The notes under the pieces: model-generated
Told to the model about the DNA's origin: nothing
The model's input: only the letters and a program-made list of their open reading frames with translations
Database searches by the model: none
DNA from: an uncultured Gemmatimonadota bacterium
GTDB lineage: Bacteria > Blakebacterota > Blakebacteria > Blakebacterales > Blakebacteraceae
DNA length: 64,000 nucleotides
Assembly: GCA_964637695.1 (NCBI GenBank)
Contig: CAZWVF010000003.1
Coordinates: 14,838-78,837, forward strand
Direction: 5' to 3'
Position numbers and translations under genes: made by a program
In this document: positions 1 to 64,000 of the stretch, one piece after another
Position numbering within the stretch: the first letter of the stretch is position 1
Layout of the letters: the number at the start of each line of letters is the position of its first letter

Positions 1-710
1 GCCAGCTTCTCCAGAGATGTGTCAGACCTGGGGCCCTCATCCCGATCCACGATGACGGGATCGCCCTTTCGCTGAGGTATCACCACCGGCACGATCTCGT
101 CATTGAATCGGCCGGTGTTCCAGGCGGTTATCGCTCTCCGGTGGCTTTCGAGAGCGAACCGGTCCTGATCCTCCCTCTCGATACCATACGATTCAGCCAC
201 ATTCTCCGCGGTTGCTCCCATACTTACGGGTGGATGCTGTGCGGCAAGCTTGGGATTGGTAAAGTGCCATCCTATGGTGGAATCACAGATCTCCTGGTTT
301 CGATCGAACGCAGTTTCGGCTTTGGAGATAACGAGGGGCGAGCGGCTCATACTTTCAACGCCGCCGGCAATGAAGACGTCTCCCATTCCTGTTTTGACGG
401 CCATCGCCGCCTGGTTGATGGCCTCCAGGCCCGATCCACAAAGACGATTCAGGGTGCATCCTGCGATCTCCACAGGGAAGCCTGCCAGAAGCGCTGCCAT
501 CCTGGCCACGTTGCGATTATCCTCACCGGCCTGGTTCGATGCGCCGAACAGGACGTCCTCCAGCAGCCCGGGATCGATCCCGCTCCGATCGGCCGCCTCC
601 CGCATGACCAGGGCTGCCATGTCATCCGGGCGGATATCTTTCAGAGCACCGCCATATCTGCCGACAGGAGTTCTTACTGCTTCGACGATAACCGCCTCGC
701 GAGATTCCAT
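1..710 (-). CDS. acetyl-CoA acetyltransferase / 3-ketoacyl-CoA thiolase. Only the N-terminal ~236 aa are present because the gene runs off the window edge.
   Basis: Reverse-complement translation from ATG (complement of 708-710) gives MESREAVIVEAVRTPVGRYGGALKD...NRLCGSGLEAINQAAMAVKTGMGDVFIAGGVESMS, typical of a thiolase N-terminus with the active-site Cys region. GAGGG RBS 9 nt upstream. Missing from the ORF track because no stop lies inside the window. The plus-strand ORFs 141..830 and 250..714 are its antisense shadows. Confidence 0.8.
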   Translation of the reverse strand, partial: MESREAVIVEAVRTPVGRYGGALKDIRPDDMAALVMREAADRSGIDPGLLEDVLFGASNQAGEDNRNVARMAALLAGFPVEIAGCTLNRLCGSGLEAINQAAMAVKTGMGDVFIAGGVESMSRSPLVISKAETAFDRNQEICDSTIGWHFTNPKLAAQHPPVSMGATAENVAESYGIEREDQDRFALESHRRAITAWNTGRFNDEIVPVVIPQRKGDPVIVDRDEGPRSDTSLEKL

Positions 711-861
711 ATGATCATAACCCTCATATCGGGTGTGCGACTCCGATTACTGCTTAACGGGGATGCTACATGTTGCAGACCATTTCGGCAATCTGTCCTG
801 CGCTCTTTCCATCTGATTCGGACAGGTTGACGCTCCGGCCGCAACCGCACTACGATATTCT

Positions 862-876
862 TTCGAACGTTCGTTC
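862..876. promoter_or_regulatory. candidate operator TTCGAACGTTCGTTC (contains the 10-bp perfect palindrome CGAACGTTCG) in the thiolase/tetR divergent promoter
   Basis: Perfect palindrome 864-873, 29 bp upstream of the tetR ATG. An identical 15-mer recurs at 22010-22024. Confidence 0.5.
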
Positions 877-897
877 TGCAGCGTTCCGATCGAATCG

Positions 898-1575
898 ATG
901 AACCGGTTAACCCCGACTGCAGTGACAGATACGAAGATGGCCGATAACGAGACAGAAGCCAATTCCATATCAGGAGAACGATCAGCCGCCAAACTGGAGA
1001 AACTGCTGACTGTTGCGGCCGAACTGATGGCCGTGCAGGGTTACGACCAGACCTCTGTGCGCGACGTAGCGCGGGAAACGGGCTTCAGCCTGGCCGGGAT
1101 GTACTACTACTTCCAGAGCAAAGAGGATCTGCTGTACCAGATCCAGTACCGCACCTTTGACTCTCTGCTTCAGGAGCAGGAGGGCATCTCCAGGGGTGAG
1201 GGGAGTGCCGAGGAGAGGCTTCGTCTCTTCGTTCAGAATCATCTCTCATTCTACACCACGCATTTCAACGAGATGAAAGTCTGCACTTTCGAACTTCATT
1301 CCTTGAAGGATGAGCGATACACAACCATCGAGTCGCTCCGCCGGAAGAACTTCAAGATCGCCATGGAAATCGTAAGAGAGATCGTCGAGGGATCCGGCCG
1401 GCCGGATGACGGAGGAGAGGTTGTCCGTCATTACACGCTTTTCATTTTCGGAATGCTCAATTGGATTTTCATGTGGTTCGATCCGGAGCGCGATGCGCCT
1501 CTCGAAAAACTGAGTGACGAACTGGTACAACTGGCGCTGCACGGACTGCGGGACGGCAGTTCACGTGGTGCCTGA
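898..1575 (+). CDS. TetR/AcrR family transcriptional regulator
   Basis: N-terminal HTH signature LLTVAAELMAVQGYDQTSVRDVARETGFSLAGMYYYFQSKEDLL. Divergent from the thiolase gene. A palindromic operator candidate lies 29 bp upstream. Alternative start at M14 (position 937). Confidence 0.85.
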   Translation: MNRLTPTAVTDTKMADNETEANSISGERSAAKLEKLLTVAAELMAVQGYDQTSVRDVARETGFSLAGMYYYFQSKEDLLYQIQYRTFDSLLQEQEGISRGEGSAEERLRLFVQNHLSFYTTHFNEMKVCTFELHSLKDERYTTIESLRRKNFKIAMEIVREIVEGSGRPDDGGEVVRHYTLFIFGMLNWIFMWFDPERDAPLEKLSDELVQLALHGLRDGSSRGA

Positions 1576-1617
1576 CAGCCTGCCGACAGAGGACAGGACA
1601 GAAAAGGAAATCGGGAA

Positions 1618-2580
1618 ATGACACTCTTTCCTTCCAGACCAGCAAGTGAGTTCGATTTTCAGGAGATCCTGTACGAAAAGAAGGACCTCGTAGCCCGAAT
1701 AACGATAAACCGGCCGAAGGCTTACAATGCCTATACGACCCATACCCTCCAGGAACTGATCACGGCATTTACCGATGCTGCGAACGACGACGGAGTGGGG
1801 GTCATAATTTTCACAGGTGCGGGTGACAGGGCCTTTTGCACCGGGGGGGACGTCAAGGAGTACGCCTCGGTTTACACGCAGCGTCCGAGGGACTACTGGA
1901 AGTATATGGGTCTCTTCTCCGGTTATATCGAAAGCATCCTGAAAACCGGTAAGGTGACGATAGCGCGCCTGAACGGCATGGCGGTCGGAGGCGGGAATGA
2001 ATCGCAGCTTGCCTGTGATCTGGCCGTGATGGCCGATGACACTTATATCGCTCAGGTGGGAACGAGTGTGGGCAGTGTGGCCTGCGGTGGTGCCACCCAG
2101 TGGCTCTCCATAGTCGTCGGTGACCGTCGCGCCCGTGAGATCCTCTTTCTGAATCACAAGATACCAGCCGGGCAGGCGCTCGAATGGGGCCTGGTCAACC
2201 GGGTGGTCCCCAGAGACCGGTTGGATGAGGCGGTGGATGAGATGGCCCAGGAGCTGCTGGACAAATTCCCCGAATGCACACGCTACACAAAGGCGCAGCT
2301 CAATTACTGGAAAGAGTCAGTCTGGTACTCGACTGTCGGCCATGCACGTGACTGGCTCAGCACTCACTTCACATCAATGGAACCGTACGAGGGAATGACC
2401 GCCTTCGTGGAGAAGCGCCAGGCCCGTTATCGCGAACTTCGGGAGAAAGCAGCTTCAGGCGGCAGCAGTGAATTCCTGTGGGGACCCTACTCCCATACGT
2501 GCCAGGTATGCGGAGCCGCTGGTATTCCGGCAGAATTTGAATACTGCGGAGTGTGCGGGGCCAAACTGGAGAAAGAATAA
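1618..2580 (+). CDS. MenB/BadI-like crotonase-superfamily enzyme with a C-terminal CxxC-x11-CxxC zinc ribbon. Candidate 2-ketocyclohexanecarboxyl-CoA hydrolase (BadI) or dihydroxynaphthoyl-CoA synthase-type hydrolase.
   Basis: ILYEKKDLVARITINRPKAYNAYT...IFTGAGDRAFCTGGDVKEY...RLNGMAVGGGNESQLACDL closely follows the MenB/BadI pattern (MenB: ILYEK..GIAKITINRP..NAFRP...ILTGAGDKAFCSGGDQ). GGAAA RBS-like stretch before ATG 1618. C-terminal CQVCGAAGIPAEFEYCGVCGAKLEKE. Confidence 0.8.
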   Translation: MTLFPSRPASEFDFQEILYEKKDLVARITINRPKAYNAYTTHTLQELITAFTDAANDDGVGVIIFTGAGDRAFCTGGDVKEYASVYTQRPRDYWKYMGLFSGYIESILKTGKVTIARLNGMAVGGGNESQLACDLAVMADDTYIAQVGTSVGSVACGGATQWLSIVVGDRRAREILFLNHKIPAGQALEWGLVNRVVPRDRLDEAVDEMAQELLDKFPECTRYTKAQLNYWKESVWYSTVGHARDWLSTHFTSMEPYEGMTAFVEKRQARYRELREKAASGGSSEFLWGPYSHTCQVCGAAGIPAEFEYCGVCGAKLEKE

Positions 2581-2591
2581 AGGAGAGATCG

Positions 2592-3341
2592 ATGGAGCTG
2601 GGACTCGACGGCAGGGTTGCCCTTGTAACCGGAGGCGCAAGGGGGATAGGCGCAGCCATTTCACTGGAGCTGGCCCGCCAGGGATGCAGCATTGCGATTG
2701 TCGATATCAGCCCTGCAGATGCGATGAAAGACCTGATTGCCATGATCGATGAGCAGGGAGGCAGAACCCTGGTTCTGCAGTCGGACGTGTCGAAATTCGC
2801 TGAAGCCGAAAAATGTATTGAGTCGGTTCGGACAGATCTGGGAACTCTCGATATCGTGGTCTGCAATGCAGGCGTCAACAGGGATGGCGTTATCTGGAAG
2901 ATGACGGAGGAATTGTGGGATGAGGTTCTGGATATCAACCTGAAGGGCTGCTTCAATTTCTGCAGAGCTGCAGCCAGGGTTTTCCGCGAGCAGGGTCACG
3001 GCAAAATCGTGAATATCGCCTCGATCAACGGCCTGAGGGGCAAATTCGGGCAGAGCAACTATGCTGCTTCGAAGGGGGGCATAATCGCGCTGACCAAATC
3101 TGTCGCCGTTGAACTCGGTCGCTTCGACGTCAATGTCAATGCCGTGGCTCCAGGTATGGTCATGACCGATATGGCCGTTGACATGCCGCAGGAGTTTCTC
3201 GATCAGGCCATCGAAGAGACGGTTCTGGGTCGAATTGCCGAACCCGGGGAGATCGCACACCTGGTGGCATTTCTCTGTTCCGATTACGCCCGCCACATAA
3301 CAGGCGAAGTGATCAAGATAGACGGCGGACAGTATATCTGA
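2592..3341 (+). CDS. short-chain dehydrogenase/reductase (FabG/BadH-like 3-oxoacyl / 2-hydroxyacyl-CoA dehydrogenase)
   Basis: LDGRVALVTGGARGIGAAISLELARQGCSIAIVD Rossmann motif, NAG motif (VCNAGV) and catalytic YAASK. AAGGAGAG RBS at 2581-2588 before ATG 2592. The track ORF begins upstream at 2553, which is probably spurious. Confidence 0.85.
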   Translation: MELGLDGRVALVTGGARGIGAAISLELARQGCSIAIVDISPADAMKDLIAMIDEQGGRTLVLQSDVSKFAEAEKCIESVRTDLGTLDIVVCNAGVNRDGVIWKMTEELWDEVLDINLKGCFNFCRAAARVFREQGHGKIVNIASINGLRGKFGQSNYAASKGGIIALTKSVAVELGRFDVNVNAVAPGMVMTDMAVDMPQEFLDQAIEETVLGRIAEPGEIAHLVAFLCSDYARHITGEVIKIDGGQYI

Positions 3342-3377
3342 CGATATAGAGACCGCAAGAGGAGGAGAGATCGTGGA

Positions 3378-4151
3378 ATGAGTGAAAACAGTGAACTGAC
3401 CAGGTATGAGGTCCGCGAGGATGTAGCGTATATTACCCTCGACTCCCCTCCTTTGAATATCATGACCATTGCGATGATGGATGAGATCAGTGAACTGCTG
3501 GAGAAAGCCGAATCTGACCCATCGGTTAAGGCGGTAGCCTTCACTGCCGAAGGAAAGGCCTTCAGCGGCGGCGCAGACATCGGAGAGCACCGTCCCGAGC
3601 AGGTCGAAGGGATGATCGGTTCGTTCGGACGACTCTTTAATAAGCTGGGTACTCTGGAACTTCCGGTTGTCATGGCTGTGAACGGGGCAGCGCTGGGTGG
3701 TGGATTCGAACTGGTGATGATGGCGGATATCCTGCTGGCAACCCCTGAAGCCACATTTGGACAGCCCGAGATTCGACTCGGATTCTTCGCTCCCGCAGCA
3801 ATAGTCCGTCTGCCCGACCTGGTCGGGACTGCGCGGGCTATTGAGATCACCTGTTCGGGGAAAACGTATGCCGCTGCCGAAATGCGTGAGATGGGTGTGG
3901 TTACACAGATCGTTTCAGAGGAAAACCTGGAGGACACTCTGGAAACCGTACTGAAGGACTTTCGAAGGTCGAGTCCCCTGGTGATGAGAATGAATGTACG
4001 TACCTTGAAAAGTCTGAAAGGGATTGGATTTGTTGAAGCGCTGGCGGAAGCGGAAAAAGTATTCCTCGAGAAACTGATGGCGACTGAGGAGCCTATTGAA
4101 GGGATAGCCTCCTTTTATGAGAAGAGACGTCCGGAGTGGAAGAACAGGTGA
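3378..4151 (+). CDS. enoyl-CoA hydratase/isomerase (crotonase family; BadK/Dch-like)
   Basis: YITLDSPPLNIMTIAMMDEISELL...AVAFTAEGKAFSGGADI...AVNGAALGGGFELVMMAD are crotonase-fold motifs. GAGGAGAG RBS before ATG. Confidence 0.85.
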   Translation: MSENSELTRYEVREDVAYITLDSPPLNIMTIAMMDEISELLEKAESDPSVKAVAFTAEGKAFSGGADIGEHRPEQVEGMIGSFGRLFNKLGTLELPVVMAVNGAALGGGFELVMMADILLATPEATFGQPEIRLGFFAPAAIVRLPDLVGTARAIEITCSGKTYAAAEMREMGVVTQIVSEENLEDTLETVLKDFRRSSPLVMRMNVRTLKSLKGIGFVEALAEAEKVFLEKLMATEEPIEGIASFYEKRRPEWKNR

Positions 4152-4193
4152 TCATGTGATGGAACTTATTGCAGGGGATCCGGGAGTGATGCG

Positions 4194-6443
4194 ATGCACA
4201 CGGTTGTAATAGGCGCCGGGGCTCTGGGAGGCCTGATAGGTGCTCAACTCCACATGGCTGAGAAGAAAGTCACGATGGTCGAGATCAATCAGGCCAGAGC
4301 ACGCCTGATCAACGAGACGGGTATTTACGTCTCAGAGGGGCAGAAGGGGGAACGGTGCGTTCCGGTTACGGTAGCTACTTCCTGCGAAGGCCTCGAACCT
4401 GCCGATCTGATATTCGTGGCTGTGAAGAGCTATCAGACCGATAAAGCAACTCGCAGCGTGCTGCCCCTGATGGGTCCCGACAGCATGGTTCTTTCAATGC
4501 AGAACGGCATTGGGAACACAGATGTGATGGCAGACATCATCGGACCCGAACGCGTGCTCTGCGGAATCACGTATCACAGTATCCAGCATACGGGGCCTAA
4601 CAGACTTCGCTTCAGACCGGGTATAAAGCCGATCCAGATTGCACCGTTTGACGGGAAAATCACACCAGGGATAGAGTCGATCGGTGAACTCTTCACAAGT
4701 GCAGGCCTGGCAACAGAGATTCTTGAGAATATCGATAACGTCATATGGCAGAAACTCCTGCATAACGCCGTCGTTAATCCCGTCTCCGCTCTTTCAGGTC
4801 TGACGTGCAGGGAACTGCTCGATGACGAAGACCTTCAGGACTTCATGCGCGACATGTGCATGGAAATCATCGAGGTTATGAAGGCAAAGGGGATCCCGAT
4901 TATCGACGACGAGGATCCATACAGGCCGGTAACGAATTCACAGAGAGCTCTGGGCAAGAACCGTCCTTCGATGTGGCAGGACCTCGCCCGTGGATTTCGG
5001 ACGGAAGTCGATGCACTCAACGGTGCAATCGTCGTTGAGGCTGAGCGCCTCGGCCTGCCGGCGCCACTCAACCGGACCATCGTCCGTCTGATCCATTCAA
5101 GTGAACGTCAGGGATTCATGCGCCGGGAAGAGATCGCAGAGACACTGAAAAGCGCTGCCGGAGTCATGCCCATACCTGTCTCTCGTCCTACAGTACCGGA
5201 GAAACAGGAAGACATCCCGTCCGGCAGGATCCCCCTGCAGACCGCGCCGGCATTGAAGGAACTGATACGTGAATATTATCAGGAGATCCAGAAGGGCAGT
5301 GAAAATCCCGACCAGCTGTTGGCGTGGGCATCCGGAATGGCTCCTGTTGAGATCATCCGGGCGATGGGGATACTGCCCTACTTCCCGGAAAATCATGCAG
5401 CACTTATCGGATCGAGCCGGCAATCGGGCAAATACATCGCCAGAGCTCTGGCAGAGGGATTTTCGCAATTCGCAAGTACTGCGATGACCTGTGACATAGG
5501 AGCCGTGCTGGTCGGCGACAGTCCTCTGGTGAGTGTTTACGATATCAAGGGTCCTCCCAGAGCCGATGTCATGGTATTCAGCACCAACTTCGGACAGAGG
5601 CTCATCAGGTGGTTCGACTTCTACGGCAGCCACTTCGGTGTTCCCGTTCTGGGGCTTCATCCTCCGGTCGCCCTGAGTGACGTGGGCAAGATCGAAGTCG
5701 ACGCTGCAGCCGGACAGATGATGCGTCTGACTGCAGAGCTGGAAGAGATTGCCGGCAGGAAGCTCGATCCTGACCGTCTTGCAGAAGTCGTAGACCTGTC
5801 GGCACAGTCATCCCGGTTGTGGAGCGAGATACTCGATCTGGCCCGCAACGTGCCGTCTCCGTTCACGACTTTCGATCTCTTCGTGCATATGGCCCCGATG
5901 GTGATGATGAGAGGGACTCAGGAGGCGATAGAGTACTACACGATCCTGAAGGCTGAAATTGAAGAACGGGTCTCCAGCATGCAGGCCGCGGTTCCCGGAG
6001 AGAGATACCGATTTTACTGGGAGGGTCCGCCGGTGTGGGGTGCCCTGCGCACTCTGGCCAAAATGTTCTTCGACAACCGGATTGCCCTGATCGTTTCAAC
6101 ATACTGCAACATGTGGGCGCTCGAGGGACTCGATCCTGGCAACCCGTTCGAGAGCATGGCCCGTACCTATACGGGGATCTTTCCGAACCGCTCCGATGAT
6201 TTCAAGGCAACTTACCTGGTATCGCAGTTTGAGGAACACGGTATAGACTGCGTCGTATATCATGACGGTCGCACCGCTTCGGAGCATAGTAACGTCCGCT
6301 ACGGGCTCGAATTGAAGTTGAGAAGGAAGACCGGCCTGCCTTCCATAGTGATAGAGGCCGATTCGCATGACCTCCGTCTCTTCTCTGCACCTGAAGTCGA
6401 GCGTCAGCTGACCGATTTTCTGGAACAACAGGAGGAACTTTGA
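4194..6443 (+). CDS. fusion protein. N-terminal 2-dehydropantoate 2-reductase (KPR/ApbA)-like NAD(P)-binding domain (~310 aa), then a C-terminal benzoyl-CoA reductase / 2-hydroxyacyl-CoA dehydratase-family catalytic subunit (~430 aa).
   Basis: N-terminus MHTVVIGAGALGGLIGAQL (Rossmann) ... DALNGAIVVEAERLGLPAPLNRTIVRLI (KPR C-terminal helix region). From ~aa 335: LKELIREYYQEIQK...MAPVEIIRAMGILPYFPENHAALIGSSRQ..., which is paralogous to the ORF at 8217..9479 and has the HgdB/BcrB-family look. Continuous ORF with no stop or frameshift. An internal GGAG-2nt-ATG at ~aa 320 has poor RBS spacing. Confidence 0.7.
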   Translation: MHTVVIGAGALGGLIGAQLHMAEKKVTMVEINQARARLINETGIYVSEGQKGERCVPVTVATSCEGLEPADLIFVAVKSYQTDKATRSVLPLMGPDSMVLSMQNGIGNTDVMADIIGPERVLCGITYHSIQHTGPNRLRFRPGIKPIQIAPFDGKITPGIESIGELFTSAGLATEILENIDNVIWQKLLHNAVVNPVSALSGLTCRELLDDEDLQDFMRDMCMEIIEVMKAKGIPIIDDEDPYRPVTNSQRALGKNRPSMWQDLARGFRTEVDALNGAIVVEAERLGLPAPLNRTIVRLIHSSERQGFMRREEIAETLKSAAGVMPIPVSRPTVPEKQEDIPSGRIPLQTAPALKELIREYYQEIQKGSENPDQLLAWASGMAPVEIIRAMGILPYFPENHAALIGSSRQSGKYIARALAEGFSQFASTAMTCDIGAVLVGDSPLVSVYDIKGPPRADVMVFSTNFGQRLIRWFDFYGSHFGVPVLGLHPPVALSDVGKIEVDAAAGQMMRLTAELEEIAGRKLDPDRLAEVVDLSAQSSRLWSEILDLARNVPSPFTTFDLFVHMAPMVMMRGTQEAIEYYTILKAEIEERVSSMQAAVPGERYRFYWEGPPVWGALRTLAKMFFDNRIALIVSTYCNMWALEGLDPGNPFESMARTYTGIFPNRSDDFKATYLVSQFEEHGIDCVVYHDGRTASEHSNVRYGLELKLRRKTGLPSIVIEADSHDLRLFSAPEVERQLTDFLEQQEEL

Positions 6444-6497
6444 ATCGTTCTATTGATAAGACAGGAAACGGGCAGGTTCCGACAAACGGGTGTTGCC

Positions 6498-7283
6498 ATG
6501 TCTGAAGAGAAGAGGATTGTAGCAGCGATTGACGTGGGTACGGAATGTATCAAGGCGGTCGTCATGGATGAAACTACCGCCATCCTGGGTCGTTCCATTA
6601 TTCCTGCCAGCGGTTATTTCCGGCATCGTGTCAAGGAAGCTCTCGACGGCGCACTCGATGACGCCCGATTGGAGCATTCTGATATCGATTCAATTTCGTC
6701 AACCGGTTTCGGCGCCAGCTGTGTCGAGGAGGCGGCAGCTCAACTGGGCGAGACTGCATGTCACGCACGGGGTGCGTTCTTCCACCATAAAGGTGCCATG
6801 TCTGTCATAGACATCGGCGGCCGCGATCCAAAGGTCCTTTACGTCAGCGAAGAGGGTCAGGTCCTCGAGGCCCACATGGTGAGACGGTGTGCGGTCGGTA
6901 TAGGCACCTTTCTCATGTTCACCGCCCGCCACCTCGACGTTCATCCGACACGCCTTCAGGAGCTGGCGGCCGAGGCCGGAGAACCGGCGGACATCGGAAG
7001 TTACTGTTCGGTATTCGCAGGATCGGAGGTCCTCGAACAGCTCCGGGAAGGTACCAGTCGTGAGAATATCGCCTCGGGAGCAATGCGCTCGGTGGCCGAG
7101 AGGATCTTCGAGATCGGCGGCCTGCAGGAACCGGTACGCGTTACAGGCGGAGTCGCTGAATATTTTCCAGGGGTGCTCAAATCTCTCTCTGAAATGACAG
7201 GGATCGAGATCGAGGCTGTTCCGGAACCGATCATGGCGGGAGCAATCGGAGCTGCCCTGAAGAGTCTGAACAGCAGTTCTTGA
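6498..7283 (+). CDS. BcrAD/HgdC-family ATPase subunit (CoA-substrate-specific enzyme activase fold) with both [4Fe-4S]-bridging Cys motifs
   Basis: MSEEKRIVAAIDVGTECIKAVVMDE (ASKHA phosphate-1 motif), VRRCAVGIGTFLM and IGSYCSVFAGSEVL (conserved Cys pair), IMAGAIGAAL at the C-terminus. The track ORF starts 45 nt earlier (6453). ATG 6498 is the chosen start. Confidence 0.8.
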   Translation: MSEEKRIVAAIDVGTECIKAVVMDETTAILGRSIIPASGYFRHRVKEALDGALDDARLEHSDIDSISSTGFGASCVEEAAAQLGETACHARGAFFHHKGAMSVIDIGGRDPKVLYVSEEGQVLEAHMVRRCAVGIGTFLMFTARHLDVHPTRLQELAAEAGEPADIGSYCSVFAGSEVLEQLREGTSRENIASGAMRSVAERIFEIGGLQEPVRVTGGVAEYFPGVLKSLSEMTGIEIEAVPEPIMAGAIGAALKSLNSSS

Positions 7284-7293
7284 ATTTCCATCG

Positions 7294-8094
7294 TTATATA
7301 TCCATGATGATGTCTGCTTGTCCGGTACTCTCTTTCGCAAACAGTGCTGCTCCAAAAGCTCCGCTGAGTTGTGGTTCAGGCGGTATCAGCACCTCTCCAC
7401 GTATATACTTCTTCATCACTTCGAGCATGATGTCATTGTAGGCCACGACCCCTCCCGTCATCACAACAGGTCCCTCCAGGGTATCCATTTCGATCACCCT
7501 TCTGGCGACAGACTCATATGCACTCTTTACCATGTCTTCCAGATTCTCACCCTCTCTTATCCTCGTGAGTATCTCTGAGGAAGCGAAAACGGTGCAGAAA
7601 CTGCTCAAAGCCACATCGTTTTCAGACTTCCGGGCCAGTTCGTTCATCTGGTCCATCTCGATCTGCAGTTTGCCGGCGATCTCTTCCAGAAATGTGCCTG
7701 TCCCCGCTGCACACTTGCGGTTCATCTTGAAACCGGTTCGTTTCCCTTCGCCGTCCAGCTTTATCACTTTGGTATCCTGGCCTCCGATATCTATTACGGT
7801 AATCTGTCGAGGGAAGTGATGAAATGCTCCTTTTGAGTGGCAGGCGATCTCTGTTTTCACATTATCGGCAAGCGTGACATTCTTCCGGCCGAAACCTGTA
7901 GCAGTGATGTGCTGAATCGATTCCCGCTCAGTGGAGCTTGAAAAGAGCAGAGCCTCAAATGTCGAATGGATGGACGATTGCAGATCGGCACCGGAACGCC
8001 CGATGGAGTGTCCGATTATCTCAGCTTTCTCATCTATCAGAACAGCTTTGATGTAAGATGTGCCGACGTCTATGCCTGCAGAGAGTCCAGCCAC
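7294..8094 (-). CDS. second BcrAD/HgdC-family ATPase subunit. It is convergent with the previous gene and stops 10 bp apart from it.
   Basis: MAGLSAGIDVGTSYIKAVLIDE, KMNRKCAAGTGTFLE, LSSFCTVFASSEIL, LSGAFGAALFA are canonical activase/BcrD motifs, including the Cys pair. Confidence 0.8.
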   Translation of the reverse strand: MAGLSAGIDVGTSYIKAVLIDEKAEIIGHSIGRSGADLQSSIHSTFEALLFSSSTERESIQHITATGFGRKNVTLADNVKTEIACHSKGAFHHFPRQITVIDIGGQDTKVIKLDGEGKRTGFKMNRKCAAGTGTFLEEIAGKLQIEMDQMNELARKSENDVALSSFCTVFASSEILTRIREGENLEDMVKSAYESVARRVIEMDTLEGPVVMTGGVVAYNDIMLEVMKKYIRGEVLIPPEPQLSGAFGAALFAKESTGQADIIMDI

Positions 8095-8216
8095 GGTTAT
8101 CTCCGATCTGCTGTCTCGGTTTCGACTTTACAGCAGCAGGTTTAGGATACCACCTCCGCTCCCCTTTCTGTTACTGTCTAATTATCATCCCTCTGTTTTT
8201 CAGTGTGGTCACTCGT

Positions 8217-9479
8217 ATGGAGCAGATCGATATGGCAGAAGAGAAGAAACAGCTCAGAAAGAAAATTGAAGCGACGACTGAGATGGCCCGGATAATGGGC
8301 GAATACTTTTATGAACTGGATAAGGCAGCGAAGTCACCCGAAAAGAAAGTGGCATGGTGCACCAGTGTCGGTCCCGCGGAGCTGCTGCGTGCAATGGGAT
8401 TCTACGTTCACTTTCCCGAGAACCACGGCGCCATACTGGGAAGCAGCCGGATGGCCTCCGACCTGATCCCCTATGCAAACGCTATCGGTTACTCGCCCGA
8501 TATCTGTTCATACCTGACCTCCGATGTCGGGGCATATCTGCAGGGAGTCACTCCTCTCTCCAGGGTATATGAGGGAATTGAAAGCATACCTGAACCAGAT
8601 GTCCTGGTGTTCAATACCAACCAGTGCAGGGCCGTTCAGGACTGGCTTGCCTGGTTTGGCAGGGAGTTCGACGCTCCGGTTCTGGGAATACATACACACA
8701 GAGGGATATCGGATGTTACCAACCTCCACATAAATTCGATAACCGCACAACTGGAGGCACTGGTCAATCCACTGGAGGAAATCATGGGAAGTCCTCTGGA
8801 TCCCGCCGAGCTGGAAAGGGTGGTGGGACTCTCCCGTGAATGTTCTGAATTATGGAAAAAGGTTCTGGATACGGCAGCAGCAAGGCCGTCTCCATTCACT
8901 TTCTTTGACGGTACCATTCACATGGGTCCGGCGGTCGTTCTGCGTGGAACCCAGCCGGCAATAGACTACTACAAACTGTTGCTGGCCGAACTTGAATCGA
9001 GAATATCCAGTGGTGAAGGGGCGGTAGAGGGAGAAGAGTTCAGACTTTACTGGGAGGGGATGCCGATATGGGGCAGGCTGCGCGCTCACTCCGAACTCTT
9101 TGCCTCCAACCGTGCGTGCGTGCTTGCCTCCACATACTGCAACAGCTGGATCTTCACCCGGTTCGATGGAGCTGATCCCTTCAAAAGCATGGCAAGGGCG
9201 TATACTGAACTATTCATCGTCCGTTCCGACGAGATAAAGGAGCAGTATATAAAGGAGATGTTCGACACCTTCCAGATCGATGGCATCATCTACCACGATG
9301 CCAGGACCTGTCTCGACAACACCAACAGCCGGTTCGGCATGCCTCAGAGACTGGAGGAGGAAACGGGTATACCGAGCCTGACCATAAATGGTGACCTGAA
9401 CGACCTCCGGTGTCTCAGTGATGAACAGACCAATACCAGTATCGAAGCGTTCATAGAGCAGCTCGAGGAGATGCGATAG
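8217..9479 (+). CDS. benzoyl-CoA reductase / 2-hydroxyacyl-CoA dehydratase-family catalytic subunit (paralogue of the C-terminal domain of 4194..6443)
   Basis: MEQIDMAEEKKQLRKKIEATTEMARIMGEYFYELDKAAKSPEKKVAWCTSVGPAELLRAMGFYVHFPENHGAILGSSRM. It shares the FPENH block and overall collinearity with the fused subunit. The track ORF extends to 8058 with a low-complexity Cys/Leu-rich N-terminus that overlaps the divergent gene and is judged spurious. Start at ATG 8217 or 8232. Confidence 0.75.
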   Translation: MEQIDMAEEKKQLRKKIEATTEMARIMGEYFYELDKAAKSPEKKVAWCTSVGPAELLRAMGFYVHFPENHGAILGSSRMASDLIPYANAIGYSPDICSYLTSDVGAYLQGVTPLSRVYEGIESIPEPDVLVFNTNQCRAVQDWLAWFGREFDAPVLGIHTHRGISDVTNLHINSITAQLEALVNPLEEIMGSPLDPAELERVVGLSRECSELWKKVLDTAAARPSPFTFFDGTIHMGPAVVLRGTQPAIDYYKLLLAELESRISSGEGAVEGEEFRLYWEGMPIWGRLRAHSELFASNRACVLASTYCNSWIFTRFDGADPFKSMARAYTELFIVRSDEIKEQYIKEMFDTFQIDGIIYHDARTCLDNTNSRFGMPQRLEEETGIPSLTINGDLNDLRCLSDEQTNTSIEAFIEQLEEMR

Positions 9480-9480
9480 C

Positions 9481-11559
9481 ATGCTCGATGCACTCTTCTT
9501 TCCGAAATCGGTTGCCGTAATCGGCGCATCGACAAAAGATCTGTCAATAGGCAACAGGATCATCAGGAACCTGCACGACTTCGGTTACAAAGGCTCCATT
9601 TATGCCATCAATCCCAGGGGAGAAGAGGTCAGAGGGCTGGAACCATTCGCGTCCATACTCGATGTTCCAGACGATGTTGAGCTGGTGCACATCGTTATCC
9701 CCTCGAAATATGTCCCCCAGGCTGTTGATGACTGCGGGAAGAAGGGTGTCAGGGTAGCGATCATCAACACTGCCGGTTTCAAAGAGGTGGGAGGGGAAGG
9801 TGTTGAGCTGGAGGATCAGGTTGTCGCCAAAGCCGGTGAGTACGGTATCAGGATTTTCGGACCGAACTGCCAGGGGATTATCAACACCGATCCCGATATA
9901 AGGGCTTACTGCAACTTCACATTCACACGACCTTCAGAAGGTTCCATCTCCATCGTTGCCCAGAGTGGTGGTGTAGGGGAGGTGCTGAACCAGCGATTCT
10001 CAGAGCTGGATGTTGGAGTCAGGATGTACGCCTCCAACGGCAATGCCTGCGACATTTCCATCCCCGAAGTAATCCGCTACTGGGGATCGGATGAGAAGAC
10101 CAGAGTGATCGTGGTTTACATAGAGAGTCTTGCCGATCCGCTCGAGTTCATGGAGGCAGCCAGGGAGGTAGCTGCCGGCAAGCCTGTCCTCGGCATGAAA
10201 GCCGGCCGGACGGCAGAAGGTGCCAGGGCTGTCTCCTCCCACACCGGAGGTCTGGCTCAGCAGGAGATCGCGATAGAACTGATATTCAATAAGACCGGTA
10301 TCGTGACCTTCCGGGACCAGGAGGAACTGTGTCAGGCGGCGGTGGCCTTTGCTTCTCAACCTGTTCCCGGTGGTAACAGGGTAGGGCTGATTACCAATAC
10401 CGGTGGACCGGCCATTATCGCGACAGACGAGCTGGTAGATGCCGGCCTGGTTATCCCTCCACTCTCTGATAAGGCCGAAAACATTCTTAAGGAAAAGCTG
10501 CATGCTGCTGCCTCCATTTCCAATCCGATAGACGTACTGGCAACTGCAGGAGCGGAACACTTCAAAGCGGCCGCTGATGTATTGATGGATGAAGAGGAGA
10601 TAGACAGCATATACATTAATTTCGTCACGCCTTTCTTCGTCGATAACGAAAGTGTCGCGCGGGTACTGGTAGAGGTTAACCAGGCCGGTTTCAAGCCCGT
10701 TGTCTGCAATCTCATGACCGACAGGGTTGAGTGGGCCGATACGCTCAGGATCCTGAAAGAGGGAGGGATCCCCTGTTACAGTTTCGCCGAAACTGCCGCA
10801 AAGGCTCTGGCTGCCATGACACGTTATGGCGGGCTGCGCTCCAGGAATGTGGGCGAATCCCCTGCCTTTGATGATATAGATCGTGTGCAGGCGGAGAAAG
10901 TCATTGAAAACGCCACGACCGGTGGAACAGGAATGTTGACTACCACGCAGGTACACAGACTGCTGGAGGCATACGGGATACCTGCCGCGGCCTGGAAGGT
11001 GGCAACATCCGCATCGGAAGCTGTCGCCGCAGCAGGGGAAATAGGTTTTCCGGTAGTTGTGAAAGTCGATTCCACGTCGATTGTTCACAAATCCGACGAA
11101 GGTGGTGTAGCAGTTGATCTGAGCGATGCAGAATCGGTTGAATCTGTTGTGAACGGGATGAACGAGAGATTTGGAGCCGACGATCTCAGGTTCCTGGTTC
11201 AGAAATATGTGCCGGGTGGGAGGGAAGTGATAATAGGGGCGACGGCTGAAGAAGGTCTGGGACACCTTATCATGATCGGACTGGGTGGCATCCTTGTTGA
11301 AGTTCTCAAGGATGTGTCGTTCGCGATAACCCCTGTGACGGAGTATGAAGCCCGGGAGCTGATGAGTTCACTTAAATCATATCCTGTACTGGAAGGGATT
11401 CGGGGTGAGGAGGGGGTCAACAGGGATGCACTGATCGGAATCGTGCTGAGGATCTCACAGATGGTTACCGATCATCCCTCCATTCGGGAGATTGACCTGA
11501 ATCCCGTTATCGCCTGTGAGAAGTATGTGTCTGTTGTCGATGCCAGGATCGTAATCTGA
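9481..11559 (+). CDS. acyl-CoA synthetase (NDP/ADP-forming), fused alpha+beta domains (Acd type)
   Basis: N-terminal CoA-binding VAVIGAS...IYAINP, succinyl-CoA-synthetase-like flavodoxin domain, then C-terminal ATP-grasp domain (GFPVVVKVDSTSIVHKSDEGGVAVDL). The start overlaps the stop of the upstream gene (TAGcATG), so translational coupling is likely. Confidence 0.85.
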   Translation: MLDALFFPKSVAVIGASTKDLSIGNRIIRNLHDFGYKGSIYAINPRGEEVRGLEPFASILDVPDDVELVHIVIPSKYVPQAVDDCGKKGVRVAIINTAGFKEVGGEGVELEDQVVAKAGEYGIRIFGPNCQGIINTDPDIRAYCNFTFTRPSEGSISIVAQSGGVGEVLNQRFSELDVGVRMYASNGNACDISIPEVIRYWGSDEKTRVIVVYIESLADPLEFMEAAREVAAGKPVLGMKAGRTAEGARAVSSHTGGLAQQEIAIELIFNKTGIVTFRDQEELCQAAVAFASQPVPGGNRVGLITNTGGPAIIATDELVDAGLVIPPLSDKAENILKEKLHAAASISNPIDVLATAGAEHFKAAADVLMDEEEIDSIYINFVTPFFVDNESVARVLVEVNQAGFKPVVCNLMTDRVEWADTLRILKEGGIPCYSFAETAAKALAAMTRYGGLRSRNVGESPAFDDIDRVQAEKVIENATTGGTGMLTTTQVHRLLEAYGIPAAAWKVATSASEAVAAAGEIGFPVVVKVDSTSIVHKSDEGGVAVDLSDAESVESVVNGMNERFGADDLRFLVQKYVPGGREVIIGATAEEGLGHLIMIGLGGILVEVLKDVSFAITPVTEYEARELMSSLKSYPVLEGIRGEEGVNRDALIGIVLRISQMVTDHPSIREIDLNPVIACEKYVSVVDARIVI

Positions 11560-11600
11560 AGTGTCCTGAGTCAGGGCACAAGGAGGGAGGGCAATACCAG

Positions 11601-13154
11601 GTGGCTGAATGGCTGAACCTTGGAGAGATATTAAGGGTAAATGCGGGCAAGTTCCGGGGGAAGATATGCCTGAAGGATGCAGAGCGAAGCCTTACTTTCG
11701 AAGAGGTCAACTCCAGGGTCAACCGTCTGGCTCAGGGGTTCCTGGATATCGGGCTGAAAAAGGGAGATCGTGTGGCGGTCTTCCTCGATAACTCGGTCGA
11801 GATCTGTGAAGTCTATTTTGCAGCAGCCAAAACCGGTGTCGTGGTTGCACCGATCAATTTCCGTCTCGATCCGAAGACAGTCTGTTATATTACCGACAAT
11901 TCCGATGCCAGGGCGCTGGTTGTGCACGATGAGTGGACGCCGATGTTCGATGAGATGAAGGGTGATCTGCCGCGTGTCGAACATTTCCTCAGCGTTGGTG
12001 AAGAGAGTTCCGGATGGACTGATTATGAAAGTTTTCTGAGCAGTTACCCCGATAAGGAACCACATGCAGCGGTCCTGCCCTCCGATCCATGGTTGCAGCC
12101 GTACACCTCAGGTACTACAGGGGTACCGAAGGGTATTGTCAGGTCCCACGAATCGTATATCGCCTTCTATCTGATCAACGCCGGTGATTTCGGTTTCACG
12201 AGCCGGGACATCTGCCTGAACGTCATGCCCCTCTGTCATGTGAACTCCACCTTCTTCACATTCACATTCACATATATAGGAGGCGCGGCGTATATCCACC
12301 CGGCCAGATCTTTCCAGCCACTGGAGATACTCGAAGTTATCGAGAGAGAGAAGATCACCTTCATATCCCTGATCCCGACCCACTATAACATCATCCTGAA
12401 CGCTCCAAGGGAGGAGGCCGAGAAGTACGACGTTTCCTCGATACGAAAACTTCTCTGTTCCTCAGCCCCTGTATTCGCCGAATGTAAAAAAGCCGTGATG
12501 GAGTTCTTCCCGGACGCCGAGCTCTATGAGGCATATGGTTCAACAGAGGCCGGCATAGTGACCACCCTCATGCCGTGGGATCAGATGAGTCATCTTGGAT
12601 CAATCGGAAAGGAATCGGCCGGTACAGACACAATCAAACTGCTCGACGAGGATGGCAATGAGGTCCCCGTGGGAGAGGTCGGGGAGATCTACTCCCGCAG
12701 CCCGATGATGTTCACCGAGTACTACAAGATGCCTGAGATGACCAGGATCTCATTCAGGGGTGATTATTTCTCAGCGGGTGATATGGGCAGAAAAGATACC
12801 GATGGTTACTACAGCATCGTCGACCGGAAGGACAACATGATCATCACCGGCGGTGAGCATGTTTACCCATCGGAAGTGGAGAGTGTCATATGCTCCCACC
12901 CGGGAGTTTTCAGTGCGGCGGTGATCGGACTGCCCCACGAGAAATGGGGTGAGGCAGTTACTGCCATCGTGGTTCCCAGGGATGATCATTCTCTGGAAGA
13001 GGAAGAGATTATCACTCATTGTGCCGGTGAACTGGCGTTATTCAAAAAGCCGAAGGCGGTAATATTCATTTCACAGGATGAGATGCCCACAACGGGCAGC
13101 GGCAAGATACTGCACCGGGTACTTCGAGAACGCTTCAGTGGCGGGCAGACCTGA
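11601..13154 (+). CDS. AMP-forming acyl-CoA ligase (aromatic/alicyclic acid-CoA ligase, BadA/AliA-like)
   Basis: AMP-binding signature YTSGTTGVPKGIV, YGSTEAG, GEIYSRSPMMFTEYYK, the hinge D...ITGGEHVYPSEVE, and the C-terminal GKILHRVL lysine motif. Confidence 0.85.
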   Translation: MAEWLNLGEILRVNAGKFRGKICLKDAERSLTFEEVNSRVNRLAQGFLDIGLKKGDRVAVFLDNSVEICEVYFAAAKTGVVVAPINFRLDPKTVCYITDNSDARALVVHDEWTPMFDEMKGDLPRVEHFLSVGEESSGWTDYESFLSSYPDKEPHAAVLPSDPWLQPYTSGTTGVPKGIVRSHESYIAFYLINAGDFGFTSRDICLNVMPLCHVNSTFFTFTFTYIGGAAYIHPARSFQPLEILEVIEREKITFISLIPTHYNIILNAPREEAEKYDVSSIRKLLCSSAPVFAECKKAVMEFFPDAELYEAYGSTEAGIVTTLMPWDQMSHLGSIGKESAGTDTIKLLDEDGNEVPVGEVGEIYSRSPMMFTEYYKMPEMTRISFRGDYFSAGDMGRKDTDGYYSIVDRKDNMIITGGEHVYPSEVESVICSHPGVFSAAVIGLPHEKWGEAVTAIVVPRDDHSLEEEEIITHCAGELALFKKPKAVIFISQDEMPTTGSGKILHRVLRERFSGGQT

Positions 13155-13185
13155 CAATCACTGATAACATAACGGGGAAAACATC

Positions 13186-14253
13186 ATGGAAGATGCGATG
13201 ACCATCAGAGGATGGATGATGACAGGTGCCGGTCAGCCTTTCGAAGAAGGCTCGATTCCGGTCGAATCGATACAGCCGGGTGAAGCTCTCATCGAAGTTG
13301 CCGGATGCGGTGTCTGTCATACAGATATCTCCTTCCTGCATTTTGGTGTCAAGACGCGCGCCGGGCTTCCCCTGGTCCTGGGGCATGAAATCAGCGGTAC
13401 GGTTGTGGAGGTCGGCGATGGGGTGGACGCTTCACTGGCCGGCAAACCGGTCCTTGTGCCGGCTGTCCTGCCATGCGGTGAATGCGAATTATGCAGGTCG
13501 GGTGACCTCAGAATCTGTCGTGCACAGATAATGCCCGGCAATGACCGGCATGGGGGCTTCGCATCTCATGTTGTTGTGCCGGCTCGTTATCTATGTCCGG
13601 TCGATGATACGGTACTGGCAGATCACAAACTGTGGGAGCTGGCAATCGTATCAGATGCCGTAACCACACCGTTTCAGGCTGTCAGACTTTCCAACCTCAA
13701 GGAGGACGATCTGGCGGTGGTTATCGGAACAGGTGGGATCGGGATCCATGCTGTGCAGATAGCAGCGGCGGTGGGAGCGAAAGTAGTGGCTCTCGATATT
13801 GATGATGTCAAACTGGATGTGGCTTCCAGGCATGGTGCCGATGCCGTTATCAATGTATCCGGTCTGGATATCAAAGAGATCAGGGGAAACCTCAAAGAAG
13901 AAGTATCACGCATCGGTGCACCGAAATTGAAATGGAGGATATTCGAGACATCCGGAGTGGGAGCGGGGCAGGAGCTGGCCTACTCCCTGCTCAATTTCGG
14001 AGCTCATCTGGCAGTTGTCGGTTTCACGATGGACAAGCTGGAGTTGAGGTTGAGCAATCTGATGGCATTCGATGCAACCGCCATGGGGAACTGGGGCAGC
14101 GATCCGACGCTCTATGCCGAAGTGCTCGACTGGATAGCCGACGGTAGAATCCAGGTTAAGCCATTTATTGAAAAACATCCTCTAAGTTCGATTAACGAGG
14201 TGTTTGATTCGGTGCATGCAGGAGAACTTCAGGGCAGGGCAGTTCTCGTTTAA
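13186..14253 (+). CDS. Zn-dependent alcohol dehydrogenase (MDR family; possibly a 6-hydroxycyclohexene-carbonyl-CoA dehydrogenase Had-like or secondary alcohol dehydrogenase)
   Basis: GCGVCHTDISF and GHEISGTVVEVG are catalytic Zn ligand motifs. The structural-Zn Cys cluster is CGECELCRSGDLRIC. Rossmann motif VIGTGGIGIHAVQIAAAVGAKV. Confidence 0.85.
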   Translation: MEDAMTIRGWMMTGAGQPFEEGSIPVESIQPGEALIEVAGCGVCHTDISFLHFGVKTRAGLPLVLGHEISGTVVEVGDGVDASLAGKPVLVPAVLPCGECELCRSGDLRICRAQIMPGNDRHGGFASHVVVPARYLCPVDDTVLADHKLWELAIVSDAVTTPFQAVRLSNLKEDDLAVVIGTGGIGIHAVQIAAAVGAKVVALDIDDVKLDVASRHGADAVINVSGLDIKEIRGNLKEEVSRIGAPKLKWRIFETSGVGAGQELAYSLLNFGAHLAVVGFTMDKLELRLSNLMAFDATAMGNWGSDPTLYAEVLDWIADGRIQVKPFIEKHPLSSINEVFDSVHAGELQGRAVLV

Positions 14254-14269
14254 TCAGAGGAGTTGTAGA

Positions 14270-14845
14270 ATGTCACTCACCGAATCGACAATGCTGCCAA
14301 TCGGCACTGTCGCTCCTGATTTCATTCTCCCTGACACCGACGGATCGAAGGTATCGCTGGAAGATCTGTCCGGCAATGTCGGGCTGGCAGTGATCTTCAT
14401 GTGCAACCACTGCCCCTACGTGAAACACATACAGTTCAAGCTGGCAGATCTGGCCTGGGAGTATCAGGAACCGGGGATTCAGTTCGTCGGAATCAACTCG
14501 AACGATATCGAGGCGTATCCCGAAGACAGTCCCGAGCTCATGAGAGATGATAAAGCACGGGTCGGCTATCCCTTCCCATATCTGTTCGATGAGACCCAGG
14601 ATATTGCCAAAGCCTACCGGGCAGCCTGCACACCCGACATCTACCTGTTCGACGGTGACAATAAACTTGTATACCGTGGCCAGTTCGACAGCAGCCGCCC
14701 GAATTCGGGTGACCCGACCGGCGAGGATCTCCAGGCAGCGATGGACGCTCTTCTGGACAACCTGCCGGTGCCGGAAGATCAGGTCCCGAGCATCGGATGC
14801 AACATCAAGTGGAAGCCGGGAAACAGTCCTGACTACTTCGAGTAG
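14270..14845 (+). CDS. thioredoxin-fold thiol-disulfide oxidoreductase (AhpC/TSA / thioredoxin-like family)
   Basis: AGAGGA RBS at 14256-14261 then ATG 14270. MSLTESTMLPIGTVAPDFILPDTDGSKVSLEDLSGNVGLAVIFMCNHCPYV contains the CxxC motif. The track ORF starts at 14204 and overlaps the ADH 3' end. Confidence 0.7.
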   Translation: MSLTESTMLPIGTVAPDFILPDTDGSKVSLEDLSGNVGLAVIFMCNHCPYVKHIQFKLADLAWEYQEPGIQFVGINSNDIEAYPEDSPELMRDDKARVGYPFPYLFDETQDIAKAYRAACTPDIYLFDGDNKLVYRGQFDSSRPNSGDPTGEDLQAAMDALLDNLPVPEDQVPSIGCNIKWKPGNSPDYFE

Positions 14846-14956
14846 TACTCGCTCAATGGGTACCGATCACAATAGATCTTCTTTCTGGTGCCCGCTCACC
14901 GTGCAACTATGGTCGATCCTGTAGAAGCGCTGAACTACGAGTAGGCTCGGGACACT

Positions 14957-17452
14957 CTAAAAGAGGTCGTCCAGTTCGTCCGCCGAGCCTTCCGGCATCT
15001 CTCCCTGCTCCTGAAGAGTCCTCTGCAGCAGTTCGCTCTCCAGTTTCGTAAACATCGGATCGAGCTGATAAATGAAGTAGGGGATACCCTCATCCTGGTT
15101 CAATCTGGCTGTAAGGGCCTCCACCAGGTCGGGAGCGCCGACAACGGCCACAACCTTTCCAGACGCATCCAATAGCTGGTATGCACCTGGTTCAGCCGGA
15201 ACTTCAGCAACCTGCCCGGCAGTGAAATCAAACCATTCACGCGGAGGCAGGGCAGCAGGCTCGATCTCCAGGCGGGTGTCGCAGCGCAGACAGCGGCCAC
15301 CTTCGGCTTCCGACCCGCTGCAGGTCAGACCCGGTTCCACGGTATTGAATGATCTGCGTTCTTCCAGGGCCGGCCGGGGCATCTCCTGCCGCTGCAACGC
15401 CGCGAATCCTTCTGCACACCCCGGATATGACGGAATTGAATCACGTTCAATCAATTGAAGCGAGATATCTCCGGAACCTCCCAGGAAGGAATCAACAGCT
15501 TCAGCAGTGCGTCTGGCGGAGGCAACAGCCTCTATAACCGATAGAGGGCCGGTGGCGAAATCGCCTGCAGCGAATACTTCCGGTCGATCAGTCGTGCCTT
15601 TCCCGGCATCGATCTTCAGAGGAGAGGCGTTGAAATCCCAGTCTGTCTCCTGACCGATAGCCAGGATCACACTGTCGGCGCGAAAGGAGCATTTTTCACT
15701 GTCGTCATATGTAGGAGAAAATCTCCCCTCCTGGTTAAAAACTGAGATACATCGTCTGAACTCGATACCCTTCACTGCTCCATCATCGCTGTGGATAGAA
15801 GTGGGTCCCCACCTGTGGTGGATGTTCACACCCTCTTCGAGGGCCTCCCTGATCTCCGTTTCGTATGCAGGTATCTCATCTTCAGATTCGAGGCAGAGCA
15901 GGTCGATCTTTTCGGCACCAAGTCTCCAGGCCGACCGTGCCACATCGATGGCAACGTTGCCGCCGCCTACGATCACACAACTGCCGTGCAGATCAGGAGC
16001 TGTTCCGATGTTGATCTCACGCAGGAATTCCAGTCCCCGGTAAACCCCGTCCAGATCGCTTCCAGGCAGGGGAATCGTTTTGCTCCGGCCGGCACCAATG
16101 GCGAGAAGCAGGGCGTTATACCCGTCGCCGAGCAGCTCCTCCACGGTCCCATCACTTCCCAGCTCGAAACCGGTGACTACTTCAATGCCAAGATCGGTGA
16201 TTTCGGTCAGTTCACGGTCCAGCCCCCCGCGTGGCAGTCGAAAGGCAGGGATGGCGGTCCGGAGCATGCCCCCGATACCCTCTTCTTTGTCCAGCAGTGT
16301 CACTCGATGTCCGGCAGCGATCAGGAAATAAGATGCCGTCAGCCCGGCCGGGCCGGCACCGATGACGGCAACTTTCTTCCCGGAGGGGGCGGGAGTCGGG
16401 AAGGCACTCTTCCACCTGCCGTCGTCCTCTTCGGCGGCTGTCCTCTTTATCGCCCTGATTGAAATCGGTTCGTTGATTTCACCGCGGCGGCAAACCTGCT
16501 CACAGGGGTGATAGCAGATGTGTCCGAGAGTGAAAGGCATTGGTGCACGTTCCCGAACGACAGCGGCAGCGTCGGCAAAGCGGCCTTCGGCTGCAAGGCC
16601 CACGTAGAGAGGCACGTCGGTTCCGGCAGGGCAGCCGGCCCGGCAGGCGACCAGTGCATCGTGTCGATCTCCTGCAGGAAGATCCCGGTCGCGCAGCGCA
16701 CCTGTTGGACAGACTTCCACGCAGGCTGTGCAGAAATGGCAGTCCGACTCGGCCAGTGAAGGAGCTTTCGCGCCGATCCAGACCCTGCCCTCACTGACCG
16801 TGAAGCCAATGGCGTCCACTCCGCGCAGATCCCTGCATGCTCTCACGCAGCGAGTGCAGCCGATGCACAGATTGTAATCACGCGTTAAGAGCGGATCACT
16901 GGTTGCCTGCGGTCTGTTTTCGGGATGGAAACGACCCAGATTGGCGGGCAGACCGACATATTCCGCAACCCTTTCAAGTTCGCAGTTGCCCAGCAGAGAG
17001 CAGCATCGTTCATCGACCGGGACATCTGTTGAACAGGGTTCCCTGCTGCAGCCGACCTTCTGTGCACACGTCAGGCATGCGTGAGGATGATGGTGGAAAA
17101 TCCCGGCCAGTTTCTCCCGGCGGAGTTCTTTCAGATCTTCTCTTTCGACCTGAACCTGCATGCCCTCTTCGACCCGGGTCATACAGGCTCGAACCGGTTC
17201 TGCCAATTCTTCCACGGCAACCATGCAGAGGCCGCAGCCTTCATCGGGTCTTTCAGCAGACCGGTCGGAGGTGATCTTCTCACTGCCCTGGAATACTTCG
17301 GGCCATTCTTCGAGACCGTCCCAGGGTGGCAGGCCGGGATGAGCGCAGAAGGCAGGTATGTAGAGACCGGCCCCCCTTGAAGCTTTCAGAATAGTGGTAC
17401 CGGATGGAACCTCGACGGCACTGCCATTAATAGTAAGCCTGACGCTGCTCAT
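14957..17452 (-). CDS. multidomain iron-sulfur flavoprotein. It has an N-terminal 2Fe-2S ferredoxin-like domain, NuoG/HndD-type 4Fe-4S modules and a GltD-like (glutamate synthase small-chain) FAD/NAD(P)H domain. It is probably an NAD(P)H:ferredoxin oxidoreductase serving the adjacent reductase.
   Basis: MSSVRLTINGSAVEVPSGTTILKA...CGLCMV (2Fe-2S), CIGCTRCVRACRDL and CHFCTACVEVCPTGAL (4Fe-4S), CRAGCPAG...HICYHPCEQVCRRGE, then VAVIGAGPAGLTASYFLIAAGHRVTLLDKEEGIGGMLRTAIP (GltD dinucleotide fold), and an acidic C-terminal ~150 aa of unknown function. All plus-strand ORFs between 15.2 and 17.4 kb are antisense shadows. Confidence 0.8.
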   Translation of the reverse strand: MSSVRLTINGSAVEVPSGTTILKASRGAGLYIPAFCAHPGLPPWDGLEEWPEVFQGSEKITSDRSAERPDEGCGLCMVAVEELAEPVRACMTRVEEGMQVQVEREDLKELRREKLAGIFHHHPHACLTCAQKVGCSREPCSTDVPVDERCCSLLGNCELERVAEYVGLPANLGRFHPENRPQATSDPLLTRDYNLCIGCTRCVRACRDLRGVDAIGFTVSEGRVWIGAKAPSLAESDCHFCTACVEVCPTGALRDRDLPAGDRHDALVACRAGCPAGTDVPLYVGLAAEGRFADAAAVVRERAPMPFTLGHICYHPCEQVCRRGEINEPISIRAIKRTAAEEDDGRWKSAFPTPAPSGKKVAVIGAGPAGLTASYFLIAAGHRVTLLDKEEGIGGMLRTAIPAFRLPRGGLDRELTEITDLGIEVVTGFELGSDGTVEELLGDGYNALLLAIGAGRSKTIPLPGSDLDGVYRGLEFLREINIGTAPDLHGSCVIVGGGNVAIDVARSAWRLGAEKIDLLCLESEDEIPAYETEIREALEEGVNIHHRWGPTSIHSDDGAVKGIEFRRCISVFNQEGRFSPTYDDSEKCSFRADSVILAIGQETDWDFNASPLKIDAGKGTTDRPEVFAAGDFATGPLSVIEAVASARRTAEAVDSFLGGSGDISLQLIERDSIPSYPGCAEGFAALQRQEMPRPALEERRSFNTVEPGLTCSGSEAEGGRCLRCDTRLEIEPAALPPREWFDFTAGQVAEVPAEPGAYQLLDASGKVVAVVGAPDLVEALTARLNQDEGIPYFIYQLDPMFTKLESELLQRTLQEQGEMPEGSADELDDLF

Positions 17453-17510
17453 TATATGACCTTATATGATCTTCATGGGGCTGGAACTAGCCACATGGGA
17501 TCCTTGAAGA

Positions 17511-17786
17511 TTACCAGGAGTGCTCGATTGCACCAGGTTCACAGGCCGCCGTGCAGGGCAGGGGAGGCTGCGAGCCGACCGGTTTGCATTCGGCGCACGA
17601 GTACTTGATCTTTTTCCTGTGTTCATCCGTGACGGCTGCCACGACATCGTCGTAATCGTCGGTAATCATTTCCAGTACCCCCGCCGGGCACGCAGCAACG
17701 CAATCATTACAGGATGTGCACAGGTTGCTGTCGATCGTGATGAAGAATTCTCCGGAGCCGTCCTTGTAACCATAGTTTGCTCTCAT
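17511..17786 (-). CDS. 2[4Fe-4S] ferredoxin, Alvin/Thauera Fdx type (probable electron donor to benzoyl-CoA reductase)
   Basis: CTSCNDCVAACP and CAECKPVGSQPPLPCTAACEP. The second cluster has the extended Cx2Cx8Cx3C spacing seen in the Allochromatium/Thauera benzoyl-CoA-reductase ferredoxin. The start overlaps the stop of the upstream ATPase gene (ATGA). Confidence 0.8.
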   Translation of the reverse strand: MRANYGYKDGSGEFFITIDSNLCTSCNDCVAACPAGVLEMITDDYDDVVAAVTDEHRKKIKYSCAECKPVGSQPPLPCTAACEPGAIEHSW

Positions 17787-18658
17787 GACCTTACTTTTCC
17801 TTCTTTCTCGGCCAGAGCCCTGGCAAAGAGAGCACCTCCCAGAGCACCGGCGATCTGGGTGTCATGTTTCGGCTCGAGTGCCTCCACACCCATTTGTTTT
17901 GTCAGTCGCCTGACGACTCCGGCGTTCTTGGCGATGCCTCCGGTTATCGCGAAATCTTCCTCCACACCTATCCGTTCGAGAAGGGCGAAGACACGATCGG
18001 CCATGGCGGAACAGTACGCAGCCAGTACATCGTTCTTGGGCCATCCCTGACGCAGCAGACCGGTTGCCTCCGATTTGGCGAATATTACACATGTACTGCT
18101 TACAGGCTCCGGTTCCTCATCTATATCGAAGCTCAGATCCCCTATCTCCTCGATCGAGATCTCGAGCAGGTCGGCGAACACTTCCATGCCGCGTCCCGTT
18201 CCGGCGGCACATTTGTCGTTCATCAGGAACTCCTGGACCTTCCCCTTCTCGTCGATCCGGATCGCCTTGCAGTCCTGGCCGCCCATATCCAGAATCGTCC
18301 TCACGGCAGGGCCGTACATGTAGTTCGCACCTCGTCCGTGACAGGCGATCTCTGTAATTGCCCGGTCAGCAAAAGGTACGTTCACGCGCCCGTAGCCGGT
18401 ACCCACTACGTAATTGAGGTCATCCAGGGTCATTCCGGTGTCTTCAAAGGCCCAGTTCATGGCATTCTGTGCACTCTCGGGGCTGTCTGAACCGGTCCGC
18501 ATGTTGCTGTAGGCGAAGAGTTCTCCATCGGTCATTATCACCGCCTGCGAACTGACCGATCCGACGTCGACTCCGGCCGATATCACACCGGCCTGTTGCC
18601 AGTCTCTGTCAGGATCTCTCCAGTTGTATTCTTTCCAGCGCCAGTACTCGGTCGTCAT
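17783..18658 (-). CDS. class I benzoyl-CoA reductase ATPase subunit (BcrA/BzdQ/BadF-like, 291 aa)
   Basis: AGVDVGSVSSQAVIM, NDKCAAGTGRGME, TCVIFAKSEATGL, IAGALGGALFA are activase-fold motifs with the Cys pair. Its start overlaps the upstream gene's stop by 4 nt. Confidence 0.8.
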   Translation of the reverse strand: MTTEYWRWKEYNWRDPDRDWQQAGVISAGVDVGSVSSQAVIMTDGELFAYSNMRTGSDSPESAQNAMNWAFEDTGMTLDDLNYVVGTGYGRVNVPFADRAITEIACHGRGANYMYGPAVRTILDMGGQDCKAIRIDEKGKVQEFLMNDKCAAGTGRGMEVFADLLEISIEEIGDLSFDIDEEPEPVSSTCVIFAKSEATGLLRQGWPKNDVLAAYCSAMADRVFALLERIGVEEDFAITGGIAKNAGVVRRLTKQMGVEALEPKHDTQIAGALGGALFARALAEKEGKVRS

Positions 18659-19455
18659 GACTGCTCACCCCTTTCGCTGTCTGCTGCGGCCCTTTCGGCT
18701 GCCACCAGGGCGGCACCTATGGCTGCTGTGTACTCCGGATCGGGTGGTATCAGCAGTTCTGTCTCCAGGTCGCGGCCGAGTGAATCTATGAAGCCGACGT
18801 TGTAGGCCAGACCACCAACCAGAGCCACTGCCGGTTCTATTCCGACCCGCCGGACCATTGAGCTTATCCGGCTGGCTATGGCATCGTGGACAGCGCGGGC
18901 GATGTCTTCCTTCGGGGTCTTTGCATGAACCAGGCTCACCACTTCCGACTCGGCGAACACAGCACACTGGGCATTCATCGGGATCTCTCGATCCGACCTC
19001 AGAGAGAGAGCTCCGAACTCTTCCAGCGGAACTTCCAGGGCGCGGGCCATCGACTCGGTGAAGGAGCCGGCTCCGGCCGCGCATTTTTCGTTTACGACGA
19101 AGTCGAGTACCTTGCCCCCCTCATCGCATCTGACACCGCGACCCTCTTCGGCACCCACGTCAATAACGGTCCGCACGTTGTCGAAGAAGAAGTGTGCTCC
19201 CCTGGCTGCCGCCCCGACCTCCGTAATGTCGTCACGGGCCATGGGGACATCTTTCCGGCCTGCTCCAGTAGAAGTGATGTTCGGGATTTCGCTGTAATCG
19301 AGGTCGGCTGTCTGTGATGCCTGTTTCAATGCCTCCTGAAGTGCACCCTCCGTGTCGAGCCCTGCCGTAACCAGCGACTTGCTGATAATCTCTCCGTCGC
19401 GGAGGAATACCACCTTGACATTCTTGGCACCCATGTCCACACCAATTGAAATCAT
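18655..19455 (-). CDS. class I benzoyl-CoA reductase ATPase subunit (BcrD/BzdP/BadG-like, 266 aa)
   Basis: MISIGVDMGAKNVKVVFL, NEKCAAGAGSFTE, QCAVFAESEVVSL, TAAIGAALVAA. AAGGGAG RBS 9 nt before ATG. Confidence 0.8.
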   Translation of the reverse strand: MISIGVDMGAKNVKVVFLRDGEIISKSLVTAGLDTEGALQEALKQASQTADLDYSEIPNITSTGAGRKDVPMARDDITEVGAAARGAHFFFDNVRTVIDVGAEEGRGVRCDEGGKVLDFVVNEKCAAGAGSFTESMARALEVPLEEFGALSLRSDREIPMNAQCAVFAESEVVSLVHAKTPKEDIARAVHDAIASRISSMVRRVGIEPAVALVGGLAYNVGFIDSLGRDLETELLIPPDPEYTAAIGAALVAAERAAADSERGEQS

Positions 19456-19479
19456 GAATGTAAACTCCCTTGTTCTTTA

Positions 19480-20790
19480 TCAGGCCATGGCCCGGCTCAG
19501 ATCGAGCGTCTCCATGAATGCATCGATCCGGGTCATGGTTCTGGCTTCATCGAATTCCCGCTCATCACCCATGTTTCCCTCGAATGTCATGACAGGGTAT
19601 CCTGCTTCCTGCAGGGCCAGCCTGTTCTCGGCTATTCCCACCGAAAGGCCTTCGCAGCCGCGGTTGTAATGCAGCATTACACCTTCGAGCTGCCACTCCC
19701 TGGCGATACGGATCATCATCTCGTTCTTGTAGCGGGGAGAATAGAAGTGCTGCCACTCCGGTTTGCTCAGGTTCCAGTCGGCCAGAACGCGCAGGGCCTG
19801 CTCGCGCGTTTCCAGCTTGATCCCCAGTTGTTCGGGAGTGGTCCGCGGGCCCCAGCTGCCGTCGGGTTTGACCTCCCAGATACCTATCAGGCCGAAAGTG
19901 TATAGTGAACCCACAGAAACCACTCCGAATTCCTCCAGATAGCGGAAAATCTTGAGGAAGCCCCAGGGAGGCTGTGTATCGGAGATCAGGCGGCACCTCT
20001 CGTTGGCTACCGCTGCAATTCCATTATCTACCCGATCCTGTACCTCGTCGCGGAGTTCCTCGTAGAAGTCAGCCACCGATCCGGCGTGCTTCTCAAGCGT
20101 GCCCAGCACGTAGAGAGAGTACATGGTCTTTTCATCCAGAGGAGCTGGTATCGCCTTGTTGAGGGTGCAGATCTCGGCCCAGAGGGAGGTACTGCGGCAC
20201 TCATTATTTACCGCCTCGATGAGCAGGTCGTCGTTATACTCACGACCCGTTACTTTTTCCATCCACTCGATACCATCCATCATCTGGCCCACCACGTAAT
20301 CGAGCCCATTGTCGTCCAGCTCTTCGTATGGACCGCATCCAACATCGATGCAGAAGCTGGGGATATCGGGCTCCATGTCGGTGACCACCTGGTACCATTT
20401 TGCATGGCTGCAGCAGATGTGATCCTGCCAGATGAAATCGGGTTTGGGGAATTTGCCTCCGAATGCATACTCGTCGAGCAGGATCGAACCCCAGTAGTTT
20501 CGCATGTAGGAACAGAGGTCACGGGCATAACCCGCCTTTTCAACCGCTTCCAGACATCGTGTGGAAAACTCCCTGTTAAATGCGATAGAGGCTCCGTAGG
20601 GCTCCGATGTTATCGACCTGACATCAGTTCCCAAACCGGCAGGGATGGCGTCGAATGACCATGCACCTCCAGCCCAGCGGATGGCTCCTTTTCCGTGGGC
20701 ATCTGCATAGTCGGTGTAGTATTCCTGCCTCAGTTCCTTTGCTTTATTCCAGCATTCCAGGGGCCTGGTGGGGTACTTTGCATCGGCCAT
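19480..20790 (-). CDS. class I benzoyl-CoA reductase catalytic subunit (BcrB/BzdO/BadE-like, 436 aa)
   Basis: 436 aa, HgdA/BcrB-family. AAGGAG RBS 6 nt before the ATG at 20790. Size and gene order match the BzdO/BcrB position. Confidence 0.8.
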
Positions 20791-20832
20791 CTCATGCTCC
20801 TTTAACCCGATCTTTAAGAGAATCCGGGTGAA

Positions 20833-21960
20833 TTAGAAAAGGTCCTCGTCGCTCAGCATCTCCAGGAACGCCTCCACACGGACCCTGAACTGTCCGAGCG
20901 GCACCGTGACATCGAATTCCAGGAAGAGTGTTTTTATTCCGGCCTCATGGAAGGCTTTCTGAAGTGCGGGGATATCCAGCTCATGCGGATCGCAGAACTT
21001 CTGCTGTATCAGGATTGCCCCGCTTGCATCGTAGTCCTTTGCAAGCTCAAGCACATGCGGAATACGGGTACGTACCGGCCAGTCTTTCGAGGGACAGGCG
21101 GGACGCTCAACGTAACGGCGGGCTATCGACTCGAGCGGATCTCCGCCGTTCGATTCTGCTTCATTCCAGAAATACCGCGTCCCGGTGCAGTGATCGTCGA
21201 TAACAACTGTCGCTCCTACCGACTCAACCATCTCGACGAAATCGGTATCGTCATCTTCGCTGCCGACCAGCATAAGACGTACTCCGGTGGAACGGCCGGT
21301 CGAGTGATCCTTCAACCGGGGGAGAACCCTCTCCATCTCCCGGTTGTGGTCCTCTTTCGCAGTGGTCTGGCTGGAAACGGTCAGGTACATGGCCTCCAAC
21401 CCGGTCAGTGGAGGATTCTCCTGTTGACGCAGGTCGTAGATTTCTTTCTGATGCCGGCGATTCCGGTTCATCAGTTTGATTCCGCCATTCAGCTTTTCAT
21501 CTGAAATCGGTTCACCCGACCACTCCTCCAGGGAACTCTTGAATTTCTCCAGTTCGCCCCTCAGGAATGGTACGGCTCGCTGGCTCTGCACATGATTGGG
21601 CATCGGCAGGTAGTAGCTGAAATCGATCGGAATGTGCATCTCCCAGCTAGAGAATGCCTGCCTGATGTGCAGGCACGACTGGGCTATCATGATGCCATCC
21701 AGGTAATCGAACCGGCCCTTCAATCCCTGTGCAAGGCAATCGCGGCAGAAGGGGCAGAACATGCCGAAGATATGGGGCTCGGTTAAGTCCTGAGGTTCAT
21801 GACTTCCCAGAATCCGCACCGGGAGGATATCGGCGGCACAGAGGATCTCTTCCGGAACGTATGTACAGAAGTATCCCATCACTTTTCCGCCTGTTTCCTC
21901 TTTCCAGTTCTGTGCGTAGGAATGGCGGTTTTCGGCCCATTTCTGGAACTGCTGCATCAT
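20833..21960 (-). CDS. class I benzoyl-CoA reductase catalytic subunit (BcrC/BzdN/BadD-like, ~375 aa)
   Basis: MMQQFQKWAENRHSYAQNWKEETGGKVMGYFCTYVPEEILCAADILPV is an HgdB/BcrC-family N-terminus. GGAGG RBS 8 nt before the ATG at 21960. The track start at 21978 uses a TTG with no RBS. Confidence 0.75.
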   Translation of the reverse strand: MMQQFQKWAENRHSYAQNWKEETGGKVMGYFCTYVPEEILCAADILPVRILGSHEPQDLTEPHIFGMFCPFCRDCLAQGLKGRFDYLDGIMIAQSCLHIRQAFSSWEMHIPIDFSYYLPMPNHVQSQRAVPFLRGELEKFKSSLEEWSGEPISDEKLNGGIKLMNRNRRHQKEIYDLRQQENPPLTGLEAMYLTVSSQTTAKEDHNREMERVLPRLKDHSTGRSTGVRLMLVGSEDDDTDFVEMVESVGATVVIDDHCTGTRYFWNEAESNGGDPLESIARRYVERPACPSKDWPVRTRIPHVLELAKDYDASGAILIQQKFCDPHELDIPALQKAFHEAGIKTLFLEFDVTVPLGQFRVRVEAFLEMLSDEDLF

Positions 21961-22007
21961 ATTTACTTCCTCCCGCAATTCGTGTGCAGCGCTTGCTACA
22001 ATATACT

Positions 22008-22027
22008 CGTTCGAACGTTCGTTCGAA
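22008..22027. promoter_or_regulatory. candidate operator CGTTCGAACGTTCGTTCGAA (overlapping palindromes CGTTCGAACG and CGAACGTTCG) in the promoter of the minus-strand benzoyl-CoA reductase operon
   Basis: It shares the 15-mer TTCGAACGTTCGTTC with the site at 862-876. It lies ~50 bp upstream of the ATG at 21960 (minus strand). Confidence 0.5.
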
Positions 22028-22405
22028 TATTAATTCTAGGCGTGTGGTAAGACAGAGTCAAGGCGGTTTGGCCATAATTCTACACTTCAGACACTGAACA
22101 TCGGTACCTATCCCTCGTTAAAATTCCACCCTGCTTGATAATGGAAATCCATGAATCTCCATGATCGCTCACAATCTAAAAGTCGCAGATTGGTGGCGGG
22201 GGTCCGCTACGTTTTATACCGTCAAAACGCTACTGAAACCTCTAGCAAGTACTCCTCATTTGCCACAAACGCTTATTCTATGCAGTCGAATGGAATATTG
22301 GCGAGGGACAGGGTAAATAGGAGCTTGAAACAGAAGATGTAGAATACGTGTAACTTGTTATGATTCAAAGAGGACGGAATTTTTCGGGGGGACAGATTGT
22401 GCACA

Positions 22406-22440
22406 TTGACATATTGTCCATTATTCTGTACGTTATACTA
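22406..22440 (+). promoter_or_regulatory. possible sigma70-type promoter for hipBA (TTGACA-N17-TACGTT, or TATACT further downstream) in an AT-rich gap
   Basis: TTGACA at 22406-22411, a 17-nt spacer, TACGTT at 22429-22434 and TATACT at 22435-22440. hipB starts at 22468/22480. Confidence 0.3.
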
Positions 22441-22467
22441 TGTAGCGGTTAATAAAATGAACAATAA

Positions 22468-22836
22468 ATGAGAATAATTATGAAACGTTCAGCCTCAGCG
22501 ATACCGATCCCGATCAGGCGAGCCTTGCGCAAGTTTGGTCAGGATATCCGTGACGCAAGATTGCGACGACGAATTCCGGTAGTCGTCATGGCCGAAAGGG
22601 CGTCAATCAGCCGCACTACGCTGAACAAGCTGGAAAAAGGCGAACCGGGCGTCTCGATTGGCAGCTATGCCACCGTGCTTTTCGTATTGGGTATGGCCGA
22701 AAGGCTCAGCGATCTGGCGGATGTGAAGAGCGATATAGTGGGGCTTGAACTGGAAGAGGAGCGTTTGCCCAAGCGTATCCGGAAATCAGGCCGGCGGAAA
22801 TCGGTTCAGCCTGACCTGAAAATAAAAAAAGTGTAA
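22468..22836 (+). CDS. hipB: XRE-family HTH regulator, HipB-like antitoxin
   Basis: SISRTTLNKLEKGEPGVSIGSYATVLFVLGM is a Cro/C1-type HTH. It lies immediately upstream of hipA. Start at 22468 or at the M at 22480. Confidence 0.7.
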   Translation: MRIIMKRSASAIPIPIRRALRKFGQDIRDARLRRRIPVVVMAERASISRTTLNKLEKGEPGVSIGSYATVLFVLGMAERLSDLADVKSDIVGLELEEERLPKRIRKSGRRKSVQPDLKIKKV

Positions 22837-22841
22837 AAGCA

Positions 22842-24074
22842 ATGGATACCGAAGTTCTTGTCTATGTTGATGTTGACGGCGCTTCGTACCTCACGGGACG
22901 GCTATGGGCACGAGTACGTAAGAACCGTCAAAGCGCCACATTTGAGTATGAACAAACATGGCTTGAGTATAAAGACCACTTCTCCCTGGAGCCGGCTTTA
23001 AAACTGGGTTCCGGTCCCTATCACACGGCAGGGGATAAACCTTTGTTTGGCGCAATCGGCGATTCCGCGCCCGATCGCTGGGGCAGGATGCTCATGCGCC
23101 GGGCCAAACGTCGGAGCGCAGAACGTGCAGGCGAGACGCCACGCACTTTGATGGAAATTGACTATCTGCTGATGGTCGATGACGAAGTGCGGCAGGGCGC
23201 ATTGCGATTTGCGACCACGGAGGGTGGACCATTTCTTTCCGCACGTGATGCTGCCCCCATTCCACCATTGATTGACCTGCCAAAGCTGTTATCGGCTGCC
23301 GACCATGTGGTCAGCGATTCTGACAGTGATGAAGATTTGCACCTGTTGCTTGCGCCTGGCTCATCATTGGGTGGTGCCCGTCCCAAGGCTTCTGTCCGGG
23401 ACAGGGACGGGGCGTTGGCGATTGTCAAGTTTCCGCACCGAGGTGATGAAATCGACACTGTGAGATGGGAGGCAGTCGCGTTGACGCTTGCTGCAAATGC
23501 AGGTCTTTCGGTGCCGAAATGGCGATTGGAGAATGTTGTCGATAAGCCGGTCCTTCTCTTGCGACGCTTCGATCGCATGGACGGCATGCGCATCCCCTTT
23601 CTGTCAGCCATGAGTATGCTTGGTGCCACAGATAACGAGGCTCGCAGCTATCTCGAATTCGTGGATGCCCTGCGTCAGCACGGGGCAGCTCCGAAAGAAG
23701 ACATGCACGCCCTGTGGCGGCGTATCGTCTTCAGCATCCTGATTTCCAATACGGACGACCACCTGCGCAATCACGGCTTTCTTTATGAAGGCCCCGATGG
23801 ATGGCGGTTGGCTCCGGCATATGACCTTAATCCTGTGCCTGTGGACATCAAACCACGCATCCTGACGACAGCGATCAATCTTGATGACGGTACAGCATCG
23901 GTTGATCTGGCGATGAGTGTTGCCGAGTATTTTGAACTCACGACTGATAAAGCGCGCAGCATAGTATCTGAGGTCGAAAGTGCAGTGGCCCAATGGCGAG
24001 AGACTGCAACAGGCTTGGGCTTTCGTGCCGGCGAAATCGACCGCATGGCATCAGCCTTCGAGTATCAATCATAA
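22842..24074 (+). CDS. hipA: HipA-family serine/threonine kinase toxin
   Basis: The HipA N-terminal coupling domain and the C-terminal kinase motifs LAPGSSLGGARPKASV and ISNTDDHLRNHGFLY...LAPAYDLNP are present. Gene order is hipB-hipA. Confidence 0.85.
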   Translation: MDTEVLVYVDVDGASYLTGRLWARVRKNRQSATFEYEQTWLEYKDHFSLEPALKLGSGPYHTAGDKPLFGAIGDSAPDRWGRMLMRRAKRRSAERAGETPRTLMEIDYLLMVDDEVRQGALRFATTEGGPFLSARDAAPIPPLIDLPKLLSAADHVVSDSDSDEDLHLLLAPGSSLGGARPKASVRDRDGALAIVKFPHRGDEIDTVRWEAVALTLAANAGLSVPKWRLENVVDKPVLLLRRFDRMDGMRIPFLSAMSMLGATDNEARSYLEFVDALRQHGAAPKEDMHALWRRIVFSILISNTDDHLRNHGFLYEGPDGWRLAPAYDLNPVPVDIKPRILTTAINLDDGTASVDLAMSVAEYFELTTDKARSIVSEVESAVAQWRETATGLGFRAGEIDRMASAFEYQS

Positions 24075-24128
24075 TATGGATTACTACGGATTTATTATTC
24101 AGGGCACCATCCAACAAGGCCGGTTGAA

Positions 24129-25136
24129 ATGATCCGTTTTGGTGTTGTCGGCTTCGGGCTTCATGCCCAAAAGAGATTGATGCCTGGCTTTCTGCAGTCT
24201 GAGAAGTGCACAGTGTCTGCACTATCCCGCCGCAATCCCGAGAAAGCGATACAGTCAGCTGAAGAATACGGTATCCCTCGCGCATTCAGTTCGACAGAGG
24301 AGCTGTGCAGTTCAGAAGAGGTGGATGCCGTATTCGTAACTTCTCCTGATGCACTCCACTATTTCGATGTGCTCTGTGCAATTGAGCATGGCAAGCCAGT
24401 GCTTTGCGAAAAGCCTATGGCCATGAACGGCAGAGAAGCAGCCGAAATGGTGACTGCTGCAGAAGCTGCCGGAGTGCTTCTGGGTGTGGCTCATGTGTTC
24501 CGTTTTGAGCAGAGCACCCGACGGTTCAGGGAGCGGATCGCCGCCGGAGATATAGGCAGACCTGTTCTGGCCAGGGCTGAATTCTGTTACTCCGTAGCCG
24601 GGCACGGACGCAAGTGGATTAATGATCCCGAGCTGGCTTGCGGTGGGCCGATCGCCGATGTGGGAGTTCACTGCCTCGACGCACTGCGGTTCGTGCTTCA
24701 GGATGAAGTGGTATCCGTTCAGACAGAGGCGGTCACAGATGAAGCTTCCAGGCCATTCGAATCGGCGGCAGTCATTTCACTGGCCTTCGGGAGCGGAGCG
24801 ATCGGTGCTGTATCTGTATCCACGAGGTCAGATTACCGTACCGTTCTGGAAGTGATCGGTGAAGAGGGCACCCTGACCGCCTGTGACGGGCTGAATGTTG
24901 AACGACCTCTGGTAATCGAGTTCAGCAGAGGAACCGGTTCGGGGGATGCGGAATATGAAGAAATGACCAATCTGGATGCATACTCAAAACAGGTGGATGC
25001 CTTTGCAGCAGCTATAGAGTCGGAAACGGTATTTGAAGTTCCCGGAAGGGAGGGCCTGATCAACCAGCTCATTCTGGATGCAGCTTATTCGAGCTGGAAA
25101 TCGGGACAGAGAGAAAGCATAGAAATCCCCGATTAA
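24129..25136 (+). CDS. Gfo/Idh/MocA-family NAD(P)-dependent oxidoreductase
   Basis: MIRFGVVGFGLHAQKRLMPGF...VDAVFVTSPDALHYFDVLCAIEHGKPVLCEKPMA is the N-terminal Rossmann domain plus the EKP motif. Confidence 0.8.
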   Translation: MIRFGVVGFGLHAQKRLMPGFLQSEKCTVSALSRRNPEKAIQSAEEYGIPRAFSSTEELCSSEEVDAVFVTSPDALHYFDVLCAIEHGKPVLCEKPMAMNGREAAEMVTAAEAAGVLLGVAHVFRFEQSTRRFRERIAAGDIGRPVLARAEFCYSVAGHGRKWINDPELACGGPIADVGVHCLDALRFVLQDEVVSVQTEAVTDEASRPFESAAVISLAFGSGAIGAVSVSTRSDYRTVLEVIGEEGTLTACDGLNVERPLVIEFSRGTGSGDAEYEEMTNLDAYSKQVDAFAAAIESETVFEVPGREGLINQLILDAAYSSWKSGQRESIEIPD

Positions 25137-25351
25137 ACTCTTCTGATGATCGGAATCCCGCCCAGCGCATGCGGAGCCGGGGCAAAGCCCACTGCAGGAA
25201 ATCTACACAATCGATATCATTCATACGACAGCTTCACAGATCGTTCACCGAAACCTCTTTACTGGACTTGAAGAGCAATACAATAAACAATAGCAGGATA
25301 GTGTGGATCGATGGAGGCGATATTTGAATCTGAAGCTGGAGGGAGCAGCAG

Positions 25352-26947
25352 ATGAGCTTCAAATGGACCATGAGCCGAAGAGAAGCGATGAGTCTGGTGG
25401 CACGTGCCGGAGCAGGGGCTGCAATAGCTGGAACCCTGCCCACAATATCGGGATGTGCACAGTTGGGTGGCGGCAGGCGTCCGAACATTCTGTTCATCTT
25501 CTCCGATGATCACGCCACGCATGCGATCAGCGCCTGCGGCTCCAGGATCAATACCACTCCCAGTATCGATCGGATCGCAGAAGAGGGAGCGGTCTTCGAC
25601 AACAGCTTCTGTACCAACTCGATCTGTGCCCCCAGCCGGGCGGTGATTCTGACGGGCAAGTACAGTCATCTGAATGGAAAGCTCGACAACAGAGGCACAT
25701 TCGATATGTCGCAGCAGACATTCAGCAAGCTGATGCAGCAGGCCGGGTACCAGACCGCCATGATCGGGAAATGGCACCTGCGGGCCGAACCGGAGGGCTT
25801 CGATTACTGGAATGTACTCCCCGGGCAGGGTGCATACTACAATCCCGATTTCCTGACACCGGAAGGGAGAACGCGGCATACCGGCTATGTGACCGATATC
25901 ATCACCGATTTCACACTCGACTGGCTGCAGAATGGCAGGGACTCCGAAAAGCCCTTTATGGCCATGTGCCAGCACAAGGCCCCGCACAGGCAATGGATGC
26001 CCGGACCCGACCACCTCACGATGTACGAAGGAGTCAAGATCCCGGAACCGGAGACTCTCTTCGACGACTACTCCAACAGGGCCACTCCGGCTGCAAATCA
26101 GGAGATGACGATAGCCGGTCATTTCCGTCTCCTGCAGGATCTGAAGATCTCGGCGGCACCGGGGGAGCTTTCCGGTGATCAGAATCCATGGGGAACCCTG
26201 CTCAACAGGCTGAATGATGAGCAGAGAGAACGCTGGATAGCAGCGTATCAACCCAGGAACGAATGGTTTCATAGCGCGGGACTGGAGGGCCGGGCGCTGG
26301 TGAGCTACTACTATCAGCGGTACATGAAGGATTACCTCCGCTGTATCGCCTCAGTGGACGATAACGTCGGCAGACTCCTCGACTATCTGGATGAGTCGGG
26401 ACTGGCCGGAAATACGATGGTGATCTACTGCTCAGACCAGGGCTTCTTCCTGGGCGATCACGGCTGGTTCGACAAGCGATGGATGTACGAAGAATCCCTG
26501 CGGATGCCCTTTATCGTGCGCTGGCCGGGTCAGATCAGACCTGGCGGCAGGATCCCTCATATGATCCAGAATGTCGATTATGCACCGACATTTCTGGATG
26601 CGGCCGGGATAGCCGTTCCGGAGGACATGCAGGGTGAGTCTCTGGTACCCCTGATGAGGGGGCGCAGGTCCATACCCTGGCGAAACAGCATCTACTATCA
26701 CTATTACGAGTTCCCCGCGGTCCATATGGTGGCAAAGCATTACGGCGTACGCACGGAACGCTACAAGCTTATCTACTACTATGAAACCGATGAGTGGGAA
26801 CTTTTCGATCTTGAGGAAGACCCGCAGGAACTCAACAGCGTCTACGGCGATTCTGATCGCAGTGCCATTACAGCCGAATTGAAAGCCGAGCTGAAACGCC
26901 TCCGTCTCTACTACAATGACACAACCGGCAGCGACTTCGATATGTAA
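25352..26947 (+). CDS. Tat-exported Cys-type sulfatase (arylsulfatase family)
   Basis: Twin-arginine signal [21 protein letters not shown]. Sulfatase signature [14 protein letters not shown]...[13 protein letters not shown] (C-x-P-x-R formylglycine motif). GGAGGG RBS 8 nt before ATG 25352. The minus-strand ORF 25259..26272 is an antisense shadow. Confidence 0.85.
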
Positions 26948-27002
26948 GCCTGGAGACCAGCCCTCACTCGATTTCAGATGATTCTGTTGAGAGGAGCAGA
27001 GA

Positions 27003-29276
27003 TTATCTCTTCCTGTGTTTCCTCTTCCCAGGGTGATATGAATAGAGAAGCTGCTCTTCTATCTCCGCTTCTGTAAATGCCACCCTTTTCATCTGGTTGC
27101 TGGCGAACATCGCTGCCTGGTCGCTGTGGTGCGGTGAATCCTCCCGTGTCGTCTGACCGTATGCCAGGATCGAATAAGCCCGGGGAATTTTGCCGAATTC
27201 CACCGCCAGCACCCACCCGTCACCGCTGTTTGCTGCCAGCTTGCCATCTGTATCTCTGCGGAAACTGAGGACCCTGAAGCATCCCATATTGCCGGGACCA
27301 CCTCCGACAGGTACGTCCACATCACCAATCCTGACTCTGTGCACATCACCCCACGAAACATCCCAGGCGCCCCAGCGCTCTTTCGTTTCTTCTACAGCCT
27401 CCATGAAGGCCCCGACTGCCAGGTCGGTTCTGGCCAGCCCTGCAGGAGTGTTGATCGGATCTTCGGGGTCCCACATCTGAACAAAGATATCCGCATCGGA
27501 TAACGTTCGTGCGTCAGGTCCTTCTCTGCTCCGCTTCTCCTCCAGGATCAACCTCGTGAGCCTGCTGTACCACCTCTCGAAGAGCACACTGCCCCTGCTT
27601 TCTGCAGAAACGGTATTGTCCCAGTCGGCTACCAGCTCGATGGCACCGCTGATCTCCGGGTCGGGATCCGATTGCCGTACCATCCGCACAAGATCATCCT
27701 TGAGGCGGTCGGCCATGAGCATCCGCATGCTGTGCTTCAACTCGATCACGTCTTCCAGGCTCAGACGCTTCTCGGGATGGATCAACTGCAGGCTGTGCTG
27801 GCTCCTCAGTCTCAACACGGGTTCCCGAATGCTCGGGGGATAGGAATTGGCATCGAGGATCTGGTTCAGGTTGGTATAGAAAGGAGGGTCGTTGCTGTTC
27901 TGCAGGTAGCCTCCGGCCGGATTCAGCAATTGGGGCAGATCTTCGTATGGGAGGAGCGAAGTCCAGATATCTGATGATCTGCTCGCCGGAACCGCCTCCT
28001 CCTCCTTCGCATCATGAGGCAGAACGGGCAGTTTCGCATTCCAGACATAGTAGATATTTCCTTCTCTGTCGGCATAGGTGTAGTTGGAGGATGAGATGGC
28101 TCTCATCTTCATTGCGTCCTGCCATTGATCAAGATCGGTTGCACGCATCATCCTCAGGAACTGCTCACCCCTGCGATACTCACCATCGTTTGCCGACCGC
28201 ATGACATAGATTTTCGAACCGGTCCGGTAGATCACCGGGCCGATCGTGGTGTTCCACGACTCCCTGGTCTCGCTCTCCCCGATACCATCCCCCGACAGGT
28301 ATTCAACCGTGATCTCCTCCCGTCTCAGTTGTATCGAACTTCCGTCGAACAGGTAGTTGTCGGGATTTTCAGGATCGAGATCGAGTTCGTAGATTTCATC
28401 CAGATCGGGGTAGTTGTTCGTTGTGGACCACCCGAGGTATTCATTGAATCCGCCGATAATGGAGAAGAATCCGCCGATCCGGATGTCTCCGTAGAAGTTA
28501 AGGATACCGGGTACGGTCAGGTGGATCTCGTAGTAGCCCGAAGTCCATGAAAGGTGTGGATTTCGTAAAAGAATTGCGCTGCCTGAAGTGGTTCTGGATG
28601 GCGCCAGTGCCCAGGCATTGGAACCGTCGCTGCTGCTTGCTGGATAAGTCATGGGCCCGCTGTCGATACTATTCTCTGTGATTGCATCTGAACCGTCACT
28701 TCCGGCATCCAGGGTCTGAATGAAGCGGCGGGCAAGGCTCATGTTCGGCCCCCCGACCGTCAGGGCGGCTACATCGTGACCATTGAAATCGGGTTCCGGC
28801 CAGTCGGGGAATTCTTTTCTGTTTATTACCATATAATAGTTCACACCGGCCGCAAATCCTTCGAGGATGTCCCTGACATCCTGGCTGAGAAGATGGTACG
28901 TTTCGACCGCCCTCATGTATGCCGGCTTGCGCCTGAAGTCCTGCTCCAGATTGTTGCGGTCAGCGAACATTCTGGCGGTTTCACCGCGTGCGCCGGCCAG
29001 ACCTGAAGCTACCCGCACTCCATAATCTTCGAGCTGGCACCAGGCTGTTCCGAATGCAAGTGCACGCAGATTCTCTCCCTTTACGTGCGGTACTCCGTAG
29101 TGCGTCCGTCTTATCTCCACCTGTGCCGCAAGCTCCATGTACTCAGGTTGTACTTCCCATCTTTTCTGATATCCGAACAGGGAACAGCCTGACAGAAGAG
29201 AAGTGACTAACAGTAAAAACAGAAGAATACGGTGAAAGTTTCCGAGCCGATGCCCGACAGCGGTGAGATGATTCAT
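27003..29276 (-). CDS. penicillin amidase / acyl-homoserine-lactone acylase family (Ntn hydrolase, S45) lipoprotein
   Basis: Lipoprotein signal with lipobox LLSGC. SDGSNAWALAP contains the SNAWA motif around the beta-subunit N-terminal catalytic Ser. 757 aa. Confidence 0.85.
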   Translation of the reverse strand: MNHLTAVGHRLGNFHRILLFLLLVTSLLSGCSLFGYQKRWEVQPEYMELAAQVEIRRTHYGVPHVKGENLRALAFGTAWCQLEDYGVRVASGLAGARGETARMFADRNNLEQDFRRKPAYMRAVETYHLLSQDVRDILEGFAAGVNYYMVINRKEFPDWPEPDFNGHDVAALTVGGPNMSLARRFIQTLDAGSDGSDAITENSIDSGPMTYPASSSDGSNAWALAPSRTTSGSAILLRNPHLSWTSGYYEIHLTVPGILNFYGDIRIGGFFSIIGGFNEYLGWSTTNNYPDLDEIYELDLDPENPDNYLFDGSSIQLRREEITVEYLSGDGIGESETRESWNTTIGPVIYRTGSKIYVMRSANDGEYRRGEQFLRMMRATDLDQWQDAMKMRAISSSNYTYADREGNIYYVWNAKLPVLPHDAKEEEAVPASRSSDIWTSLLPYEDLPQLLNPAGGYLQNSNDPPFYTNLNQILDANSYPPSIREPVLRLRSQHSLQLIHPEKRLSLEDVIELKHSMRMLMADRLKDDLVRMVRQSDPDPEISGAIELVADWDNTVSAESRGSVLFERWYSRLTRLILEEKRSREGPDARTLSDADIFVQMWDPEDPINTPAGLARTDLAVGAFMEAVEETKERWGAWDVSWGDVHRVRIGDVDVPVGGGPGNMGCFRVLSFRRDTDGKLAANSGDGWVLAVEFGKIPRAYSILAYGQTTREDSPHHSDQAAMFASNQMKRVAFTEAEIEEQLLYSYHPGKRKHRKR

Positions 29277-29377
29277 GGAGAAAGAAGCCTTTCACAGCGG
29301 GTGGGTAACCTGCTTCAATACCATTTGTAATCTATTTGATGCGTAATTGCCAGCAGGAGGGTTGCGACACCGCCGCT

Positions 29378-31660
29378 CTATTGATTGTCCAGGACTTCTC
29401 TAACCTTCTGCCCCAGTTGTCTGGATGTAAAAGGTTTGGGAAGGAAGTTCCCTTTTTCAGAAATACCGTTTATCTGTTTTATAATATCTCCGGTGTATCC
29501 GCTCATGTATAGAACAGGTGTTTCCGGCATGGCCTCGTTGATTTGATTGGCGAGTTCTTTCCCGTTCATGCCGGGCATTACTACGTCTGTCAAAACAAGG
29601 TCAATTCCACTTTTACCAGACTCAACGAACTTGAGTGCTTCCTCCGGGTGACTGAAGCTCTCGACTGAATAACCAAGACCTGTCAGCACATCAACTGCCA
29701 GCTGGAGAACATCTTTTTCATCTTCGATCAGGAGTATCCTTTCATGACCTGAAGGTACGGCGTTACTTTTGACATCACCGACGGAAGGTTCAACATCTCC
29801 AGATGCCACAGGCAGATAGACTTTGAAAGTAGTACCCAATCCCTCTTCGCTATAAACATGGATCGAACCATTATGCTGGTTGACGATCCCATACACAGTT
29901 GCCAGACCCAGGCCGGTTCCCTCTGATTTTGTCGTAAAGAAGGGTTCGAAGATCTTCGCCTTTGTCTCGGCATCCATACCACACCCGGTATCCGAAACGC
30001 TGAGCATTACATATGAACCCTCTTCAAGATCAGGCCGTAAATGCGTGTAATCACTTTCGAGAAGTACCTGATCCATTGAGATTGCCAGAACACCGCCGTT
30101 TGGCATGGCATCCCTTGCGTTCACAACCAGGTTCATCAAAACCTGTTCTATCTGTCCGGGATCCGCGATTACAGGTCCGATATTCTCCTCGAGCTTGAGA
30201 GAGAACTCAATGTCCTCTCCAATCACCCTGCAAAGCATTTTTTCGATCTGGGACAGTATTTCATTCAGATTCACCAGTTGCCGCTCGGTGATCTCCTTTC
30301 TGCTGAAAGCGAGCAACTGACGAGTCAGAGTGGCTGCACTCGAGGAGGCTCTTGCGACTGTCTCCAGCTTCTCTCTCACAGGGTGATCATCCTCGATGGT
30401 CATAAGAGTCAGATCGAGGTTTCCCTTGATCACCGTCAGCAGATTATTGAAATCGTGTGCCACACCCCCAGCCAATCTGCCAATCGCCTCCATTTTCTGG
30501 GATTGGCGAAACTGCTCTTCCATGATTATCTGGTCGGTGATGTCGTGCACTGTTCCCACAGACCGGATTGTCCTGCCCGATGCATCCCTGATTTCCTCAC
30601 TCATCTCACGGACGTATCGCACTTCGCCATCCGGCCTTACGATCCGGTGCACAACATCATACGGAGTGTTGTTTTCAACAGAGTCGGTATATGCCTTATC
30701 AACAAATTCCCTGTCATCAGGATGGATGGTATCCAGGAAAGCCTCGTAGGTAGCCCCGAATTCCTGAGGCTGCAGGCCAAATATCCTGTAGATTTCATCG
30801 GACCATGTAAGGACGTTTCTTTCCAGGTTCAGCTCCCAGCTTCCCAGATGGGTTAAGCGCTGTGCTTCAGCAAGACTTCTCTGGCTGAGGCTCAGTTCAA
30901 CCTCGGTTTCCTTTCTTTCACGGATTCGACGGACCAGACGGGTCGTTGCACAGGTCAATCCAATAAGGCCAAGTGCCCAGAACAGCAGATGACCTATCCA
31001 GAAAGATTGAATATTCCGGCCTGCTATGGTACGGTACGGCGCCATCGGCACTGAGACGCTTATACCGCCTCTGGCATCGCCGATTGCATAGCCCTGTTGA
31101 GCATGGCACTTCAGGCAGCTCTCTTCAACGATCATGACATTCATGAATCGAAGGTATTCTTCACCGTTGAGTGAATTGATTTCACTGAATTCGGTTTCGC
31201 CTCCTTCAAACAGATTAAGTGCCCGGCGCTCCCACGGATCGGGATCGTTACCGGGACGAATTGGATTGAGACTGGTAATGTGACCCTTTATACCATATTG
31301 CCCTTCACTCAGTTCATGGACCTGCCGCGTCATATAGGCTGGATTGAGAAGTGTCAGCTTTTTCCCCGAAGGAGATGTAATGTCACGCTCCTCGATGTCT
31401 GCAAGGAAAGGATTCGGAGGGTATAGATCAGAAACCGGCACGTACACTCCGCCATAGCTGGAAGCCCACGTCCGATAGGCGAGATCTTTGTTGTATGCAC
31501 CCCTGGCTTCAGAAAGTGCCAGGTCATGGATGCTCTTATTTACCTGCCTGATATTCCACGCAAGAGAAATGCTGATCAGAATAGTCCAGAAGACAGCAAC
31601 AGCTGCAAAAATTGCCTTGAGATGGGAGTATCGGGTACCGTCTGTAGACATAGCCAACAT
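29378..31660 (-). CDS. hybrid sensor histidine kinase. It has two TM segments flanking a periplasmic sensor domain, then PAS, HisKA, HATPase_c and a C-terminal receiver domain.
   Basis: H-box AHDFNNLLTVIKGN, the N/G1/G2 boxes (LMNLVVNARDAM, DTGCGMD, GTGLGLATV), and the receiver RILLIEDEKDVL...VLTDVVMPGMNGKEL...LYMSGY. Confidence 0.85.
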   Translation of the reverse strand: MLAMSTDGTRYSHLKAIFAAVAVFWTILISISLAWNIRQVNKSIHDLALSEARGAYNKDLAYRTWASSYGGVYVPVSDLYPPNPFLADIEERDITSPSGKKLTLLNPAYMTRQVHELSEGQYGIKGHITSLNPIRPGNDPDPWERRALNLFEGGETEFSEINSLNGEEYLRFMNVMIVEESCLKCHAQQGYAIGDARGGISVSVPMAPYRTIAGRNIQSFWIGHLLFWALGLIGLTCATTRLVRRIRERKETEVELSLSQRSLAEAQRLTHLGSWELNLERNVLTWSDEIYRIFGLQPQEFGATYEAFLDTIHPDDREFVDKAYTDSVENNTPYDVVHRIVRPDGEVRYVREMSEEIRDASGRTIRSVGTVHDITDQIIMEEQFRQSQKMEAIGRLAGGVAHDFNNLLTVIKGNLDLTLMTIEDDHPVREKLETVARASSSAATLTRQLLAFSRKEITERQLVNLNEILSQIEKMLCRVIGEDIEFSLKLEENIGPVIADPGQIEQVLMNLVVNARDAMPNGGVLAISMDQVLLESDYTHLRPDLEEGSYVMLSVSDTGCGMDAETKAKIFEPFFTTKSEGTGLGLATVYGIVNQHNGSIHVYSEEGLGTTFKVYLPVASGDVEPSVGDVKSNAVPSGHERILLIEDEKDVLQLAVDVLTGLGYSVESFSHPEEALKFVESGKSGIDLVLTDVVMPGMNGKELANQINEAMPETPVLYMSGYTGDIIKQINGISEKGNFLPKPFTSRQLGQKVREVLDNQ

Positions 31661-31767
31661 TTTCTGCTCCCGGATATATAATTCCAGGGAAATATTTGAG
31701 GTCGTCGCTCAGAAGCCCAATTCCTAGATCGTAGAGGCCATTATAGCCGAGGAGTGCAGTTGGAATA

Positions 31768-31809
31768 TGTAGGACATTTTCTGAAACTTATGTAAGTATT
31801 TGTCCTACA
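31768..31809. promoter_or_regulatory. 9-bp perfect inverted repeat TGTAGGACA-N24-TGTCCTACA between the nhaC stop and the sensor-kinase start (minus-strand transcription)
   Basis: Seen directly in the sequence. There is no T-run after it on the coding strand, so it is a protein-binding palindrome or an RNA hairpin rather than a classic intrinsic terminator. Confidence 0.3.
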
Positions 31810-31815
31810 TGGAAT

Positions 31816-33216
31816 TCAGCTGCCGGGGATTGTTTCATCTTCACGTATTTTCGGAGCGATCCCGATACCTGTGGCTGCGCAGATCAGTGCGAATAGAAAG
31901 CCGGTGTAATTCATGACCGCCCATGGAAGGTACTGGATGGTTGGTACACCAAGAGTGGCTGCCATGAACACACCGGCGGCGCTCCACGGGATCAGTGGAA
32001 CCACCACAGTTCCCGAATCCTCCGTTGTTCTGGACAGGTTCTTGGCGGCCAGATTCCGGCTCCTGAAGGCTGAGGAGAAGAGCTCCCCCGGAACAATAAT
32101 TGACAGGTAGCTCGAGCCGGTAACCAGGGCAGTGGTGATGCCGGTTGCCACTGTCGAAGCCACCAGGCCGAAGGTGGTTTTTATTCTGGTCATCAGAGCT
32201 TCCAGAATGCGGTCGAGCAGGCCGCAGTGGCTCATGATTCCCGCGAATCCAAATGCGCAGAACACGATCAGGGTAACATCCATCATCGCCATCATTCCGC
32301 CCCGGGCCAGAAGGCTGTCCAGCTCGGCAACGCCGGTGGAGGGCTGATAGCCCAGAACGGTCGATTCGAGTACAACCCTGAATGAAGCTCCCTGAAAGAG
32401 TACGGCGATGATCGCGGCAACGAGGCTGGCCAGGAGGATCCCGGGCAGGGTGGGGCGTTTCCTGATGGCGAACCAGAGGATGATCGCCAGTGGTGTCAGC
32501 AGAACCAGGTTGAACCTGAAAGAGCTGCGGAGACCTTCCTGGAGGGTTCCTACGTCCACAACAGCATCCGCCGAAATACCGAGACCTGCGATCAGATAGA
32601 CGATCAGGCCGAGCGTCCAGGCAGGTGCCGTGGTCCAGAGCATCCATCTGATATGGTCGAAGAGGTTCGCCCTGGCTATAATCGGAGCCAGGTTGGTTGT
32701 GTCGCTGAAGGGGCTCAGTTTGTCTCCGAAGTAGGCACCGGAGACCACCGCGCCGGCCGCAGCTCCCATGGGAACTCCCAGGCCCTGGGCTACTCCGATC
32801 AGGGCGACACCCACCGTTCCCACTGTTCCCCAGCTCGTACCTGTCGAAATGGAGATAATGGAACAGAGTATGCATGCTGTCACCAGGTAGAGACGGGGAG
32901 AGATCAGCTTGAGGCCGTATGAGACCAGCATTGGGATAGTACCGGCTGCAATCCAGGTGGATATGAGTGCGCCAACGGTGATCAGGATCATCACGGCGGG
33001 CATGGCCTTGCTGAGGGATGAGACGATCCCCTCTTCCATGTCGCGCCAGGTATATCCCAGGCGCAGAGATACGAATCCGGCTGCAGCCGCTGCTCCCAGC
33101 AGAACTACCTCTATGCGGTATCCAAGCCAGGCGTAACCGACACTCAGCAGGATCGCCATGATAACCAGAGGTGTCAGCGCCTCCACCAGTGTCGGTTTGC
33201 GAGTTTCACTCTTCAT
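31816..33216 (-). CDS. NhaC-family Na+/H+ antiporter
   Basis: Polytopic membrane protein. GTSWGTVGTVGVALIGV and SGAYFGDKLSPFSDTTNLA are NhaC family signatures. A paralogue lies at 57546..58949. The minus-strand ORF 31841..32875 is an alternate-frame artefact. Confidence 0.8.
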   Translation of the reverse strand: MKSETRKPTLVEALTPLVIMAILLSVGYAWLGYRIEVVLLGAAAAAGFVSLRLGYTWRDMEEGIVSSLSKAMPAVMILITVGALISTWIAAGTIPMLVSYGLKLISPRLYLVTACILCSIISISTGTSWGTVGTVGVALIGVAQGLGVPMGAAAGAVVSGAYFGDKLSPFSDTTNLAPIIARANLFDHIRWMLWTTAPAWTLGLIVYLIAGLGISADAVVDVGTLQEGLRSSFRFNLVLLTPLAIILWFAIRKRPTLPGILLASLVAAIIAVLFQGASFRVVLESTVLGYQPSTGVAELDSLLARGGMMAMMDVTLIVFCAFGFAGIMSHCGLLDRILEALMTRIKTTFGLVASTVATGITTALVTGSSYLSIIVPGELFSSAFRSRNLAAKNLSRTTEDSGTVVVPLIPWSAAGVFMAATLGVPTIQYLPWAVMNYTGFLFALICAATGIGIAPKIREDETIPGS

Positions 33217-33374
33217 GGCCGGCCATGATATTTTATTCCGGACTTGTGCTCAAGCTCTCTTCTCGGTCTTGCTGGCTATCTTCCGGATGATTTTGTTAAT
33301 TTTATTGTTCCTTATTTCTGGATGTCAGTCAGCTGAATCTGCTTTCGGTTCTCAAGAAATGAAAGGGGCAGTAC

Positions 33375-33914
33375 ATGCCTTTCGACCGGCGTGATACGAA
33401 AAGACGTGACAGGGAACGGCGCCTCGCGGATCGAAGGGCCCTCGATAGACGACAGGGGCCCGAAATCGCCGCCGCGGGTGAACCGAAAACCGTGGAAGAC
33501 ATAAACCAGCTACGCAGCCATATAGAGTATGAGATGTGGATGATCAAGGAGACAGCCGACTATCTGATCGAGCATGGCCAGCGGGTTGGTGAATCGGATA
33601 TGAATGCTTACCTGGAGTCGTTCCTCCTGCATACGGTTACCATGGTCAATTTCTATTTCCCTCCCGGCAGAGACCGGATACACGATTTCGTGGCACACGA
33701 TTTTATACCAAACTGGTCCGATCACGTGGATTTCTCAGATCAACTCAGAAGGATCAGAGAGAGTGCCGACCGCGGTCTGGGACGTCTCTCCTACAGATCT
33801 CTGGAACTGCCCACAAAGAAACAGATAGCTGCCATTAATGCCGAACTCGATTCACTCCGCTCCAGGTTCGAGCTGCTTCTGAAGACCCAGGAAGAACCTT
33901 CAGAGGAAAAGTAA
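33375..33914 (+). CDS. hypothetical protein with an Arg-rich N-terminus
   Basis: AAGGGG RBS before ATG. N-terminal MPFDRRDTKRRDRERRLADRRALDRRQ followed by a ~150-aa probable helical domain. No motif recognised. Confidence 0.4.
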   Translation: MPFDRRDTKRRDRERRLADRRALDRRQGPEIAAAGEPKTVEDINQLRSHIEYEMWMIKETADYLIEHGQRVGESDMNAYLESFLLHTVTMVNFYFPPGRDRIHDFVAHDFIPNWSDHVDFSDQLRRIRESADRGLGRLSYRSLELPTKKQIAAINAELDSLRSRFELLLKTQEEPSEEK

Positions 33915-33929
33915 GCTGGTCGGAAGCTC

Positions 33930-35168
33930 TTAAAACCAGACCGTAATACGCGTAACCAGTGACGCCAGACCGGGCGGGAATGCACCCTCCTCATCGCCAA
34001 ATGTAAACCCGCCGTAAACAACCATGTCCGCGTTCTGAGCGATCGAGATGTCGAGTCGTGGATTCAGCACCAGCGAACCATCCGGTGTACCGAAGAAATA
34101 GAAACTTCCCGTTGACAGGTCGGTCAATGAGTTTCTCACCCCCACCAGGTACCACCACGGCCCGACCGGTTCGCCATACATGATGTACGCCAGCCAGTCG
34201 TGAACGGGGTAGGGGGTATTACTTTCGGCTCGGCCGTTGTACAGAGCTTCGGCAATCAGGTATATGCCGCTGTTCAGCGTGTAGTCGGTGCCGAATGCCA
34301 TCCTGCTGAAATTGTCCTCCACTTCCATCCAGTTGTAGTTGCCTTCGAACCAGAGCCCCAGACCCAGAAACTCACCGGAGAATTCCAGTCCGGCTGCCCG
34401 GCGTCGCTGCGTATATGGAAACCAGAAATCGGGATTGAGAGCCGTGGAGTCGGTCACTGAATGAGCTGTCAACGCCACGTCGTATCCAATTGCCTTCAGG
34501 TGTGTTCCCAATCGCAGGGCGTATCCGGTGTCGGCGAAGTTATCGCCCGGGGCGGCGATCAGGGCGAGCTGTCCTCCGAAACCCCACCTGTAATCCAGCC
34601 GGAGTGCCGTCACTCCCTCCTTTTCATAGGTCGGATCGAACTGGTTCTTCCTGTGGAAGAGATCGGTGGGATTGAAACTGTAGGCCGGTCCCCACGACAG
34701 CTGCTGCTTTCCGGCCCGCAGGCGGATGCTGCCCAGCTGCCAGCTCAGATAGGCGTTGTCGAGATAGAAGCGTTCACCGGGCAGATAGAAAACAGCGGGC
34801 ACGCCTGCCTGATCCAGTGCTTCCGAGACCGAGGGAGGCAGGTACGGGCTGATATCTCTTCGGACAGCAGAGTGGTACACGATGAAGTTCAGATTCCCAT
34901 TGAAACTGAGCCCCTCTCCATTACCACTGCTGAAATCGAGTCTCAGCTTGGAGGCGTCCATAAGGAGTTCTTTCATCTCCTTCTGGTAGTCCACCTGGAG
35001 AGTGTGTTCATAATAACCTGCGATGCCCAGTTCCTGGCCGTAAGCTGGTCTAAATGATGTCAGCAGGCCTGCCGGGAGGAAGAACACGTATGTCATGACC
35101 ACAGCCATTACCGCCCGGGTACTGCAGGAGTTCTGAAGTCTGTCCCGGAGGTTGCCAGAGAGTCTCAT
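33930..35168 (-). CDS. putative outer-membrane beta-barrel protein (porin-like), transcribed after the MMPL exporter gene
   Basis: N-terminal signal-like region (...AVMAVVMTYVFFLPAGLLTSFRPAYGQE), alternating amphipathic beta-strand pattern and a C-terminal aromatic residue (ITVWF). An alternative start at the ATG complement of 35106-35108 is possible. Confidence 0.5.
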   Translation of the reverse strand: MRLSGNLRDRLQNSCSTRAVMAVVMTYVFFLPAGLLTSFRPAYGQELGIAGYYEHTLQVDYQKEMKELLMDASKLRLDFSSGNGEGLSFNGNLNFIVYHSAVRRDISPYLPPSVSEALDQAGVPAVFYLPGERFYLDNAYLSWQLGSIRLRAGKQQLSWGPAYSFNPTDLFHRKNQFDPTYEKEGVTALRLDYRWGFGGQLALIAAPGDNFADTGYALRLGTHLKAIGYDVALTAHSVTDSTALNPDFWFPYTQRRRAAGLEFSGEFLGLGLWFEGNYNWMEVEDNFSRMAFGTDYTLNSGIYLIAEALYNGRAESNTPYPVHDWLAYIMYGEPVGPWWYLVGVRNSLTDLSTGSFYFFGTPDGSLVLNPRLDISIAQNADMVVYGGFTFGDEEGAFPPGLASLVTRITVWF

Positions 35169-35182
35169 CGTGCCGCTCCTTT

Positions 35183-38100
35183 CTAACGTCCGGGAGGAAT
35201 GGGGCGGGCAAGGGCCGCCATCGTGAACATCGAGGGATCGGGCTCCTGTGCAAAGGTGATCTCTGTCATCTCCATCAGTGTGCGTGAGTTCTTCACGTGG
35301 CTGACCATCTCGAACCTCATCGCAACAGTTCTGCCCTCGATTTCCTGAAAATCGCTTATATAAAGCGTCTTCAGGTGTTCACCTTCGTTGTAGTACTCGA
35401 TCTGCCTGGTAAGTGCATCTTCCACTCCCGCCCATAAAATGATGTAGTCGTACGATGGTCCATCGGGTGTGGGTGTGCATTTCAGCTTAACGCATTCCAC
35501 TCCCTCCAGTCGTTCGTAGCCCATGATCTCAGCAGTGTAATCTTCAGAGAAGTCTCCCGACGCCATATCCTCGTAAGAGAAATCTGAACCCTGAGCGCTC
35601 TGGCGGCGGGTGTGTCCGGCGAAATGACGTGTGAGATCGCGCCTCTTCATGTAGTACCAGATATCATCGCCGCCATTCAGCTGCAGGATCTTGTCTCCGG
35701 CCACACGCGCCGGTTCGACATAGGCCATCAGGCCCACGTCGCCTCCCTGGGCCGACCACGACCGGATCGTGAATGTGCGCTCGGCACCGGTAGAAGTTGT
35801 TATGGTCTGGCGTATTACACTATAGGAGTGATCGACTCGCTCGACATTTTCGATCCTCTCAATCCACCCGGCACCGGTCTCCTGCGCCCGAGATATCGAA
35901 GGGAGCAGGATGAGCAGGGCAAGAGAGAGCATGGCGGCAGTCGAAACCGGACTTGCCTTGAAATTACGTCCTCCGAGCAACTTCATGAGAGCCGGCAGGA
36001 ATACCACGGTTGTAATGAAGCAGGTTCCGACACCGAGCATGAGGACGATCCCGAAACTCGCCATGGCCACGTGAGGTATGAAACCGAGACTGCCGAATCC
36101 AATCATTGTCGTTAATGTAGTAAGCAGGATGGCCCGCCCGACGAATCGGAAGGAATTGTAAACCCGGTCGGAGCCCGCGGATGTATCCTCCTGGAACCGG
36201 TGAATAGCGTGAACGCCATCGTCGATTCCTATTCCGAGGATGACAGGTATCGCCATGAAGTTCATGAAGTTGTACTTCATGCCAATCAGATACATGATGC
36301 CCAGCATCATTACGGAGCCACCCAGAAGAGGCAGCAGTGACAGGAGTCCGACCGGTCCCCTGAAGGTGATCAGCAGGAGCACTACTATAACCGCAAAGGC
36401 GACGATCATGCCCTTGCGTCCATCCCGGCCCGATTCGGTCAGGTAATCGAGTGTGAGCTGAGCCGTGCCGCTGATACGGGGATCGACCTCCTCCATCTGT
36501 TCGCTGAACCTCTTCAGATTCGTCTGATGCCACAGATAATCACGGGCGGTTATATTGACCAGGAACTGTTCTGATCCGTCTCGCGGGAGCAGGCTCCTCT
36601 TAAGGACATCGGGCAGGTCATCAACACCGAACCGTTCGGTATTGCTCATCCGGATCAGGTTCTCCTTCATCCGGGCGTGCCAGCTGCTGCTGACAGCTGA
36701 GCTTATCTGCGGATCGATACCGGATTCCAGAAGTCGTACAAGCGTCGGCAGAACAGCATTATCATCAATCGTATTCGTATCGCTGTCGTAGCCGGTCAAC
36801 CGGTCAAGACTCCTTACAGCTCTGTCGAGACCACCGGTGAAGGCCAGATTGCTCATCAGGTCCAGATTATCTCCCAGCCTGCTGATCTCGGCAACCAGCT
36901 CTGCGTCGCTGGTGCCGGCCCGCCAGACGGGTGTTCTGGAACTCTCCGTCCGGGAGCGGAATGCATCCAGTCTGCCTGAATATTCTTCGAAACGGTCCTC
37001 TGTAGGCAGGAAATCGCTGATGGTCGACACCTCGCCGACCATTGACAGATTCTTGATACGTTTTTTCATTTCGCGGGCTTCTTCGATCGAATTGACGATC
37101 ACCCAGCCTCCTTCGGTCATCGACCCATATCGCTCCGGAATTTCCCGCTGGAGCCGGACGTTTTCCAGCCCTCTCGGTTCCAGGTTCAACCAGTCGAGTT
37201 CGAACTCGTTCTTCAGACCGGTCCAGAGTGAAACTCCGATCACAACCAGAAAGAAAACCAGAAACAGACCGGAATGACGCCAGCTGAGAGCTGCAATCTT
37301 TCCGATTACCGGAAAACCTTCACTCGCTCCAGGTACTGACGAGGTCTTACCTTTTCGTTCATGACGACGACTGCGCAGCACGAGAAGCGGTGGCAGAGTC
37401 AGAAATACTGCCAATAGAGTCAGGAAGAGGCCGGCTCCGATAGTGAACCCCAGCTCGCTGATACCTTTCGTCTCACCGACAATCAGGGCCAGGAATGCGG
37501 CGGCTGTGGTAAGCCCGCCGGCCAGCACTCCAACACCGGTTCCCGAGATTGTATAGATCAGAGATTCGCGGATCGAGTGACCGCGGCTCCTCTCTTCGTA
37601 ATACCGGGTGATCAGGTGAATTGCGAAGTCGATTCCAAGCCCCAGCAGTATTATCGCGAACATGGCCGTGAAGAGGTTCAGTTCTCCATATACTATCTCG
37701 AGGGTGGCAGCGGTCCATGTTATCCCGATGATAAGAGGCAGAAGAGCAACCAGCGGCAGCACCCACCCGCCGAAATTCCTGGCCAGCAGAAGATAGATGA
37801 GAACGAGAGCGACCAGCATCAGCACCGCACTGCTGGTTGTCATGGCGTCCATCTCCTCCTTCTGAAGAGGCCCGTTTCCGGTGAGTCCTATCTCGACATC
37901 CGGAAACTGCGGCCGCAGCTCAGCCAGGAGTTCCTGAACCTGGACGGTCATTTCCATCAGGGGATCGATCTCCAGGAGAGGATGGAGTGGAGTACAGAGG
38001 ATGAGCATCATCCCGCGATCGAGGCTCAGAGCCCATGGATCCCCTGCGATCATTGCATCAGCCGCCTCTTCGACGGAGGCGTAGTCTTCACCTGCAAATC

Positions 38101-38650
38101 GCGCCGCAAGGATCTCCAGCGAGCGCTCCATGCCGTGCATCGACTGAGCTATCTCCACCTCATCGTTACGCAGGTTCTCTTCACTGTCGGTATACTCCCG
38201 CTCGAAACTGTCATTGATACCACGCAGGATACCGACCAGAGAGGGATCGGAGAGCTGGTCGATTGTGCGGTCCAGGTCCTTCTCCTCAACCAGCATCAAT
38301 CCATGATCGATAAAGTAATCGAGAGGTATGGTGCCCTGGACGTTATAGAGGAGATCGAGAGCTTCCAGGCGCGGGATTATCACCTGGGCAGCCTCTACCA
38401 TCCTGTCCCTCTCACCTTCCAGCACTACCACCGTGTTCGCCTCACCAAAGCGTTCAGTTACTTCCAGGTATGATTGGACAGCCGGTGAATGCGCAGGAAG
38501 CATATCGACAACATTTGTCTTCATCTCGAGTCCCCGGGAGATGAATGCTGCGATAATGGTGATCACGATCACAGTGATCAGTATTCGCCAGGGGTGGTCG
38601 TCACTGATCCCTGCCAGCAGACCGCCGATGTTTTTCAATATCTTTCTCAT
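35183..38650 (-). CDS. MMPL/RND-superfamily exporter (two 6-TM bundles, HpnN-like) with a fused C-terminal LolA-like 'outer membrane lipoprotein-sorting' domain (~250 aa)
   Basis: 1155 aa. Two sterol-sensing-like TM blocks (GIDFAIHLITRYYEER..., GIGIDDGVHAIHRFQED...). After the last TM comes a soluble domain (SRAQETGAGWIERIENVERVDHSYSVIRQTITTSTGAERTFTIRSWSAQGG...YIILWAGVEDALTRQIEYYNE) of the LolA-like type that is usually encoded by a separate adjacent gene. Minus-strand ORFs 35964..36533 and 37473..37766 and plus-strand ORFs 35612..36115 and 37577..38473 are artefacts. Confidence 0.8.
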   Translation of the reverse strand: MRKILKNIGGLLAGISDDHPWRILITVIVITIIAAFISRGLEMKTNVVDMLPAHSPAVQSYLEVTERFGEANTVVVLEGERDRMVEAAQVIIPRLEALDLLYNVQGTIPLDYFIDHGLMLVEEKDLDRTIDQLSDPSLVGILRGINDSFEREYTDSEENLRNDEVEIAQSMHGMERSLEILAARFAGEDYASVEEAADAMIAGDPWALSLDRGMMLILCTPLHPLLEIDPLMEMTVQVQELLAELRPQFPDVEIGLTGNGPLQKEEMDAMTTSSAVLMLVALVLIYLLLARNFGGWVLPLVALLPLIIGITWTAATLEIVYGELNLFTAMFAIILLGLGIDFAIHLITRYYEERSRGHSIRESLIYTISGTGVGVLAGGLTTAAAFLALIVGETKGISELGFTIGAGLFLTLLAVFLTLPPLLVLRSRRHERKGKTSSVPGASEGFPVIGKIAALSWRHSGLFLVFFLVVIGVSLWTGLKNEFELDWLNLEPRGLENVRLQREIPERYGSMTEGGWVIVNSIEEAREMKKRIKNLSMVGEVSTISDFLPTEDRFEEYSGRLDAFRSRTESSRTPVWRAGTSDAELVAEISRLGDNLDLMSNLAFTGGLDRAVRSLDRLTGYDSDTNTIDDNAVLPTLVRLLESGIDPQISSAVSSSWHARMKENLIRMSNTERFGVDDLPDVLKRSLLPRDGSEQFLVNITARDYLWHQTNLKRFSEQMEEVDPRISGTAQLTLDYLTESGRDGRKGMIVAFAVIVVLLLITFRGPVGLLSLLPLLGGSVMMLGIMYLIGMKYNFMNFMAIPVILGIGIDDGVHAIHRFQEDTSAGSDRVYNSFRFVGRAILLTTLTTMIGFGSLGFIPHVAMASFGIVLMLGVGTCFITTVVFLPALMKLLGGRNFKASPVSTAAMLSLALLILLPSISRAQETGAGWIERIENVERVDHSYSVIRQTITTSTGAERTFTIRSWSAQGGDVGLMAYVEPARVAGDKILQLNGGDDIWYYMKRRDLTRHFAGHTRRQSAQGSDFSYEDMASGDFSEDYTAEIMGYERLEGVECVKLKCTPTPDGPSYDYIILWAGVEDALTRQIEYYNEGEHLKTLYISDFQEIEGRTVAMRFEMVSHVKNSRTLMEMTEITFAQEPDPSMFTMAALARPIPPGR

Positions 38651-39309
38651 GATCCCAGCCCTCCTTTGTCTTCCTCGTCTGCCTGCTTTTCTCTCTTTTC
38701 CAGAGCCTTCTTCAGGAAGTCGACAAAGGTCAGTGTGAAGCGTTCTCTTTCCGGTTTGTCCATCTCCTGCCAGTGTGCCCCCAGCCAGCGGTCGTGAACG
38801 CTGTCGAGGGCCATCAGCAGTTCCATCTCAAGTTCTTCGGGCAGATCTGTGCGCATTGCACCTGTCTCACGACCGTACCGGATCAGTCCCCTGACCCACT
38901 CCATTGCTTCGGTGAAAACCATACCCAGGTGCCCCGACTTGCGCATCTCTTCGGGCAGTTCCCAAACCGAGCGCCCGAAACCGAGCATCCAGGGATGGAT
39001 CTCCAGATCTACAAAGGGGTGGAGGTAAAGTTCTTCGATCTTCTCCCAGAAAGTTGCTGTGTTGAAGGCCGAGAGAGCGAATTGGGGTACGTCGATGAAC
39101 TGCAGCCAGTAGTGCCTGACTACCGTTGCGATAAGATCTTCCTTATCCTCGAAGTAGTAGTAGGCGGTTCCCTTGCTGATGCCGGCCCGCTCCAGGATCC
39201 TGTTCATGGAGGTTTTCTCATAGCCGTTGGCCGCGAATTCTTGTGCGGCAGCCTCCAGAATCAGTTTCTTCTTGTCTTTGGGCATCTTTTCGAATCGTGG
39301 CAGAGGCAT
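38647..39309 (-). CDS. TetR/AcrR-family regulator of the MMPL exporter operon
   Basis: KKKLILEAAAQEFAANGYEKTSMNRILERAGISKGTAYYYFEDKEDL is the HTH. AGGAG RBS 8 nt before the ATG at 39309. The stop overlaps the MMPL start (ATGA). The track ORF extends 90 nt upstream with no RBS. Confidence 0.8.
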   Translation of the reverse strand: MPLPRFEKMPKDKKKLILEAAAQEFAANGYEKTSMNRILERAGISKGTAYYYFEDKEDLIATVVRHYWLQFIDVPQFALSAFNTATFWEKIEELYLHPFVDLEIHPWMLGFGRSVWELPEEMRKSGHLGMVFTEAMEWVRGLIRYGRETGAMRTDLPEELEMELLMALDSVHDRWLGAHWQEMDKPERERFTLTFVDFLKKALEKREKQADEEDKGGLGS

Positions 39310-39614
39310 CTGAACGCTCCTCGTTTTTTCTTGCCTGTGCTCGTTTTTCCGTAGACCTGTCGGTGTATACGAACTGGTTATACTTAATGTTTCGACCACA
39401 TGGTTTATAATTATAATTCTGCTTCAGTCAAGATCAAAGAAGATTGCATCGGAGCTGTACAGGCAGTTCATAAATGATAATCCGTAGAATAACCGCTATC
39501 GGGAGAATATCTTGACATCGTCAACCGGTGGCATAAGATACCCATCGATCATACTTATCAAGCCGGAAGGAACATGCCATAGAAGACCTGGGCAGGAAGA
39601 TCGCTGAGAAGGGA

Positions 39615-40253
39615 TTGAGCATAGGTGCAATAATGCTCAATCCCGATAATCCCTTCCAGTGGGCATCCGGTTACCGCATGCCCGTATATAACGACAACCG
39701 GATGTTCCTCTTCTTTCCTGAAATCAGGGAGACAATCGCCACCGGCCTTTCGTATATCATTGAGACAGAAGCGATATCCTTCGATGTGGTTGCCGGCACA
39801 GCCACTGCAGGGATCCCTCACGGTACTACTCTGGCCGACATGCTGCGTCTGCCTTACATCTATATCAGGGATAAACCGAAGTCACACGGGTTGAGAAACA
39901 GGATCGAAGGGATTGACGCCGAATCAGATCTGGGTGGCAGGGAAGTGATCGTCATCGAGGACCTCATTTCAACGGGCGGAAGTTCGGCTGCTGCTGTTGA
40001 AGCCGTGCGCGAGGCGAACGGATCGTGCAACTGGTGCCTGGCTATTTTCAGCTATGGGCTCGACAGGGCAGAGGAACACTTTTCGGCTCTCCAGCCCCCC
40101 TGTCAGGTGAGGTCTCTGCTGACCTTCGATACCCTGCTCGATGTGGCTTCCTCGGGCGGATATCTCACGGATGAGCAGATCTCAATGCTGGCAGAATGGC
40201 GGGCAGATCCATTCAACTGGGGAGAGAAGCACGGCTTCCCCCGGGTAGATTAA
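39615..40253 (+). CDS. pyrE: orotate phosphoribosyltransferase (Bacillus-type PyrE)
   Basis: IGAIMLNPDNPFQWASGYRMPVYNDNR...VVAGTATAGIPHGT...VIVIEDLISTGGS is collinear with type-II OPRTases. The start is uncertain: a TTG at 39615 or the ATG at 39633. There is no in-frame ATG/GTG upstream before the stop at 39534. Confidence 0.8.
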   Translation: MSIGAIMLNPDNPFQWASGYRMPVYNDNRMFLFFPEIRETIATGLSYIIETEAISFDVVAGTATAGIPHGTTLADMLRLPYIYIRDKPKSHGLRNRIEGIDAESDLGGREVIVIEDLISTGGSSAAAVEAVREANGSCNWCLAIFSYGLDRAEEHFSALQPPCQVRSLLTFDTLLDVASSGGYLTDEQISMLAEWRADPFNWGEKHGFPRVD

Positions 40254-40267
40254 AGAGAATCCAGGCT

Positions 40268-41020
40268 ATGACAGACCTTTCAGCAAAGGAACAGAAGGCC
40301 AGGGAGATAGTCTGCCTGCCTCTCGATGGACTCCATTCAATTGATGCTGTCAGGGATCGGGTGGAAGAACTCAGTCCATTCGTGGGGTTCTTCAAGGTGG
40401 GCAAGGAGACCTTCACCCGGTTCGGACCGGATATCGTCAATATCGTGAAAGGGCATGGGGCCGGAGTATTCCTCGATCTCAAATACCACGATATCCCCAG
40501 CACCGTTAAGGGGGCTGCCCGGGCCGCCGCCGAGCTCGGTGTTTCTATGTTCAATGTTCACGCCATCGGTGGATTGACGATGATGAAGGCGGCGATGGAG
40601 GGTATCGATGAGGCGGATATAACCGGCGGTGGAAGGCCGAAGATTGTGGCCGTAACCGTACTTACAAGCATCGACCAGGAGATCCTCAATCTGGAGTGCG
40701 GGATACTGGGCAGTGTCGAGGATCTGGTTTACCGACTGTCTGAACTGACCGCTCAGGCCGGTCTGGACGGGATCGTCTGTTCCGCCGTGGACCTTCCGGT
40801 TCTGAAGGATTCCATGCCATCCGGATTCATGTTTGTAACTCCGGGTATCAAGGGGACCACAACAGCCGCCGGCGAGGATCAGAAGAGGGTGCTGACGCCG
40901 GGCGCCGCAGTACAGGCGGGTTCCACAATGCTGGTGGTCGGAAGGGCTATTACCGGTGCGGATGACAGAACAGCTGCGGCCCGCGAGGTGCTGGACGATA
41001 TCGTGAGAGTGCTGGAGTGA
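40268..41020 (+). CDS. pyrF: orotidine 5'-phosphate decarboxylase
   Basis: MTDLSAKEQKAREIVCLPLDGL...FFKVGKETFTRFGPDIV...VFLDLKYHDIPSTV...MLVVGRAIT are PyrF motifs. The track ORF begins at 40196 inside pyrE. ATG 40268 is the chosen start. Confidence 0.85.
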   Translation: MTDLSAKEQKAREIVCLPLDGLHSIDAVRDRVEELSPFVGFFKVGKETFTRFGPDIVNIVKGHGAGVFLDLKYHDIPSTVKGAARAAAELGVSMFNVHAIGGLTMMKAAMEGIDEADITGGGRPKIVAVTVLTSIDQEILNLECGILGSVEDLVYRLSELTAQAGLDGIVCSAVDLPVLKDSMPSGFMFVTPGIKGTTTAAGEDQKRVLTPGAAVQAGSTMLVVGRAITGADDRTAAAREVLDDIVRVLE

Positions 41021-41030
41021 ACGGGTCTCC

Positions 41031-42701
41031 ATGATCGAATTCCTGGGCAAGAAGGTGCGGGGCCGCTTCGGACTGCCTTCAGGTGTAATCGCGACCAACA
41101 GCGATACCGCCGGATGGATGATCCGGAATATCCCGCAGATCGGATTCTTCAACGGCAAGAGTACAACTATCGAGCCTCGCCAGGGCTATGACGAAGACAT
41201 CCTGACCCAGCCGGCACCAGATTCTTTATGGAACGCGGTCGGTTATGCCAACCCGGGTCTCGAAGCGATGGTGGAGGCTTTCAGGGAGTTGAAAGAGGCA
41301 TTCCCACCCGATGTTTTCCTGATGCCTCAGATCGGCGAAAGCAGTGCTGAAAGTTTCGAACACTGTGTGACCGAGTTCGACAGAGCAGGGGATGCAGTTG
41401 ACGGGATAGAGATCAACCTTTCCTGCCCCCATGTCGAGAAGGGGGGCATCCTGATCGGGTCTAATCCCGAAAGTGTTCACAGCATAGTGTCGGCATCCCG
41501 GCGGGCGACCGGAAAGCCTCTGATTGTGAAGTTGAATGCGGGCGTTCACAGGCTGGAGGAGGTCGCCCTGGCTGCTGTTGATGCCGGTGCGAACGCTCTA
41601 TCTGCCATCAATTCACTGGGTGGGCCGAACCCGGAGCTGAGCAACCAGTTCGGCGGTCTCTCCGGAGCGCAGGTTTTCCCTGCAACCCTGGAGACGATCC
41701 GGAAGATCAGGGGTGTTGTGGATCTGCCCTTCCTGGTGATGGGCGGGATCAGGGGCGCAGCCGACATCAGGCGTCTCGATGAGATCGACAGTTCTTTTCT
41801 CTACGCGATCGGTTCAACTCTGGGCGGTCTCGACTCCGAACAGATAAGGCAGTACTTCCACCAGCTCGAGATCGATCTTGCAGAAGGGACCGATCTGGCA
41901 TCTGAAATGACGATGTCAGAGATGATGATGGATTACCGTCCCTTTGTGATCTCGGAGACCGTCGAATACAGTCCAACACTCAGACTGATCAGGTTCCATC
42001 AGAACCTGGATGCCGAAGTCGGTCAGTTCGTCTTCCTGAAGCTGGGGAGGGGGCTCTCCAAACCATTCTCGGTTGCAAGGGATCGAGACTGTCTGGAACT
42101 GGTGGTGCGGAAGGTCGGGAAGATGACGGCCAAATCGTTCGATCTCAAACCGAATGATGTGGTTCGGATCAACGGTCCATTCGGTAAACCGTTCCAACTC
42201 CCCGCCGATCGGCTGGTCATATTCGTAGGTGCCGGAGTCGGTATAGCACCGATCCTGCATGCAGCCGAGCATCATGACGGCCCCTGCCGCTTCGTCATAG
42301 GGGCGGTGACGGCGGACGAGCTGGTCTACCTGGATGATTTCAGGGAAATGGGCGAGGTGGCATATTCGACCGATGACGGAAGCGCCGGCTTCCACGGATT
42401 GGTTACCGAACTTCTGGATGAAGTGCTCGCTTCAGAAAGACCGGAGAATCCCTGTTTCTATACATGCGGTCCCGAGACAGCCATCAGGGGGGTGGATGAG
42501 ATCGCCCGCAGGTATGCACCCCCCGAAGATATCTATCATCTGGTCGAGCGGATGACCAGCTGCGGCATCGGAATCTGCGGCAAGTGCTCCATCCCTTCGG
42601 GGGAGCGGGCGTGTGTGGACGGACCGGTCTTTACAGCAACCGAGTTCACACCCGGGGACTATATGAGGGATAAGAGTGGAGCGAAGATCCCTGCCCACTG
42701 A
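41031..42701 (+). CDS. pyrD: dihydroorotate dehydrogenase class 1B catalytic domain (PyrD) fused to the electron-transfer subunit (PyrK: FAD/NAD-binding + 2Fe-2S)
   Basis: N-terminal half: TIM-barrel DHODH motifs (IEINLSCPH, LIVKLNAG, LVMGGIRGAADI). C-terminal half: FNR-like fold (RLIRFHQNL...FLKLG..., VIFVGAGVGIAPI) and the cluster motif CGIGICGKCSIPSGERACVDGPVF. Single continuous ORF of 556 aa. Confidence 0.8.
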   Translation: MIEFLGKKVRGRFGLPSGVIATNSDTAGWMIRNIPQIGFFNGKSTTIEPRQGYDEDILTQPAPDSLWNAVGYANPGLEAMVEAFRELKEAFPPDVFLMPQIGESSAESFEHCVTEFDRAGDAVDGIEINLSCPHVEKGGILIGSNPESVHSIVSASRRATGKPLIVKLNAGVHRLEEVALAAVDAGANALSAINSLGGPNPELSNQFGGLSGAQVFPATLETIRKIRGVVDLPFLVMGGIRGAADIRRLDEIDSSFLYAIGSTLGGLDSEQIRQYFHQLEIDLAEGTDLASEMTMSEMMMDYRPFVISETVEYSPTLRLIRFHQNLDAEVGQFVFLKLGRGLSKPFSVARDRDCLELVVRKVGKMTAKSFDLKPNDVVRINGPFGKPFQLPADRLVIFVGAGVGIAPILHAAEHHDGPCRFVIGAVTADELVYLDDFREMGEVAYSTDDGSAGFHGLVTELLDEVLASERPENPCFYTCGPETAIRGVDEIARRYAPPEDIYHLVERMTSCGIGICGKCSIPSGERACVDGPVFTATEFTPGDYMRDKSGAKIPAH

Positions 42702-42720
42702 AGCCTCATATTAGTTTCTG

Positions 42721-43464
42721 TTGCCTTCCATGGCTACAGGGCTACCTTTGCGTAACTGTCAGATTCTCAATTCTCAGGAAATTTGTGTGAAACAGTCAGA
42801 TAAAAAGGTCAGTGAAAGCAGTTCCAAAGAGGAAACCGCCCATCCTCCAAATCGCCTTCTTGAAGGGGGAAAATTCGTACTGTGGGTTGTCGTCATCACA
42901 ATGGTGCTCAGAGTTTCCGTTGCAGAGGCCTACCGTGTTGAAATGTCATCGATGGAGAATACGCTTCTTCCCGGCGATACGATTCTTGGAAATAAGTTCC
43001 TGTATGGCGCCAGATTGCCCCTTATCGGCCTGCGTCTTCCGCCCATCCGAAACCCACGGCCCGGAGACATTATCGTTCTGCAACACCCCGTAGAGATCGG
43101 TCAGAGATTAATCAAAAGGGTGATAGCAGTAGAGGGGCAGGTGATCGAGATCCGCGACAAACAGCTCTATGTGGACAACCAGCCGGTCCCGCTGCCAGAC
43201 AGGGGCAAGTTCGTGGACAGCAGGGTTCTGCCCAGGGGAGTCTCGAATCGAGACAACTTCGGGCCGCTTACCGTACCTGATAAGAGTCTATTTGTGATGG
43301 GTGACAACAGGGACATTTCACTCGACAGCAGGGGGTGGGGATTTGTGGGTCGTGACAAAGTGCTCGGTCTGGCTATAATCATTCTCTACTCGTGGGACCA
43401 CGATCCAACAGAGCCTTTCTGGGAAAGGATACGCTGGAGCCGCTTTGGTCACATTCCAAATTAA
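42721..43464 (+). CDS. lepB: signal peptidase I
   Basis: TM anchor, then SMENTLLPGDTILGNKF (the catalytic Ser SM-x-P-T-L box), RVIAVEGQ, and GDNRDISLDSRGWGFV (catalytic Lys/box E region). The N-terminal extent is uncertain. Confidence 0.8.
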   Translation: MPSMATGLPLRNCQILNSQEICVKQSDKKVSESSSKEETAHPPNRLLEGGKFVLWVVVITMVLRVSVAEAYRVEMSSMENTLLPGDTILGNKFLYGARLPLIGLRLPPIRNPRPGDIIVLQHPVEIGQRLIKRVIAVEGQVIEIRDKQLYVDNQPVPLPDRGKFVDSRVLPRGVSNRDNFGPLTVPDKSLFVMGDNRDISLDSRGWGFVGRDKVLGLAIIILYSWDHDPTEPFWERIRWSRFGHIPN

Positions 43465-43506
43465 CCGCTTTGCAGCAACCGCTTTCTTCATGGGAGGAGT
43501 GATACG

Positions 43507-45624
43507 ATGTTGAAAGGAATGCTGATTCTCAGTACAGCCGTAGTAGTGCTGGGTGCCTATTCCGTGCCATCAACGGCTCCGCAGGTGCAACCGGACAATC
43601 CCCTGTTCGGCGAATTCAATACTCCATTCGAGGTGCCTCCCTTCGATCTCATCAGGGAGGAACACTTCCTCCCGGCATTCAAAGAGGGGATAGAGAGAGA
43701 GCGGGAAGAGGTCAAAGCGATTACTGCGAACAGTGAAGCCCCGACTTTCGCCAATACGATCGAAGCCCTCGAATACAGTGGGGCGTTTCTGACCCGCGTT
43801 GACAACATCTTCAGCAATCTGACATCGGCCCAGACCAATGATGAGCTGCAGGAGATCGCCCGCGAGGTGACACCACTGCTCTCAAAACACTCGGATGACA
43901 TTCTCCTCGATCCCGGATTATTCATGCGCGTCAAGAGTGTCTTTGATCAGAAAGATACCCTCAATCTGTCACCGGAGCAGGAGCGATTGCTGGACATGTA
44001 CTACAAACGGTTTGTACGCGGCGGGGCGAATCTGGGTGAGGCTGAAAAGGCCAGGATGAGAGAGATCAACGAAGAGATCTCCATGCTCACTCTCGAGTTC
44101 GGCGAACACGTTCTGGAAGAGAACAACAAATTCAAAATGGTCCTGGATAACAGGGCCGATCTGGCCGGTCTGCCCGATGCTGTCATTTCTGCTGCAGCCG
44201 AAGCCGCAGCCGACCGAGGGCATGACGGAAAGTGGGTCTTCACGATACACAAGCCGAGCCTGATACCCTTCCTGCAGTTCTCAGAACGCCGCGACCTGCG
44301 TGAGATCATGTTCAAGGCCTATATATCCAAGGGAGCTAACGGTGACGAACTGGATAACAGGTCGGTTCTCTCGCGTATTGCCGCTCTCAGAGTTGAGAGG
44401 GCCAATCTGCTCGGCTATCCGACCCACGCTGATTACGTGCTGGATGAGAACATGGCGAAGGTACCCGGCAATGTATACGACCTGCTGAATCAGCTCTGGG
44501 TACCGGCACTGGCCATGGCTCAGCGGGAAGCACGGGACATGCAGGCGATGATCGATGTTGAGGGCATGGATTTCAACCTGGAGGCATGGGACTGGTGGTA
44601 CTATGCCGAGAAGATCAAGAAGGAACGCTACGATCTGGATGACGAGCAGCTGAGGCCTTACTTCATGCTCGACAACGTACGGAACGGAGCTTTCGACCTG
44701 GCCGGCAGACTGTTCGGGATCACCTTCGAAGAGATCGTGGACATACCGAAATACCACGAAGAGGCAAGGGCTTTCGAGGTCAGGAATGCAGACGGGAGCC
44801 ACCTCGGTGTTCTCTACACCGACTACTTCCCACGGACCGGCAAGCGGAGCGGAGCGTGGATGAACTCCTTCCGTAAACAGATGAAGATTAATGGCCGCAA
44901 CGTCACCCCCGTTATCATCAACTGCGGCAATTTCTCCCGGCCGACAGGTGATAAACCCACTCTGATCAGCCTGGAGGAGGCCCTTACTCTCTTCCACGAA
45001 TTCGGTCATGCCCTTCACGGTCTGCTTTCAGACTGCACCTATCCGTCACTGTCGGGTACCGCGGTGCCGAGGGACTTCGTCGAGTTACCCTCACAGATCA
45101 TGGAGAACTGGGCGACCGAACCGGAAGTGATGAAGTCGTACGCCAGGCATTACCTGACGGGAGAACCGATCCCCGATGAACTGATCGAGAAGATCAGGAA
45201 TGCCAGCCTCTTCAACCAGGGATTCGCCACCGTCGAGTACCTGGCGGCATCCTTCCTCGACATGGACTGGCACACCCTGACAGAAGCGGTGGAACTGGAT
45301 GCTGACTCCTTCGAGAACAGATCGATGGAGAAAATCGGTCTGATTCCCGAGATCGTGGCCCGTTACAAGAGTCCCTTCTTCAACCACATCTTTTCGGGTG
45401 GTTACTCCTCCGGGTACTACAGTTATATCTGGGCGGAAGTGCTCGATGCAGATGCTTTCCAGGCGTTCAAGGAGACCAGCCTGTACGATCAGGAGGTCGC
45501 CCGTTCATACAGGGAGAACATTCTTTCGAGGGGTGGCACTGAAGATCCGATGACGCTCTACGTACGGTTCCGTGGTGCCGAGCCGAGCATCGATGCTCTC
45601 CTGGCCCGGAAGGGATTCAAGTAG
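43507..45624 (+). CDS. dcp: M3-family peptidyl-dipeptidase (Dcp) / oligopeptidase A-like zinc metallopeptidase with signal peptide
   Basis: Signal peptide MLKGMLILSTAVVVLGA. HEFGHALHG is the HExxH zinc motif, with the M3 fold signature around it. 705 aa. Confidence 0.85.
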   Translation: MLKGMLILSTAVVVLGAYSVPSTAPQVQPDNPLFGEFNTPFEVPPFDLIREEHFLPAFKEGIEREREEVKAITANSEAPTFANTIEALEYSGAFLTRVDNIFSNLTSAQTNDELQEIAREVTPLLSKHSDDILLDPGLFMRVKSVFDQKDTLNLSPEQERLLDMYYKRFVRGGANLGEAEKARMREINEEISMLTLEFGEHVLEENNKFKMVLDNRADLAGLPDAVISAAAEAAADRGHDGKWVFTIHKPSLIPFLQFSERRDLREIMFKAYISKGANGDELDNRSVLSRIAALRVERANLLGYPTHADYVLDENMAKVPGNVYDLLNQLWVPALAMAQREARDMQAMIDVEGMDFNLEAWDWWYYAEKIKKERYDLDDEQLRPYFMLDNVRNGAFDLAGRLFGITFEEIVDIPKYHEEARAFEVRNADGSHLGVLYTDYFPRTGKRSGAWMNSFRKQMKINGRNVTPVIINCGNFSRPTGDKPTLISLEEALTLFHEFGHALHGLLSDCTYPSLSGTAVPRDFVELPSQIMENWATEPEVMKSYARHYLTGEPIPDELIEKIRNASLFNQGFATVEYLAASFLDMDWHTLTEAVELDADSFENRSMEKIGLIPEIVARYKSPFFNHIFSGGYSSGYYSYIWAEVLDADAFQAFKETSLYDQEVARSYRENILSRGGTEDPMTLYVRFRGAEPSIDALLARKGFK

Positions 45625-45651
45625 GGTAGGTAAGTGTAATTACGGAAAGGA

Positions 45652-45981
45652 TCACCTGGCCTGGTATCGGTCTGCCTGATCGAAGAAGATTACTGCTCTG
45701 TACCCGGCGCCGACCACGGCACCGTGGACAGCTCCAGCTGGGATATAAAAAGAATCACCCTCTCTGTACGTATTCTCCACGCCGTCCACCGTGAGTCTGA
45801 GTTCGCCGGCAACTACCAGTTCCCACTGAGAGGCATGACTGTGTTCGGGAACTACCGTCTCATCTTCGAATCGAACGAAAGCCGTCTGGTGGTCTTCACC
45901 CTGCAGCAGATGTCCCGAAACACCTTCGAAAGGAATATCGAGCTCAGGCAGTCTTGTTATGAATTCAGGAAAGTCATCCAT
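45652..45981 (-). CDS. cupin-domain protein
   Basis: 109 aa. The two-His/Glu cupin motif region PEHSHASQWELVVAGELRLTVDG...GDSFYIPAGAVH is present. Confidence 0.7.
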   Translation of the reverse strand: MDDFPEFITRLPELDIPFEGVSGHLLQGEDHQTAFVRFEDETVVPEHSHASQWELVVAGELRLTVDGVENTYREGDSFYIPAGAVHGAVVGAGYRAVIFFDQADRYQAR

Positions 45982-46001
45982 TTCGATTTCCTTTCAACCC
46001 G

Positions 46002-46334
46002 CTACAGTTTTCCCAGAAGGGGTTCCAGGCCGGTCCACATTCTCCGGAGGGCATCGCGGGTCTCGTTCAGAGCCTCAAAACCCTCAGGTTCGACCCGGTA
46101 GTATCTGCGGGCCATTCCGCTGCGCGGTGCCGGATTAGCGCTTTTCACAGAGGAGAGGAGCCCCTTGCTTTCGAGACGGTCGAGAGTAGTATAAACAGCC
46201 CCCCTCGAAACTGCACGGCCGGTCTGGCCCTCGATTTCCCGGCGGATCGCGACTCCATAAGCCTCTGATTCGAGGCGGAGAACGGCCAGCATGACCAGCT
46301 GTTCAAATTCACCCAGTCCTGCAGTATTACCCAT
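46002..46334 (-). CDS. PadR-family transcriptional regulator
   Basis: LVMLAVLRLESEAYGVAIRREIEGQTGRAVSRGAVYTTLDRLESKGLL is a PadR winged-helix. It lies upstream of the cupin gene on the same strand. Confidence 0.8.
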   Translation of the reverse strand: MGNTAGLGEFEQLVMLAVLRLESEAYGVAIRREIEGQTGRAVSRGAVYTTLDRLESKGLLSSVKSANPAPRSGMARRYYRVEPEGFEALNETRDALRRMWTGLEPLLGKL

Positions 46335-46448
46335 GGAATCCCTCTTCAGGAAGTTTCAGGATGTCTACAATGTATACGTCCTGTATGTCAATATGTTGCG
46401 CTGCAGCCTGCTATTTAAACGAGATATCCTGAATAAGATTTGCACCTT

Positions 46449-49220
46449 TCAGGTAGTATCGGGTAGTGCACTCCAGAAACCGGGGGTGCCGCCGACTCCG
46501 GTTGCATGTGGTCCTTGAAATAATGCAGAGTTAAACAGTACTCGAAATGTGCCGAAGGGCTGGCCTCTCCACTGCGGCTTGAATCCGATTAGTACAACAT
46601 GCCCATTACCGTGTTTTACATCCAGGGCAGCTGCATACCCGTTAAGGTGCTCCTCTCCCAGTAAGAAACCCGAAAGCAGGGGGGAACCCGACTGTTGATA
46701 TTTGGCCAGGGCAGTACCTGTAAAGCCTTCTGTTGTATTGAACACCGGGCTCTGGCTGAAAAATATCTTTGCCTTCGAAGGCATGCCGGCCATCACTGGA
46801 TGAGCTGGATCGACAGTCACTTCAAGTATCGATCCGCCTGCGGAAAACGCGTCTCGAGCGAGCCCTCTGGTCACGTCTTTTACAGGAAGATTGAGTTCAT
46901 CGATCGCGAACCTGCTGCTGCCGTTCATACATACGAGCGTACCGCCAGAGCGGATGAAAGCATCCAGGGCGCGTATACCCTCCTGGCCGATTCCGCCCTC
47001 ATATTGTACCGGCACCGAACCTTTTCCGTATCCATTCATGATCGTACGCGAACCGAAATCGGCGAATATGATGACATCGTAATATTCCCGGAGATCACCA
47101 CTGCGGAGATTGGAATTCCGGATACTGCTGAAATCGAAATCGTATTGTTCGAGCAGCCATCTGGTCCAACCCTCGTCCATGCTGGGTGACCAGGGACGGT
47201 AGAGACCGATTCGCGGTTTCGTCATGACCAGACCAGAAGTTTGTGTGCGCTCAGCTCTCAGTTGCAGGGACTCGACCATCTCGTCGACCAGCTGCCGATT
47301 CAATCCAGTGATTATAAATCGACCTTCCGAACCGGGTTCCGTTTCATCAGCCTCCCCTGGTACGAACCTCACTGCCCCCCCTTCACGCCAGGCGATGTTG
47401 ACTGCACGAAATGCGTTATTCTGTGAAGCATCGACAGAGACAGCCGATCCGGAGCCCGTCAACCTGCCTGCAGGTGGCAGGATTCCAGCCGCAACGGTAT
47501 CAGTATCGAATCCAGGACCCGGCACACTGTCGAATGGAGAGACATCGATTCCCGGATCGCCTTTACCACCTCTCGCTGACATCCAGTCCAATCCTTCACC
47601 TTCAACAACTCTCATCGAATTCAGAACATCATCATTGAGGGGTTCAGATGCCTCTACTACCCGGACATCGAACTGATAGGGCAGGGTCCAGCCCGAAACA
47701 TCGTACGGTCTCTTGGGGGGGCCGCCTGAATACTCCCGCAGGTCAGGATATACCTGGACTTCCATTAGAGTTCTTGCCAGCTCGCCATACTCCTGATTCA
47801 TCGGAATCACCCAGGTGCCGGCCGGATACCTGATCCCTTCAGAAACAACTTCACTGCCCAGTTGGCAGACCCTGATGCCGTTGAATGCCAGGCGGCGCAG
47901 GAGTTCCACCGGTGCAACTGGATCGCGCTGGTCCTGGAGAATGAAATACGCATAAGGCGGCTCTTCGGAGTATTTACGGATCGCATCCCTGCCTGCCTGA
48001 TAACGGTTGTAGAGCAGGTCGAACTTATACTTGGCTGCAAAGTCAAGCACAGCCGTCGAAGCTGTCACCATATATTCGACAGCGTCCCGGAGCCTCCACC
48101 AGCCTCCCGGCCAGGGGCTCGAATACAATGACTCCGGTTGTTGCCCGCTGCTGCCGCCCGGCAGTTCGGAAGGGCTGTAAAAGCGCGGTGTTGCGTATCT
48201 GAACAGGGCAGTTTCAGTCCAGAATGCCGCTACGTTCTGCAGCATCGGCAGATAATCGATGTATCCGGGGTACCAGGCGTCGAAAGGTGCCATATGGGTT
48301 GCCCCGACCTGTCCTCTTTCCTCCAGTGCCTGCGCCATCAGCATCCCGATGGTGTTGACGGTGCGTGCCATCAGCGGATGGACCCTGTTTCCGACCGGAT
48401 CATCGAATGGGGGCAGCCAGATCCTGCTGGGGAAGGGAGCTGTCTGATGGTGAACATAGATGATCTGAGGTTCCCAATACCGCCATGTCCTGCCTATGAC
48501 CCGGGATTCGATCATATTGAGCATGTAGGAATCACGGTTGTTATCGTGACCGACGTACTTCTGATAGAGCTGCGGCATTGACGAGGTTTCGTAAGGAGTG
48601 CCCAGATTCGATTCGTACCATTCTACAACCATGGTCTGGCCATCAGGATTAAGCGTTGGCCACAGCATGAAGATCACATTCTCCAGGATGGCCTCGATCT
48701 CATCGTCATCTTTGGATGACAATAGATCGTAGGCAAGCTGGATAGTGTGCTGGTGGGATGCGACCTCGGATGCGTGAACGGCTCCGTCTATATGGACTAT
48801 CGCCCTGCCTTCCATGGCGAGCTGTCCGGCTTCCTCATCAGTCAAATCATAAGGATGGGCCAGACGAAGTGATATCTTCCGATATCGCTCGACGTCAGCG
48901 AGATTTTCAGCTGAAGAAATCAGTGCCAGATAGAATGGACGACCCTCCGAAGTCCTGCCGACATCCACCAGCTGCAGCATGTCAGTGGCAGCATCAAGCC
49001 GTTTGAAATAGGCGATCGACTCTTCATAAGTAGCCATTTCGAAATCAGCGCCAACCTGGAAGCCCAGTACCGATTCAGGTGTGGGAATGACCGAGGATTG
49101 TCCGAGAATGACCGAATTCCACGAAAAAGATGCCAGCAGGAGGATCGCAGCAGGAGGCACGGTTCTCCGAAACAGTGTTTTCTCCATTAAATACCGCCCT
49201 TTATGTGGTCTCTGACCCAT
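46449..49220 (-). CDS. large M14-family zinc carboxypeptidase (secreted)
   Basis: Signal peptide, then M14 motifs (HIDGAVHASEVASHQHTIQLAYDLL - the HxxE zinc ligands, and WPTLNPDG). ~900 aa with C-terminal extra domains. The start could be the internal MEKTLF (49187). Confidence 0.8.
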   Translation of the reverse strand: MGQRPHKGRYLMEKTLFRRTVPPAAILLLASFSWNSVILGQSSVIPTPESVLGFQVGADFEMATYEESIAYFKRLDAATDMLQLVDVGRTSEGRPFYLALISSAENLADVERYRKISLRLAHPYDLTDEEAGQLAMEGRAIVHIDGAVHASEVASHQHTIQLAYDLLSSKDDDEIEAILENVIFMLWPTLNPDGQTMVVEWYESNLGTPYETSSMPQLYQKYVGHDNNRDSYMLNMIESRVIGRTWRYWEPQIIYVHHQTAPFPSRIWLPPFDDPVGNRVHPLMARTVNTIGMLMAQALEERGQVGATHMAPFDAWYPGYIDYLPMLQNVAAFWTETALFRYATPRFYSPSELPGGSSGQQPESLYSSPWPGGWWRLRDAVEYMVTASTAVLDFAAKYKFDLLYNRYQAGRDAIRKYSEEPPYAYFILQDQRDPVAPVELLRRLAFNGIRVCQLGSEVVSEGIRYPAGTWVIPMNQEYGELARTLMEVQVYPDLREYSGGPPKRPYDVSGWTLPYQFDVRVVEASEPLNDDVLNSMRVVEGEGLDWMSARGGKGDPGIDVSPFDSVPGPGFDTDTVAAGILPPAGRLTGSGSAVSVDASQNNAFRAVNIAWREGGAVRFVPGEADETEPGSEGRFIITGLNRQLVDEMVESLQLRAERTQTSGLVMTKPRIGLYRPWSPSMDEGWTRWLLEQYDFDFSSIRNSNLRSGDLREYYDVIIFADFGSRTIMNGYGKGSVPVQYEGGIGQEGIRALDAFIRSGGTLVCMNGSSRFAIDELNLPVKDVTRGLARDAFSAGGSILEVTVDPAHPVMAGMPSKAKIFFSQSPVFNTTEGFTGTALAKYQQSGSPLLSGFLLGEEHLNGYAAALDVKHGNGHVVLIGFKPQWRGQPFGTFRVLFNSALFQGPHATGVGGTPGFWSALPDTT

Positions 49221-49551
49221 GACTGCAAAAGAATGTAATATAGTACTCTATCACAACGGGCCGGATTTACACGAGACATATATGGGAACAGATCCTTCTG
49301 TTCACGGCATTCTCAATGAATCTGATTGGGGCAGGCCGGCAGAATGCGCCTCGGTCAATTGCCCAACTGCTCCCGTTAACAGCCGCTGAAAATCGGAACA
49401 GGTTGATGACAGGACGATTCTGGCACTCCAGGTTATTTGAATCTGTTACATTACCTTATGAAGATTCTGGATCTGACAGCCGGTTCCAAGAATGAAAATC
49501 ACATTCGGTTCCTTACCCTGACAGCCAGGATACATCTTTTCAATACGATGC

Positions 49552-50205
49552 TTGAATTCTGGAAGAAAAATTTCTGACATGGATGACTCCTATTCCCGGT
49601 TCGCCCGGTACTACGATCCCATAATAGGGAAGGTCAACCGAAAGCTCAGATCCATAGGATTGAGAATCCTGCCTCCCCGACCGGGGATGCACGTTCTCGA
49701 TGTTGGATGTGGTACCGGGCTGCTGCTTGAAGAATATCAGGAAGCAGGATGCCTGGTCACCGGTCTCGACTCATCACCGGCGATGCTGGGGATTGCCGAT
49801 AGACGGTTGGGCGACACAGCTGATCTTCTACTGGGCAGTGCTGCTGAAATGCCCTATGCAGAGGACACTTTCGACCTTATTACAGCCTCCCTGATCCTGC
49901 ACGAACTGGCTCCAGAGGTACGGATCGCGGTGCTTGGCGAAATGAGTAGAGTGCTCAGGCAGGATGGACGCATTCTGATTACAGACTACCATCCCGGCCC
50001 TGTCAAACCGCTGAGAGGTTGGATGACAAAGATCGGCATCACAGTTGCGGAAACCATTGCCGGTGGTGAGCACCACAGGAACTATCGCCATTTTATGGCC
50101 AGTGGCGGTATATACCCCCTCCTGGATGAACACCGGCTTTCAATTGAGGCACAGAAGATAGTCGGAGGAGATACAATAGGATTGTATGTCCTGGCAACCT
50201 CTTAG
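49552..50205 (+). CDS. class I SAM-dependent methyltransferase (UbiE/COQ5-like)
   Basis: HVLDVGCGTGLLLEEY (motif I), LDSSPAMLGIA, AEDTFDLITASLILHEL. An alternative start is the MDDSY at 49579. Confidence 0.75.
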   Translation: MNSGRKISDMDDSYSRFARYYDPIIGKVNRKLRSIGLRILPPRPGMHVLDVGCGTGLLLEEYQEAGCLVTGLDSSPAMLGIADRRLGDTADLLLGSAAEMPYAEDTFDLITASLILHELAPEVRIAVLGEMSRVLRQDGRILITDYHPGPVKPLRGWMTKIGITVAETIAGGEHHRNYRHFMASGGIYPLLDEHRLSIEAQKIVGGDTIGLYVLATS

Positions 50206-50297
50206 GCGGATTTACTCGACCGGCATCTCAGGCATTCCCTGAAGGGCGCTGGTGGATCGCACCGATTGAAGCCTTCAAATCAGATTACCAGTCGTGC

Positions 50298-51434
50298 CTA
50301 TTCCAGCACATGAATGTTCCGGGGCTCGCAGATATCCTTGAGAGCCCTGGGCCAGACAGTTACGCTCACCTCACCCAGATGGGCGGTACGGAGCAGGTAC
50401 ATGTAGGTTCGTGACTGACCGATGCCGCCACCAATGCTCAGCGGTATCTCATCATTCAGAATCGCCTGGTGGTAGGGCAGCTGCAGGAAGTCTTCCTGTC
50501 CCGACAGCTTCAACTGGACCTTCAGCGTGTCCCTGGTGACGCGAATGCCCATTGAAGTAAGTTCGTGCCGACGCCGTGTTACCGGATTCCAGACCAGGAT
50601 GTCACCGTTGAGGCCGTGGCACACTTCACCTTTATAATCCACGGTCTCGGTTACCCAGTCGTCGTAGTCAGCGGCACGCATTTCATGCGGATAACCGTCT
50701 TTCAGCACCCAGCCGATCCCGATGATGAAAATGGCGGGCGCAACTTCCGTGATCATTTTCGTCTCGCGCTGCTTTCTGGGCAGGTCGGGGTAGCGGTCCA
50801 GAATCTCCTCGGCATGAAAGAACTGGAGTTCCTCAGGGAAGTCGGGATACATGTCGGTCCGCAGTGCCGGAAACTGCTCCTGGGCGGACTTACCGGCGCC
50901 GTAGAGGACCTTCCATATCTTCCGGACCACATCCTTGAGGAAGTCGAGGTTACGATGCTCCTCGGTAATCGCCATCTCCCAGTCCCACTGGTCAACGTAT
51001 GCGGAGTGGTCGTGGTCCAGAAAATAATCCTTCCTCACGGCCTTCATGTCGGTGCAGATACCTTCACCAACAGCGCAATCGAACTGCTTGAGCGCCATAC
51101 GCTTCCACTTTGTTGCTGCCTGTACAACCTGCGCCTGAATCGGTGATTCAAGGCCGAGACCGCAGGGGAACTCAACCGGTGTTCTCGATCCGTCACGGTC
51201 GAGATAGTCATTTACTCCGCTGTCACGATCCACGATAAGAGGAACCTGAACCATGTGCAGATTCAGTTCCCTGCACAGGTTCTCCTCAATGTAGTTCTTC
51301 ATCGTAAAGAGAGCCTGCATGCGCTCAAGCGGTGTCTGCAGGGGCTCATAATCGTCGGGTAATATCCTAGCCACTTCCGGATAGGTGCTGATTCCTGGTC
51401 CAGCTAGATCTGCTGTCTTGTCTGTGTTTGCCAT
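50298..51434 (-). CDS. asnA: aspartate--ammonia ligase (asparagine synthetase A) with a ~30-aa N-terminal extension
   Basis: Collinear with E. coli AsnA along the whole length: ...YVDQWDWEMAITEE..., ...HAEEILDRYPDLPRKQRE..., GLNGDILVWNPV, LTSMGIRV, IGGGIGQSRTYMYLL. AAGGAG RBS 8 nt before the ATG at 51434. The track ORF extends to 51689 with no RBS. Confidence 0.85.
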   Translation of the reverse strand: MANTDKTADLAGPGISTYPEVARILPDDYEPLQTPLERMQALFTMKNYIEENLCRELNLHMVQVPLIVDRDSGVNDYLDRDGSRTPVEFPCGLGLESPIQAQVVQAATKWKRMALKQFDCAVGEGICTDMKAVRKDYFLDHDHSAYVDQWDWEMAITEEHRNLDFLKDVVRKIWKVLYGAGKSAQEQFPALRTDMYPDFPEELQFFHAEEILDRYPDLPRKQRETKMITEVAPAIFIIGIGWVLKDGYPHEMRAADYDDWVTETVDYKGEVCHGLNGDILVWNPVTRRRHELTSMGIRVTRDTLKVQLKLSGQEDFLQLPYHQAILNDEIPLSIGGGIGQSRTYMYLLRTAHLGEVSVTVWPRALKDICEPRNIHVLE

Positions 51435-51723
51435 CAATGAATCTCCTTTGAACTGCTCCTGCTCTCTTTTCAGGGGCGGGATGAATTCAGTCCCGCCCGG
51501 GTAATGATGTCCCCGCGATCGGAAAGCCTGTTGCCCTCCGACATCAGGGTGAACCCGAAAGGAATCGGGCAAAAATATCACGGCCAGGGAGAGAAGATCT
51601 TCTTCCAGAGGAATGAACGCGTATACATGAACGGAAATATATCGGGGGCTGCGGTTTTGTCCATCCCCATAAGCGACCGGAGATGGCACAATAACGCAAT
51701 CGGACGAACGGCCGTAATTTCAG

Positions 51724-52194
51724 CTATTCCAATCTCAGGCATTCCAGGGGATCGAGCCGCGATGCGCGGATTGCCGGGAGAAGAGTTGAGATCCCGGCAA
51801 TCAGCAGTATCAGGGTGGTTACTGAAATCAGTGTGATCGGATCAAATGGTGATATCTCATAGAGCTGGCTTCTGATAGTTTCCACCAGCAGCAGTGCAAT
51901 CAGCAATCCCGTCGCTGTTCCGAATAACGCCAGTCTTAAACCCTGTTTCAGTATCATCTGGATCAGGCTATTGCCCGATGCACCACAGGCCATTCTGACA
52001 CCGATCTCACGGATTCTCTCACCGACCATCTGAGACATGACTCCATAGATACCGAGAGAGGCCAGGGTGACGGCAAAAACAGCAAAGAGAACAAGCAGTA
52101 ACATAGTTGTTTTCCGGTCGCCGATCGAAGCTGCAATAAGATCCTCCATCACCGCAATATTCGCGACAGGTTGATTCTGATCCATGGAAAGCAC
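51724..52194 (-). pseudogene. remnant of an FtsX/MacB-type ABC-transporter permease (only the C-terminal TM2-TM4 block)
   Basis: ...LLVLFAVFAVTLASLGIYGVMSQMVGERIREIGVRMACGAS...LPAIRASRLDPLECLRLE is the conserved FtsX C-terminal domain. The N-terminal TM1 and the periplasmic domain (normally >250 aa upstream) are absent. No ATPase or partner gene is nearby. Confidence 0.6.
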
Positions 52195-52401
52195 AGTTCC
52201 CCGTAAGGCAGAAACAAATTCAAGGGGATCCGATTCCGTGCGATGGAACCTCCTCAGATTCTTGTTTTCCCTACAATGTCTATGAAAAAAGGGAACAGGA
52301 AGTTACATATTTCCCTGCAATGTACTGGAATAATATTTCTGCGGGATCAGTCACTGAAGCTTCTGGGTTTCGACAGTTGAGTTGGAGTAGGATACCTGAT
52401 A

Positions 52402-54072
52402 ATGGACAGATCGAATACCGGCATAACGAGCGATTTGAAGGTCTACGGCGATGGCTCTCCAGGGGGCAAGGGGATCGGCCTGATAATGATAAGTGAATGT
52501 TCCATCCCGCAGATCGAGAAAATCCAGACACGGATATTGAGTACTGCCTTCTACGACCACTTCCTGGGACGGGACAGGAGATTCACCGAAAAGGAGATGA
52601 ATACTATTCGAGCGGTTGTCGAAGAGCTGGACGATGGTCCGATCAGTGTCCGTTCTTCTGCCACCGATGAGGCCGGAGGTGAAGAGAGGGAGGGGGATCA
52701 TCTCCACGCCGGTGAATATCTTTCGTTCATGCTCCCGAATAATCAATCCGATCCCGAAGTGCGATTCCAGCAGGTACTCAAGGCAATAACATACATTTAC
52801 GATGATTTCATCGACAGGCAGACTACTTCCAGTTCCGAGAAGATGGCGATCATTATCAATCCAATCCCGGGTGTCTTCGATAATACCAATGCCGGACCCT
52901 GTTTCTACCCGTGCATCTCGGGCGTTGCGAATTCTTACTTTCCATATGCTCTCAAAACGCAGGATCCGAATGATGGATTCGCACGGATCGCTTTCGGGCA
53001 CGGCTACGCCGCCATTCTGGATGATTTCCCGATAGTCTCCATGGCGACCATAAGAGATCCCATCCCGCTCGAACTGCTCCAGAGCGGAAACCGTCAGCAG
53101 TATTTCTATGCGCTGAATATGGCTCGGGATTCGGAACTCACCGGTGATGAACTGGCTACCATGCAGATTCTGCACGCCCGGTTCGCCGACCAATCGGTTA
53201 TCCATTTGCTGGGAGTGAAGGAGAACCGGATTTCCCTGGAGAACCTCATCCGGGAGGATCATTTCAATTTCAGGACCACGCTGGTTGAGATAATGGAAGC
53301 GATCAAGGCACGCATTATTCCTCACTTCCAGATCGAATTCGTCTTCAACCTGGATCATTCAGAAAAGGATCCGCAGGAGGGTGTGTTCCACATCGTCCAG
53401 CTCACTCTCCTGCCGGAACTGCAACGGGATGCAGTCCAGATTCCATTGAATGCTGCAGATTCGCTCCTATCTATCACCAACTCCCAGGGACATGGCATAA
53501 CCAGGGGAATACGGTATGCTGTCGTGGTCTCGCCCTTTATCTATTCTCAGGAAATGAATGACGAAGTTCGACAGGGGATTGCAGAGATCAACAGCCGGAT
53601 GAAGGAGATGAATGAGCGCTATGTTCTGATCGTACCGGGTCGATTGGGCAGTGCCAACCGGGACTGGGGTATCTTTGTCCAGTACAGGGAGGTTAGCCAG
53701 GCCGCCGCCATTTTCGAATACGGTGTCGATATCGCAGGGCGGGAGGAACCATTGACGGAAAGAGACACTGTCACCGGCGGAATTTACGGAACCCATTTCC
53801 TATATTTGATTCAGGGCCGTCACGATGAGGAGAAGAAACGGATGCAGACCCGGATGTACGGCACTCAGGGTACCCATTTCCTCACCAACCTGGTGGCCAA
53901 CAATACCGTATACGGGTTCATCGCACCTGCCGAAGACTACCTCGATCCATGGTTCTTCACCTCGGTCAATCCCGGTGAACCAATCTCTCAACTGGAATTT
54001 CCCGTACCGGTGACAGTATATGCGGATTCAATCCGCCAGTTCTGCAAGGTGATCCCCGATCATGCCCACTGA
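52402..54072 (+). CDS. hypothetical protein with a PPDK_N-like (PEP-utilising enzyme, nucleotide-binding ATP-grasp) N-terminal domain
   Basis: The glycine-rich loop YGDGSPGGKGIGLIM resembles the GGK(G/A)xxL ATP-binding loop of the pyruvate-phosphate dikinase / PEP synthase N-domain. No swivel phospho-His domain is recognisable. 556 aa. The minus-strand ORF 52351..53358 is an antisense shadow. Confidence 0.5.
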   Translation: MDRSNTGITSDLKVYGDGSPGGKGIGLIMISECSIPQIEKIQTRILSTAFYDHFLGRDRRFTEKEMNTIRAVVEELDDGPISVRSSATDEAGGEEREGDHLHAGEYLSFMLPNNQSDPEVRFQQVLKAITYIYDDFIDRQTTSSSEKMAIIINPIPGVFDNTNAGPCFYPCISGVANSYFPYALKTQDPNDGFARIAFGHGYAAILDDFPIVSMATIRDPIPLELLQSGNRQQYFYALNMARDSELTGDELATMQILHARFADQSVIHLLGVKENRISLENLIREDHFNFRTTLVEIMEAIKARIIPHFQIEFVFNLDHSEKDPQEGVFHIVQLTLLPELQRDAVQIPLNAADSLLSITNSQGHGITRGIRYAVVVSPFIYSQEMNDEVRQGIAEINSRMKEMNERYVLIVPGRLGSANRDWGIFVQYREVSQAAAIFEYGVDIAGREEPLTERDTVTGGIYGTHFLYLIQGRHDEEKKRMQTRMYGTQGTHFLTNLVANNTVYGFIAPAEDYLDPWFFTSVNPGEPISQLEFPVPVTVYADSIRQFCKVIPDHAH

Positions 54073-55510
54073 GGAACAGAACAGGGAAAATCCCTTCGTC
54101 CCGCGGATAATAAATCCGATCAAGATCGACCATGCAGTTGTCTTTGCCGGAGAAACACTCATCCGGGATGCAGCACCGCTGCTGGTTGAGGATATGCCCT
54201 GGATAAAGATCGATGTCTGTCACGATCCCGGTACGGCTGCCCGGTTCGTTGCCGATGGTGCGGCAGTCTTCATCTTCGACGATACAGCTCTACCGCTGGT
54301 CGATACCGATACGATCCGTAAGAACAATCGTGATGCCGTAATCGTGCTGCTCTCTGCAAATCCCTATATCCAGTGCTCTCCTCCCGGACCCGCCCTTGAG
54401 AGATACCCCTACACGGGCAGGGCCGATCTCGTGTTTGCATACGATACAACCGAATGCGTTCCCCGCACCGTCATCACACCGGCGGTCAAAGCGGCCGAGG
54501 ACCTGATTAATATCCGGACCACATCCCTTGATGTCCGTCGTTTCATCTTCCTGGTGGTTGATGATGAACCGCGCTGGCTGTCTCAATTCCTGCCTGTTCT
54601 CCACAGTATCATCGCACAGCGTGCCGATGTCATGGTCACCCGCACTTACGAGGATACCCTGCAATTCCTTTTCGCAGCGGAAGATGAGTGTGAGATAGAT
54701 CCCGAGACCATGCGCAGGAGGGGGCAGGCCAGAGATGTCATCTTTCTGATCACCGATATCTTCTTCCCCCGCGGTGATGAGCCGGAGAGCGATGCCGGAC
54801 GCGACCTGATCCGCCTGGTAAATCAGTACTACCCCCGTATACCGATAGTAATAGCCTCAAAGGCTGAGGAGGCCGAGACCTTCAGGGACAGGGCATATCT
54901 GCTTCCCAAGGGAGATCCGGGCAGCCTTCAGGAGCTGTCCAACTACATCCGGGATTTCTCGGGAATGGGTGACTTCCTGATCAGGACCGGCAAAGGTGAA
55001 GTTCTTCACCGTATCAAGAACATCCATGGTCTCTATCAATTGGTTCTTGAAGCGGGAAAAGACACTCCGGAAGGACATGAACTGCGTGCGATTATCGAAA
55101 ATTACGCAGAAAAAGACAGGTTTTCCACCTGGCTCTACATGCACAGCTACCGGGAACTCGGTGACAAGCTCAGGCCGAGGCATACCAGGGGAAGGGAATT
55201 GATCTCTTTGTTGAAAGAGGACTTTGGAAAGCAGATAGACTGGCTGAAGTCTACTCCTTTGATAATCGATGGTATCAGAATCCATTCGATTTCAGATCTG
55301 CTGCATATGCTCCGCACCGCAGATAAAGAGGTCATCCAGCCGTTTTCCGATAATGATGTCCTCTCCTCATGGCTTGATCGGCAGGGGTATTCAGAGCTGG
55401 CCGAGGAATTGCGTCCAATCCACGGAAGCGGGGAAGAACTGACCCGTACTCTAATCTCAGTGATTGAGAAGTGGCAGGCATTCTACGAGAAAGATACCAA
55501 CTTACGTTAA
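54062..55510 (+). CDS. hypothetical signalling protein with two tandem receiver (REC)-like domains and a C-terminal ~180-aa domain of unknown function
   Basis: First REC-like: AVFIFDDTALPLVD...AVIVLLSANP. Second: RFIFLVVDDEPRWLS... DVIFLITDIFFPRGDEPESDAGRDLIRLVNQYYPRIPIVIASKAEE (D-x-x-F-P and S/T-K pattern). Its start overlaps the end of the upstream PPDK_N-like gene by 11 nt, so the two are probably co-translated. Confidence 0.5.
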   Translation: MPTEEQNRENPFVPRIINPIKIDHAVVFAGETLIRDAAPLLVEDMPWIKIDVCHDPGTAARFVADGAAVFIFDDTALPLVDTDTIRKNNRDAVIVLLSANPYIQCSPPGPALERYPYTGRADLVFAYDTTECVPRTVITPAVKAAEDLINIRTTSLDVRRFIFLVVDDEPRWLSQFLPVLHSIIAQRADVMVTRTYEDTLQFLFAAEDECEIDPETMRRRGQARDVIFLITDIFFPRGDEPESDAGRDLIRLVNQYYPRIPIVIASKAEEAETFRDRAYLLPKGDPGSLQELSNYIRDFSGMGDFLIRTGKGEVLHRIKNIHGLYQLVLEAGKDTPEGHELRAIIENYAEKDRFSTWLYMHSYRELGDKLRPRHTRGRELISLLKEDFGKQIDWLKSTPLIIDGIRIHSISDLLHMLRTADKEVIQPFSDNDVLSSWLDRQGYSELAEELRPIHGSGEELTRTLISVIEKWQAFYEKDTNLR

Positions 55511-55636
55511 TTGAGACTCAGAGTAAAAGTGACTGCCTGACGCTGCGTTGCAGATTGTCATTCGCCAATATTCCATCTGACGATATCATGCCTGGCACGC
55601 TGGCCGGTTTGCACGGATGGAAGCGGCAGTCGAGGG

Positions 55637-57298
55637 ATGGAGGAGCACATGACGGAGGAAGTCGTCGAGGCGGACGTTCTGTGTGTGGGAGGAGGGATCG
55701 CAGGTCTGATGGCCGCGATCCGGGCCGGAGAGTCGGGAGCGTCGGTGGTTGTCGTCGAGAAGGGTAATGTCCGCTACAGTGGATGCGGGCGTTCGGGAAA
55801 CGACCATTTCGAGGCCTATATTCCCGAGGTCCACGGATCCGATATTGACGAATTTATCGAAGAGCTGCTGAAGACCGCCAAGGGTGAGATCCTGCTGGGC
55901 AGGAACATCTTCAGGACCCAGTTCGCCAGGACGTTGAGTATCGTGAAGCTCTGGGACCAGTGGGGCATTCCCATGAAGTACCAGGGGGGGTGGGAATTTG
56001 CCGGTCACTCCTTCCCGGGACACAAGATGACCCATATCAAATACGAGGGAAGGTTTCAGAAGGAGGTACTGGTAAAGCAGGCGAAAGACCGGGGAGCAGT
56101 CATTCTGAACCGTGTAATGGTGTTTGATCTTCTGCGACATGGTGACCGCGTCATCGGTGCTCTCGGCGTCCATACGAGAGAGGAGAAGATTCTCCTGTTC
56201 AGGGCGAAGGCCGTGATCCTGGCGACCGGCAAATGCTCCAGGCTCTACCCGAGTCTGACCCCCGGGTGGATGTTCAACGATCCCCACGGAGGAGTGCAGT
56301 CGGGAGATGGTCGGGCCATGGCATATCGGGCTGGAGTCGAGCTGCAGAACGTGGAGATGCCCCAGCGTCACATTGGACCCAAGTACTTCACAAAGTTCGG
56401 ACAGGCCTCCTGGATAGGGGTAGTGAAGGATCCTCAGGGGGAGCCTGTCGGCGACTTTGTACAGAAGCCGGACCGGAAGTACGGGGACATGATTCTGGAG
56501 GCCAACAAGCTTGTAGCCGAGGAGTATCGGGCTGAGGGGAAGGGCCCTCTCTACATGGACTGCACCGGAATTACCGAAGAGGATTATAAGTACATGATGC
56601 ACTGGATGGAGCACGAGGGGAACATATCTCTCCTGGACCACATGAGAGAGGAGGGGATCGATATCCGCAGACACCCGATTGAGTTTTCAACCTATCCCCT
56701 CCGGGCGGGGGGATTGATCGTCGCCAATGAGAAGGCGGAGACGAATCTGGAAGGATTGTACTCCACAGGCGATGAATCTTTTGGAGACATCTCTGCTGCG
56801 GCAACTTTCGGCTGGATAGCGGGTGAAAATGCGGCACTTGCTTCCCAGGAGACGCAGGCCGGTGACATCGAAGTCGAGAGGCCGAAGATCGACGAGATGG
56901 GGAGCTTCATCGAGCAGCTCAGGGTAAGATCGCAGGGACCTGACTGGATTGAGACGAACATCGCTCTGCAGCAGGTGATGAACGACTACGCCGGTATGGT
57001 CCGTAATGGAGCATTGCTGGAGCAGGGCCTGAGCCACCTGAAGAGGGTCAGGGAGAAGGCCCGTTGCGAGTTGATCGCCAGAAATCCTCATGAGCTCTGG
57101 CGATGCCTGGAGGTTATCAACCTGCTTGAGATTGGTGAACTGGTCCTGCTCATGGCGCTCGATCGCAAGGAGACAAGAGGCCTTCATCGGCGTCCCGATT
57201 TTCCTGAAATGGATCCGATGCTGGACAAGGCTCATGTTGTGCACCTGATCGATGGCACGCCCAGAATCGAGTGGCGGAGCTATCAGGGAGGAAGATAA
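55637..57298 (+). CDS. FAD-dependent oxidoreductase of the succinate dehydrogenase / fumarate reductase / AprA flavoprotein family
   Basis: ADVLCVGGGIAGLMAAIRAGESGASVVVVEKGNVRYSGCGRSGNDH is an FAD dinucleotide fold with AprA/FrdA-like continuation. 553 aa. The start may be the second ATG at 55649 (GGAGG 5 nt upstream). The minus-strand ORF 55586..56674 is an antisense shadow. Confidence 0.75.
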   Translation: MEEHMTEEVVEADVLCVGGGIAGLMAAIRAGESGASVVVVEKGNVRYSGCGRSGNDHFEAYIPEVHGSDIDEFIEELLKTAKGEILLGRNIFRTQFARTLSIVKLWDQWGIPMKYQGGWEFAGHSFPGHKMTHIKYEGRFQKEVLVKQAKDRGAVILNRVMVFDLLRHGDRVIGALGVHTREEKILLFRAKAVILATGKCSRLYPSLTPGWMFNDPHGGVQSGDGRAMAYRAGVELQNVEMPQRHIGPKYFTKFGQASWIGVVKDPQGEPVGDFVQKPDRKYGDMILEANKLVAEEYRAEGKGPLYMDCTGITEEDYKYMMHWMEHEGNISLLDHMREEGIDIRRHPIEFSTYPLRAGGLIVANEKAETNLEGLYSTGDESFGDISAAATFGWIAGENAALASQETQAGDIEVERPKIDEMGSFIEQLRVRSQGPDWIETNIALQQVMNDYAGMVRNGALLEQGLSHLKRVREKARCELIARNPHELWRCLEVINLLEIGELVLLMALDRKETRGLHRRPDFPEMDPMLDKAHVVHLIDGTPRIEWRSYQGGR

Positions 57299-57525
57299 TG
57301 CCACCGATCATTGATTCTGATCTGTGCTCACGCTGCGGTCTGTGTGTGGAGATCTGCTCGGAAGATGTCTTTTTTGGATCAGAAGAGGGTGAGCTCCCAA
57401 CGGTGACATATCCTCTGGAGTGTATCCACTTCAGCGGATGCGTCTACGAATGTCCGGATGGAGCAATTAAGCTCCGTATCCCTCTGCCGATGCTGCTGGT
57501 GTACAGACCCACCTCAACCGGCTGA
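57298..57525 (+). CDS. small 2[4Fe-4S] ferredoxin resembling the N-terminal ferredoxin domain of AprB
   Basis: MPPIIDSDLCSRCGLCVEICSEDVFF...LECIHFSGCVYECPDGAIKL. The CxxCxxCxxxCS ... CxxxGCxxxCP spacing resembles the AprB N-terminus. GGGAGGAAG RBS. The start overlaps the stop of the flavoprotein (TAATG). Confidence 0.65.
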   Translation: MPPIIDSDLCSRCGLCVEICSEDVFFGSEEGELPTVTYPLECIHFSGCVYECPDGAIKLRIPLPMLLVYRPTSTG

Positions 57526-57545
57526 TAGCGCGAATACCTGCTGAC

Positions 57546-58949
57546 ATGAGACAAACGAAGGCCCCACCGGCGGAAGAGCGATCTCCCACATTCCCTGAAG
57601 CGGTTATCACGGTGGTAGTCATCGCCGTCACGATCATCGTCTGCCTGCCTCTGCAATCGGGCCTGCAGGCCGTATTCCTGCCGTTGACCCTGGGTGTGGG
57701 CGTTGTCGGGGTGCTGAACCTCATCCTCCGCAGGTCGTGGGGGGGCTTTCAAAGAGGCGTAATCGAAGGAGTCAGCAAGGTGAGCATCGCGATGCTCATC
57801 CTGCTGCTGATCGGTGCGCTCGTGGGGGTATGGATCCAGGGGGGAGTCATCCCGACTCTCATCTACTACGGCCTGCACATACTCTCACCTTCCTTTTTTC
57901 TCCCGGGTGCGTTTCTGGTCTGTCTGATCATTTCGATGGTCATGGGTACCTCCTTCGGCACAATCGGAACGGTGGGCATTGCCCTGATAGGCGTGTCGGT
58001 GGCCCTCGGAGTGCATGTACCCGCAACCGCGGGGGCTATTCTGAGCGGTGCGTATTTCGGCGACAAGATGTCACCCCTTTCGGATACAACCAACATCGCG
58101 TCCGCCGTGGGGGAGGTCGATATATTCCGCCATATCCACTCGATGATGTACACGACGGTCCCCGCCGGGATCATCACCTTCGTCCTTTTCTATTTCGCCG
58201 GACAACGTGCCCTCTCCGCGGATCTTACCCAGCTGCAGCCGATGCTGGAGGGAATCGGGAATTACTGGAACATCTCCCTGTTCCATATCGTCCCGATCGT
58301 GTTGATGCTGGGAATGGCACTCTGGAGAGTCGGTACGCTGCTGCTTCTGTTCATCAGTTTTGTCGTGGGGGCGGTCTGGGCAGTGGTTTTCCAGAACGCC
58401 TCTCTGACGTCGGTGTTCATCGTCGCTACGTCCGGCTTTCAAAGCGAATCCGGTGTCGCGAGTGTGGACCAGGTGTTGACGCGCGGGGGGATTACCTCCA
58501 TGCAGGCGGTGATAATCCTGATTCTTCTCGCGGGAGCCCTGGGTGGCGCCATGAAGGTCACCGGGGTGCTGGATGTTCTCGTAGATGGTCTGGCGCGGTG
58601 GATCAAGAGCACGGGGTCCCTCATTGTAGCGGTGCTCGTCTCGGCATATATCGTGATTCTGTTCACGGGCAATCAGGCGCTCGCCCTCATCCTGGTAGGC
58701 CAGGTTTTCCTGCCCGTTTTCAGGGAGCGGGGTATCGACAGTACCGTGCTCACACGATCGCTGGAAGACTCTGGAACGATTGCAGCTCCGCTGGTTCCCT
58801 GGGGAGTGGCCGGGGGAGTGTGCTCCGAACTGCTTGGTGTCCCCACAATCCAGTATCTGCCCTATATGTGGTTTGCATTTCTCGTGCCTGTTTTCTCGGT
58901 AGTCTATGGCTATACCGGATTTGCCGTATGGAAGGCGACGAACGATTGA
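57546..58949 (+). CDS. NhaC-family Na+/H+ antiporter (second paralogue)
   Basis: GTSFGTIGTVGIALIGV and SGAYFGDKMSPLSDTTNIA are collinear with the product of 31816..33216. The overlapping ORF 57737..58954 is a GC-rich alternate frame. Confidence 0.8.
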   Translation: MRQTKAPPAEERSPTFPEAVITVVVIAVTIIVCLPLQSGLQAVFLPLTLGVGVVGVLNLILRRSWGGFQRGVIEGVSKVSIAMLILLLIGALVGVWIQGGVIPTLIYYGLHILSPSFFLPGAFLVCLIISMVMGTSFGTIGTVGIALIGVSVALGVHVPATAGAILSGAYFGDKMSPLSDTTNIASAVGEVDIFRHIHSMMYTTVPAGIITFVLFYFAGQRALSADLTQLQPMLEGIGNYWNISLFHIVPIVLMLGMALWRVGTLLLLFISFVVGAVWAVVFQNASLTSVFIVATSGFQSESGVASVDQVLTRGGITSMQAVIILILLAGALGGAMKVTGVLDVLVDGLARWIKSTGSLIVAVLVSAYIVILFTGNQALALILVGQVFLPVFRERGIDSTVLTRSLEDSGTIAAPLVPWGVAGGVCSELLGVPTIQYLPYMWFAFLVPVFSVVYGYTGFAVWKATND

Positions 58950-59141
58950 TATAGGAAACCATCGACCGCTATCCCCTTGAAATATTTCATCTTCTATGTG
59001 CCGCAACGAGTCACGAATACTATAACATCTCCTGATTTACTTGTGACAGTCTGTCATATCTGATATGAATATTTATTCCCCCCAAGTAGCAGCTCTCCAG
59101 TGAAATAGATCTGAACCTCCTCAGAACTATAACGCATCAGG

Positions 59142-59161
59142 ATATTCCCTTGAAGGAATAT
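59142..59161. promoter_or_regulatory. inverted repeat ATATTCC-N6-GGAATAT 20 bp upstream of the HigB-like toxin start. Candidate antitoxin operator.
   Basis: Seen directly. A second palindrome TGACAGTCTGTCA lies at 59044-59056. Confidence 0.3.
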
Positions 59162-59180
59162 TCCGGGAAGGTTATAATTT

Positions 59181-59546
59181 ATGTGGCAGGTCGAATATAC
59201 GGAAGAATTCGGAGAGTGGTGGGAATCGTTAACGGAATCTGAGCAGATCGACATCGATACTGTTGTCGGAGTGCTCGAACGCCTGGGTCATCACTTGCCG
59301 TATCCGTACAGCTCAGCGATTAAGGAATCCATGTACGGACATATGCGGGAGTTGCACATCCAGCATGTCGGGCAACCGTACCGCATCCTGTACGCATTCG
59401 ATCCGAGACGGATTGCCATCCTCCTGATTGGTGGGAGGAAAACCAGTGGCAGCAGGTGGTACAGGAAGCATCTCCCCATCGCAGATCGGCTGTACACAAC
59501 TCACCTCCGGATGCTCCAGAATTCAGGGGAGGGAAACGATGACTGA
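59181..59546 (+). CDS. RelE/ParE-superfamily toxin (HigB/Gp49-like type II TA toxin)
   Basis: MWQVEYTEEFGEWWESLTESEQIDIDTVVGVLERLGHHLPYPYSSAIKESMYGHMRELHIQHVGQPYRILYAF has the phage Gp49/HigB-like fold pattern. It is followed by an overlapping HTH gene. Confidence 0.75.
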   Translation: MWQVEYTEEFGEWWESLTESEQIDIDTVVGVLERLGHHLPYPYSSAIKESMYGHMRELHIQHVGQPYRILYAFDPRRIAILLIGGRKTSGSRWYRKHLPIADRLYTTHLRMLQNSGEGNDD

Positions 59547-59850
59547 GCCATACAGAAACCTGAGGGAAAAGATATCTCCCAGGGCCAGGGAACTGGCTGT
59601 CCGGAAGACGCAGGAGATTGTGGCTGAAATGGCTCTGCAGGAGCTGCGTCTGGCGTTGGAGTTAACCCAGGAGGAGGTAGCGCGGCTCCTGAAAACGAGT
59701 CAGGCGAATGTTTCTAAACTTGAGCGTCGGACCGATATGTATATCAGCACATTACGGGAATTCATCCAGGCAATGGGTGGACAGTTGGAAATTGTCGCCA
59801 GGTTCCCCGGGGGATACGTGAAAATCGATCAGTTTCAGGATATCGCATGA
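59539..59850 (+). CDS. HTH XRE-family antitoxin (HigA-like)
   Basis: ATG 59539 with AGGGGAGGG upstream, overlapping the toxin stop. LTQEEVARLLKTSQANVSKLERRTDMYISTLREFIQAMGGQLEI is a Cro/C1 HTH. The track ORF 59428..59850 is in the same frame but its upstream part is an extension. Confidence 0.7.
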   Translation: MTEPYRNLREKISPRARELAVRKTQEIVAEMALQELRLALELTQEEVARLLKTSQANVSKLERRTDMYISTLREFIQAMGGQLEIVARFPGGYVKIDQFQDIA

Positions 59851-59893
59851 TAGCGAAGGGGCGTTGGATGAGATTTGACGGGGGACAGGGAAC

Positions 59894-59923
59894 CTGGTGC
59901 CGGGGGCGGGACTCGAACCCGCA
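59894..59923 (-). repeat. repeat copy A: 30-nt perfect match to the reverse complement of a tRNA 3' end (GCGGG-TTCGAGT-CCCGC T-arm, CCCCGGC acceptor strand, A, CCA). No 5' half is present.
   Basis: TGGTGCCGGGGGCGGGACTCGAACCCGCAC is identical in copies A, B and C. No GCCGGGG partner strand within 100 nt, so it is a tRNA-3'-end fragment (att-like) and not a gene. Confidence 0.6.
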
Positions 59924-59985
59924 CGCCAGTGGCAGGTTTGCTGTAACGTCACTCACACCACTATACTGTATACAGGAAACGAACA

Positions 59986-60300
59986 ATGAAATACGGAGAG
60001 ACCAGCATGTCCCGTGACGAAATACTTGAGTTATTGAGGTCACACTATACTGAAATGGTCGAGCGCTACGATATTGCCTCACTTTCTATCTTTGGGTCGA
60101 TAAGCCGTGATGAGCATGATGACAGCAGTGACCTGGATGTGCTTGTATCCTTCCAGGGGGCAGCAACATTCGATGGATATATGGGACTGAAGTTCTATCT
60201 GGAGGAACTACTTGGCAGACATGTAGATCTCATCACTCCGCCAGCCTTGAAACCTCGTTTCAGACGTAGAATCGAGAATGAGCTGCTCCATGTCGCGTGA
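59986..60300 (+). CDS. nucleotidyltransferase-domain protein (MntA-type antitoxin)
   Basis: IFGSISRDEHDDSSDLDVLVS is the GS-x9-DxD minimal nucleotidyltransferase motif. It is paired with a HepT/DUF86 gene. Confidence 0.8.
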   Translation: MKYGETSMSRDEILELLRSHYTEMVERYDIASLSIFGSISRDEHDDSSDLDVLVSFQGAATFDGYMGLKFYLEELLGRHVDLITPPALKPRFRRRIENELLHVA

Positions 60301-60637
60301 TCCTTTGCTCTATCTTGAGGATATTATCGAAGCATGTGATAAGATCCTGCTCTACACAAAGGACACCAACTTCGATAAACTGAAATCAGATTCAATGTTA
60401 TTCGATGCAGTTGTGCGAAACATCGAAGTAATGGGAGAAGCTGCTAAAAACGTTTCTGATGCTCTCCGTCAGGAAGTACAGGAAGTTCCCTGGAAGGAAA
60501 TCGCTGCAATGAGGGATGTTTTGGCGCACGTATATTTCGGCGTCGATCCCGAGATTGTTTGGGATATCGTTACAACTAAGGTCGAGCCTCTAAAGAGTGC
60601 TATTGGCAGGTACCTGGAACAGCACTCTGAAGAATAA
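60290..60637 (+). CDS. HepT/DUF86 HEPN-domain toxin
   Basis: RDVLAHVY is the R-x4-6-H HEPN motif. It overlaps the MntA stop by 11 nt (alternative start 60278). Confidence 0.8.
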   Translation: MSRDPLLYLEDIIEACDKILLYTKDTNFDKLKSDSMLFDAVVRNIEVMGEAAKNVSDALRQEVQEVPWKEIAAMRDVLAHVYFGVDPEIVWDIVTTKVEPLKSAIGRYLEQHSEE

Positions 60638-60649
60638 TAAAACAATCCC

Positions 60650-60727
60650 TGGTGCCGGGGGCGGGACTCGAACCCGCACACTTCATTCACCTATTGTCAT
60701 CTATTTGGAGCACAGTTTAGGGCGCAG
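60650..60727 (-). repeat. repeat copy B: tRNA-3'-end fragment plus the conserved downstream block ATTGTCATCTATTTGG...GGGCGCAG
   Basis: Same 32-nt head as A and C. It shares ATTGTCATCTATTTGG and the GGGCGYAG tail with copies C and D. Confidence 0.6.
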
Positions 60728-60752
60728 ATAAACAGCGCGCCTGATGTGTGTC

Positions 60753-61341
60753 TTAATCCGATATCTCTCCAGAGTCTTCATTTGTCTGCCAGGGCCCGCC
60801 GGGCGGCCAAGATTGAATGGTTGTTTTCTCGTCACGGGCTGATGCAAGGACCGGCAGCAGGAAGGCAGCCAGTTCCTCGATAACAATCTTCAGATCTTTG
60901 GCCGGTTTTTCCAGTCGGTTCTTACTCAGAAATGCCTGCCACTGTTTCTGCTTTTCTGGGCTGCTGCCGAATTCCCCGCTCAGGGCGGTCGGTGTATTCT
61001 CGGGTAGAGGCGTCTGACGACGTGTGAAGGTGTTCCGAACAGCTGCGGCCAAGGGAGTATTATTGTACTGCTGTGCTCGTGATAGGATGAGAATATCGTA
61101 AAAGTCCTTCATGCGGCTGTTGGCGAAATCGCGTCCGACTGCCGAACCATATGAGCATCAGAGCAGCACCTTTGAGAGTAAACTGCTCTACATGGGAAGA
61201 GCAGGAAAGACGGTAAAGGAAGCGCTCAATGGCGAAGCGGGTAAAGAGCAGGTTTGGATCGACACCCTCATCTTGGCTGAGATTCAATAGCCGCTGTTTA
61301 ACAGAGGCGGCTATGTTTTTCAGCGGTGATCGCGCAGTCAT
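60753..61341 (-). pseudogene. AbiEii-type nucleotidyltransferase toxin gene, disrupted by a frameshift
   Basis: The N-terminal part (ORF 61060..61341: MTARSPLKNIAASVKQRLLNLSQDEGVDPNLLFTRFAIERFLYRLS...FTLKGAALM) and the C-terminal part (ORF 60753..61112) lie in different frames and overlap around 61060-61112. Confidence 0.6.
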
Positions 61342-61946
61342 TGAACCAGAGTCTCCAGGTAGGGCTGGATGACCTTCTGCACCCGACAGACGACAGCGTA
61401 CCGGTTCAGTGCAGACAGGTCCAGCCGTCGTTCTCGCCAGGCTTCTGTAAGAGCCTCCAGGACGACATCCATACCGATCTTGTTCCTGTATTTGAAACAG
61501 TCGGCAATAGTTTTATTGAGATTGAAAACAGCTATCTTCTGCTTCTCGATAGTGTGGAACTCAACTCCTGTTGAGAGAGCCGGGTCTGAATATCTCACAA
61601 CACGTAGAAGAGGATATTTAAGAGCGGGTTTTCGCATGCGGTTTGGAATTGCTAGCCATACCTCGGATGGTATCTGAGTCCCTACTCCATGATATTGAAG
61701 AGAGGAGAGAAGACAGATCACACCGCGTGAGACGGCAGCTGAGACTAGCACCAGGGCGTGATATTCAGTAACATCACTCCCCTTCCAGCGGTAATAGCCA
61801 CGACTGATCCATTCCAGGAGTCCTTCTTCCACAAGTCGAGTCAGTACCTGGGAATGGATACCATTCTCGAGTGCCTGTTTAGCCGAAATAATCCCGCTTG
61901 AACGTGCAATCTCAATGGTTCTGGTACGTTGTGTAGCATGCTTCAT
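61338..61946 (-). CDS. AbiEi-type antitoxin / transcriptional regulator
   Basis: N-terminal winged-HTH-like region (IEIARSSGIISAKQALENGIHSQVLTRLVEEGLLEWISRGYYRW) and a position directly upstream of the AbiEii remnant, overlapping it by 4 nt. Confidence 0.7.
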   Translation of the reverse strand: MKHATQRTRTIEIARSSGIISAKQALENGIHSQVLTRLVEEGLLEWISRGYYRWKGSDVTEYHALVLVSAAVSRGVICLLSSLQYHGVGTQIPSEVWLAIPNRMRKPALKYPLLRVVRYSDPALSTGVEFHTIEKQKIAVFNLNKTIADCFKYRNKIGMDVVLEALTEAWRERRLDLSALNRYAVVCRVQKVIQPYLETLVQ

Positions 61947-62057
61947 GTGTGATAATGTATATAAATATTAATAAATGTCAACACAATCACACACACTATT
62001 AACATTCTTATTGTAGTCCTCCAATACCTTCCGACATATGATATCCTCGAATATTTC

Positions 62058-62132
62058 TGGTGCCGGGGGCGGGACTCGAACCCGCACACCACCACCAATT
62101 GTCATCTATTTGGGGCACAATCTGGGGCGTAG
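62058..62132 (-). repeat. repeat copy C: tRNA-3'-end fragment plus conserved block ATTGTCATCTATTTGGGGCACAATCTGGGGCGTAG
   Basis: See copy B. It lies between abiEi and the secreted hypothetical gene. Confidence 0.6.
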
Positions 62133-62220
62133 TTTCCTGATGTAATTGCGTTTGCTTCAATAAGGTAGTCTAATCCGAGTAGAATCCAGTTACACTGATC
62201 ATTGTTGGAGGAAGTCATCG

Positions 62221-63438
62221 ATGAGATTTTTACGGATATTCATGGTAGGAGCCATATGCTGCACTGGTATTGCTCTTCTCCCTGCCTGGGCAGGTTTGAT
62301 ACCTACCTCTCAGGTACAGTTAGGGCCAGACGGAGTACAGGAGGTTGTTTCGAGAGCCCGCCGACCACTGCCACCACCCTGGCGTCTCGAGGAAGATCTC
62401 ATTGTCGGTGTGGAATATGGGGATGAAGAGTACATGATCAGGAATCCAAGGGATTTCACTGTCCTCGAGGACGGTTCGATCGTCATCTTCGACAGCAATC
62501 CCTTTCAACTCAGGGTGTATGATTCAGAAGGCAGATTCATAACGGAATTCGGACAGGCCGGCCAGGGACCGACAGATCTGCCAAGTTATGCTGTTGGAAG
62601 AGGTGTATTAAGGGACGCCGGACCGGATCGCTTCGAAATCTGGAGCGGTTGGCCAACCAGGCTACAAACCTGGAATATAATCGGCGAGATGCTATCGGTG
62701 GAGACCCTTGATGAGGACCATCCCTTCCTGCGGGGCAGGGCACCCAGGATAATCAAATTATCGGGAGAACGTGTTTATGGATTAACCCTGGCGGTCAGGA
62801 GCCCTCGCCCGGAACTGCGCCAATGGGTCACTACCCTTCTAGTTTCGGGTTGGGAAGCCACTGAAGCAGATACCGTCAGGTTTGTTGAACACTCCGAAAT
62901 GCCTTTTGAGACCGGCTGGTTCCTGGAAGGATCGGGCGTCTTCCCTTACGACGACATACTCCTCACACGAAATGGGAAATTGTATATCTCCAGTTATGAG
63001 GAGGACTGGGTGCGGGAACTGAATCCGGCTTCAGGTCAGGAATTGCTCCGCTTCAAATGGGAACATGAACCGGATTCCTTTTCGCAAATGGAGATAGATA
63101 ATCCGAACAAAGAATTCGTGGATAATGTCAGGACCGGCTTCGAATGGTTCCAGGAGAGAGTATCGATCATGCATCTGGCCGAAGGACCGGATAGTGAGAT
63201 CTGGGTCCAGCGCATCGTGTGGCCCCGTGCAGGAGCAGGCAGGACATTCAAACATGGCTATGAGGAGGGAACCTGGCCGACTGATGTGTTCAGCGCTTCC
63301 GGAGAATACCGGGGCCGAATGACCCTTCAATATGAACCTCGGACACAGAAGATGGTAGGTGACTACATCTACGCCATCGGCTCGATCGAAGGAGGCGCCG
63401 CGGCCCTGATACGATTCAGGCCCATACCAATACGGTAA
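62221..63438 (+). CDS. hypothetical secreted protein (signal peptide; repeated Gly/Trp-containing beta-strand segments suggest a beta-propeller-like fold)
   Basis: N-terminal MRFLRIFMVGAICCTGIALLPAWAG signal. 405 aa with no recognisable catalytic motif. Internal minus-strand ORFs 62310..62508 are artefacts. Confidence 0.45.
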   Translation: MRFLRIFMVGAICCTGIALLPAWAGLIPTSQVQLGPDGVQEVVSRARRPLPPPWRLEEDLIVGVEYGDEEYMIRNPRDFTVLEDGSIVIFDSNPFQLRVYDSEGRFITEFGQAGQGPTDLPSYAVGRGVLRDAGPDRFEIWSGWPTRLQTWNIIGEMLSVETLDEDHPFLRGRAPRIIKLSGERVYGLTLAVRSPRPELRQWVTTLLVSGWEATEADTVRFVEHSEMPFETGWFLEGSGVFPYDDILLTRNGKLYISSYEEDWVRELNPASGQELLRFKWEHEPDSFSQMEIDNPNKEFVDNVRTGFEWFQERVSIMHLAEGPDSEIWVQRIVWPRAGAGRTFKHGYEEGTWPTDVFSASGEYRGRMTLQYEPRTQKMVGDYIYAIGSIEGGAAALIRFRPIPIR

Positions 63439-63484
63439 AGGATAAACTGGCACGCCTTATCTCTTGTACCGTTACAGGTCAATT

Positions 63485-63548
63485 GGACTCGAACCCGCAT
63501 TCTACAATCACTTATTGTCATCTATCTGGGGTGCAATCCGGGGCGCAA
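63485..63548 (-). repeat. repeat copy D: degenerate copy (GGACTCGAACCCGCA...ATTGTCATCTATCTGGGGTGCAATCCGGGGCGCAA) lacking the acceptor/CCA part
   Basis: It shares the T-arm half and the ATTGTCATCTATYTGG block with copies B and C. It lies between the hypothetical gene and the Ser/Thr kinase gene. Confidence 0.5.
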
Positions 63549-63604
63549 ATTCCGGTCGTATTTGCTTCACTACCAGTATCCGACTCCGGTAGAATCGCGA
63601 TATT

Positions 63605-64000
63605 ATGATCGGCAAAACCATCAGCCACTATAAGATCGTCGACAAACTCGGCGAGGGCGGTATGGGCGCTGTCTTCAAAGCCGAAGATACGACCCTCCAC
63701 CGCTTGGTGGCGCTCAAGATTCTCTCCAGCCAACTGGCCGGGGACGAAGAAGCCCGGGAACGCTTCGTCCGTGAAGCACAGGCAGCTTCAGCCCTCAACC
63801 ACTCCAACATCACAACGGTCTATGAGCTGCTTGAAGATGAGGGAGAGCAGTTCATCGTCATGGAGTATGTAGAGGGCAAGACTATCCGAGATATTGTCGA
63901 GTCAGGACATGTATCTATCAGGAAAGCCCTCGATATCATCATACAGGCCGCTGAAGCACTGGATGCTGCCCACAACAAGGGCATCCTCCACCGGGATGTT
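63605..64000 (+). CDS. Hanks-type serine/threonine protein kinase, N-terminal part (runs off the window)
   Basis: YKIVDKLGEGGMGAVFKAEDTTLHRLVALKIL (Gly-loop + VAIK lysine), ...HNKGILHRDV (catalytic loop HRDxK begins at the window edge). Missing from the ORF track because no stop lies inside the window. Confidence 0.75.
   Translation, partial: MIGKTISHYKIVDKLGEGGMGAVFKAEDTTLHRLVALKILSSQLAGDEEARERFVREAQAASALNHSNITTVYELLEDEGEQFIVMEYVEGKTIRDIVESGHVSIRKALDIIIQAAEALDAAHNKGILHRDV

Follow-up and report, generated by a model that had tools for sequence, protein, structure and literature searches.

Two copies of a palindromic sequence predicted to be the operator of a TetR-family repressor, at the promoters of tetR and of a bzd-type benzoyl-CoA reductase operon

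An 18-bp palindromic sequence occurs twice in the window, that is, in the whole 64-kb stretch of DNA analysed here, once in front of a tetR gene and once in front of a bzdNOPQ operon. We consider it probable that the TetR-family repressor encoded at 937-1575 has both copies as its operators, and that this protein controls both the bzdNOPQ operon and the tetR operon. This view is based on the sequence of the two sites, their geometry, their conservation, their co-occurrence with the regulator and the content of the regulons across genomes, all of which were observed directly.

Results

Sequence and symmetry of the two sites

The earlier note on this DNA had described a 15-mer, TTCGAACGTTCGTTC, and exact copies of it were indeed found at 862-876 and 22010-22024; its extended form, CGTTCGAACGTTCGTTCGAA, occupies 22008-22027. 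The note regarded the 10-bp palindrome CGAACGTTCG within it as the unit of symmetry, but this was a mis-parsing. The true symmetry is 8-2-8, namely TTCGAACG-TT-CGTTCGAA, and CGAACGTTCG is a by-product, because the central dinucleotide happens to be TT. We also rejected CGAACGTTCG as the operator itself, since it needs a central TT or AA and orthologous sites with GC, AT and CT centres keep the 8-2-8 arms. The general form of the dyad is thus TTCGAACG-NN-CGTTCGAA, 18 bp in length. The two predicted operators are as follows.

22010..22027, no strand assigned: O(bzd), predicted operator, perfect dyad TTCGAACG-TT-CGTTCGAA; weight-matrix score 29.5, which no other site of the window reaches
862..879, no strand assigned: O(tetR), predicted operator, TTCGAACG-TT-CGTTCtgc; weight-matrix score 20.1

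The left arm of O(tetR) is perfect, and its three mismatches are the outer three bases of the right arm.

It had been argued that the exact recurrence of the 15-mer could hardly be due to chance. This argument was wrong, for about nine other unrelated exact 15-mer pairs exist in the window, and mismatch-tolerant searches of the window with the 15-mer and with the 10-bp palindrome gave no enrichment over shuffled sequences. Because the 15-mer statistics are weak, the significance of the motif rests on the weight-matrix scores and on conservation across genomes. The weight matrix was built from orthologous sites. Only 22010-22027 and 862-879 exceeded the shuffled controls within the 64-kb window, and no further operator rose above noise there (next best score 10.9; the best of 30 shuffles reached 15.2). 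The information content of the matrix is inflated, because its sites were chosen with the consensus; the pattern-free k-mer test given below is independent of this selection.

Position of the sites relative to the promoters

Each dyad lies immediately downstream of a predicted promoter.

827..856, + strand: predicted sigma-70-type tetR promoter, TTGACG-18-TACGAT; both hexamers invariant in the four-genome alignment A2
22033..22061, - strand: predicted sigma-70-type bzd promoter, TTGACT-17-TAGAAT; kept in loci L091 and L092

On the tetR side the -10 hexamer TACGAT ends at 856 and the operator begins at 862, and on the bzd side TAGAAT extends to 22033, with the operator beginning at 22027. At both promoters, 5 bp lie between the -10 hexamer and the operator, which thus covers the region of the transcription start. 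A dyad directly after the -10 hexamer is in the position of a repressor site.

The comparison with other loci gave a phylogenetic footprint in which the -35 hexamer, the -10 hexamer and the operator are invariant and the spacers vary. The footprint of O(tetR) is kept in L011, L014, L017 and L171; in L091 and L092 the dyad, the -35 and the -10 are the same as those at the bzd promoter, and the spacer differs. When all loci were taken together, TTGAC was found 24-32 nt upstream of 49 of the 87 dyad sites, as against 1.8% at random positions, and the register of the dyad relative to the -35 and -10 hexamers was fixed across loci.

The first codon of the reductase operon is ATG 21960, with GGGAGGAAG in front of it, and the motif lies 50 bp upstream of this ATG, in agreement with the earlier estimate of about 50 bp. 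On the tetR side the distance was formerly given as 29 bp; the end of the 15-mer is 21 bp from ATG-898. The true start of tetR is probably ATG-937, because ATG-898 is not kept in other genomes (L171, an 86%-identical relative, has no ATG at the matching position) and the homologues are 208-212 aa long. Counted from ATG-937, the motif is about 60 bp upstream of tetR.

The TetR protein

937..1575, + strand: TetR-family regulator (TetR_N + TetR_C_24); the open reading frame opens at 898, conserved start ATG 937, 212 aa

Proteins of the TetR family, some 200 aa long, combine a TetR-type helix-turn-helix domain at the N-terminus with a wholly helical C-terminal domain for ligand binding and dimerisation. 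Membership of this family was clear from PF00440 (54.1, cut-off 24) and from PF17932, TetR_C_24 (66.3, cut-off 26.4). The AlphaFold model is all-helical with a pLDDT of 87, and its best 50 fold matches in the PDB are TetR-family proteins. The helix-turn-helix recognition region, SLAGMYYYF.SKEDLL, is invariant in 27 aligned orthologues that are 49-86% identical to the protein of the window; we regard this invariance as matching that of the operator. An 18-bp 8-2-8 dyad at both promoters, that of tetR itself included, also agrees with the TetR family, the operators of which are palindromes of about 15-20 bp that overlap the controlled promoter, in most cases also that of the regulator gene.

The gene cluster between the two sites

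The bzd side of the cluster consists of the following genes.

20833..21960, - strand: bzdN, opening the operon; subunit N of a class I benzoyl-CoA reductase of the bzd type; TIGR03190 485.9 (cut-off 453.8)
19480..20790, - strand: bzdO; TIGR03191 692.2 (cut-off 448.6)
18655..19455, - strand: bzdP-like ATPase subunit (BcrAD/BadFG family); CoA_E_activ domain 216 (cut-off 125.4)
17783..18658, - strand: bzdQ; TIGR03192 441.5 (cut-off 380.2)
14957..17452, - strand: 831-aa Fe-S flavoprotein, last gene of the bzd-side unit; 2Fe-2S, 4Fe-4S and GltD-like NAD(P)-binding domains

BzdN, BzdO and BzdQ all score above their equivalog cut-offs and the fourth subunit belongs to the BcrAD/activase family; that is, the enzyme is a bzd-type class I benzoyl-CoA reductase, an enzyme type with two HGD-D-like subunits and two BcrAD ATPases. 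Judging from its domains, the 831-aa flavoprotein is probably an electron-donor module.

The tetR side consists of the following genes, the first five of which lie downstream of tetR in the same order in L171.

1618-2580, + strand: Oah/BadI-like crotonase
2592-3341, + strand: SDR
3378-4151, + strand: Dch-like crotonase
4194-6443, + strand: PanE/ApbA-HGD-D fusion
6498-7283, + strand: activase
13186..14253, + strand: had, 6-hydroxycyclohex-1-ene-1-carbonyl-CoA dehydrogenase; TIGR03201 449.7 (cut-off 338.65)
3..710, - strand: divergent thiolase (PcaF-like), cut by the window edge; candidate regulon member

The divergent arrangement of tetR and the thiolase gene is kept in L011, L017 and L171. In the four-genome alignment of the tetR-thiolase intergenic region, no conserved block corresponding to a thiolase promoter or a second operator was seen besides the -35, the -10 and the operator of tetR. 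The thiolase gene may belong to the regulon. ARAGORN and Rfam found no tRNA genes at 59-64 kb of the window.

The dyad in other genomes

The comparison covered 80 genomes that come from several phyla and encode an orthologue of TetR (37-67% identity), and each locus was read over ±10 kb. In these 80 loci, which amount to 1.10 Mb, there were 72 dyad sites with at most three mismatches, whereas about 4 were expected. The dyad stands upstream of tetR in about 37 (37-38) of the loci, and positions 2-7 of the dyad are 90-97% conserved across phyla. In the pattern-free k-mer test TTCGAACG was the commonest 8-mer upstream of tetR, being present in 30 of the 80 loci against 0.8 expected. The hosts are uncultured Zixibacteria-like, Krumholzibacteriota, Eisenbacteria, Acidobacteriota, Gemmatimonadota and Planctomycetota genomes.

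We considered the possibility that the two copies of the window recur by chance, or that the palindrome acts at the RNA level as a terminator or a 5'-UTR hairpin. Exact 15-mer pairs are common in the window, as described above, and a simple scan reports a terminator-like feature on the + strand at 22009-22028. This stretch does not follow the end of any + strand gene, however, and the sites near tetR keep the left arm and lose the outer right arm, which would make a weaker hairpin; what is conserved across phyla is the sequence itself, beyond its pairing. The enrichment across genomes, the result of the k-mer test, the fixed promoter register and the co-occurrence with bzdN given below effectively refute this explanation, and we regard it as extremely improbable.

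The genes that follow the dyad were also informative. In 20-21 loci the dyad precedes an HcrB-like gene that opens a 4-hydroxybenzoyl-CoA-reductase-like operon ending in tetR. It precedes bzdN in L023 and L091-L093, bcrC in L020 and L049 (TIGR02263 478 and 493, cut-off 421), and one oah/bamA gene, in L015 (score 588, cut-off 464). In addition, tetR lies immediately upstream of bzdN in seven metagenome loci; dyad, tetR and bzdN form one unit in six of them, and the seventh locus begins inside tetR. In 70 loci without this TetR, which are not close relatives, no dyad was found in the 400 bp upstream of bzdN. The proposal that one palindromic operator joins the tetR and the reductase promoters is thus supported by comparative genomics, through the dyads at tetR, bzdN and bcrC and in the tetR-bzdN loci.

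The dyad could also be a genuine regulatory site that is bound by another protein, TetR being a frequent neighbour. About 12 of the 32 hcrB-like operons adjoining a tetR orthologue, that is, a third of them, have no recognisable site (at most three mismatches), so that control through the dyad is not universal. Against this reading, the dyad immediately upstream of tetR in 37 loci of several phyla is the classical signature of autoregulation, and the dyad accompanies bzdN only in loci that also have this TetR; the 8-2-8 length moreover suits a TetR dimer, and the sequence matches the published PaaR consensus. We therefore think it most improbable that another protein is the binder. HipB (22468-22836) was rejected as the binding protein, for hipBA is absent from the other dyad-carrying loci. 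TetR remains the predicted binder, and the view, already put forward in the earlier note, that it represses both the dearomatising reductase operon and its own gene is favoured by the dyad upstream of its own gene in 37 of the 80 loci and by the position of the dyad after the -10 hexamer.

A different question is what this TetR senses. It might be a general regulator of acyl-CoA metabolism or beta-oxidation, of the FadR/PfmR type, that responds to fatty or short-chain acyl-CoAs and has merely recruited the reductase operon as a target. In the window, L011, L017 and L171 the gene divergent from tetR encodes a thiolase and a FadB-like gene comes after it, the closest fold is that of PfmR with FadR among the next neighbours, and the best NCBIfam match is Bacillus FadR. 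The more distant orthologues in Gemmatimonadota adjoin ECF sigma, acyl-CoA synthetase or YpdA genes and not aromatic genes, so that this group of orthologues may not be specific for benzoyl-CoA. In contrast, the score for the Bacillus-type FadR equivalog NF053878 was 57.9 bits, far below its cut-off of 200. The genes directly after the operators belong mostly to the benzoyl-CoA pathway (HcrB-like operon, bzdN, bcrC, oah), tetR is built into bzd operons in seven loci, and the thiolase is PcaF-like, a type typical of the lower pathways after ring cleavage. On balance a general regulator of this kind seems unlikely, and we prefer a regulator of the benzoyl-CoA pathway.

Discussion

From the above results we infer that TetR binds physically to the operator and acts there as a repressor. 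A TetR homodimer would occupy the 18-bp dyad, the 8-2-8 length of which suits a dimer, and the bound repressor would block initiation at both promoters. The perfect dyad at 22010-22027 would control bzdNOPQ, the convergent operon of the class I benzoyl-CoA reductase, and the weaker dyad at 862-879 would autoregulate the tetR operon with its lower-pathway genes, including had, so that the two predicted operators would bracket a 21-kb benzoyl-CoA catabolic cluster. Derepression would most likely be caused by an aromatic or alicyclic acyl-CoA intermediate, and the prime candidate is benzoyl-CoA. A CoA ester as effector is suggested by analogy with the nearest solved relatives of the protein.

We tentatively go one step further. 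Possibly, TetR and its TTCGAACGNNCGTTCGAA operator constitute a previously undescribed cross-phylum master switch of the anaerobic benzoyl-CoA pathway, covering bzd- and bcr-type class I reductases, the 4-hydroxybenzoyl-CoA-reductase-like enzyme, Oah/BamA and Had. If this is true, the dyad could be used as a genomic marker that delimits aromatic-degradation regulons in metagenomes, including the uncharacterised PanE-HGD-D radical enzyme, whose gene lies in the same operon. The present analysis provides a sequence-defined predicted operator and a candidate cognate TetR for the benzoyl-CoA reductase operons of uncultured sediment phyla. With such a pair the regulon should be predictable from sequence alone, and a short list of candidate effectors is at hand; the compact repressor/operator pair might also serve as an acyl-CoA biosensor.

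To our knowledge, few regulators have been described for anaerobic aromatic degradation (BzdR, BadM/BadR, BamVW, BgeR and MbdR), and all of them come from cultured Proteobacteria. BzdR is XRE/shikimate-kinase-like, BadM belongs to the Rrf2 family and BadR to the MarR family. What BzdR, BadM/BadR, BamVW and BgeR would have in common with the present TetR is the control of benzoyl-CoA reductase or bam genes. They are established regulators of the benzoyl-CoA pathway (PMC4424350, PMC6678401), and BamVW is a two-component system (PMC4424350).

The solved proteins nearest to TetR in fold and sequence are PfmR (3VPR), AibR (5K7H), KstR2 (4W97) and Bacillus FadR (3WHB/3WHC), with TM-scores, normalised to target length, of 0.79-0.88 to the model and sequence identities of only 22-29%. 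All four are acyl-CoA-responsive repressors of the TetR family that act on CoA-dependent catabolic pathways, and most of their crystal structures contain acyl-CoA ligands (AibR with isovaleryl-CoA, FadR with stearoyl-CoA). Their regulons differ, being concerned with phenylacetate and fatty acids, isovalerate, steroid rings and fatty acids, respectively. Their operators are not known to resemble the dyad.

In Azoarcus/Aromatoleum sp. CIB the TetR-family protein MbdR represses a class I (bzd-like) aryl-CoA reductase operon as well as its own gene; its operator is an 18-bp palindrome, ATACN10GTAT, overlapping -10/+1 at sigma-70 promoters, and its inducer is 3-methylbenzoyl-CoA, the first CoA ester of the pathway (PMC4424350). 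The likeness would lie in a TetR protein acting on an 18-bp palindrome at the sigma-70 promoters of a class I reductase operon and of its own gene. The MbdR operator is, however, unrelated to TTCGAACGNNCGTTCGAA, and the sites found here are not of the MbdR type. The name MbdR is absent from the best 60 PDB sequence matches of TetR (weakest listed E about 3e-5), which is weak evidence because many entries are named only generically. MbdR comes from a cultured beta-proteobacterium, whereas the genomes concerned here are MAGs of uncultured members of the FCB group, Acidobacteriota and Gemmatimonadota.

In Thermus thermophilus HB8, PaaR (TTHA0973) is a TetR-family repressor with an aromatic acyl-CoA, phenylacetyl-CoA, as its effector (Sakamoto et al. 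2011, quoted in PMC6651687). Its promoter-derived consensus is CNAACGNNCGTTNG, and a REPSA-derived consensus, AACnAACGTTnGTT, has another spacing (PMC6651687). The dyad core cGAACGnnCGTTCg matches the former consensus, as quoted there, exactly, and CGAACGTTCGTTCG is present in the window at 864-877 and 22012-22025. PaaR regulates aerobic-hybrid paa genes, whereas the genes linked to the dyad here are bzdNOPQ, had and crotonases, and the 22-kb cluster contains no paa genes. The TetR of the window and Thermus PaaR may share a common evolutionary origin. The mechanism that we propose, in which a TetR repressor acts on a promoter-overlapping palindrome and is induced by a CoA ester, would be a conventional one, like those of MbdR and PaaR.

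Gene organization of the cluster and position of the repeated element

Two copies of the repeated element flank a 21-kb catabolic cluster made up of two convergent transcription units. Its features are as follows.

Features of the cluster and its flanks
Divergent from tetR, cut by the window edge: PcaF-like thiolase
862-879: predicted operator O(tetR); left arm perfect, right arm CGTTCtgc
937-1575, plus strand, rightward unit: tetR, TetR family; ORF open from 898, probable start ATG 937
Rightward unit: Oah/BadI-like crotonase, SDR, Dch-like crotonase
Rightward unit: ADP-forming and AMP-forming acyl-CoA synthetases
Rightward unit: Had (TIGR03201, 449.7, passing the cut-off of 338.65)
Rightward unit: peroxiredoxin
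From 4194, plus strand, rightward unit: PanE/ApbA-HGD-D fusion (749 aa), then an activase
7294-8094, strand opposite to the first activase: second activase
8217-9479: second HGD-D subunit
14957-17452, downstream of bzdQ: 831-aa Fe-S flavoprotein (2Fe-2S, NuoG-like 4Fe-4S and GltD-like flavin/NAD(P) domains)
Minus strand, leftward unit: bzdN (first gene), bzdO, bzdP-like ATPase, bzdQ; N, O and Q above the NCBIfam equivalog cut-offs
22010-22027: predicted operator O(bzd); perfect

The start of tetR, previously placed at 898, is probably the ATG at 937, because the homologues are 208-212 aa long and L171, the locus of a relative with an 86%-identical TetR, has no ATG at 898. The genes at 4194-9479 combine a 2-oxoacid reductase domain (PanE/ApbA) with 2-hydroxyacyl-CoA dehydratase or BCR-like subunits (HGD-D), and look like another ATP-dependent radical enzyme system, as yet uncharacterised, within the tetR operon. 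The fusion gene and the first activase are also kept in L171. The 831-aa flavoprotein may be a ferredoxin-reducing electron-donor module for the reductase.

The region from 22.4 to 64 kb is unrelated to the cluster and encodes HipBA, a sulfatase, penicillin amidase, pyrimidine biosynthesis, peptidases and toxin-antitoxin modules. Just beyond the bzd promoter, the HipB/HipA pair (22468-24074) forms the right-hand boundary of the aromatic cluster. Another, unrelated TetR gene is found at 38647-39399 on the minus strand, upstream of the gene for a 1155-aa MMPL/RND-like transporter with a fused LolA-like domain (region 35183-39399). At 59890-63570, a 35-nt fragment that resembles a tRNA 3' end (T-arm and acceptor, minus strand) recurs in three to four direct copies, each followed by ATTGTCATCTATTTGG; the copies lie between toxin-antitoxin pairs (a Gp49/HigB-like gene, MNT and HepT, AbiEii and AbiEi). 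No intact tRNA was detected there, and the arrangement resembles remnants of tandem att sites or a toxin-antitoxin island.

Structure of the predicted operator

The exact 15-mer that the earlier note reported at both promoters, TTCGAACGTTCGTTC, was confirmed at 862-876 and 22010-22024, and these are its only copies in the window. The argument that such a recurrence is improbable by chance is not valid, because about nine further exact 15-mer pairs, all unrelated and either direct or inverted, occur in the same window. Neither mismatched 15-mer matches nor the 10-bp palindrome were enriched there over dinucleotide shuffles.

Comparison of the upstream regions of TetR orthologues from 80 genomes defined the conserved unit: an 18-bp dyad, TTCGAACG-NN-CGTTCGAA, whose 8-bp arms flank 2 bp of free sequence. 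The true symmetry is 8-2-8, and the 10-bp palindrome earlier taken as the operator is a by-product of a central TT; orthologous sites centred on, for example, GC, AT or CT lose the palindrome and keep the arms. With a weight matrix derived from the orthologous sites, O(bzd) and O(tetR) scored 29.5 and 20.1, the next-ranked window site 10.9, and the maximum over 30 shuffles was 15.2.

In a simple promoter scan, the predicted tetR promoter, TTGACG-18-TACGAT, ends at 856 and its operator begins at 862. For the predicted minus-strand bzd promoter, TTGACT-17-TAGAAT, the corresponding positions are 22033 and 22027. Such a placement of an operator, against the -10 element and over the start site, is classical for a repressor. 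In an alignment of the window with three further genomes over the region upstream of tetR, the only invariant blocks were TTGACGC, TACGAT and T.TCGAACGT..GTTC, and L171 showed the same pattern. Over all loci, TTGAC was found 24-32 nt upstream of 49 of 87 sites, against 1.8% at random positions. In the closest relatives of the window the outer right arm is consistently imperfect at the autoregulatory sites, and the bzd/bcr sites are near-perfect. This difference fits a scheme in which the weaker tetR site would give leaky autoregulation and the near-perfect site would keep the reductase, an expensive ATP-dependent enzyme, tightly controlled.

Conservation of the predicted operator with the regulator

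The 80 orthologue genomes (TetR identity 37-67%) are MAGs labelled Zixibacteriota, Fibrobacteraceae, Krumholzibacteriota, Eisenbacteria, Gemmatimonadota, Acidobacteriota and Planctomycetota. With up to 3 mismatches, the dyad occurred 72 times in 1.10 Mb of these loci against about 4 expected, and at least one site was present in 61 of the 80. A pattern-free k-mer test gave TTCGAACG/CGTTCGAA as the commonest 8-mer between -150 and +60 of the tetR orthologues (30/80 loci; 0.8 expected).

The dyad lies directly upstream of tetR in 37 loci and about 3.8 kb upstream in 21. The gene after the latter sites encodes an FAD subunit and is the first of an operon for a three-subunit molybdenum hydroxylase, of which tetR is the last gene. 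The large subunit scored 922 bits against the 4-hydroxybenzoyl-CoA reductase alpha model, slightly below the cut-off of 994.55, and far lower, 582 bits, against XdhA. Among 32 such operons, 20 carry the dyad 36-120 bp upstream (L015, L016, L021, L024, L027-L034, L039, L042, L044, L045, L047, L055, L057, L075). The window holds no hydroxylase of this type.

Also found directly downstream of the dyad were a true orthologue of bzdN in L023, Thauera-type bcrC in L020 and L049 (478 and 493 bits, cut-off 421), oah/bamA in L015 (588 bits, cut-off 464), and thiolase and FadB-like genes. These clusters also have had about 7 kb downstream of tetR, and in L020 and L023 it stands just before the operator-bcr/bzd junction. 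In more distant Gemmatimonadota orthologues the dyad is followed by ECF sigma, acyl-CoA synthetase and YpdA genes.

We also performed the reverse survey, with 80 metagenome loci carrying bzdN relatives (64-91% identity). Upstream of bzdN, the dyad is still perfect in the three closest loci (84-91%). L091 and L092 also have -35 and -10 elements identical to those of the window, with a diverged spacer. In seven more distant loci (L117, L125, L136, L142, L147, L165, L170), the gene of a TetR orthologue (38-45% identity) directly adjoins bzdN on its upstream side and is read in the same direction. The dyad precedes tetR in six of these, and the seventh begins inside tetR, its upstream sequence missing. 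The remaining 70 loci, which are without this TetR, have no site, at up to 3 mismatches, in the 400 bp before bzdN. Thus, motif, regulator and benzoyl-CoA reductase are linked in three distinct gene arrangements.

The tetR-bzdN loci have a compact operator-tetR-bzdNOPQ arrangement. At L122:3867 and L137:3873, a symmetrically altered dyad, TTTGAACGnnCnTTCAAn, with C/G changed to T/A at the same position in both arms, stands beside a more distantly related TetR (25-27% identity). The matched changes suggest co-evolution of operator and regulator in a paralogue.

Judging from conservation, co-occurrence and promoter geometry, the earlier proposal that a palindromic operator links the tetR and reductase promoters, with TetR as the probable, autoregulated repressor, is essentially right. 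The divergent thiolase, also proposed as a target, is a candidate and not an established one.

The regulator protein

The TetR protein consists of TetR_N and TetR_C_24 domains. All 27 orthologues that were aligned, which are 49-86% identical to the window protein, have the same HTH recognition region, consistent with the invariant operator. The AlphaFold model was confident (pLDDT 87, pTM 0.81), and the nearest solved folds were Thermus PfmR, AibR with isovaleryl-CoA, KstR2, BkaR and Bacillus FadR with stearoyl-CoA; a sequence search recovered the same relatives. Almost all of them are acyl-CoA-sensing repressors, which supports an acyl-CoA as the likely effector. The protein scored 57.9 on the model of the Bacillus FadR equivalog, below the cut-off of 200.

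Comparison with known regulators

Known regulators of the benzoyl-CoA pathway include BzdR, BadM, BadR and BamVW (PMC4424350, PMC6678401). Our literature searches found no description of the window TetR regulator or its operator. BzdR, BadM, BadR and BamVW belong to protein families other than that of the window regulator.

By analogy, the closest functional counterpart is MbdR from Azoarcus sp. CIB. This TetR protein represses a class I aryl-CoA reductase operon as well as its own gene, binds an 18-bp palindrome over the -10/+1 region and responds to 3-methylbenzoyl-CoA as inducer (PMC4424350). The MbdR operator, ATACN10GTAT, is unrelated to the window dyad. The closest operator, as far as the quoted consensus goes, is that of Thermus PaaR: the core of the dyad exactly matches CNAACGNNCGTTNG, the consensus derived from PaaR promoters (Sakamoto et al., as cited in PMC6651687). 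The effector of PaaR is phenylacetyl-CoA, but the window cluster is without paa genes.

This group of TetR orthologues and its operator appear to be undescribed, and they are widespread in uncultured phyla. The kind of system is already well known, that is, a TetR repressor acting at a promoter-overlapping palindrome and relieved by a CoA ester of the pathway.

Follow-up and report, generated by a model that had tools for sequence, protein, structure and literature searches.

A putative 2-hydroxyacyl-CoA-dehydratase-type system with a dehydrogenase-fused, cluster-less subunit in a benzoyl-CoA degradation cluster of an uncultured Gemmatimonadota bacterium

Introduction

Besides the dehydratase and its activator, the had, fld, and hgd operons encode a 2-hydroxyacid dehydrogenase and an enzyme for CoA activation, and to our knowledge, all characterized dehydratases possess a cluster-bearing beta subunit. 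Double-cubane cluster proteins (DCCP) are built with one kind of catalytic subunit and served by one kind of ATPase (DCCP-R). In class I benzoyl-CoA reductases (BCRs), the beta-type subunit carries a six-Cys [8Fe-9S] cluster that stores electrons (PMC11971306).

Here we describe four genes, A to D, in a window of 64,000 nucleotides from an uncultured Gemmatimonadota bacterium. Judged by sequence, they constitute an atypical second representative of the BCR/HAD radical-enzyme family, non-pseudogenized and outside the characterized groups.

Results and Discussion

Locus organization

All four genes are intact open reading frames (ORFs). Gene A (4194-6443, plus strand; 749 aa) encodes Pfam domains ApbA, ApbA_C, and HGD-D; genes B (6453-7283, plus strand; probable start at 6498) and C (7294-8094, minus strand, divergent from D) encode BcrAD_BadFG ATPases; and gene D (8232-9479, plus strand; 415 to 420 aa) encodes HGD-D. 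The ORF 8058-9479 overextends D, whose true start we place at about 8217/8232 because a 100%-identical database protein (P0121) has 415 aa. The first-pass annotation had put the whole set on the plus strand, which holds for A, B, and D but not for C. Upstream of A, and on its strand, are genes for a TetR regulator (898-1575), a MenB/BadI/Oah-like crotonase (ECH320; 1618-2580), a short-chain dehydrogenase (SDR; 2553-3341), and an enoyl-CoA hydratase (ECH257; 3378-4151), with synteny kept in related loci. Downstream of D, also on the plus strand, follow an ADP-forming acyl-CoA synthetase (ACD; 9481-11559), an AMP-forming acyl-CoA ligase (11601-13154) whose association with the D module and with A-B-D-C loci is conserved, and a Zn-dependent alcohol dehydrogenase (ADH; 13186-14253). 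The last scores 449.7 bits against TIGR03201 (cut-off, 338.65) and is assigned as a true 6-hydroxycyclohex-1-ene-1-carbonyl-CoA dehydrogenase (Had) of the lower benzoyl-CoA pathway. Pfam agrees with the flanks read earlier as BadI/BadH/BadK-like (MenB-like protein, SDR, crotonase) on one side and acid-CoA ligase/ADH on the other.

The same window carries, on the minus strand, a Bzd-type BCR composed of BzdN (20833-21978), BzdO (19480-20790), BzdP (18655-19455), and BzdQ (17783-18658), with an adjoining ferredoxin (17511-17786) and a BzdV-like Fe-S/flavin oxidoreductase of 831 aa (14957-17452). BzdN, BzdO, and BzdQ score 486, 692, and 441 against NCBIfam equivalog cut-offs of 454, 449, and 380, respectively, in keeping with the earlier description of this set as canonical Bzd/Bcr-like with a ferredoxin.

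Comparison with described systems

Like the dehydratase systems HadBC/HadI (Clostridioides difficile; PDB 3o3m and 4eht), HgdAB/HgdC, and FldBC/FldI, the A-D set combines the HadB (alpha) fold, here in D and in the C-terminal domain of A, with the three-Cys catalytic [4Fe-4S] site of HadBC in D and with HadI/HgdC-like ATPases (B and C) that have two bridging Cys, and it follows the same operon logic of 2-hydroxyacid dehydrogenase, CoA activation, activator, and dehydratase. In contrast to HadBC, HadC (beta) is missing, and the presumed partner is a second alpha-type protein, cluster-less and dehydrogenase-fused. The dehydrogenase belongs to the KPR family rather than being LdhA/HgdH-type, a CoA ligase/ACD takes the place of the CoA-transferase, and the ATPases are two paralogues. 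Against the HadB equivalog, the set scores 204 bits (cut-off, 750), and the hosts are respiratory soil/sediment phyla and archaea instead of clostridial fermenters.

The class I BCRs BzdNOPQ, BcrCBAD, and MbdONQP (PDB 8s02, 9g87, and 9gai) belong to the same superfamily and share with the set a three-Cys alpha-type subunit, two non-identical ATPases, one of them more degenerate, and a co-located benzoyl-CoA pathway. However, the A-D set has neither a BzdN/BcrC-type six-Cys [8Fe-9S] subunit nor a dedicated ferredoxin, is fused or linked to KPR, and scores 60 to 126 bits against class I BCR models with cut-offs of 449 to 487. The ancestral D + C module appears to resemble DCCP/DCCP-R in having one subunit type and one ATPase type, whereas D has three Cys and DCCP six, and the NF040772 score is 54.5 bits (cut-off, 350). 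The N-terminal domain of A shares its fold and catalytic residues with KPR/ApbA proteins, a family that includes D-mandelate dehydrogenases (PDB 3wfi, 5x20, and 8wl1) besides ketopantoate reductases (3hwr and 5hws), but it is fused to HGD-D, located in a catabolic aromatic cluster, and carries Glu30.

Subunits

Gene A encodes an N-terminal KPR/ApbA domain (aa 1-316), a linker (aa 317-339), and an alpha-type HGD-D domain (aa ~350-749), bearing out the earlier view that one catalytic-type subunit is fused to a KPR-like NAD(P) domain. The N-terminal domain is above the TIGR00745 subfamily cut-off (254.7 bits versus 141) but below every cut-off of the PanE equivalog models. In the AF2 model (pLDDT, 88.5), the linker falls below 50 and is predicted to be disordered, the N-terminal domain superposes on KPR and D-mandelate dehydrogenases (TM, 0.86 to 0.91), and the C-terminal domain superposes on HadB (TM, 0.93) and MbdO/BzdO (0.80 to 0.84). 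The KPR catalytic residues Lys187, Asn191, Ser259, and Glu271 are invariant. By reference to E. coli KPR, the Ser of the PSMWQD motif is presumably carboxylate binding, and the conserved active site including this Ser suggests that the substrate is a free 2-oxoacid. Glu30 at the end of beta-2 suggests the use of NADH rather than NADPH. The domain most likely serves as a 2-oxoacid reductase. Its identity to the free-standing KPRs of D modules is only 24 to 30%; D-type enzymes are thus linked to KPRs from two unrelated lineages.

In the alignment, the three cluster-Cys columns of HadB, BzdO, and D are occupied by Ser/Gly/Ala in A, and they lack Cys in all 83 A orthologues, yet the FPENH Glu is invariant in 82 of them. 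D retains the FPENH Glu and the cluster Cys, the latter being found in 50/51 D orthologues. Compared with solved relatives, D matches HadB at 8.5e-50 (173 bits), MbdO at 2e-30 (109), and BzdO at 2.7e-14 (56). As noted in the first-pass annotation, A and D are close paralogues, with 41% identity between D and the HGD part of A and an FPENH block common to both; the annotation's HgdAB/BcrBC-like pair is borne out as two HGD-D proteins, but both are of the alpha type. They match alpha-type models only (HadB, BcrB, and BzdO) and not the beta-type models HadC, BcrC, and BzdN, and no beta-type/double-cubane partner for the set was found with profile models and Cys columns.

The ATPases are indeed two different genes (39% identity), each retaining both cluster-bridging Cys. 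The motifs of C are canonical (DIGGQDTK), whereas the second phosphate motif of B is degenerate (DIGGRDPK). B always adjoins A, and C adjoins D in 47/47 loci.

Phylogeny and distribution

Trees indicate that the pairs A + B and D + C are products of the duplication of a two-gene module. A and D form their own clade (100% bootstrap), score far under every equivalog cut-off of characterized groups, and so do not cluster inside a characterized orthologous group; the ORFs are intact, and the set is not a pseudogenized duplicate either.

Species-representative genomes contain 384 loci with a KPR-HGD fusion, almost all of them within benzoyl-CoA-pathway clusters. Of 49 A-B loci, 37 have Had nearby, 39 a 4-hydroxybenzoyl-CoA-reductase-like Mo enzyme, and 18 a true BCR. 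The A-B-D-C loci of Anaeromyxobacteraceae have indolepyruvate:ferredoxin oxidoreductase, a PaaK-like ligase, an ACT protein, and a Liv-type transporter as neighbors, accompanied by FadB and thiolase. The large, highly conserved D family has members in bacteria and an archaeon, and the operon typically comprises a free-standing KPR, one ATPase, D, ACD, and an AMP-ligase. Of 30 well-flanked D-family metagenome loci, 27 contain C, 23 KPR, 22 ACD (after D), and 16 the ligase. The archaeal locus has the same layout, and the archaeal hosts carry IOR, VOR, and AOR and look like peptide fermenters. D modules often adjoin indolepyruvate oxidoreductase, PaaK-like ligases, or true Had/Oah/BCR genes, with true Had and Oah found beside them in independent lineages.

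Proposed function and alternatives

We favor, at a probability that we judge to be about evenly balanced, the reading that A to D form an "alpha-only" 2-hydroxyacyl-CoA-dehydratase-type (ketyl-radical, redox-neutral) system with a cluster-less pseudo-subunit fused to a dehydrogenase. From the domains, Cys pattern, phylogeny, and gene linkage observed, we infer the catalytic steps, substrate, and subunit pairing. The KPR domain of A would use NADH to reduce a 2-oxoacid to the (R)-2-hydroxyacid, and the AMP-ligase and/or ACD would convert the latter to its CoA thioester, to be bound by D at the three-Cys [4Fe-4S] cluster. The cluster-bridged ATPase (C, which probably pairs with B) would inject one low-potential electron upon ATP hydrolysis, forming a ketyl radical, after which the alpha-hydroxyl would be lost, the beta-proton removed, and the electron returned to give a 2-enoyl-CoA that the hydratase, dehydrogenase, and thiolase (or hydrolase) of the cluster would shorten. 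The HGD-like domain of A would act as a non-catalytic partner of D, tethering dehydrogenase to dehydratase. The substrates are probably arylpyruvates/aryllactates, with phenylpyruvate/phenyllactate or their 4-hydroxy forms leading via cinnamoyl-/4-coumaroyl-CoA to (4-hydroxy)benzoyl-CoA for the BzdNOPQ-Had pathway; aliphatic 2-oxoacids (Leu or Glu derived) may be alternatives.

The three cluster Cys of D, as in HadB and BzdO, support the dehydratase reading, as does the D-family operon layout, which parallels dehydratase operons, and the IOR, PaaK, Had, Oah, Mo enzyme, and BCR neighbors point to aromatic substrates. Counting against it are the lack of the beta subunit of characterized dehydratases and the invariant FPENH Glu of cluster-less A, which it leaves unaccounted for. 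Further, the cluster's hydratase, SDR, and thiolase could equally be the Dch, 3-hydroxypimelyl-CoA dehydrogenase, and thiolase of the lower pathway, so an aromatic side-chain route is not demanded by the context.

The main reading of the first-pass annotation, a stoichiometric ATP-dependent reductase of substituted benzoyl-CoA or a partly reduced cyclic acyl-CoA, seems improbable to us, and its fallback, a new dehydratase of the family, is better supported. As a reductase, a minimal catalytic D would receive its electrons directly from a B/C heterodimer, and KPR would act on the keto tautomer of the product. Two different bridging-Cys ATPases, whose canonical/degenerate asymmetry resembles BzdQ/BzdP, and an unsettled neighbor-joining position (BcrB/MbdO, 52%; HadB, 40%) fit this and count against a dehydratase; it also suits the embedding of the genes between Dch-like and Had and several D-module loci (L113, L135, and L147) with Had/Dch-like/Oah and class I BCR absent within 10 kb. 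However, the step from two ATPases to a reductase is weak because both ATPases stem from one module duplication, and most of the D family has a single ATPase. The missing beta-type [8Fe-9S] subunit, with a wholly cluster-less A as partner, and the closeness of HadB to D in sequence and to the HGD domain of A in fold both support a dehydratase instead. The conserved KPR active site favors a free 2-oxoacid, KPR linkage being otherwise unaccounted for; a bona fide BCR already exists in the window and in 18/49 related loci; and the archaeal hosts (IOR, VOR, and AOR) resemble peptide fermenters.

There is a minor chance that two independent systems are present, C and D (with ACD and ligase) having been acquired as a self-sufficient alpha-only dehydratase module and A and B having a separate function, for example as a KPR-type dehydrogenase with a CoA-ester-binding pseudo-enzyme domain or through an ATP-driven B unrelated to D. 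Consistent with this, C and D of the window fall in "free" clades and are 66 to 73% identical to the archaeal module without A or B, and in L086, a close relative, A-B and C-D lie 5 kb apart with unrelated genes in between. D-C is missing within at least 6 kb of A-B in 11 loci, and D-C occurs without A-B in the archaeal locus and most metagenome loci, which makes the pairing of A with D an assumption. On the other hand, A-B-D-C forms an uninterrupted, co-oriented block in 37 loci, cluster-less A offers B no obvious electron acceptor, and the D module is without its usual free KPR wherever A-B is present (the window, L086, and the A-B-D-C loci), suggesting that A supplies the KPR function. Highly improbable, in our view, is operation in the hydration direction within the lower benzoyl-CoA pathway, with D converting glutaconyl-CoA to (R)-2-hydroxyglutaryl-CoA, ACD yielding 2-hydroxyglutarate and ATP, and KPR forming 2-oxoglutarate. 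Dehydratase reactions are reversible, ACD is linked to D, and the genes lie within lower-pathway operons, but NAD+-dependent 2-hydroxyacid oxidation is strongly unfavorable and KPR-family enzymes are reductases. The AMP-forming ligase and Na+/solute symporter of the D-C-ACD module suggest that an external acid is taken up and activated, glutaryl-CoA dehydrogenase genes were detected at the edge of no more than four loci (L023, L030, L032, and L033; one checked by Pfam), and the archaeal and IOR contexts bear no relation to glutaryl-CoA.

Conclusions

The D-type enzyme is, by sequence comparison, an uncharacterized and widespread relative of the oxygen-sensitive 2-hydroxyacyl-CoA dehydratases. 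If the dehydratase reading is true, the system most likely allows amino-acid-derived 2-oxo/2-hydroxy acids, probably aromatic ones, to enter anaerobic benzoyl-CoA breakdown.

Gene content and organization

The gene inventory of the window, compiled from an ORF listing and from Pfam and NCBIfam scans, contains four intact genes, A to D, for the atypical second enzyme set singled out by the first-pass annotation, and this set is not a pseudogenized duplicate. Gene A (4194-6443, plus strand) encodes a 749-aa fusion in which the N- and C-domains of the ApbA/ketopantoate reductase (KPR) family precede an HGD-D domain, B (6453-7283, plus strand; start probably at 6498) and C (7294-8094, minus strand) encode BcrAD_BadFG ATPases, and D, a second HGD-D gene, lies within a plus-strand ORF at 8058-9479. 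The 5' part of this ORF is an over-extension that overlaps the start of C, and the start of D was placed at 8232 on the basis of a database protein of 415 aa with 100% identity. The HGD-D part of A is 41% identical to D, with an FPENH block common to both, and B is 39% identical to C. The earlier description of paralogous catalytic subunits, one of them fused to a KPR, with two different ATPases is thus borne out, except that it placed the entire set on the plus strand, whereas ATPase C is on the minus strand.

Upstream of A are genes for a TetR regulator, a MenB/BadI/Oah-like crotonase (ECH320, 1618-2580), an SDR, and an enoyl-CoA hydratase with two Glu residues (ECH257); downstream of D are genes for an ADP-forming acyl-CoA synthetase (ACD), an AMP-forming ligase, and a Zn-ADH. 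The proposed setting between BadI/BadH/BadK-like genes and ligase/ADH genes holds for the crotonases, the SDR, and the ligase, but the ADH is a true 6-hydroxycyclohex-1-ene-1-carbonyl-CoA dehydrogenase (Had; 449.7 bits against a cut-off of 338.65). An AhpC/TSA peroxiredoxin gene (14204-14845, plus strand) lies directly 3' of Had, and in Gemmatimonadota loci a hemerythrin-domain protein was seen after Had (e.g., L039, 18033-18602); these proteins may protect oxygen-sensitive enzymes in facultative hosts.

The minus-strand set at 17783-21978 is an ordinary Bzd-type benzoyl-CoA reductase (BCR), as annotated, with BzdN, BzdO, and BzdQ above their NCBIfam equivalog cut-offs and followed by a ferredoxin and then an 831-aa Fe-S/flavin oxidoreductase. 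The latter (14957-17452, minus strand), which adjoins the Bzd ferredoxin and fuses 2Fe-2S, 4Fe-4S, and GltD-like flavin domains, is probably an NAD(P)H-linked, BzdV-like protein re-reducing ferredoxin for the reductase. From 22 to 64 kb, the window contains housekeeping or other genes unrelated to A to D. Between the aromatic cluster and this remainder, a 122-aa ORF and, after it, a gene for a 410-aa HipA-like kinase toxin occupy 22468-24074 (plus strand). ORFs of 229, 556, 482, and 405 aa within 141-830, 52402-55510, and 62221-63438 have no Pfam match. A promoter and terminator scan of 700-15000 returned fewer matches than shuffled controls and was uninformative.

Subunit types and cluster ligands

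Among the NCBIfam models for alpha- and beta-type subunits, A and D match only the former (HadB, BcrB, and BzdO), with no match to the beta-type models HadC (NF052456), BcrC, or BzdN, and the ORF and Pfam scan of the window found no further HGD-D gene in the A-D set. The four-component, HgdAB/BcrBC-like set described earlier is therefore accurate in its count of two HGD-D proteins and two ATPases, but both HGD-D proteins are alpha type, and A lacks the cluster cysteines. A and D score 125 to 126 bits against BcrB (cut-off, 486.55) and 45 to 60 bits against BzdO (cut-off, 448.6), and B and C score 99 to 132 bits against class I BCR ATPase models (cut-offs, 313 to 578), so that the set fails the class I BCR equivalog cut-offs (BcrA-D/BzdN-Q) that the other set in the window passes. 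Against the HadB model (NF052455; cut-off, 750), D scores 204 and A 180 bits; A and D are far below the Bcr/Bzd and HadB equivalog cut-offs, and the set lies outside the characterized orthologous groups. In the dehydratase comparison, which, like the phylogeny, had HadB as its catalytic-subunit reference, D matched HadB at 8.5e-50, with its cluster Cys columns in register, and C matched HadI at 4.9e-52 and HgdC at 2.8e-45. Both ATPases exceed the cut-off (125.4) of the acyl-CoA dehydratase activase model TIGR00241 (C, 227.7 bits; B, 165.7 bits).

In the BzdNO structure, the catalytic [4Fe-4S] cluster of BzdO is held by Cys95, Cys128, and Cys380, and the [8Fe-9S] cluster of BzdN is held by six Cys residues (PMC11971306). 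When A, D, the BzdO of the window, and HadB were aligned, D had Cys at all three cluster columns, and A had Ser, Gly, and Ala. Counted over orthologues from related loci, the three cluster Cys residues are kept in 50/51 D proteins, and A orthologues have Cys at these columns in none of 83 cases. No invariant Cys was found anywhere in the HGD domain of A, and yet the Glu of FPENH is kept in 82 of the 83 despite the cluster-less state. Both cluster-bridging Cys residues, noted in the ATPases by the first-pass annotation, are present in 77/77 B and 48-49/49 C sequences. C carries the canonical motif DIGGQDxK; in B the motif has degenerated to DIGG(R)D(P)x, so that C and B differ in the way that BzdQ and BzdP do, though less strongly. 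The set has two ATPase paralogues with both Cys residues, and most of the D family has one ATPase. D lacks the BzdO proton-donor His131, but this does not speak for a dehydratase, since MbdO, a genuine reductase, carries Phe there.

Phylogeny and modular origin

In neighbor-joining trees, with bootstrap support obtained by counting splits, the A and D lineages fall inside the alpha-type clade (100/100), all D proteins are monophyletic (40/40), and the HGD domain of A is sister to all of them (40/40). B and C are each monophyletic (50/50 for both), with B sister to all C (45/50). These parallel sister relations show that [A-HGD + B] and [D + C] derive from a duplicated ancestral two-gene module. 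Within D, a "linked" subclade from loci with contiguous A-B-D-C is separated (40/40) from a "free" subclade (36/40) that includes the D of the window. The window accordingly pairs A-B with a C/D-ACD-ligase module of the free type; in L086, a close relative, the two modules lie 5 kb apart, with other genes between them. The neighbor-joining tree did not place the clade with dehydratases over reductases (HadB, 40, versus BcrB/MbdO, 52).

Distribution and neighborhood of the fusion gene

At least 120 full-length homologues of A were recovered (59 to 92% identity, all about 750 to 780 aa), and those that are named carry automatic labels only, mostly "2-dehydropantoate 2-reductase." A scan of species-representative genomes found the KPR-HGD-D fusion at 384 loci; the hosts among the loci listed are all MAGs and include Gemmatimonadota, Acidobacteriota, Krumholzibacteriota, Eisenbacteria, Myxococcota/Anaeromyxobacteraceae, and others. 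Synteny, determined by tblastn and by gene calls with a GC3 filter in high-GC loci, is conserved: A and B are adjacent wherever B was detected (76/83 A-bearing loci, with no B seen in 7), D and C are adjacent in 47/47 loci, and in 37 the four genes form an uninterrupted, co-oriented A-B-D-C block. L016 and L083 (the latter 92% identical) share the window's arrangement with C inverted, which is therefore not an assembly artifact.

In the 49 loci with a length of 15 kb or more, Had occurs near A-B in 37, a 4-hydroxybenzoyl-CoA-reductase-like Mo enzyme occurs upstream of TetR in 39, and a bona fide BcrCBAD or BzdNOPQ set and a FadB-plus-thiolase pair occur in 18 each. The alpha subunit of the Mo enzyme scores 909 to 936 bits, below the cut-off of 994.55, and its FAD subunit has no 4-HBCR-beta signature. 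This enzyme is absent from the window; in L082 (2509-6212) and L001 (1394-5175), its gamma and alpha subunits are fused, and the FAD subunit resembles XdhB, not the beta subunit of 4-HBCR, and apparently lacks the Fe-S insertion. The crotonase ECH320 is 72 to 83% identical across phyla, compared with 55 to 65% for its neighbors; it occurs in 19 loci and a true Oah in 9, never together, and ECH320 may be an alternative ring-cleaving hydrolase.

In Anaeromyxobacteraceae, a minimal unit consists of thiolase-FadB divergent from A-B-D-C-ligase and adjoins an IorA-like 2-oxoacid oxidoreductase, a PaaK-like ligase, an ACT protein, and a Liv-type ABC transporter. In another group of loci, Had comes immediately after A-B, and a unit of D-C-ACD with an SSF-family Na+/solute symporter lies elsewhere (L020, 13809-15224; also L012, L014, L015, L022, L023, and L053); the symporter suggests uptake of an acid substrate.

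The wider D family

A search with D returned 7888 matches at E <= 1e-20. The best 120 of these are all at least 70% identical and include proteins from Anaerolineae, Desulfobacteraceae, Petrotogales, and the archaeon "Ca. Proteinoplasmatales" SG8-5. The archaeal locus (L085), with one HGD-D gene and one ATPase, runs VOR/POR, indolepyruvate:ferredoxin oxidoreductase (IOR) alpha and beta, ligase, ATPase (leftward), D (rightward), ACD, AMP-ligase, and free KPR, with AOR further along. Its segment at 9040-14894 and the window at 7294-13154 have the same gene order and the same divergent ATPase (identities: C, 66%; D, 73%; ACD, 67%; AMP-ligase, 61%), and its D protein (P0197) is labeled by NCBI as "Ca. 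Proteinoplasmatales" archaeon SG8-5. This suggests that the whole C/D-ACD-ligase module was transferred between domains.

A metagenome scan gave 572 relatives. In the 30 metagenome loci with adequate flanks, D neighbors an ATPase in 27, a free KPR in 23, ACD in 22, a ligase in 16, IOR in 7, PaaK-like and Had genes in 6 each, AOR in 3, and BCR-beta in 2; an A-type subunit was found in none. Had and Oah genes beside four D modules exceed their equivalog cut-offs. D modules that occur together with A lack the usual free KPR.

Domain structure of the fusion protein

The AlphaFold2 model of A (pLDDT, 88.5; pTM, 0.58) has two confident domains separated by a disordered linker (residues 317 to 339). 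On superposition, the C-terminal domain is closest to HadB (TM, 0.93; rmsd, 1.9 Å), with TM values of 0.80 to 0.84 against MbdO and BzdO, and the N-terminal domain shares its fold with ketopantoate reductases and D-mandelate dehydrogenases, the latter being members of the KPR family. The N-terminal part matches PF02558, PF08546, and TIGR00745 (254.7 bits; cut-off, 141.35), and no variation is seen at Lys187, Asn191, Ser259, or Glu271 across 75 sequences. A role as the PanE of the pantothenate pathway was rejected, as A is below every PanE equivalog cut-off (e.g., NF005091, 191.6 versus 252 bits). The invariant Ser of its PSMWQD motif, which is the counterpart of the carboxylate-binding Ser244 of Escherichia coli KPR, points to a free 2-oxoacid as the probable substrate, and an acidic residue ending beta-2 suggests NADH as the cofactor. 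Nor does the KPR domain of A descend from the free KPRs that accompany D; identities of only 24 to 30% indicate that the same enzyme family was recruited independently.

Proposed function

Clostridial had/fld/hgd operons combine a 2-hydroxyacid dehydrogenase, CoA activation, an activator ATPase, and a dehydratase. The combination of a KPR reductase, ligase/ACD, one ATPase, and a three-Cys alpha subunit follows the same logic of linking dehydrogenase and CoA activation, although the enzyme families differ. D shares with (R)-2-hydroxyacyl-CoA dehydratases the HadB-type alpha fold and the three-Cys [4Fe-4S] site, A has the fold without the Cys residues, and a separate HgdC/HadI-type activator ATPase is present here too; unlike those enzymes, however, the A-D set has no beta subunit with its own cluster (HadC/HgdB type), its partner being the cluster-less, alpha-type A. 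D likewise shares its three-Cys alpha subunit with class I BCRs (Bcr/Bzd/Mbd), whereas A does not, and the BzdN/BcrC-type subunit with a six-Cys [8Fe-9S] cluster is missing. Without a beta or double-cubane subunit, the set lacks the electron-storage device of class I BCRs, which fits the use of one recycled electron. On these grounds of gene content and motifs, we favor an (R)-2-hydroxyacyl-CoA dehydratase-type function. The main idea of the first-pass annotation, an ATP-driven reductase of another aryl- or alicyclic-CoA, is at odds with the missing beta-type or double-cubane subunit, and we regard it as improbable; the fallback offered there, a new dehydratase of the family, is better supported.

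In a dehydratase of this kind, D would be the catalytic subunit, A its cluster-less partner tethering a dehydrogenase, and B/C, or C alone, the ATP-dependent activator, with A:D and B:C pairing assumed. Repeated IOR/PaaK and Had, Oah, BCR, and Hcr-like neighbors in independent lineages point to aromatic substrates, although aliphatic 2-hydroxyacyl substrates are possible instead and the hydratase, SDR, and thiolase of the cluster could be ordinary lower-pathway enzymes. A reverse-direction 2-hydroxyglutarate role was set aside on thermodynamics and gene context. With aromatic substrates, arylpyruvate would be converted via aryllactate and aryllactyl-CoA to cinnamoyl-/coumaroyl-CoA, and beta-oxidation would then yield (4-hydroxy)benzoyl-CoA for the adjacent BzdNOPQ/Had pathway. 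Full-text searches found no description of the KPR-HGD-D fusion in the searchable literature and found the pathway there only as a hypothesis, namely, the route from phenylpyruvate via cinnamoyl-CoA to benzoyl-CoA (PMC13416013); PMC1924859 deals with an unrelated Geobacter ATPase.

More tentatively, and with considerable doubt, we propose that D-type enzymes represent a third, "alpha-only" branch of the BCR/HAD family, widespread among bacteria and archaea of anoxic soils and sediments, opening an unrecognized anaerobic route from Phe/Tyr through arylpyruvate, aryllactyl-CoA, and cinnamoyl-/coumaroyl-CoA to benzoyl-CoA. In the lineage of the window, a homodimer would have become an asymmetric heterodimer, one protomer being a cluster-less, dehydrogenase-tethering pseudo-subunit, and the activator would likewise have become a heterodimer.

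Significance

With the corrections made here, the original observation was largely right: A to D are a real, intact, and widespread architectural variant of the BCR/HAD family, previously uncharacterized. This family is a textbook case of ATP-energized single-electron chemistry, and, to our knowledge, its characterized members are few, all with an alpha and a cluster-bearing beta subunit. A large, conserved lineage without beta subunits would reveal which parts of this architecture ketyl-radical catalysis truly needs, as would a derived form in which a dehydrogenase is joined to a cluster-free pseudo-subunit. Should the substrates be aromatic 2-hydroxyacyl-CoAs, the automatic labels "2-dehydropantoate 2-reductase" and "BcrC/BadD/HgdB" would be corrected, and the set would represent a new and apparently common means of anaerobic Phe, Tyr, and aryl-lactate degradation via benzoyl-CoA, used by anaerobic soil and sediment bacteria such as Gemmatimonadota, Acidobacteriota, and Myxococcota.

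Follow-up and report, generated by a model that had tools for sequence, protein, structure and literature searches.

A ketopantoate reductase-like domain fused to a cluster-less dehydratase-type subunit, and its candidate role upstream of anaerobic benzoyl-CoA metabolism

A 64,000-nt stretch of DNA from an uncultured Gemmatimonadota bacterium (GCA_964637695.1, CAZWVF010000003.1:14838-78837; hereafter the window) carries a single gene in which a ketopantoate reductase (KPR/ApbA)-like oxidoreductase precedes a domain of the HGD-D superfamily. Is this gene genuine, and which reaction would such a protein serve? A preliminary description had noted that this architecture is not known for class I benzoyl-CoA reductases (BCRs) or 2-hydroxyacyl-CoA dehydratases (HADs), and no characterized BCR or HAD combining KPR and HGD-D domains was found in our literature searches. 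The reading that we favor, and to which we give an even chance, is that the protein links a KPR-type (R)-2-hydroxyacid dehydrogenase to a 2-hydroxyacyl-CoA dehydratase activated by ATP and that the two would together convert arylpyruvates to cinnamoyl-type CoA esters. All the activities are deduced from sequence and gene context, and so are the substrate, the way in which the subunits pair, and whether reduction precedes CoA activation.

The fusion gene is genuine and widely conserved

The fusion ORF at 4194..6443(+) encodes 749 aa. Its translation revealed an ATG start and an uninterrupted reading frame, and a Shine-Dalgarno-like GGGAG motif lies ~8 nt 5' of the start. Pfam assigned ApbA to residues 4-153 (1.6e-35), ApbA_C to residues 179-302 (3.2e-33), and HGD-D to residues 382-744 (1.4e-50), which, together with NCBIfam, bears out the single KPR/ApbA and HGD-D polypeptide described before. 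The AF2 model (mean pLDDT 82.9, pTM 0.56) consists of two well-folded domains separated by the disordered residues 317-344 (5142..5225(+)), where pLDDT is below 50 and the family alignment is poorly conserved. The linker between the domains is thus ~30-40 aa long, in keeping with the ~30 aa originally given. A domain interface, which was to be looked for in a predicted structure, was not confidently modeled at this pTM.

The preliminary description had allowed for a gene-calling artefact produced by a missing stop or start. It is practically out of the question that assembly, a frameshift, or gene calling joined two separate genes here. No stop interrupts the frame between the two domains, and the same three Pfam domains in proteins of 748-806 aa were present in all of the 120 best database clusters. 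The fused architecture was counted in at least 120 protein clusters from the independent sources NCBI, JGI, ENA, and Logan. It is encoded in the genomes of 109 GTDB species, where most of the listed loci span nearly the full query length, and one of these genomes is a closed 6.45-Mb chromosome; such conservation refutes an artefact. The hosts belong to Gemmatimonadota, Acidobacteriota, Myxococcota, Krumholzibacteriota, and Eisenbacteria. Nothing favoring an artefact was found in these data, and the fusion gene is genuine and widely conserved.

The KPR module looks catalytically intact

The KPR/ApbA-type NAD(P)H oxidoreductase module (residues 1-306; 4194..5111(+)) was delimited by alignments with PDB KPRs, family conservation, and Foldseek, which gave target-normalised TM-scores of 0.87-0.91 to KPR structures and had PDB 3wfi and 5x20 among its fold matches. 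The dinucleotide motif GAGALGG occupies residues 7-13 and is at least 90% conserved in the family. In the alignments with PDB KPRs, N104, K187, S259, D263, and E271 are equivalent to the catalytic Asn, Lys, Ser, Asp, and Glu of KPRs, with N104, K187, S259, and E271 matching E. coli N98, K176, S244, and E256. A MAFFT alignment with PanE-like proteins, in which the E. coli PanE sequence was an approximate one, matched the catalytic residues as well. When 30 diverse fusion members were aligned, the motif and all five residues were invariant. The Rossmann motif and the catalytic residues have therefore not been lost, and with the Pfam matches and the subfamily-level profile TIGR00745 (apbA_panE; 254.7 bits, cutoff 141.35) the domain proved as complete as first described. 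Judged from these conserved residues, the module looks catalytically intact.

The module shares its fold, dinucleotide motif, and catalytic Asn/Lys/Ser/Asp/Glu both with true KPRs (E. coli PanE and T. kodakarensis KPR) and with KPR-family D-2-hydroxyacid dehydrogenases (PDB 3wfi, 3wfj, 5x20). It differs from PanE/KPR enzymes in being fused to an HGD-D domain, in scoring below every KPR equivalog cutoff (the best profile, NF005091, gave 191.6 bits against 252), and in carrying H190, K255, and R257 at the substrate site near the substrate Ser, residues that are invariant and specific to the fusion family. Pantothenate genes do not adjoin the fusion either: neither panB, panC, nor panD was found beside it, and its neighbors are genes of CoA-ester metabolism. 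Because of the sub-equivalog scores and these neighbors, the database name '2-dehydropantoate 2-reductase' is probably a misannotation of the fusion. P0161, the nearest standalone relative of the window's KPR domain, adjoins panB. The KPR family includes NADH-dependent D-2-hydroxyacid dehydrogenases, namely L. lactis PanE and E. faecium D-mandelate dehydrogenase (bioRxiv 10.1101/2024.01.05.573888). In the fusion family E30, at the end of β2, is invariant, which suggests that the KPR module is NADH-dependent.

The fused HGD-D' domain lacks the cluster ligands retained by its partner

The C-terminal domain of the fusion (HGD-D', residues 347-749; 5232..6440(+)) has a HadB/BzdO-like fold according to phmmer matches to 3o3m_A, 9g87_A, and 8s02_A and to Foldseek (target-normalised TM-score to HadB of 0.89). 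The three Cys that canonically bind the [4Fe-4S] cluster are replaced by S428, G467, and A695. Among orthologues of the fused domain, Cys occurred at these positions in 0/79, 0/79, and 7/79, no conserved Cys was found in the domain in the family alignment, and the loop of residues 424-438 was disordered in the AF2 model. A separate partner HGD-D subunit is encoded at 8217..9479(+) (ORF listed from 8058, probable start M54 at 8217). Alignments with HadB, MbdO, and BzdO located its three cluster Cys, all of which are kept in 50/50 orthologues. The fused domain had initially been taken for a radical-enzyme catalytic subunit. This assignment was rejected because all three cluster ligands are lost from HGD-D' while they are retained in the partner, which is presumed to be the catalytic subunit. 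The suggestion that the module delivers hydride to the radical step fares no better; we infer that this is chemically unlikely because the flavin-less KPR module cannot pass single electrons to an Fe-S cluster.

HGD-D' and the partner are 42% identical, and both are of the alpha type. PF06050 matched the fusion at 1.4e-50 and the partner at 2.4e-61. For both paralogues the closest match was HadB, the alpha subunit of 2-hydroxyisocaproyl-CoA dehydratase (phmmer E-values of 1e-39 for HGD-D' and 8.5e-50 for the partner), with weaker matches to MbdO (2e-12 and 2e-30, respectively). HGD-D' would most likely form the structural half of an alpha/alpha' heterodimer and tether the reductase to the dehydratase. 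Against this pairing, a partner HGD-D gene was absent within 10 kb in 9 of the 39 well-flanked loci.

The lost cofactor site and the lack of a domain interface in the AF2 model would also suit a KPR module that is no reductase but has a structural or regulatory function, for example as a nucleotide or CoA sensor attached to a degenerate scaffold subunit, or a fusion that is as a whole a non-essential relic. According to the title of PDB 5ayv, CoA binds to an archaeal KPR and regulates it. Either possibility is very remote, however, since members from different phyla that are 50-90% identical overall share every catalytic and dinucleotide-binding residue, which points to purifying selection on catalysis. 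Moreover, KPR genes are kept in unfused modules, and the family has been recruited at least twice.

Neighboring genes link the fusion to the benzoyl-CoA pathway

ATPase1 (6453..7283(+), probable start ATG 6498), an HgdC/BcrAD-type activator subunit according to PF01869 and TIGR00241 (165.7 bits, cutoff 125.4), was found in 39/39 well-flanked fused loci. ATPase2 (7294..8094(-)) is a second HgdC-type subunit according to Pfam and TIGR00241 (227.7 bits, cutoff 125.4) and is divergent from the partner gene, an arrangement that recurs in loci L020, L092, L093, L100, L111, and L124. The two ATPases share 39% identity, and both candidate cluster-bridging Cys are present in each of them. Two conserved module members follow the partner. 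One is an ADP-forming acyl-CoA synthetase (ACS; 692 aa, 9481..11559(+), Pfam and NCBIfam), which is 56% identical to the ACS of a Bacteroidota unfused cluster and syntenic in standalone operons. The other is an AMP-forming acyl-CoA ligase (517 aa, 11601..13154(+)) assigned by Pfam and by NCBIfam PRK06187 at 444 bits, below the cutoff of 476; its copies in standalone operons are 58-64% identical, and its nearest PDB entries are FadD13, FadD5, and feruloyl-CoA synthetase. AMP-forming ligases are the commonest ligases of fused-type loci (27/39). No family III CoA-transferase was seen, ligases taking its place.

Directly 5' of the fusion lies an enoyl-CoA hydratase gene (257 aa, 3378..4151(+), Pfam ECH_1), and a hydratase gene adjoins the fusion in 26/39 loci. 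The window's hydratase scored 156 bits on TIGR03189, below the cutoff of 292; this profile was the best match of its equivalent in locus L087 (214 bits), and Dch was that of its equivalent in the Bacteroidota cluster. The enzyme may either act on the dehydratase product or be the dienoyl-CoA hydratase Dch. Were it Dch, only the fusion complex and the ligases would be left to explain, which counts against the reading that we favor. Upstream of it are a FabG/acetoacetyl-CoA reductase-like SDR (2553..3341(+), Pfam and NCBIfam; in 26/39 loci), a candidate 3-hydroxyacyl-CoA dehydrogenase, and a MenB/BadI/Oah-like crotonase of 320 aa (1618..2580(+)). The latter is a candidate C-C hydrolase on the basis of NCBIfam scores (MenB 189, Oah 187, and BadI 184 bits, all below the cutoffs) and the synteny table, in which this type never occurs together with a canonical Oah in related loci. 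A TetR-family regulator (898..1575(+), Pfam; in 28/39 loci) heads the cluster. The gene for Had, 6-hydroxycyclohex-1-ene-1-carbonyl-CoA dehydrogenase (13186..14253(+); TIGR03201 449.7 bits, cutoff 338.65; in 30/39 loci), connects the cluster with the benzoyl-CoA pathway. Loci of the fused type lie within clusters of benzoyl-CoA pathway genes that include Had, BCR, hydratase, SDR, and thiolase/DUF35 genes, and they also carry a 4-hydroxybenzoyl-CoA reductase (4-HBCR)-like Mo enzyme (TIGR03194, 910 bits).

The fusion complex is distinct from the benzoyl-CoA reductase of the window

The preliminary description had assigned the C-terminal part to the BcrB/HgdB family. A canonical Bzd-type BCR (BzdNOPQ, comprising BzdN, BzdO, and two ATPases) was assigned separately by NCBIfam at 17783..21978(-): ORF 20833..21978 passes the BzdN cutoff (486 bits, cutoff 454), ORF 19480..20790 passes that of BzdO (692, cutoff 449), and BzdQ scored 441 (cutoff 380). 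On the BcrB profile (cutoff 486.55) the fusion and its partner reached 124.9 and 125.7 bits, and on BzdO (cutoff 448.6) they reached 45.4 and 60.4 bits. Because of the canonical reductase elsewhere in the window and these sub-cutoff scores, the fusion complex was rejected as the benzoyl-CoA ring reductase, and with both paralogues nearer to HadB its membership in class I BCRs did not hold up. The complex has in common with class I BCRs (BcrCBAD, BzdNOPQ, MbdONPQ; PDB 8s02, 9g87, 9gai) the HGD-D superfamily fold, a gene set of two HGD-D proteins and two HgdC-type ATPases, and co-location with benzoyl-CoA pathway genes. In contrast to these enzymes, it has neither an [8Fe-9S] nor another second cluster, and its HGD-D subunits are close paralogues instead of an N/O-type pair. 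The two different ATPase subunits were the sole BCR-like feature when class I membership was compared.

Two HGD-D proteins with two ATPases could nevertheless constitute a BCR-like, ATP-consuming reductase of a substituted aryl- or dienoyl-CoA (e.g. hydroxybenzoyl-CoA), in which the KPR module would use NAD(P)H to reduce a keto tautomer of the ring product. The gene set mimics that of class I BCRs and lies between Dch-like and Had genes, beside the 4-HBCR-like Mo enzyme. In a second, separately arisen fusion (P0123, locus L086), an XDH-family Mo enzyme whose best NCBIfam match is 4-HBCR alpha follows directly. It also fits that NADH was the best donor for the ATP-dependent THNCoA reductase in cell extracts (PMC12016498). 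This reading is decidedly improbable, however, as both HGD-D paralogues fall well short of the equivalog cutoffs for BcrB and BzdO and are nearer to HadB, and a canonical BCR is already present in the window and in many related loci. All KPR-family chemistry that we know of is 2-oxoacid reduction. In the ancestral standalone module a single HGD-D is paired with a single ATPase, and such modules are found outside aromatic clusters. The electron-storing second cluster is also absent: BzdN holds an [8Fe-9S] cluster (PMC11971306), whereas the fused subunit holds none.

Proposed reaction sequence

In the Fld and Had systems of clostridia, a 2-oxoacid is reduced to an (R)-2-hydroxyacid, which is converted to its CoA ester and then dehydrated in a radical reaction to an enoyl-CoA by an HGD-D protein that an HgdC-type ATPase activates. 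FldH, LdhA, and HgdH fill the role of 2-oxoacid reduction in clostridial pathways. The fusion ORF may be the bifunctional subunit of a radical enzyme of the ATP-activated 2-hydroxyacyl-CoA dehydratase type. Its KPR module, probably NADH-dependent, would reduce a 2-oxoacid to the (R)-2-hydroxyacid, from which the AMP-forming (11601..13154) and/or the ADP-forming (9481..11559) enzyme would form the CoA thioester. The ATPase1/ATPase2 pair would inject an electron before dehydration, and the partner (8217..9479) would dehydrate the CoA ester to the 2-enoyl-CoA at its [4Fe-4S] cluster, the only one that faces the substrate. The leading substrate candidates are arylpyruvates, i.e. phenylpyruvate from Phe and 4-hydroxyphenylpyruvate from Tyr. 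Cinnamoyl- or coumaroyl-CoA could then be taken to (4-hydroxy)benzoyl-CoA by the neighboring hydratase, SDR, and C-C-cleaving enzymes and enter the Bzd benzoyl-CoA pathway encoded alongside. In this way the fusion probably helps to supply anaerobic benzoyl-CoA metabolism with products of aromatic amino-acid degradation. A 2026 study sketches a route from phenylpyruvate via phenyllactyl-CoA and cinnamoyl-CoA to benzoyl-CoA, with the dehydratase step drawn without an enzyme (PMC13416013). Among the roles suggested earlier for the KPR module, reduction of a 2-oxo compound comes nearest to this best-supported reading, except that the compound is most likely the precursor of the dehydratase substrate and not its product. 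Because reduction and dehydration are not consecutive, the fusion brings no obvious gain in channeling between them, unless a 2-oxoacyl-CoA is reduced.

This logic, predicted for the window from its genes, is like that of the C. sporogenes phenyllactate dehydratase system (FldH/FldA/FldBC/FldI) and of the related C. difficile system for (R)-2-hydroxyisocaproyl-CoA dehydration (LdhA/HadA/HadBC/HadI; PDB 3o3m). Both HGD-D paralogues have their best match in sequence and fold in HadB, whose three-Cys catalytic cluster site is shared by the partner subunit. In the window the reductase is a covalently fused member of the KPR family, whereas that of the clostridia belongs to the D-2-hydroxyacid dehydrogenase family. 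As second subunit the window has a paralogue that is 42% identical to the catalytic one and lacks an Fe-S cluster, and the Fld and Had systems have a distant beta subunit with a [4Fe-5S] cluster. The hosts of the latter systems are fermenting clostridia and the fate of the product is reductive, whereas the fusion is found in Gemmatimonadota, Acidobacteriota, and Myxococcota MAGs and the predicted fate is oxidative, towards benzoyl-CoA. A heterodimer of distant alpha and beta subunits, both cluster-bearing, with a CoA-transferase, as in HADs, was not found in the window. To our knowledge, characterized HADs all use one homodimeric activator and a CoA-transferase. The two different ATPases, as in BCRs, and the ligases in place of the transferase set the window apart from all of them, the Fld and Had systems included, and count against a dehydratase.

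Standalone modules and the choice of substrate

Standalone HGD-D and ATPase modules, whose HGD-D proteins are orthologous to the partner subunit of the window and 50-74% identical to it, have the same companions: a KPR-like gene, an ADP-forming ACS, an AMP-forming ligase, and a thiolase. The unfused operon has the form KPR-ATPase-HGD-D-ACS-ligase-thiolase, and operons with a standalone KPR, a single HGD-D, and an ATPase were found in Bacteroidota, Ignavibacteria, and many metagenome contigs. Unlike the window, these modules have one HGD-D gene, presumably for a homodimer, and one ATPase, and their KPR is a separate gene. The KPR domain of the window and the standalone KPRs belong to different KPR lineages; the KPR family has therefore been recruited repeatedly.

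Genes for indolepyruvate:ferredoxin oxidoreductase (IOR), PaaK-like ligase, and aldehyde:ferredoxin oxidoreductase (AOR) are recurrent operon neighbors. In 13 standalone and 2 fused loci, IorA-like genes were located no more than 10 kb from HGD-D, and the two that were checked both exceed the TIGR03336 cutoff. PaaK-like ligase genes were found in 15 standalone and 9 fused loci; AOR genes were rarer (9 and 1, respectively). The 64-kb window itself contains no IOR, PaaK-like, AOR, or aminotransferase genes. Some standalone operons lie among housekeeping genes or by genes for TRAP transporters, and genes of aromatic metabolism are absent from their surroundings, which speaks against arylpyruvates.

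These operons would be more easily reconciled with a KPR 2-oxoacid reductase and ATP-activated 2-hydroxyacyl-CoA dehydratase that act on a non-aromatic substrate, either 2-oxoglutarate or a branched-chain or other aliphatic 2-oxoacid. In the forward direction, 2-oxoglutarate would be converted via 2-hydroxyglutaryl-CoA to glutaconyl-CoA; in reverse, glutaconyl-CoA from the lower benzoyl-CoA pathway would yield 2-oxoglutarate, and the ADP-forming synthetase would conserve energy as ATP. The HGD-D family was founded on 2-hydroxyglutaryl-CoA dehydratase, and the pathway whose genes surround the fusion proceeds through glutaryl- and glutaconyl-CoA. ADP-forming acyl-CoA synthetases usually run in the ATP-forming direction, and the ACS is a conserved module member. 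The invariant K255, R257, and H190 near the substrate Ser could, we infer, bind a second carboxylate. The Bacteroidota cluster also encodes a glutaryl-CoA-dehydrogenase-like ACAD, but ACAD homologues were present in just 4 fused-type loci, and no glutaconyl-CoA decarboxylase genes were seen. The AMP-forming ligases of 27/39 fused-type loci, which also occur in the standalone operon, work only in the CoA-ester-forming direction, and the reverse route leaves the recurrent IOR, PaaK-like, and AOR neighbors unexplained. A non-aromatic substrate is thus rather unlikely. The standalone HGD-D proteins are annotated just as '2-hydroxyacyl-CoA dehydratase family protein'.

The fused reading frame is genuine and widespread

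The open reading frame at 4194..6443(+) starts with ATG, is directly preceded by a GGGAG motif, and is translated without interruption into 749 aa. Pfam assigned ApbA (residues 4-153), ApbA_C (residues 179-302), and HGD-D (residues 382-744) far above the gathering scores. The protein passed TIGR00745, the NCBIfam subfamily model of ketopantoate reductase (KPR), with 254.7 bits against a cutoff of 141, and fell below all NCBIfam equivalog models for KPR, HadB, BcrB, and BzdO. An AlphaFold2 model of the full-length protein, built from an alignment of 30 family members, had a mean pLDDT of 82.9 and contained two well-folded domains separated by disordered residues 317-344. When the model was searched for an interface between the KPR and HGD-D domains, both were found folded with the linker disordered and a pTM of 0.56. 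Foldseek matched the N-terminal half with KPR and D-mandelate dehydrogenase structures (target-normalised TM-score 0.87-0.91) and the C-terminal half with the HadB alpha subunit (0.89) as well as MbdO and BzdO. Pfam, AlphaFold2, and Foldseek thus bear out the preliminary description of a complete KPR module, a linker of ~30 aa, and an HGD-D domain in a single frame.

A search of 5.8 billion proteins (E <= 1e-10) returned 394 matches. All 120 of the matches listed, derived from NCBI, JGI, ENA, and Logan assemblies, were 748-806 aa long, contained the same three domains, and were 59-92% identical to the fusion. Scanning of GTDB, with each species represented by one genome, detected the fusion, nearly always at full length, in 109 genomes of Gemmatimonadota, Acidobacteriota, Krumholzibacteriota, Eisenbacteria, Myxococcota (including Anaeromyxobacter MAGs), and others; a closed chromosome of 6.45 Mb was among the genomes encoding it. 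The same architecture therefore recurs in at least 120 protein clusters, and its conservation excludes a gene-calling or assembly artefact joining two genes, which had been considered at the outset. Since clustering at 50% identity left about two full-length representatives, the family is one compact orthologous group. The source names among the listed matches were '2-dehydropantoate 2-reductase' only, plus 'hypothetical protein' in one case. The former name is probably wrong for these proteins, a misnaming that touches at least 120 protein clusters and, in total, probably several hundred database entries. A literature search combining KPR or 2-dehydropantoate 2-reductase with 2-hydroxyacyl-CoA dehydratase (HAD) or benzoyl-CoA reductase (BCR), and HAD with Gemmatimonadota, found no description of the architecture or the module.

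The KPR module is conserved and the fused HGD-D domain lacks cluster ligands

Among 30 diverse members, the dinucleotide motif GAGALGG and the residues N104, K187, S259, D263, and E271 were invariant or nearly so. Alignments with PDB entries identified these residues as the equivalents of Asn98, Lys176, Ser244, Asp248, and Glu256 of E. coli KPR, and one alignment with what we take to be the E. coli KPR sequence gave the same mapping. The catalytic residues and the dinucleotide motif, whose loss would have spoken against the preliminary description, are thus retained across the family, and because the catalytic residues are invariant, it is unlikely that the KPR module is a non-catalytic appendage. 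To our knowledge, in all known chemistry of the KPR family 2-oxoacids are reduced with NAD(P)H to D/(R)-2-hydroxyacids. E30, at the end of strand beta2, is also invariant; such a Glu usually signals NADH, which suggests that NADH rather than NADPH is used. NADH-dependent D-2-hydroxyacid dehydrogenases of the KPR family include L. lactis PanE and E. faecium D-mandelate dehydrogenase (bioRxiv 10.1101/2024.01.05.573888). Identity of the KPR domain was 37-39% with genuine PanE-like proteins, among them one encoded beside panB, but only 23-27% with the standalone KPRs that occur as separate genes with related modules.

In BzdO, the substrate-facing [4Fe-4S] cluster is ligated by Cys95, Cys128, and Cys380 (PMC11971306). 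Alignments placed S428, G467, and A695 of the fused HGD-D domain at the positions of the three cluster Cys of HadB, MbdO, and BzdO. Cys occupied these positions in 0/79, 0/79, and 7/79 fused orthologues from GTDB genomes, and no Cys was conserved anywhere in the fused HGD-D domain in the family alignment. The loop due to carry the first ligand was disordered in the AlphaFold2 model. Because the ligand Cys are replaced, the fused domain is unable to bind the canonical cluster and is not the catalytic radical subunit that it had initially been taken for. A second HGD-D protein, recognized by Pfam and NCBIfam, is encoded nearby (frame listed from 8058, probable start 8217, to 9479(+)). Over its whole length, this partner shares 42% identity with the fused domain; its best match is HadB (8.5e-50), and all three Cys are present in it as well as in 50/50 partner orthologues examined. 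The partner is presumed to be the catalytic subunit of a dehydratase.

Gene cluster around the fusion

Two HgdC-type ATPases were assigned by Pfam and NCBIfam, ATPase1 at 6453..7283(+) and ATPase2 at 7294..8094(-). They share 39% identity, and each has both candidate cluster-bridging Cys. ATPase2 is encoded on the opposite strand from the other operon genes and divergently from the partner gene, with ~120 bp between the two; the stretch 7294..8216 comprises ATPase2 and this spacer. Compared with most Gemmatimonadota loci, the arrangement is inverted. L020 and several metagenome contigs (L092, L093, L100, L111, and L124) have the same layout, which is therefore inherited rather than an assembly error. 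An ADP-forming acyl-CoA synthetase (ACS; 9481..11559), an AMP-forming ligase (11601..13154), and Had (13186..14253, above the NCBIfam cutoff) follow downstream. The closest solved structures to the ligase and thiolase were FadD13, FadD5, feruloyl-CoA synthetase, and generic thiolases, matches uninformative for the substrate.

A separate and complete Bzd-type BCR gene set lies further downstream. BzdN (20833..21978(-)) and BzdO (19480..20790(-)) scored above the NCBIfam equivalog cutoffs and are accompanied by Bzd-type ATPases at 18655..19455(-) and 17783..18658(-), the latter passing the BzdQ cutoff. The fusion complex is thus not the BCR of the window, the Bzd reductase being a distinct set at 17783..21978(-). 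A canonical Bcr- or Bzd-type set adjoins many related loci too. The 831-aa 2Fe-2S/4Fe-4S/FAD protein at 14957..17452(-), which resembles the small subunit of NADPH-dependent glutamate synthase, may be a ferredoxin-regenerating partner of the Bzd reductase.

We surveyed gene presence in 39 related loci flanked on either side by at least 7 kb of sequence. ATPase1 was present in all 39, the partner, ATPase2, and Had each in 30, a TetR regulator in 28, and a 257-aa hydratase, an SDR, and a Mo enzyme resembling 4-hydroxybenzoyl-CoA reductase (4-HBCR) each in 26. The Mo enzyme scored 910 bits on TIGR03194, just below the cutoff of 994. In the module-linked Mo enzymes (L001 at 1394..5175; L002, L003, L005, L086, L087), the FAD subunit of ~290 aa aligns with only ~120 positions at the start of the 4-HBCR beta model and apparently does not contain the [4Fe-4S] insertion that accepts electrons from ferredoxin; many loci encode the 2Fe-2S and Mo subunits as a single fused protein of 940-960 aa. 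No cluster-bearing partner was found within 10 kb in L002, L003, L008, L009, L014, L015, L033, L034, and L037, mostly from Krumholzibacteriota-like or unclassified MAGs, where the fusion and ATPase1 are present.

Origin of the fused module

A distant Myxococcota fusion protein, P0123 (728 aa, 35% identical), has an HGD-D domain with the three cluster Cys. At its locus, L086, P0123, one ATPase, a three-subunit Mo enzyme of the XDH family, XdhC, and a MocA-like protein are encoded in this order (10001..18157), and no CoA ligase, beta-oxidation, or BCR genes were found within 10 kb. Standalone proteins of ~412 aa from Bacteroidota, Ignavibacteria, and Chlorobi, which make up a very large family, share 58-65% identity with the HGD-D domain of P0123. 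In these organisms, the cluster has the order BcrCBAD, ADP-forming ACS, standalone KPR-like gene, Had, Oah, Dch-like hydratase, HGD-D, one ATPase, thiolase, HCDH, ACAD, MocA, XdhC, and Mo enzyme. A metagenome scan detected at least 584 relatives of the partner subunit. Many of these lie in a compact operon of KPR-like gene, ATPase, HGD-D, ADP-forming ACS, AMP ligase, and thiolase; in some, TRAP transporter genes precede the operon and housekeeping genes otherwise surround it.

In a neighbour-joining tree, all cluster-less fused domains formed one clade, sister to the cluster-bearing proteins, and the partners were intermixed with standalone forms inside the cluster-bearing clade. The P0123 fusion had an independent origin within the Bacteroidota/Ignavibacteria branch. 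It appears that the ancestral module had a single HGD-D gene; the derived one would be a heterodimer, one subunit of which has lost its Fe-S cluster and gained a nicotinamide-dependent reductase. A KPR-family reductase thus occurs with the HGD-D/ATPase module in three forms: encoded separately, fused once to a cluster-bearing subunit, and fused once, from another KPR lineage, to a degenerate paralogue. These three forms are strong comparative evidence that KPR reduction and HGD-D activity would belong to one pathway.

The two-ATPase gene set and the adjoining Mo enzyme would also accord with a BCR-like reductase of a substituted aryl-CoA, whose keto tautomer would be reduced by the KPR module. 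However, the HGD-D sequences are HadB-like, the second cluster is absent, and the ancestral module has a single HGD-D and a single ATPase outside aromatic clusters; we consider this reading very unlikely. THNCoA reductase, an ATP-dependent, NADH-stimulated enzyme of the naphthalene pathway, was rejected because neither hosts nor scores fit, and serves only as a remote analogy to such a reductase; a review of PAH degradation mentions no fused oxidoreductase (PMC12016498). The Mo enzymes at L086 and in the surveyed loci prompted the idea of an obligate coupling, for example with the module as ATP-driven electron donor of the Mo enzyme. This was rejected because the compact standalone operons have no Mo enzyme, and also because the KPR module is incapable of one-electron chemistry. 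The HgdC-like gene of a Geobacter paper proved unrelated to the fusion module.

Proposed reaction sequence and substrate

HAD enzymes dehydrate (R)-2-hydroxyacyl-CoAs, and in the known clostridial pathway, described by Buckel and co-workers, a D-2-hydroxyacid dehydrogenase is always paired with the dehydratase and an ATP-dependent activator. On the basis of KPR chemistry, HAD chemistry, and this pairing, we propose that a 2-oxoacid would be reduced by the KPR module, the CoA ester made by a ligase, and one electron injected by the ATPase pair for a ketyl-radical dehydration at the [4Fe-4S] cluster of the partner. The cluster-less fused domain would be the second, structural subunit and would tether the reductase. 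Alternatively, the ligase may act first, as drawn in a hypothetical scheme (PMC13416013); the KPR module would then reduce a 2-oxoacyl-CoA, and the two steps linked by the fusion would follow one another directly. The general chemistry, 2-oxoacid reduction and 2-hydroxyacyl-CoA dehydration whatever the 2-oxoacid, is probably correct, because the best explanation, an arylpyruvate, and the rival with a non-aromatic substrate are here counted together.

For an arylpyruvate as the substrate, the chances for and against appear balanced. Phenylpyruvate and 4-hydroxyphenylpyruvate are the leading candidates because of the neighbours of the standalone modules and the benzoyl-CoA context of the fused ones. 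Within 10 kb, an IorA-like alpha subunit of indolepyruvate:ferredoxin oxidoreductase (IOR) was found at 13 standalone and 2 fused loci, a PaaK-like aryl-acetate CoA ligase at 15 and 9, and an aldehyde:ferredoxin oxidoreductase (AOR) at 9 and 1, respectively. Genes of these three kinds are hallmarks of arylpyruvate metabolism. Two IorA genes tested scored 785-787 bits on TIGR03336 (cutoff 651). No IOR, PaaK-like, or AOR gene is present in the window. The fused modules lie inside benzoyl-CoA clusters, usually with the 4-HBCR-like enzyme, which is consistent with a 4-hydroxyphenyl intermediate derived from tyrosine. Cinnamoyl-/coumaroyl-CoA could be turned into (4-hydroxy)benzoyl-CoA by the hydratase, the SDR, and the thiolase/DUF35 or MenB-like hydrolase encoded nearby. 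However, the 257-aa hydratase may simply be the dienoyl-CoA hydratase of the benzoyl-CoA pathway. Some standalone operons have no aromatic context. It is conceivable, though unlikely, that a different 2-oxoacid is used, as in a hydroxyglutarate pathway, possibly reversed from glutaconyl-CoA with the ADP-forming synthetase conserving ATP; the AMP-forming ligases and the small number of ACADs make this form less likely.

Following the arylpyruvate reading further, we tentatively propose, as one joint claim, an unrecognised aryl-lactate route in non-fermenting soil and sediment bacteria. Arylpyruvate would be converted via aryllactyl-CoA and cinnamoyl-/coumaroyl-CoA to (4-hydroxy)benzoyl-CoA by way of a single-cluster alpha/alpha' radical dehydratase, and Phe/Tyr carbon would enter the benzoyl-CoA pathway in Gemmatimonadota, Acidobacteriota, Myxococcota, and Krumholzibacteriota. 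The degenerate subunit would carry an NADH-dependent reductase that may act directly on the 2-oxoacyl-CoA, making reduction and radical dehydration consecutive tethered steps.

The fusion system would follow the same working logic as FldH/FldABC/FldI and LdhA/HadABC/HadI. Comparative evidence from many loci defines what the fusion is, and from it we infer what the fusion does. In contrast to characterised HADs, the fusion system has neither distant alpha and beta subunits both bearing clusters nor a single activator, and uses no CoA-transferase. If the proposed reading is true, a widespread branch that follows rules of its own is added to the BCR/HAD radical-enzyme family, and the 'unassigned' alpha-dehydratase in schemes from phenylpyruvate to benzoyl-CoA (PMC13416013) gains a concrete candidate. 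It would also point to a way in which soil and sediment phyla that are abundant and mostly uncultured could break down aromatic amino acids or aryl-lactates under anoxic conditions.

Other genes in the window

A 320-aa MenB/BadI/Oah-like crotonase with a C-terminal DUF7577 tail is encoded at 1618..2580(+). In loci L001-L085, this crotonase is never found together with a canonical 376-aa Oah (BamA-type), but thiolase/DUF35 is often present; the crotonase may replace Oah as a non-canonical ring-opening hydrolase. At the left edge, a 229-aa frame (141..830(+)) has no Pfam match, and 78..566(-) shows weak similarity to thiolase (26% over 181 aa). The latter may be a thiolase gene running off the window start, as a thiolase occupies this position in related loci. 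A HipA-like toxin kinase (HipA_C and Couple_hipA; 22842..24074(+)) lies directly beyond the aromatic-degradation cluster. Further along are a protein of the penicillin-amidase family (27003..29276(-)), an M3 oligopeptidase (43507..45624(+)), and a 923-aa protein with an M14 carboxypeptidase domain (46449..49220(-)); L002 and two standalone loci likewise have an M14 peptidase gene next to the module. These peptidase genes may hint at a peptide- or amino-acid-degrading lifestyle.
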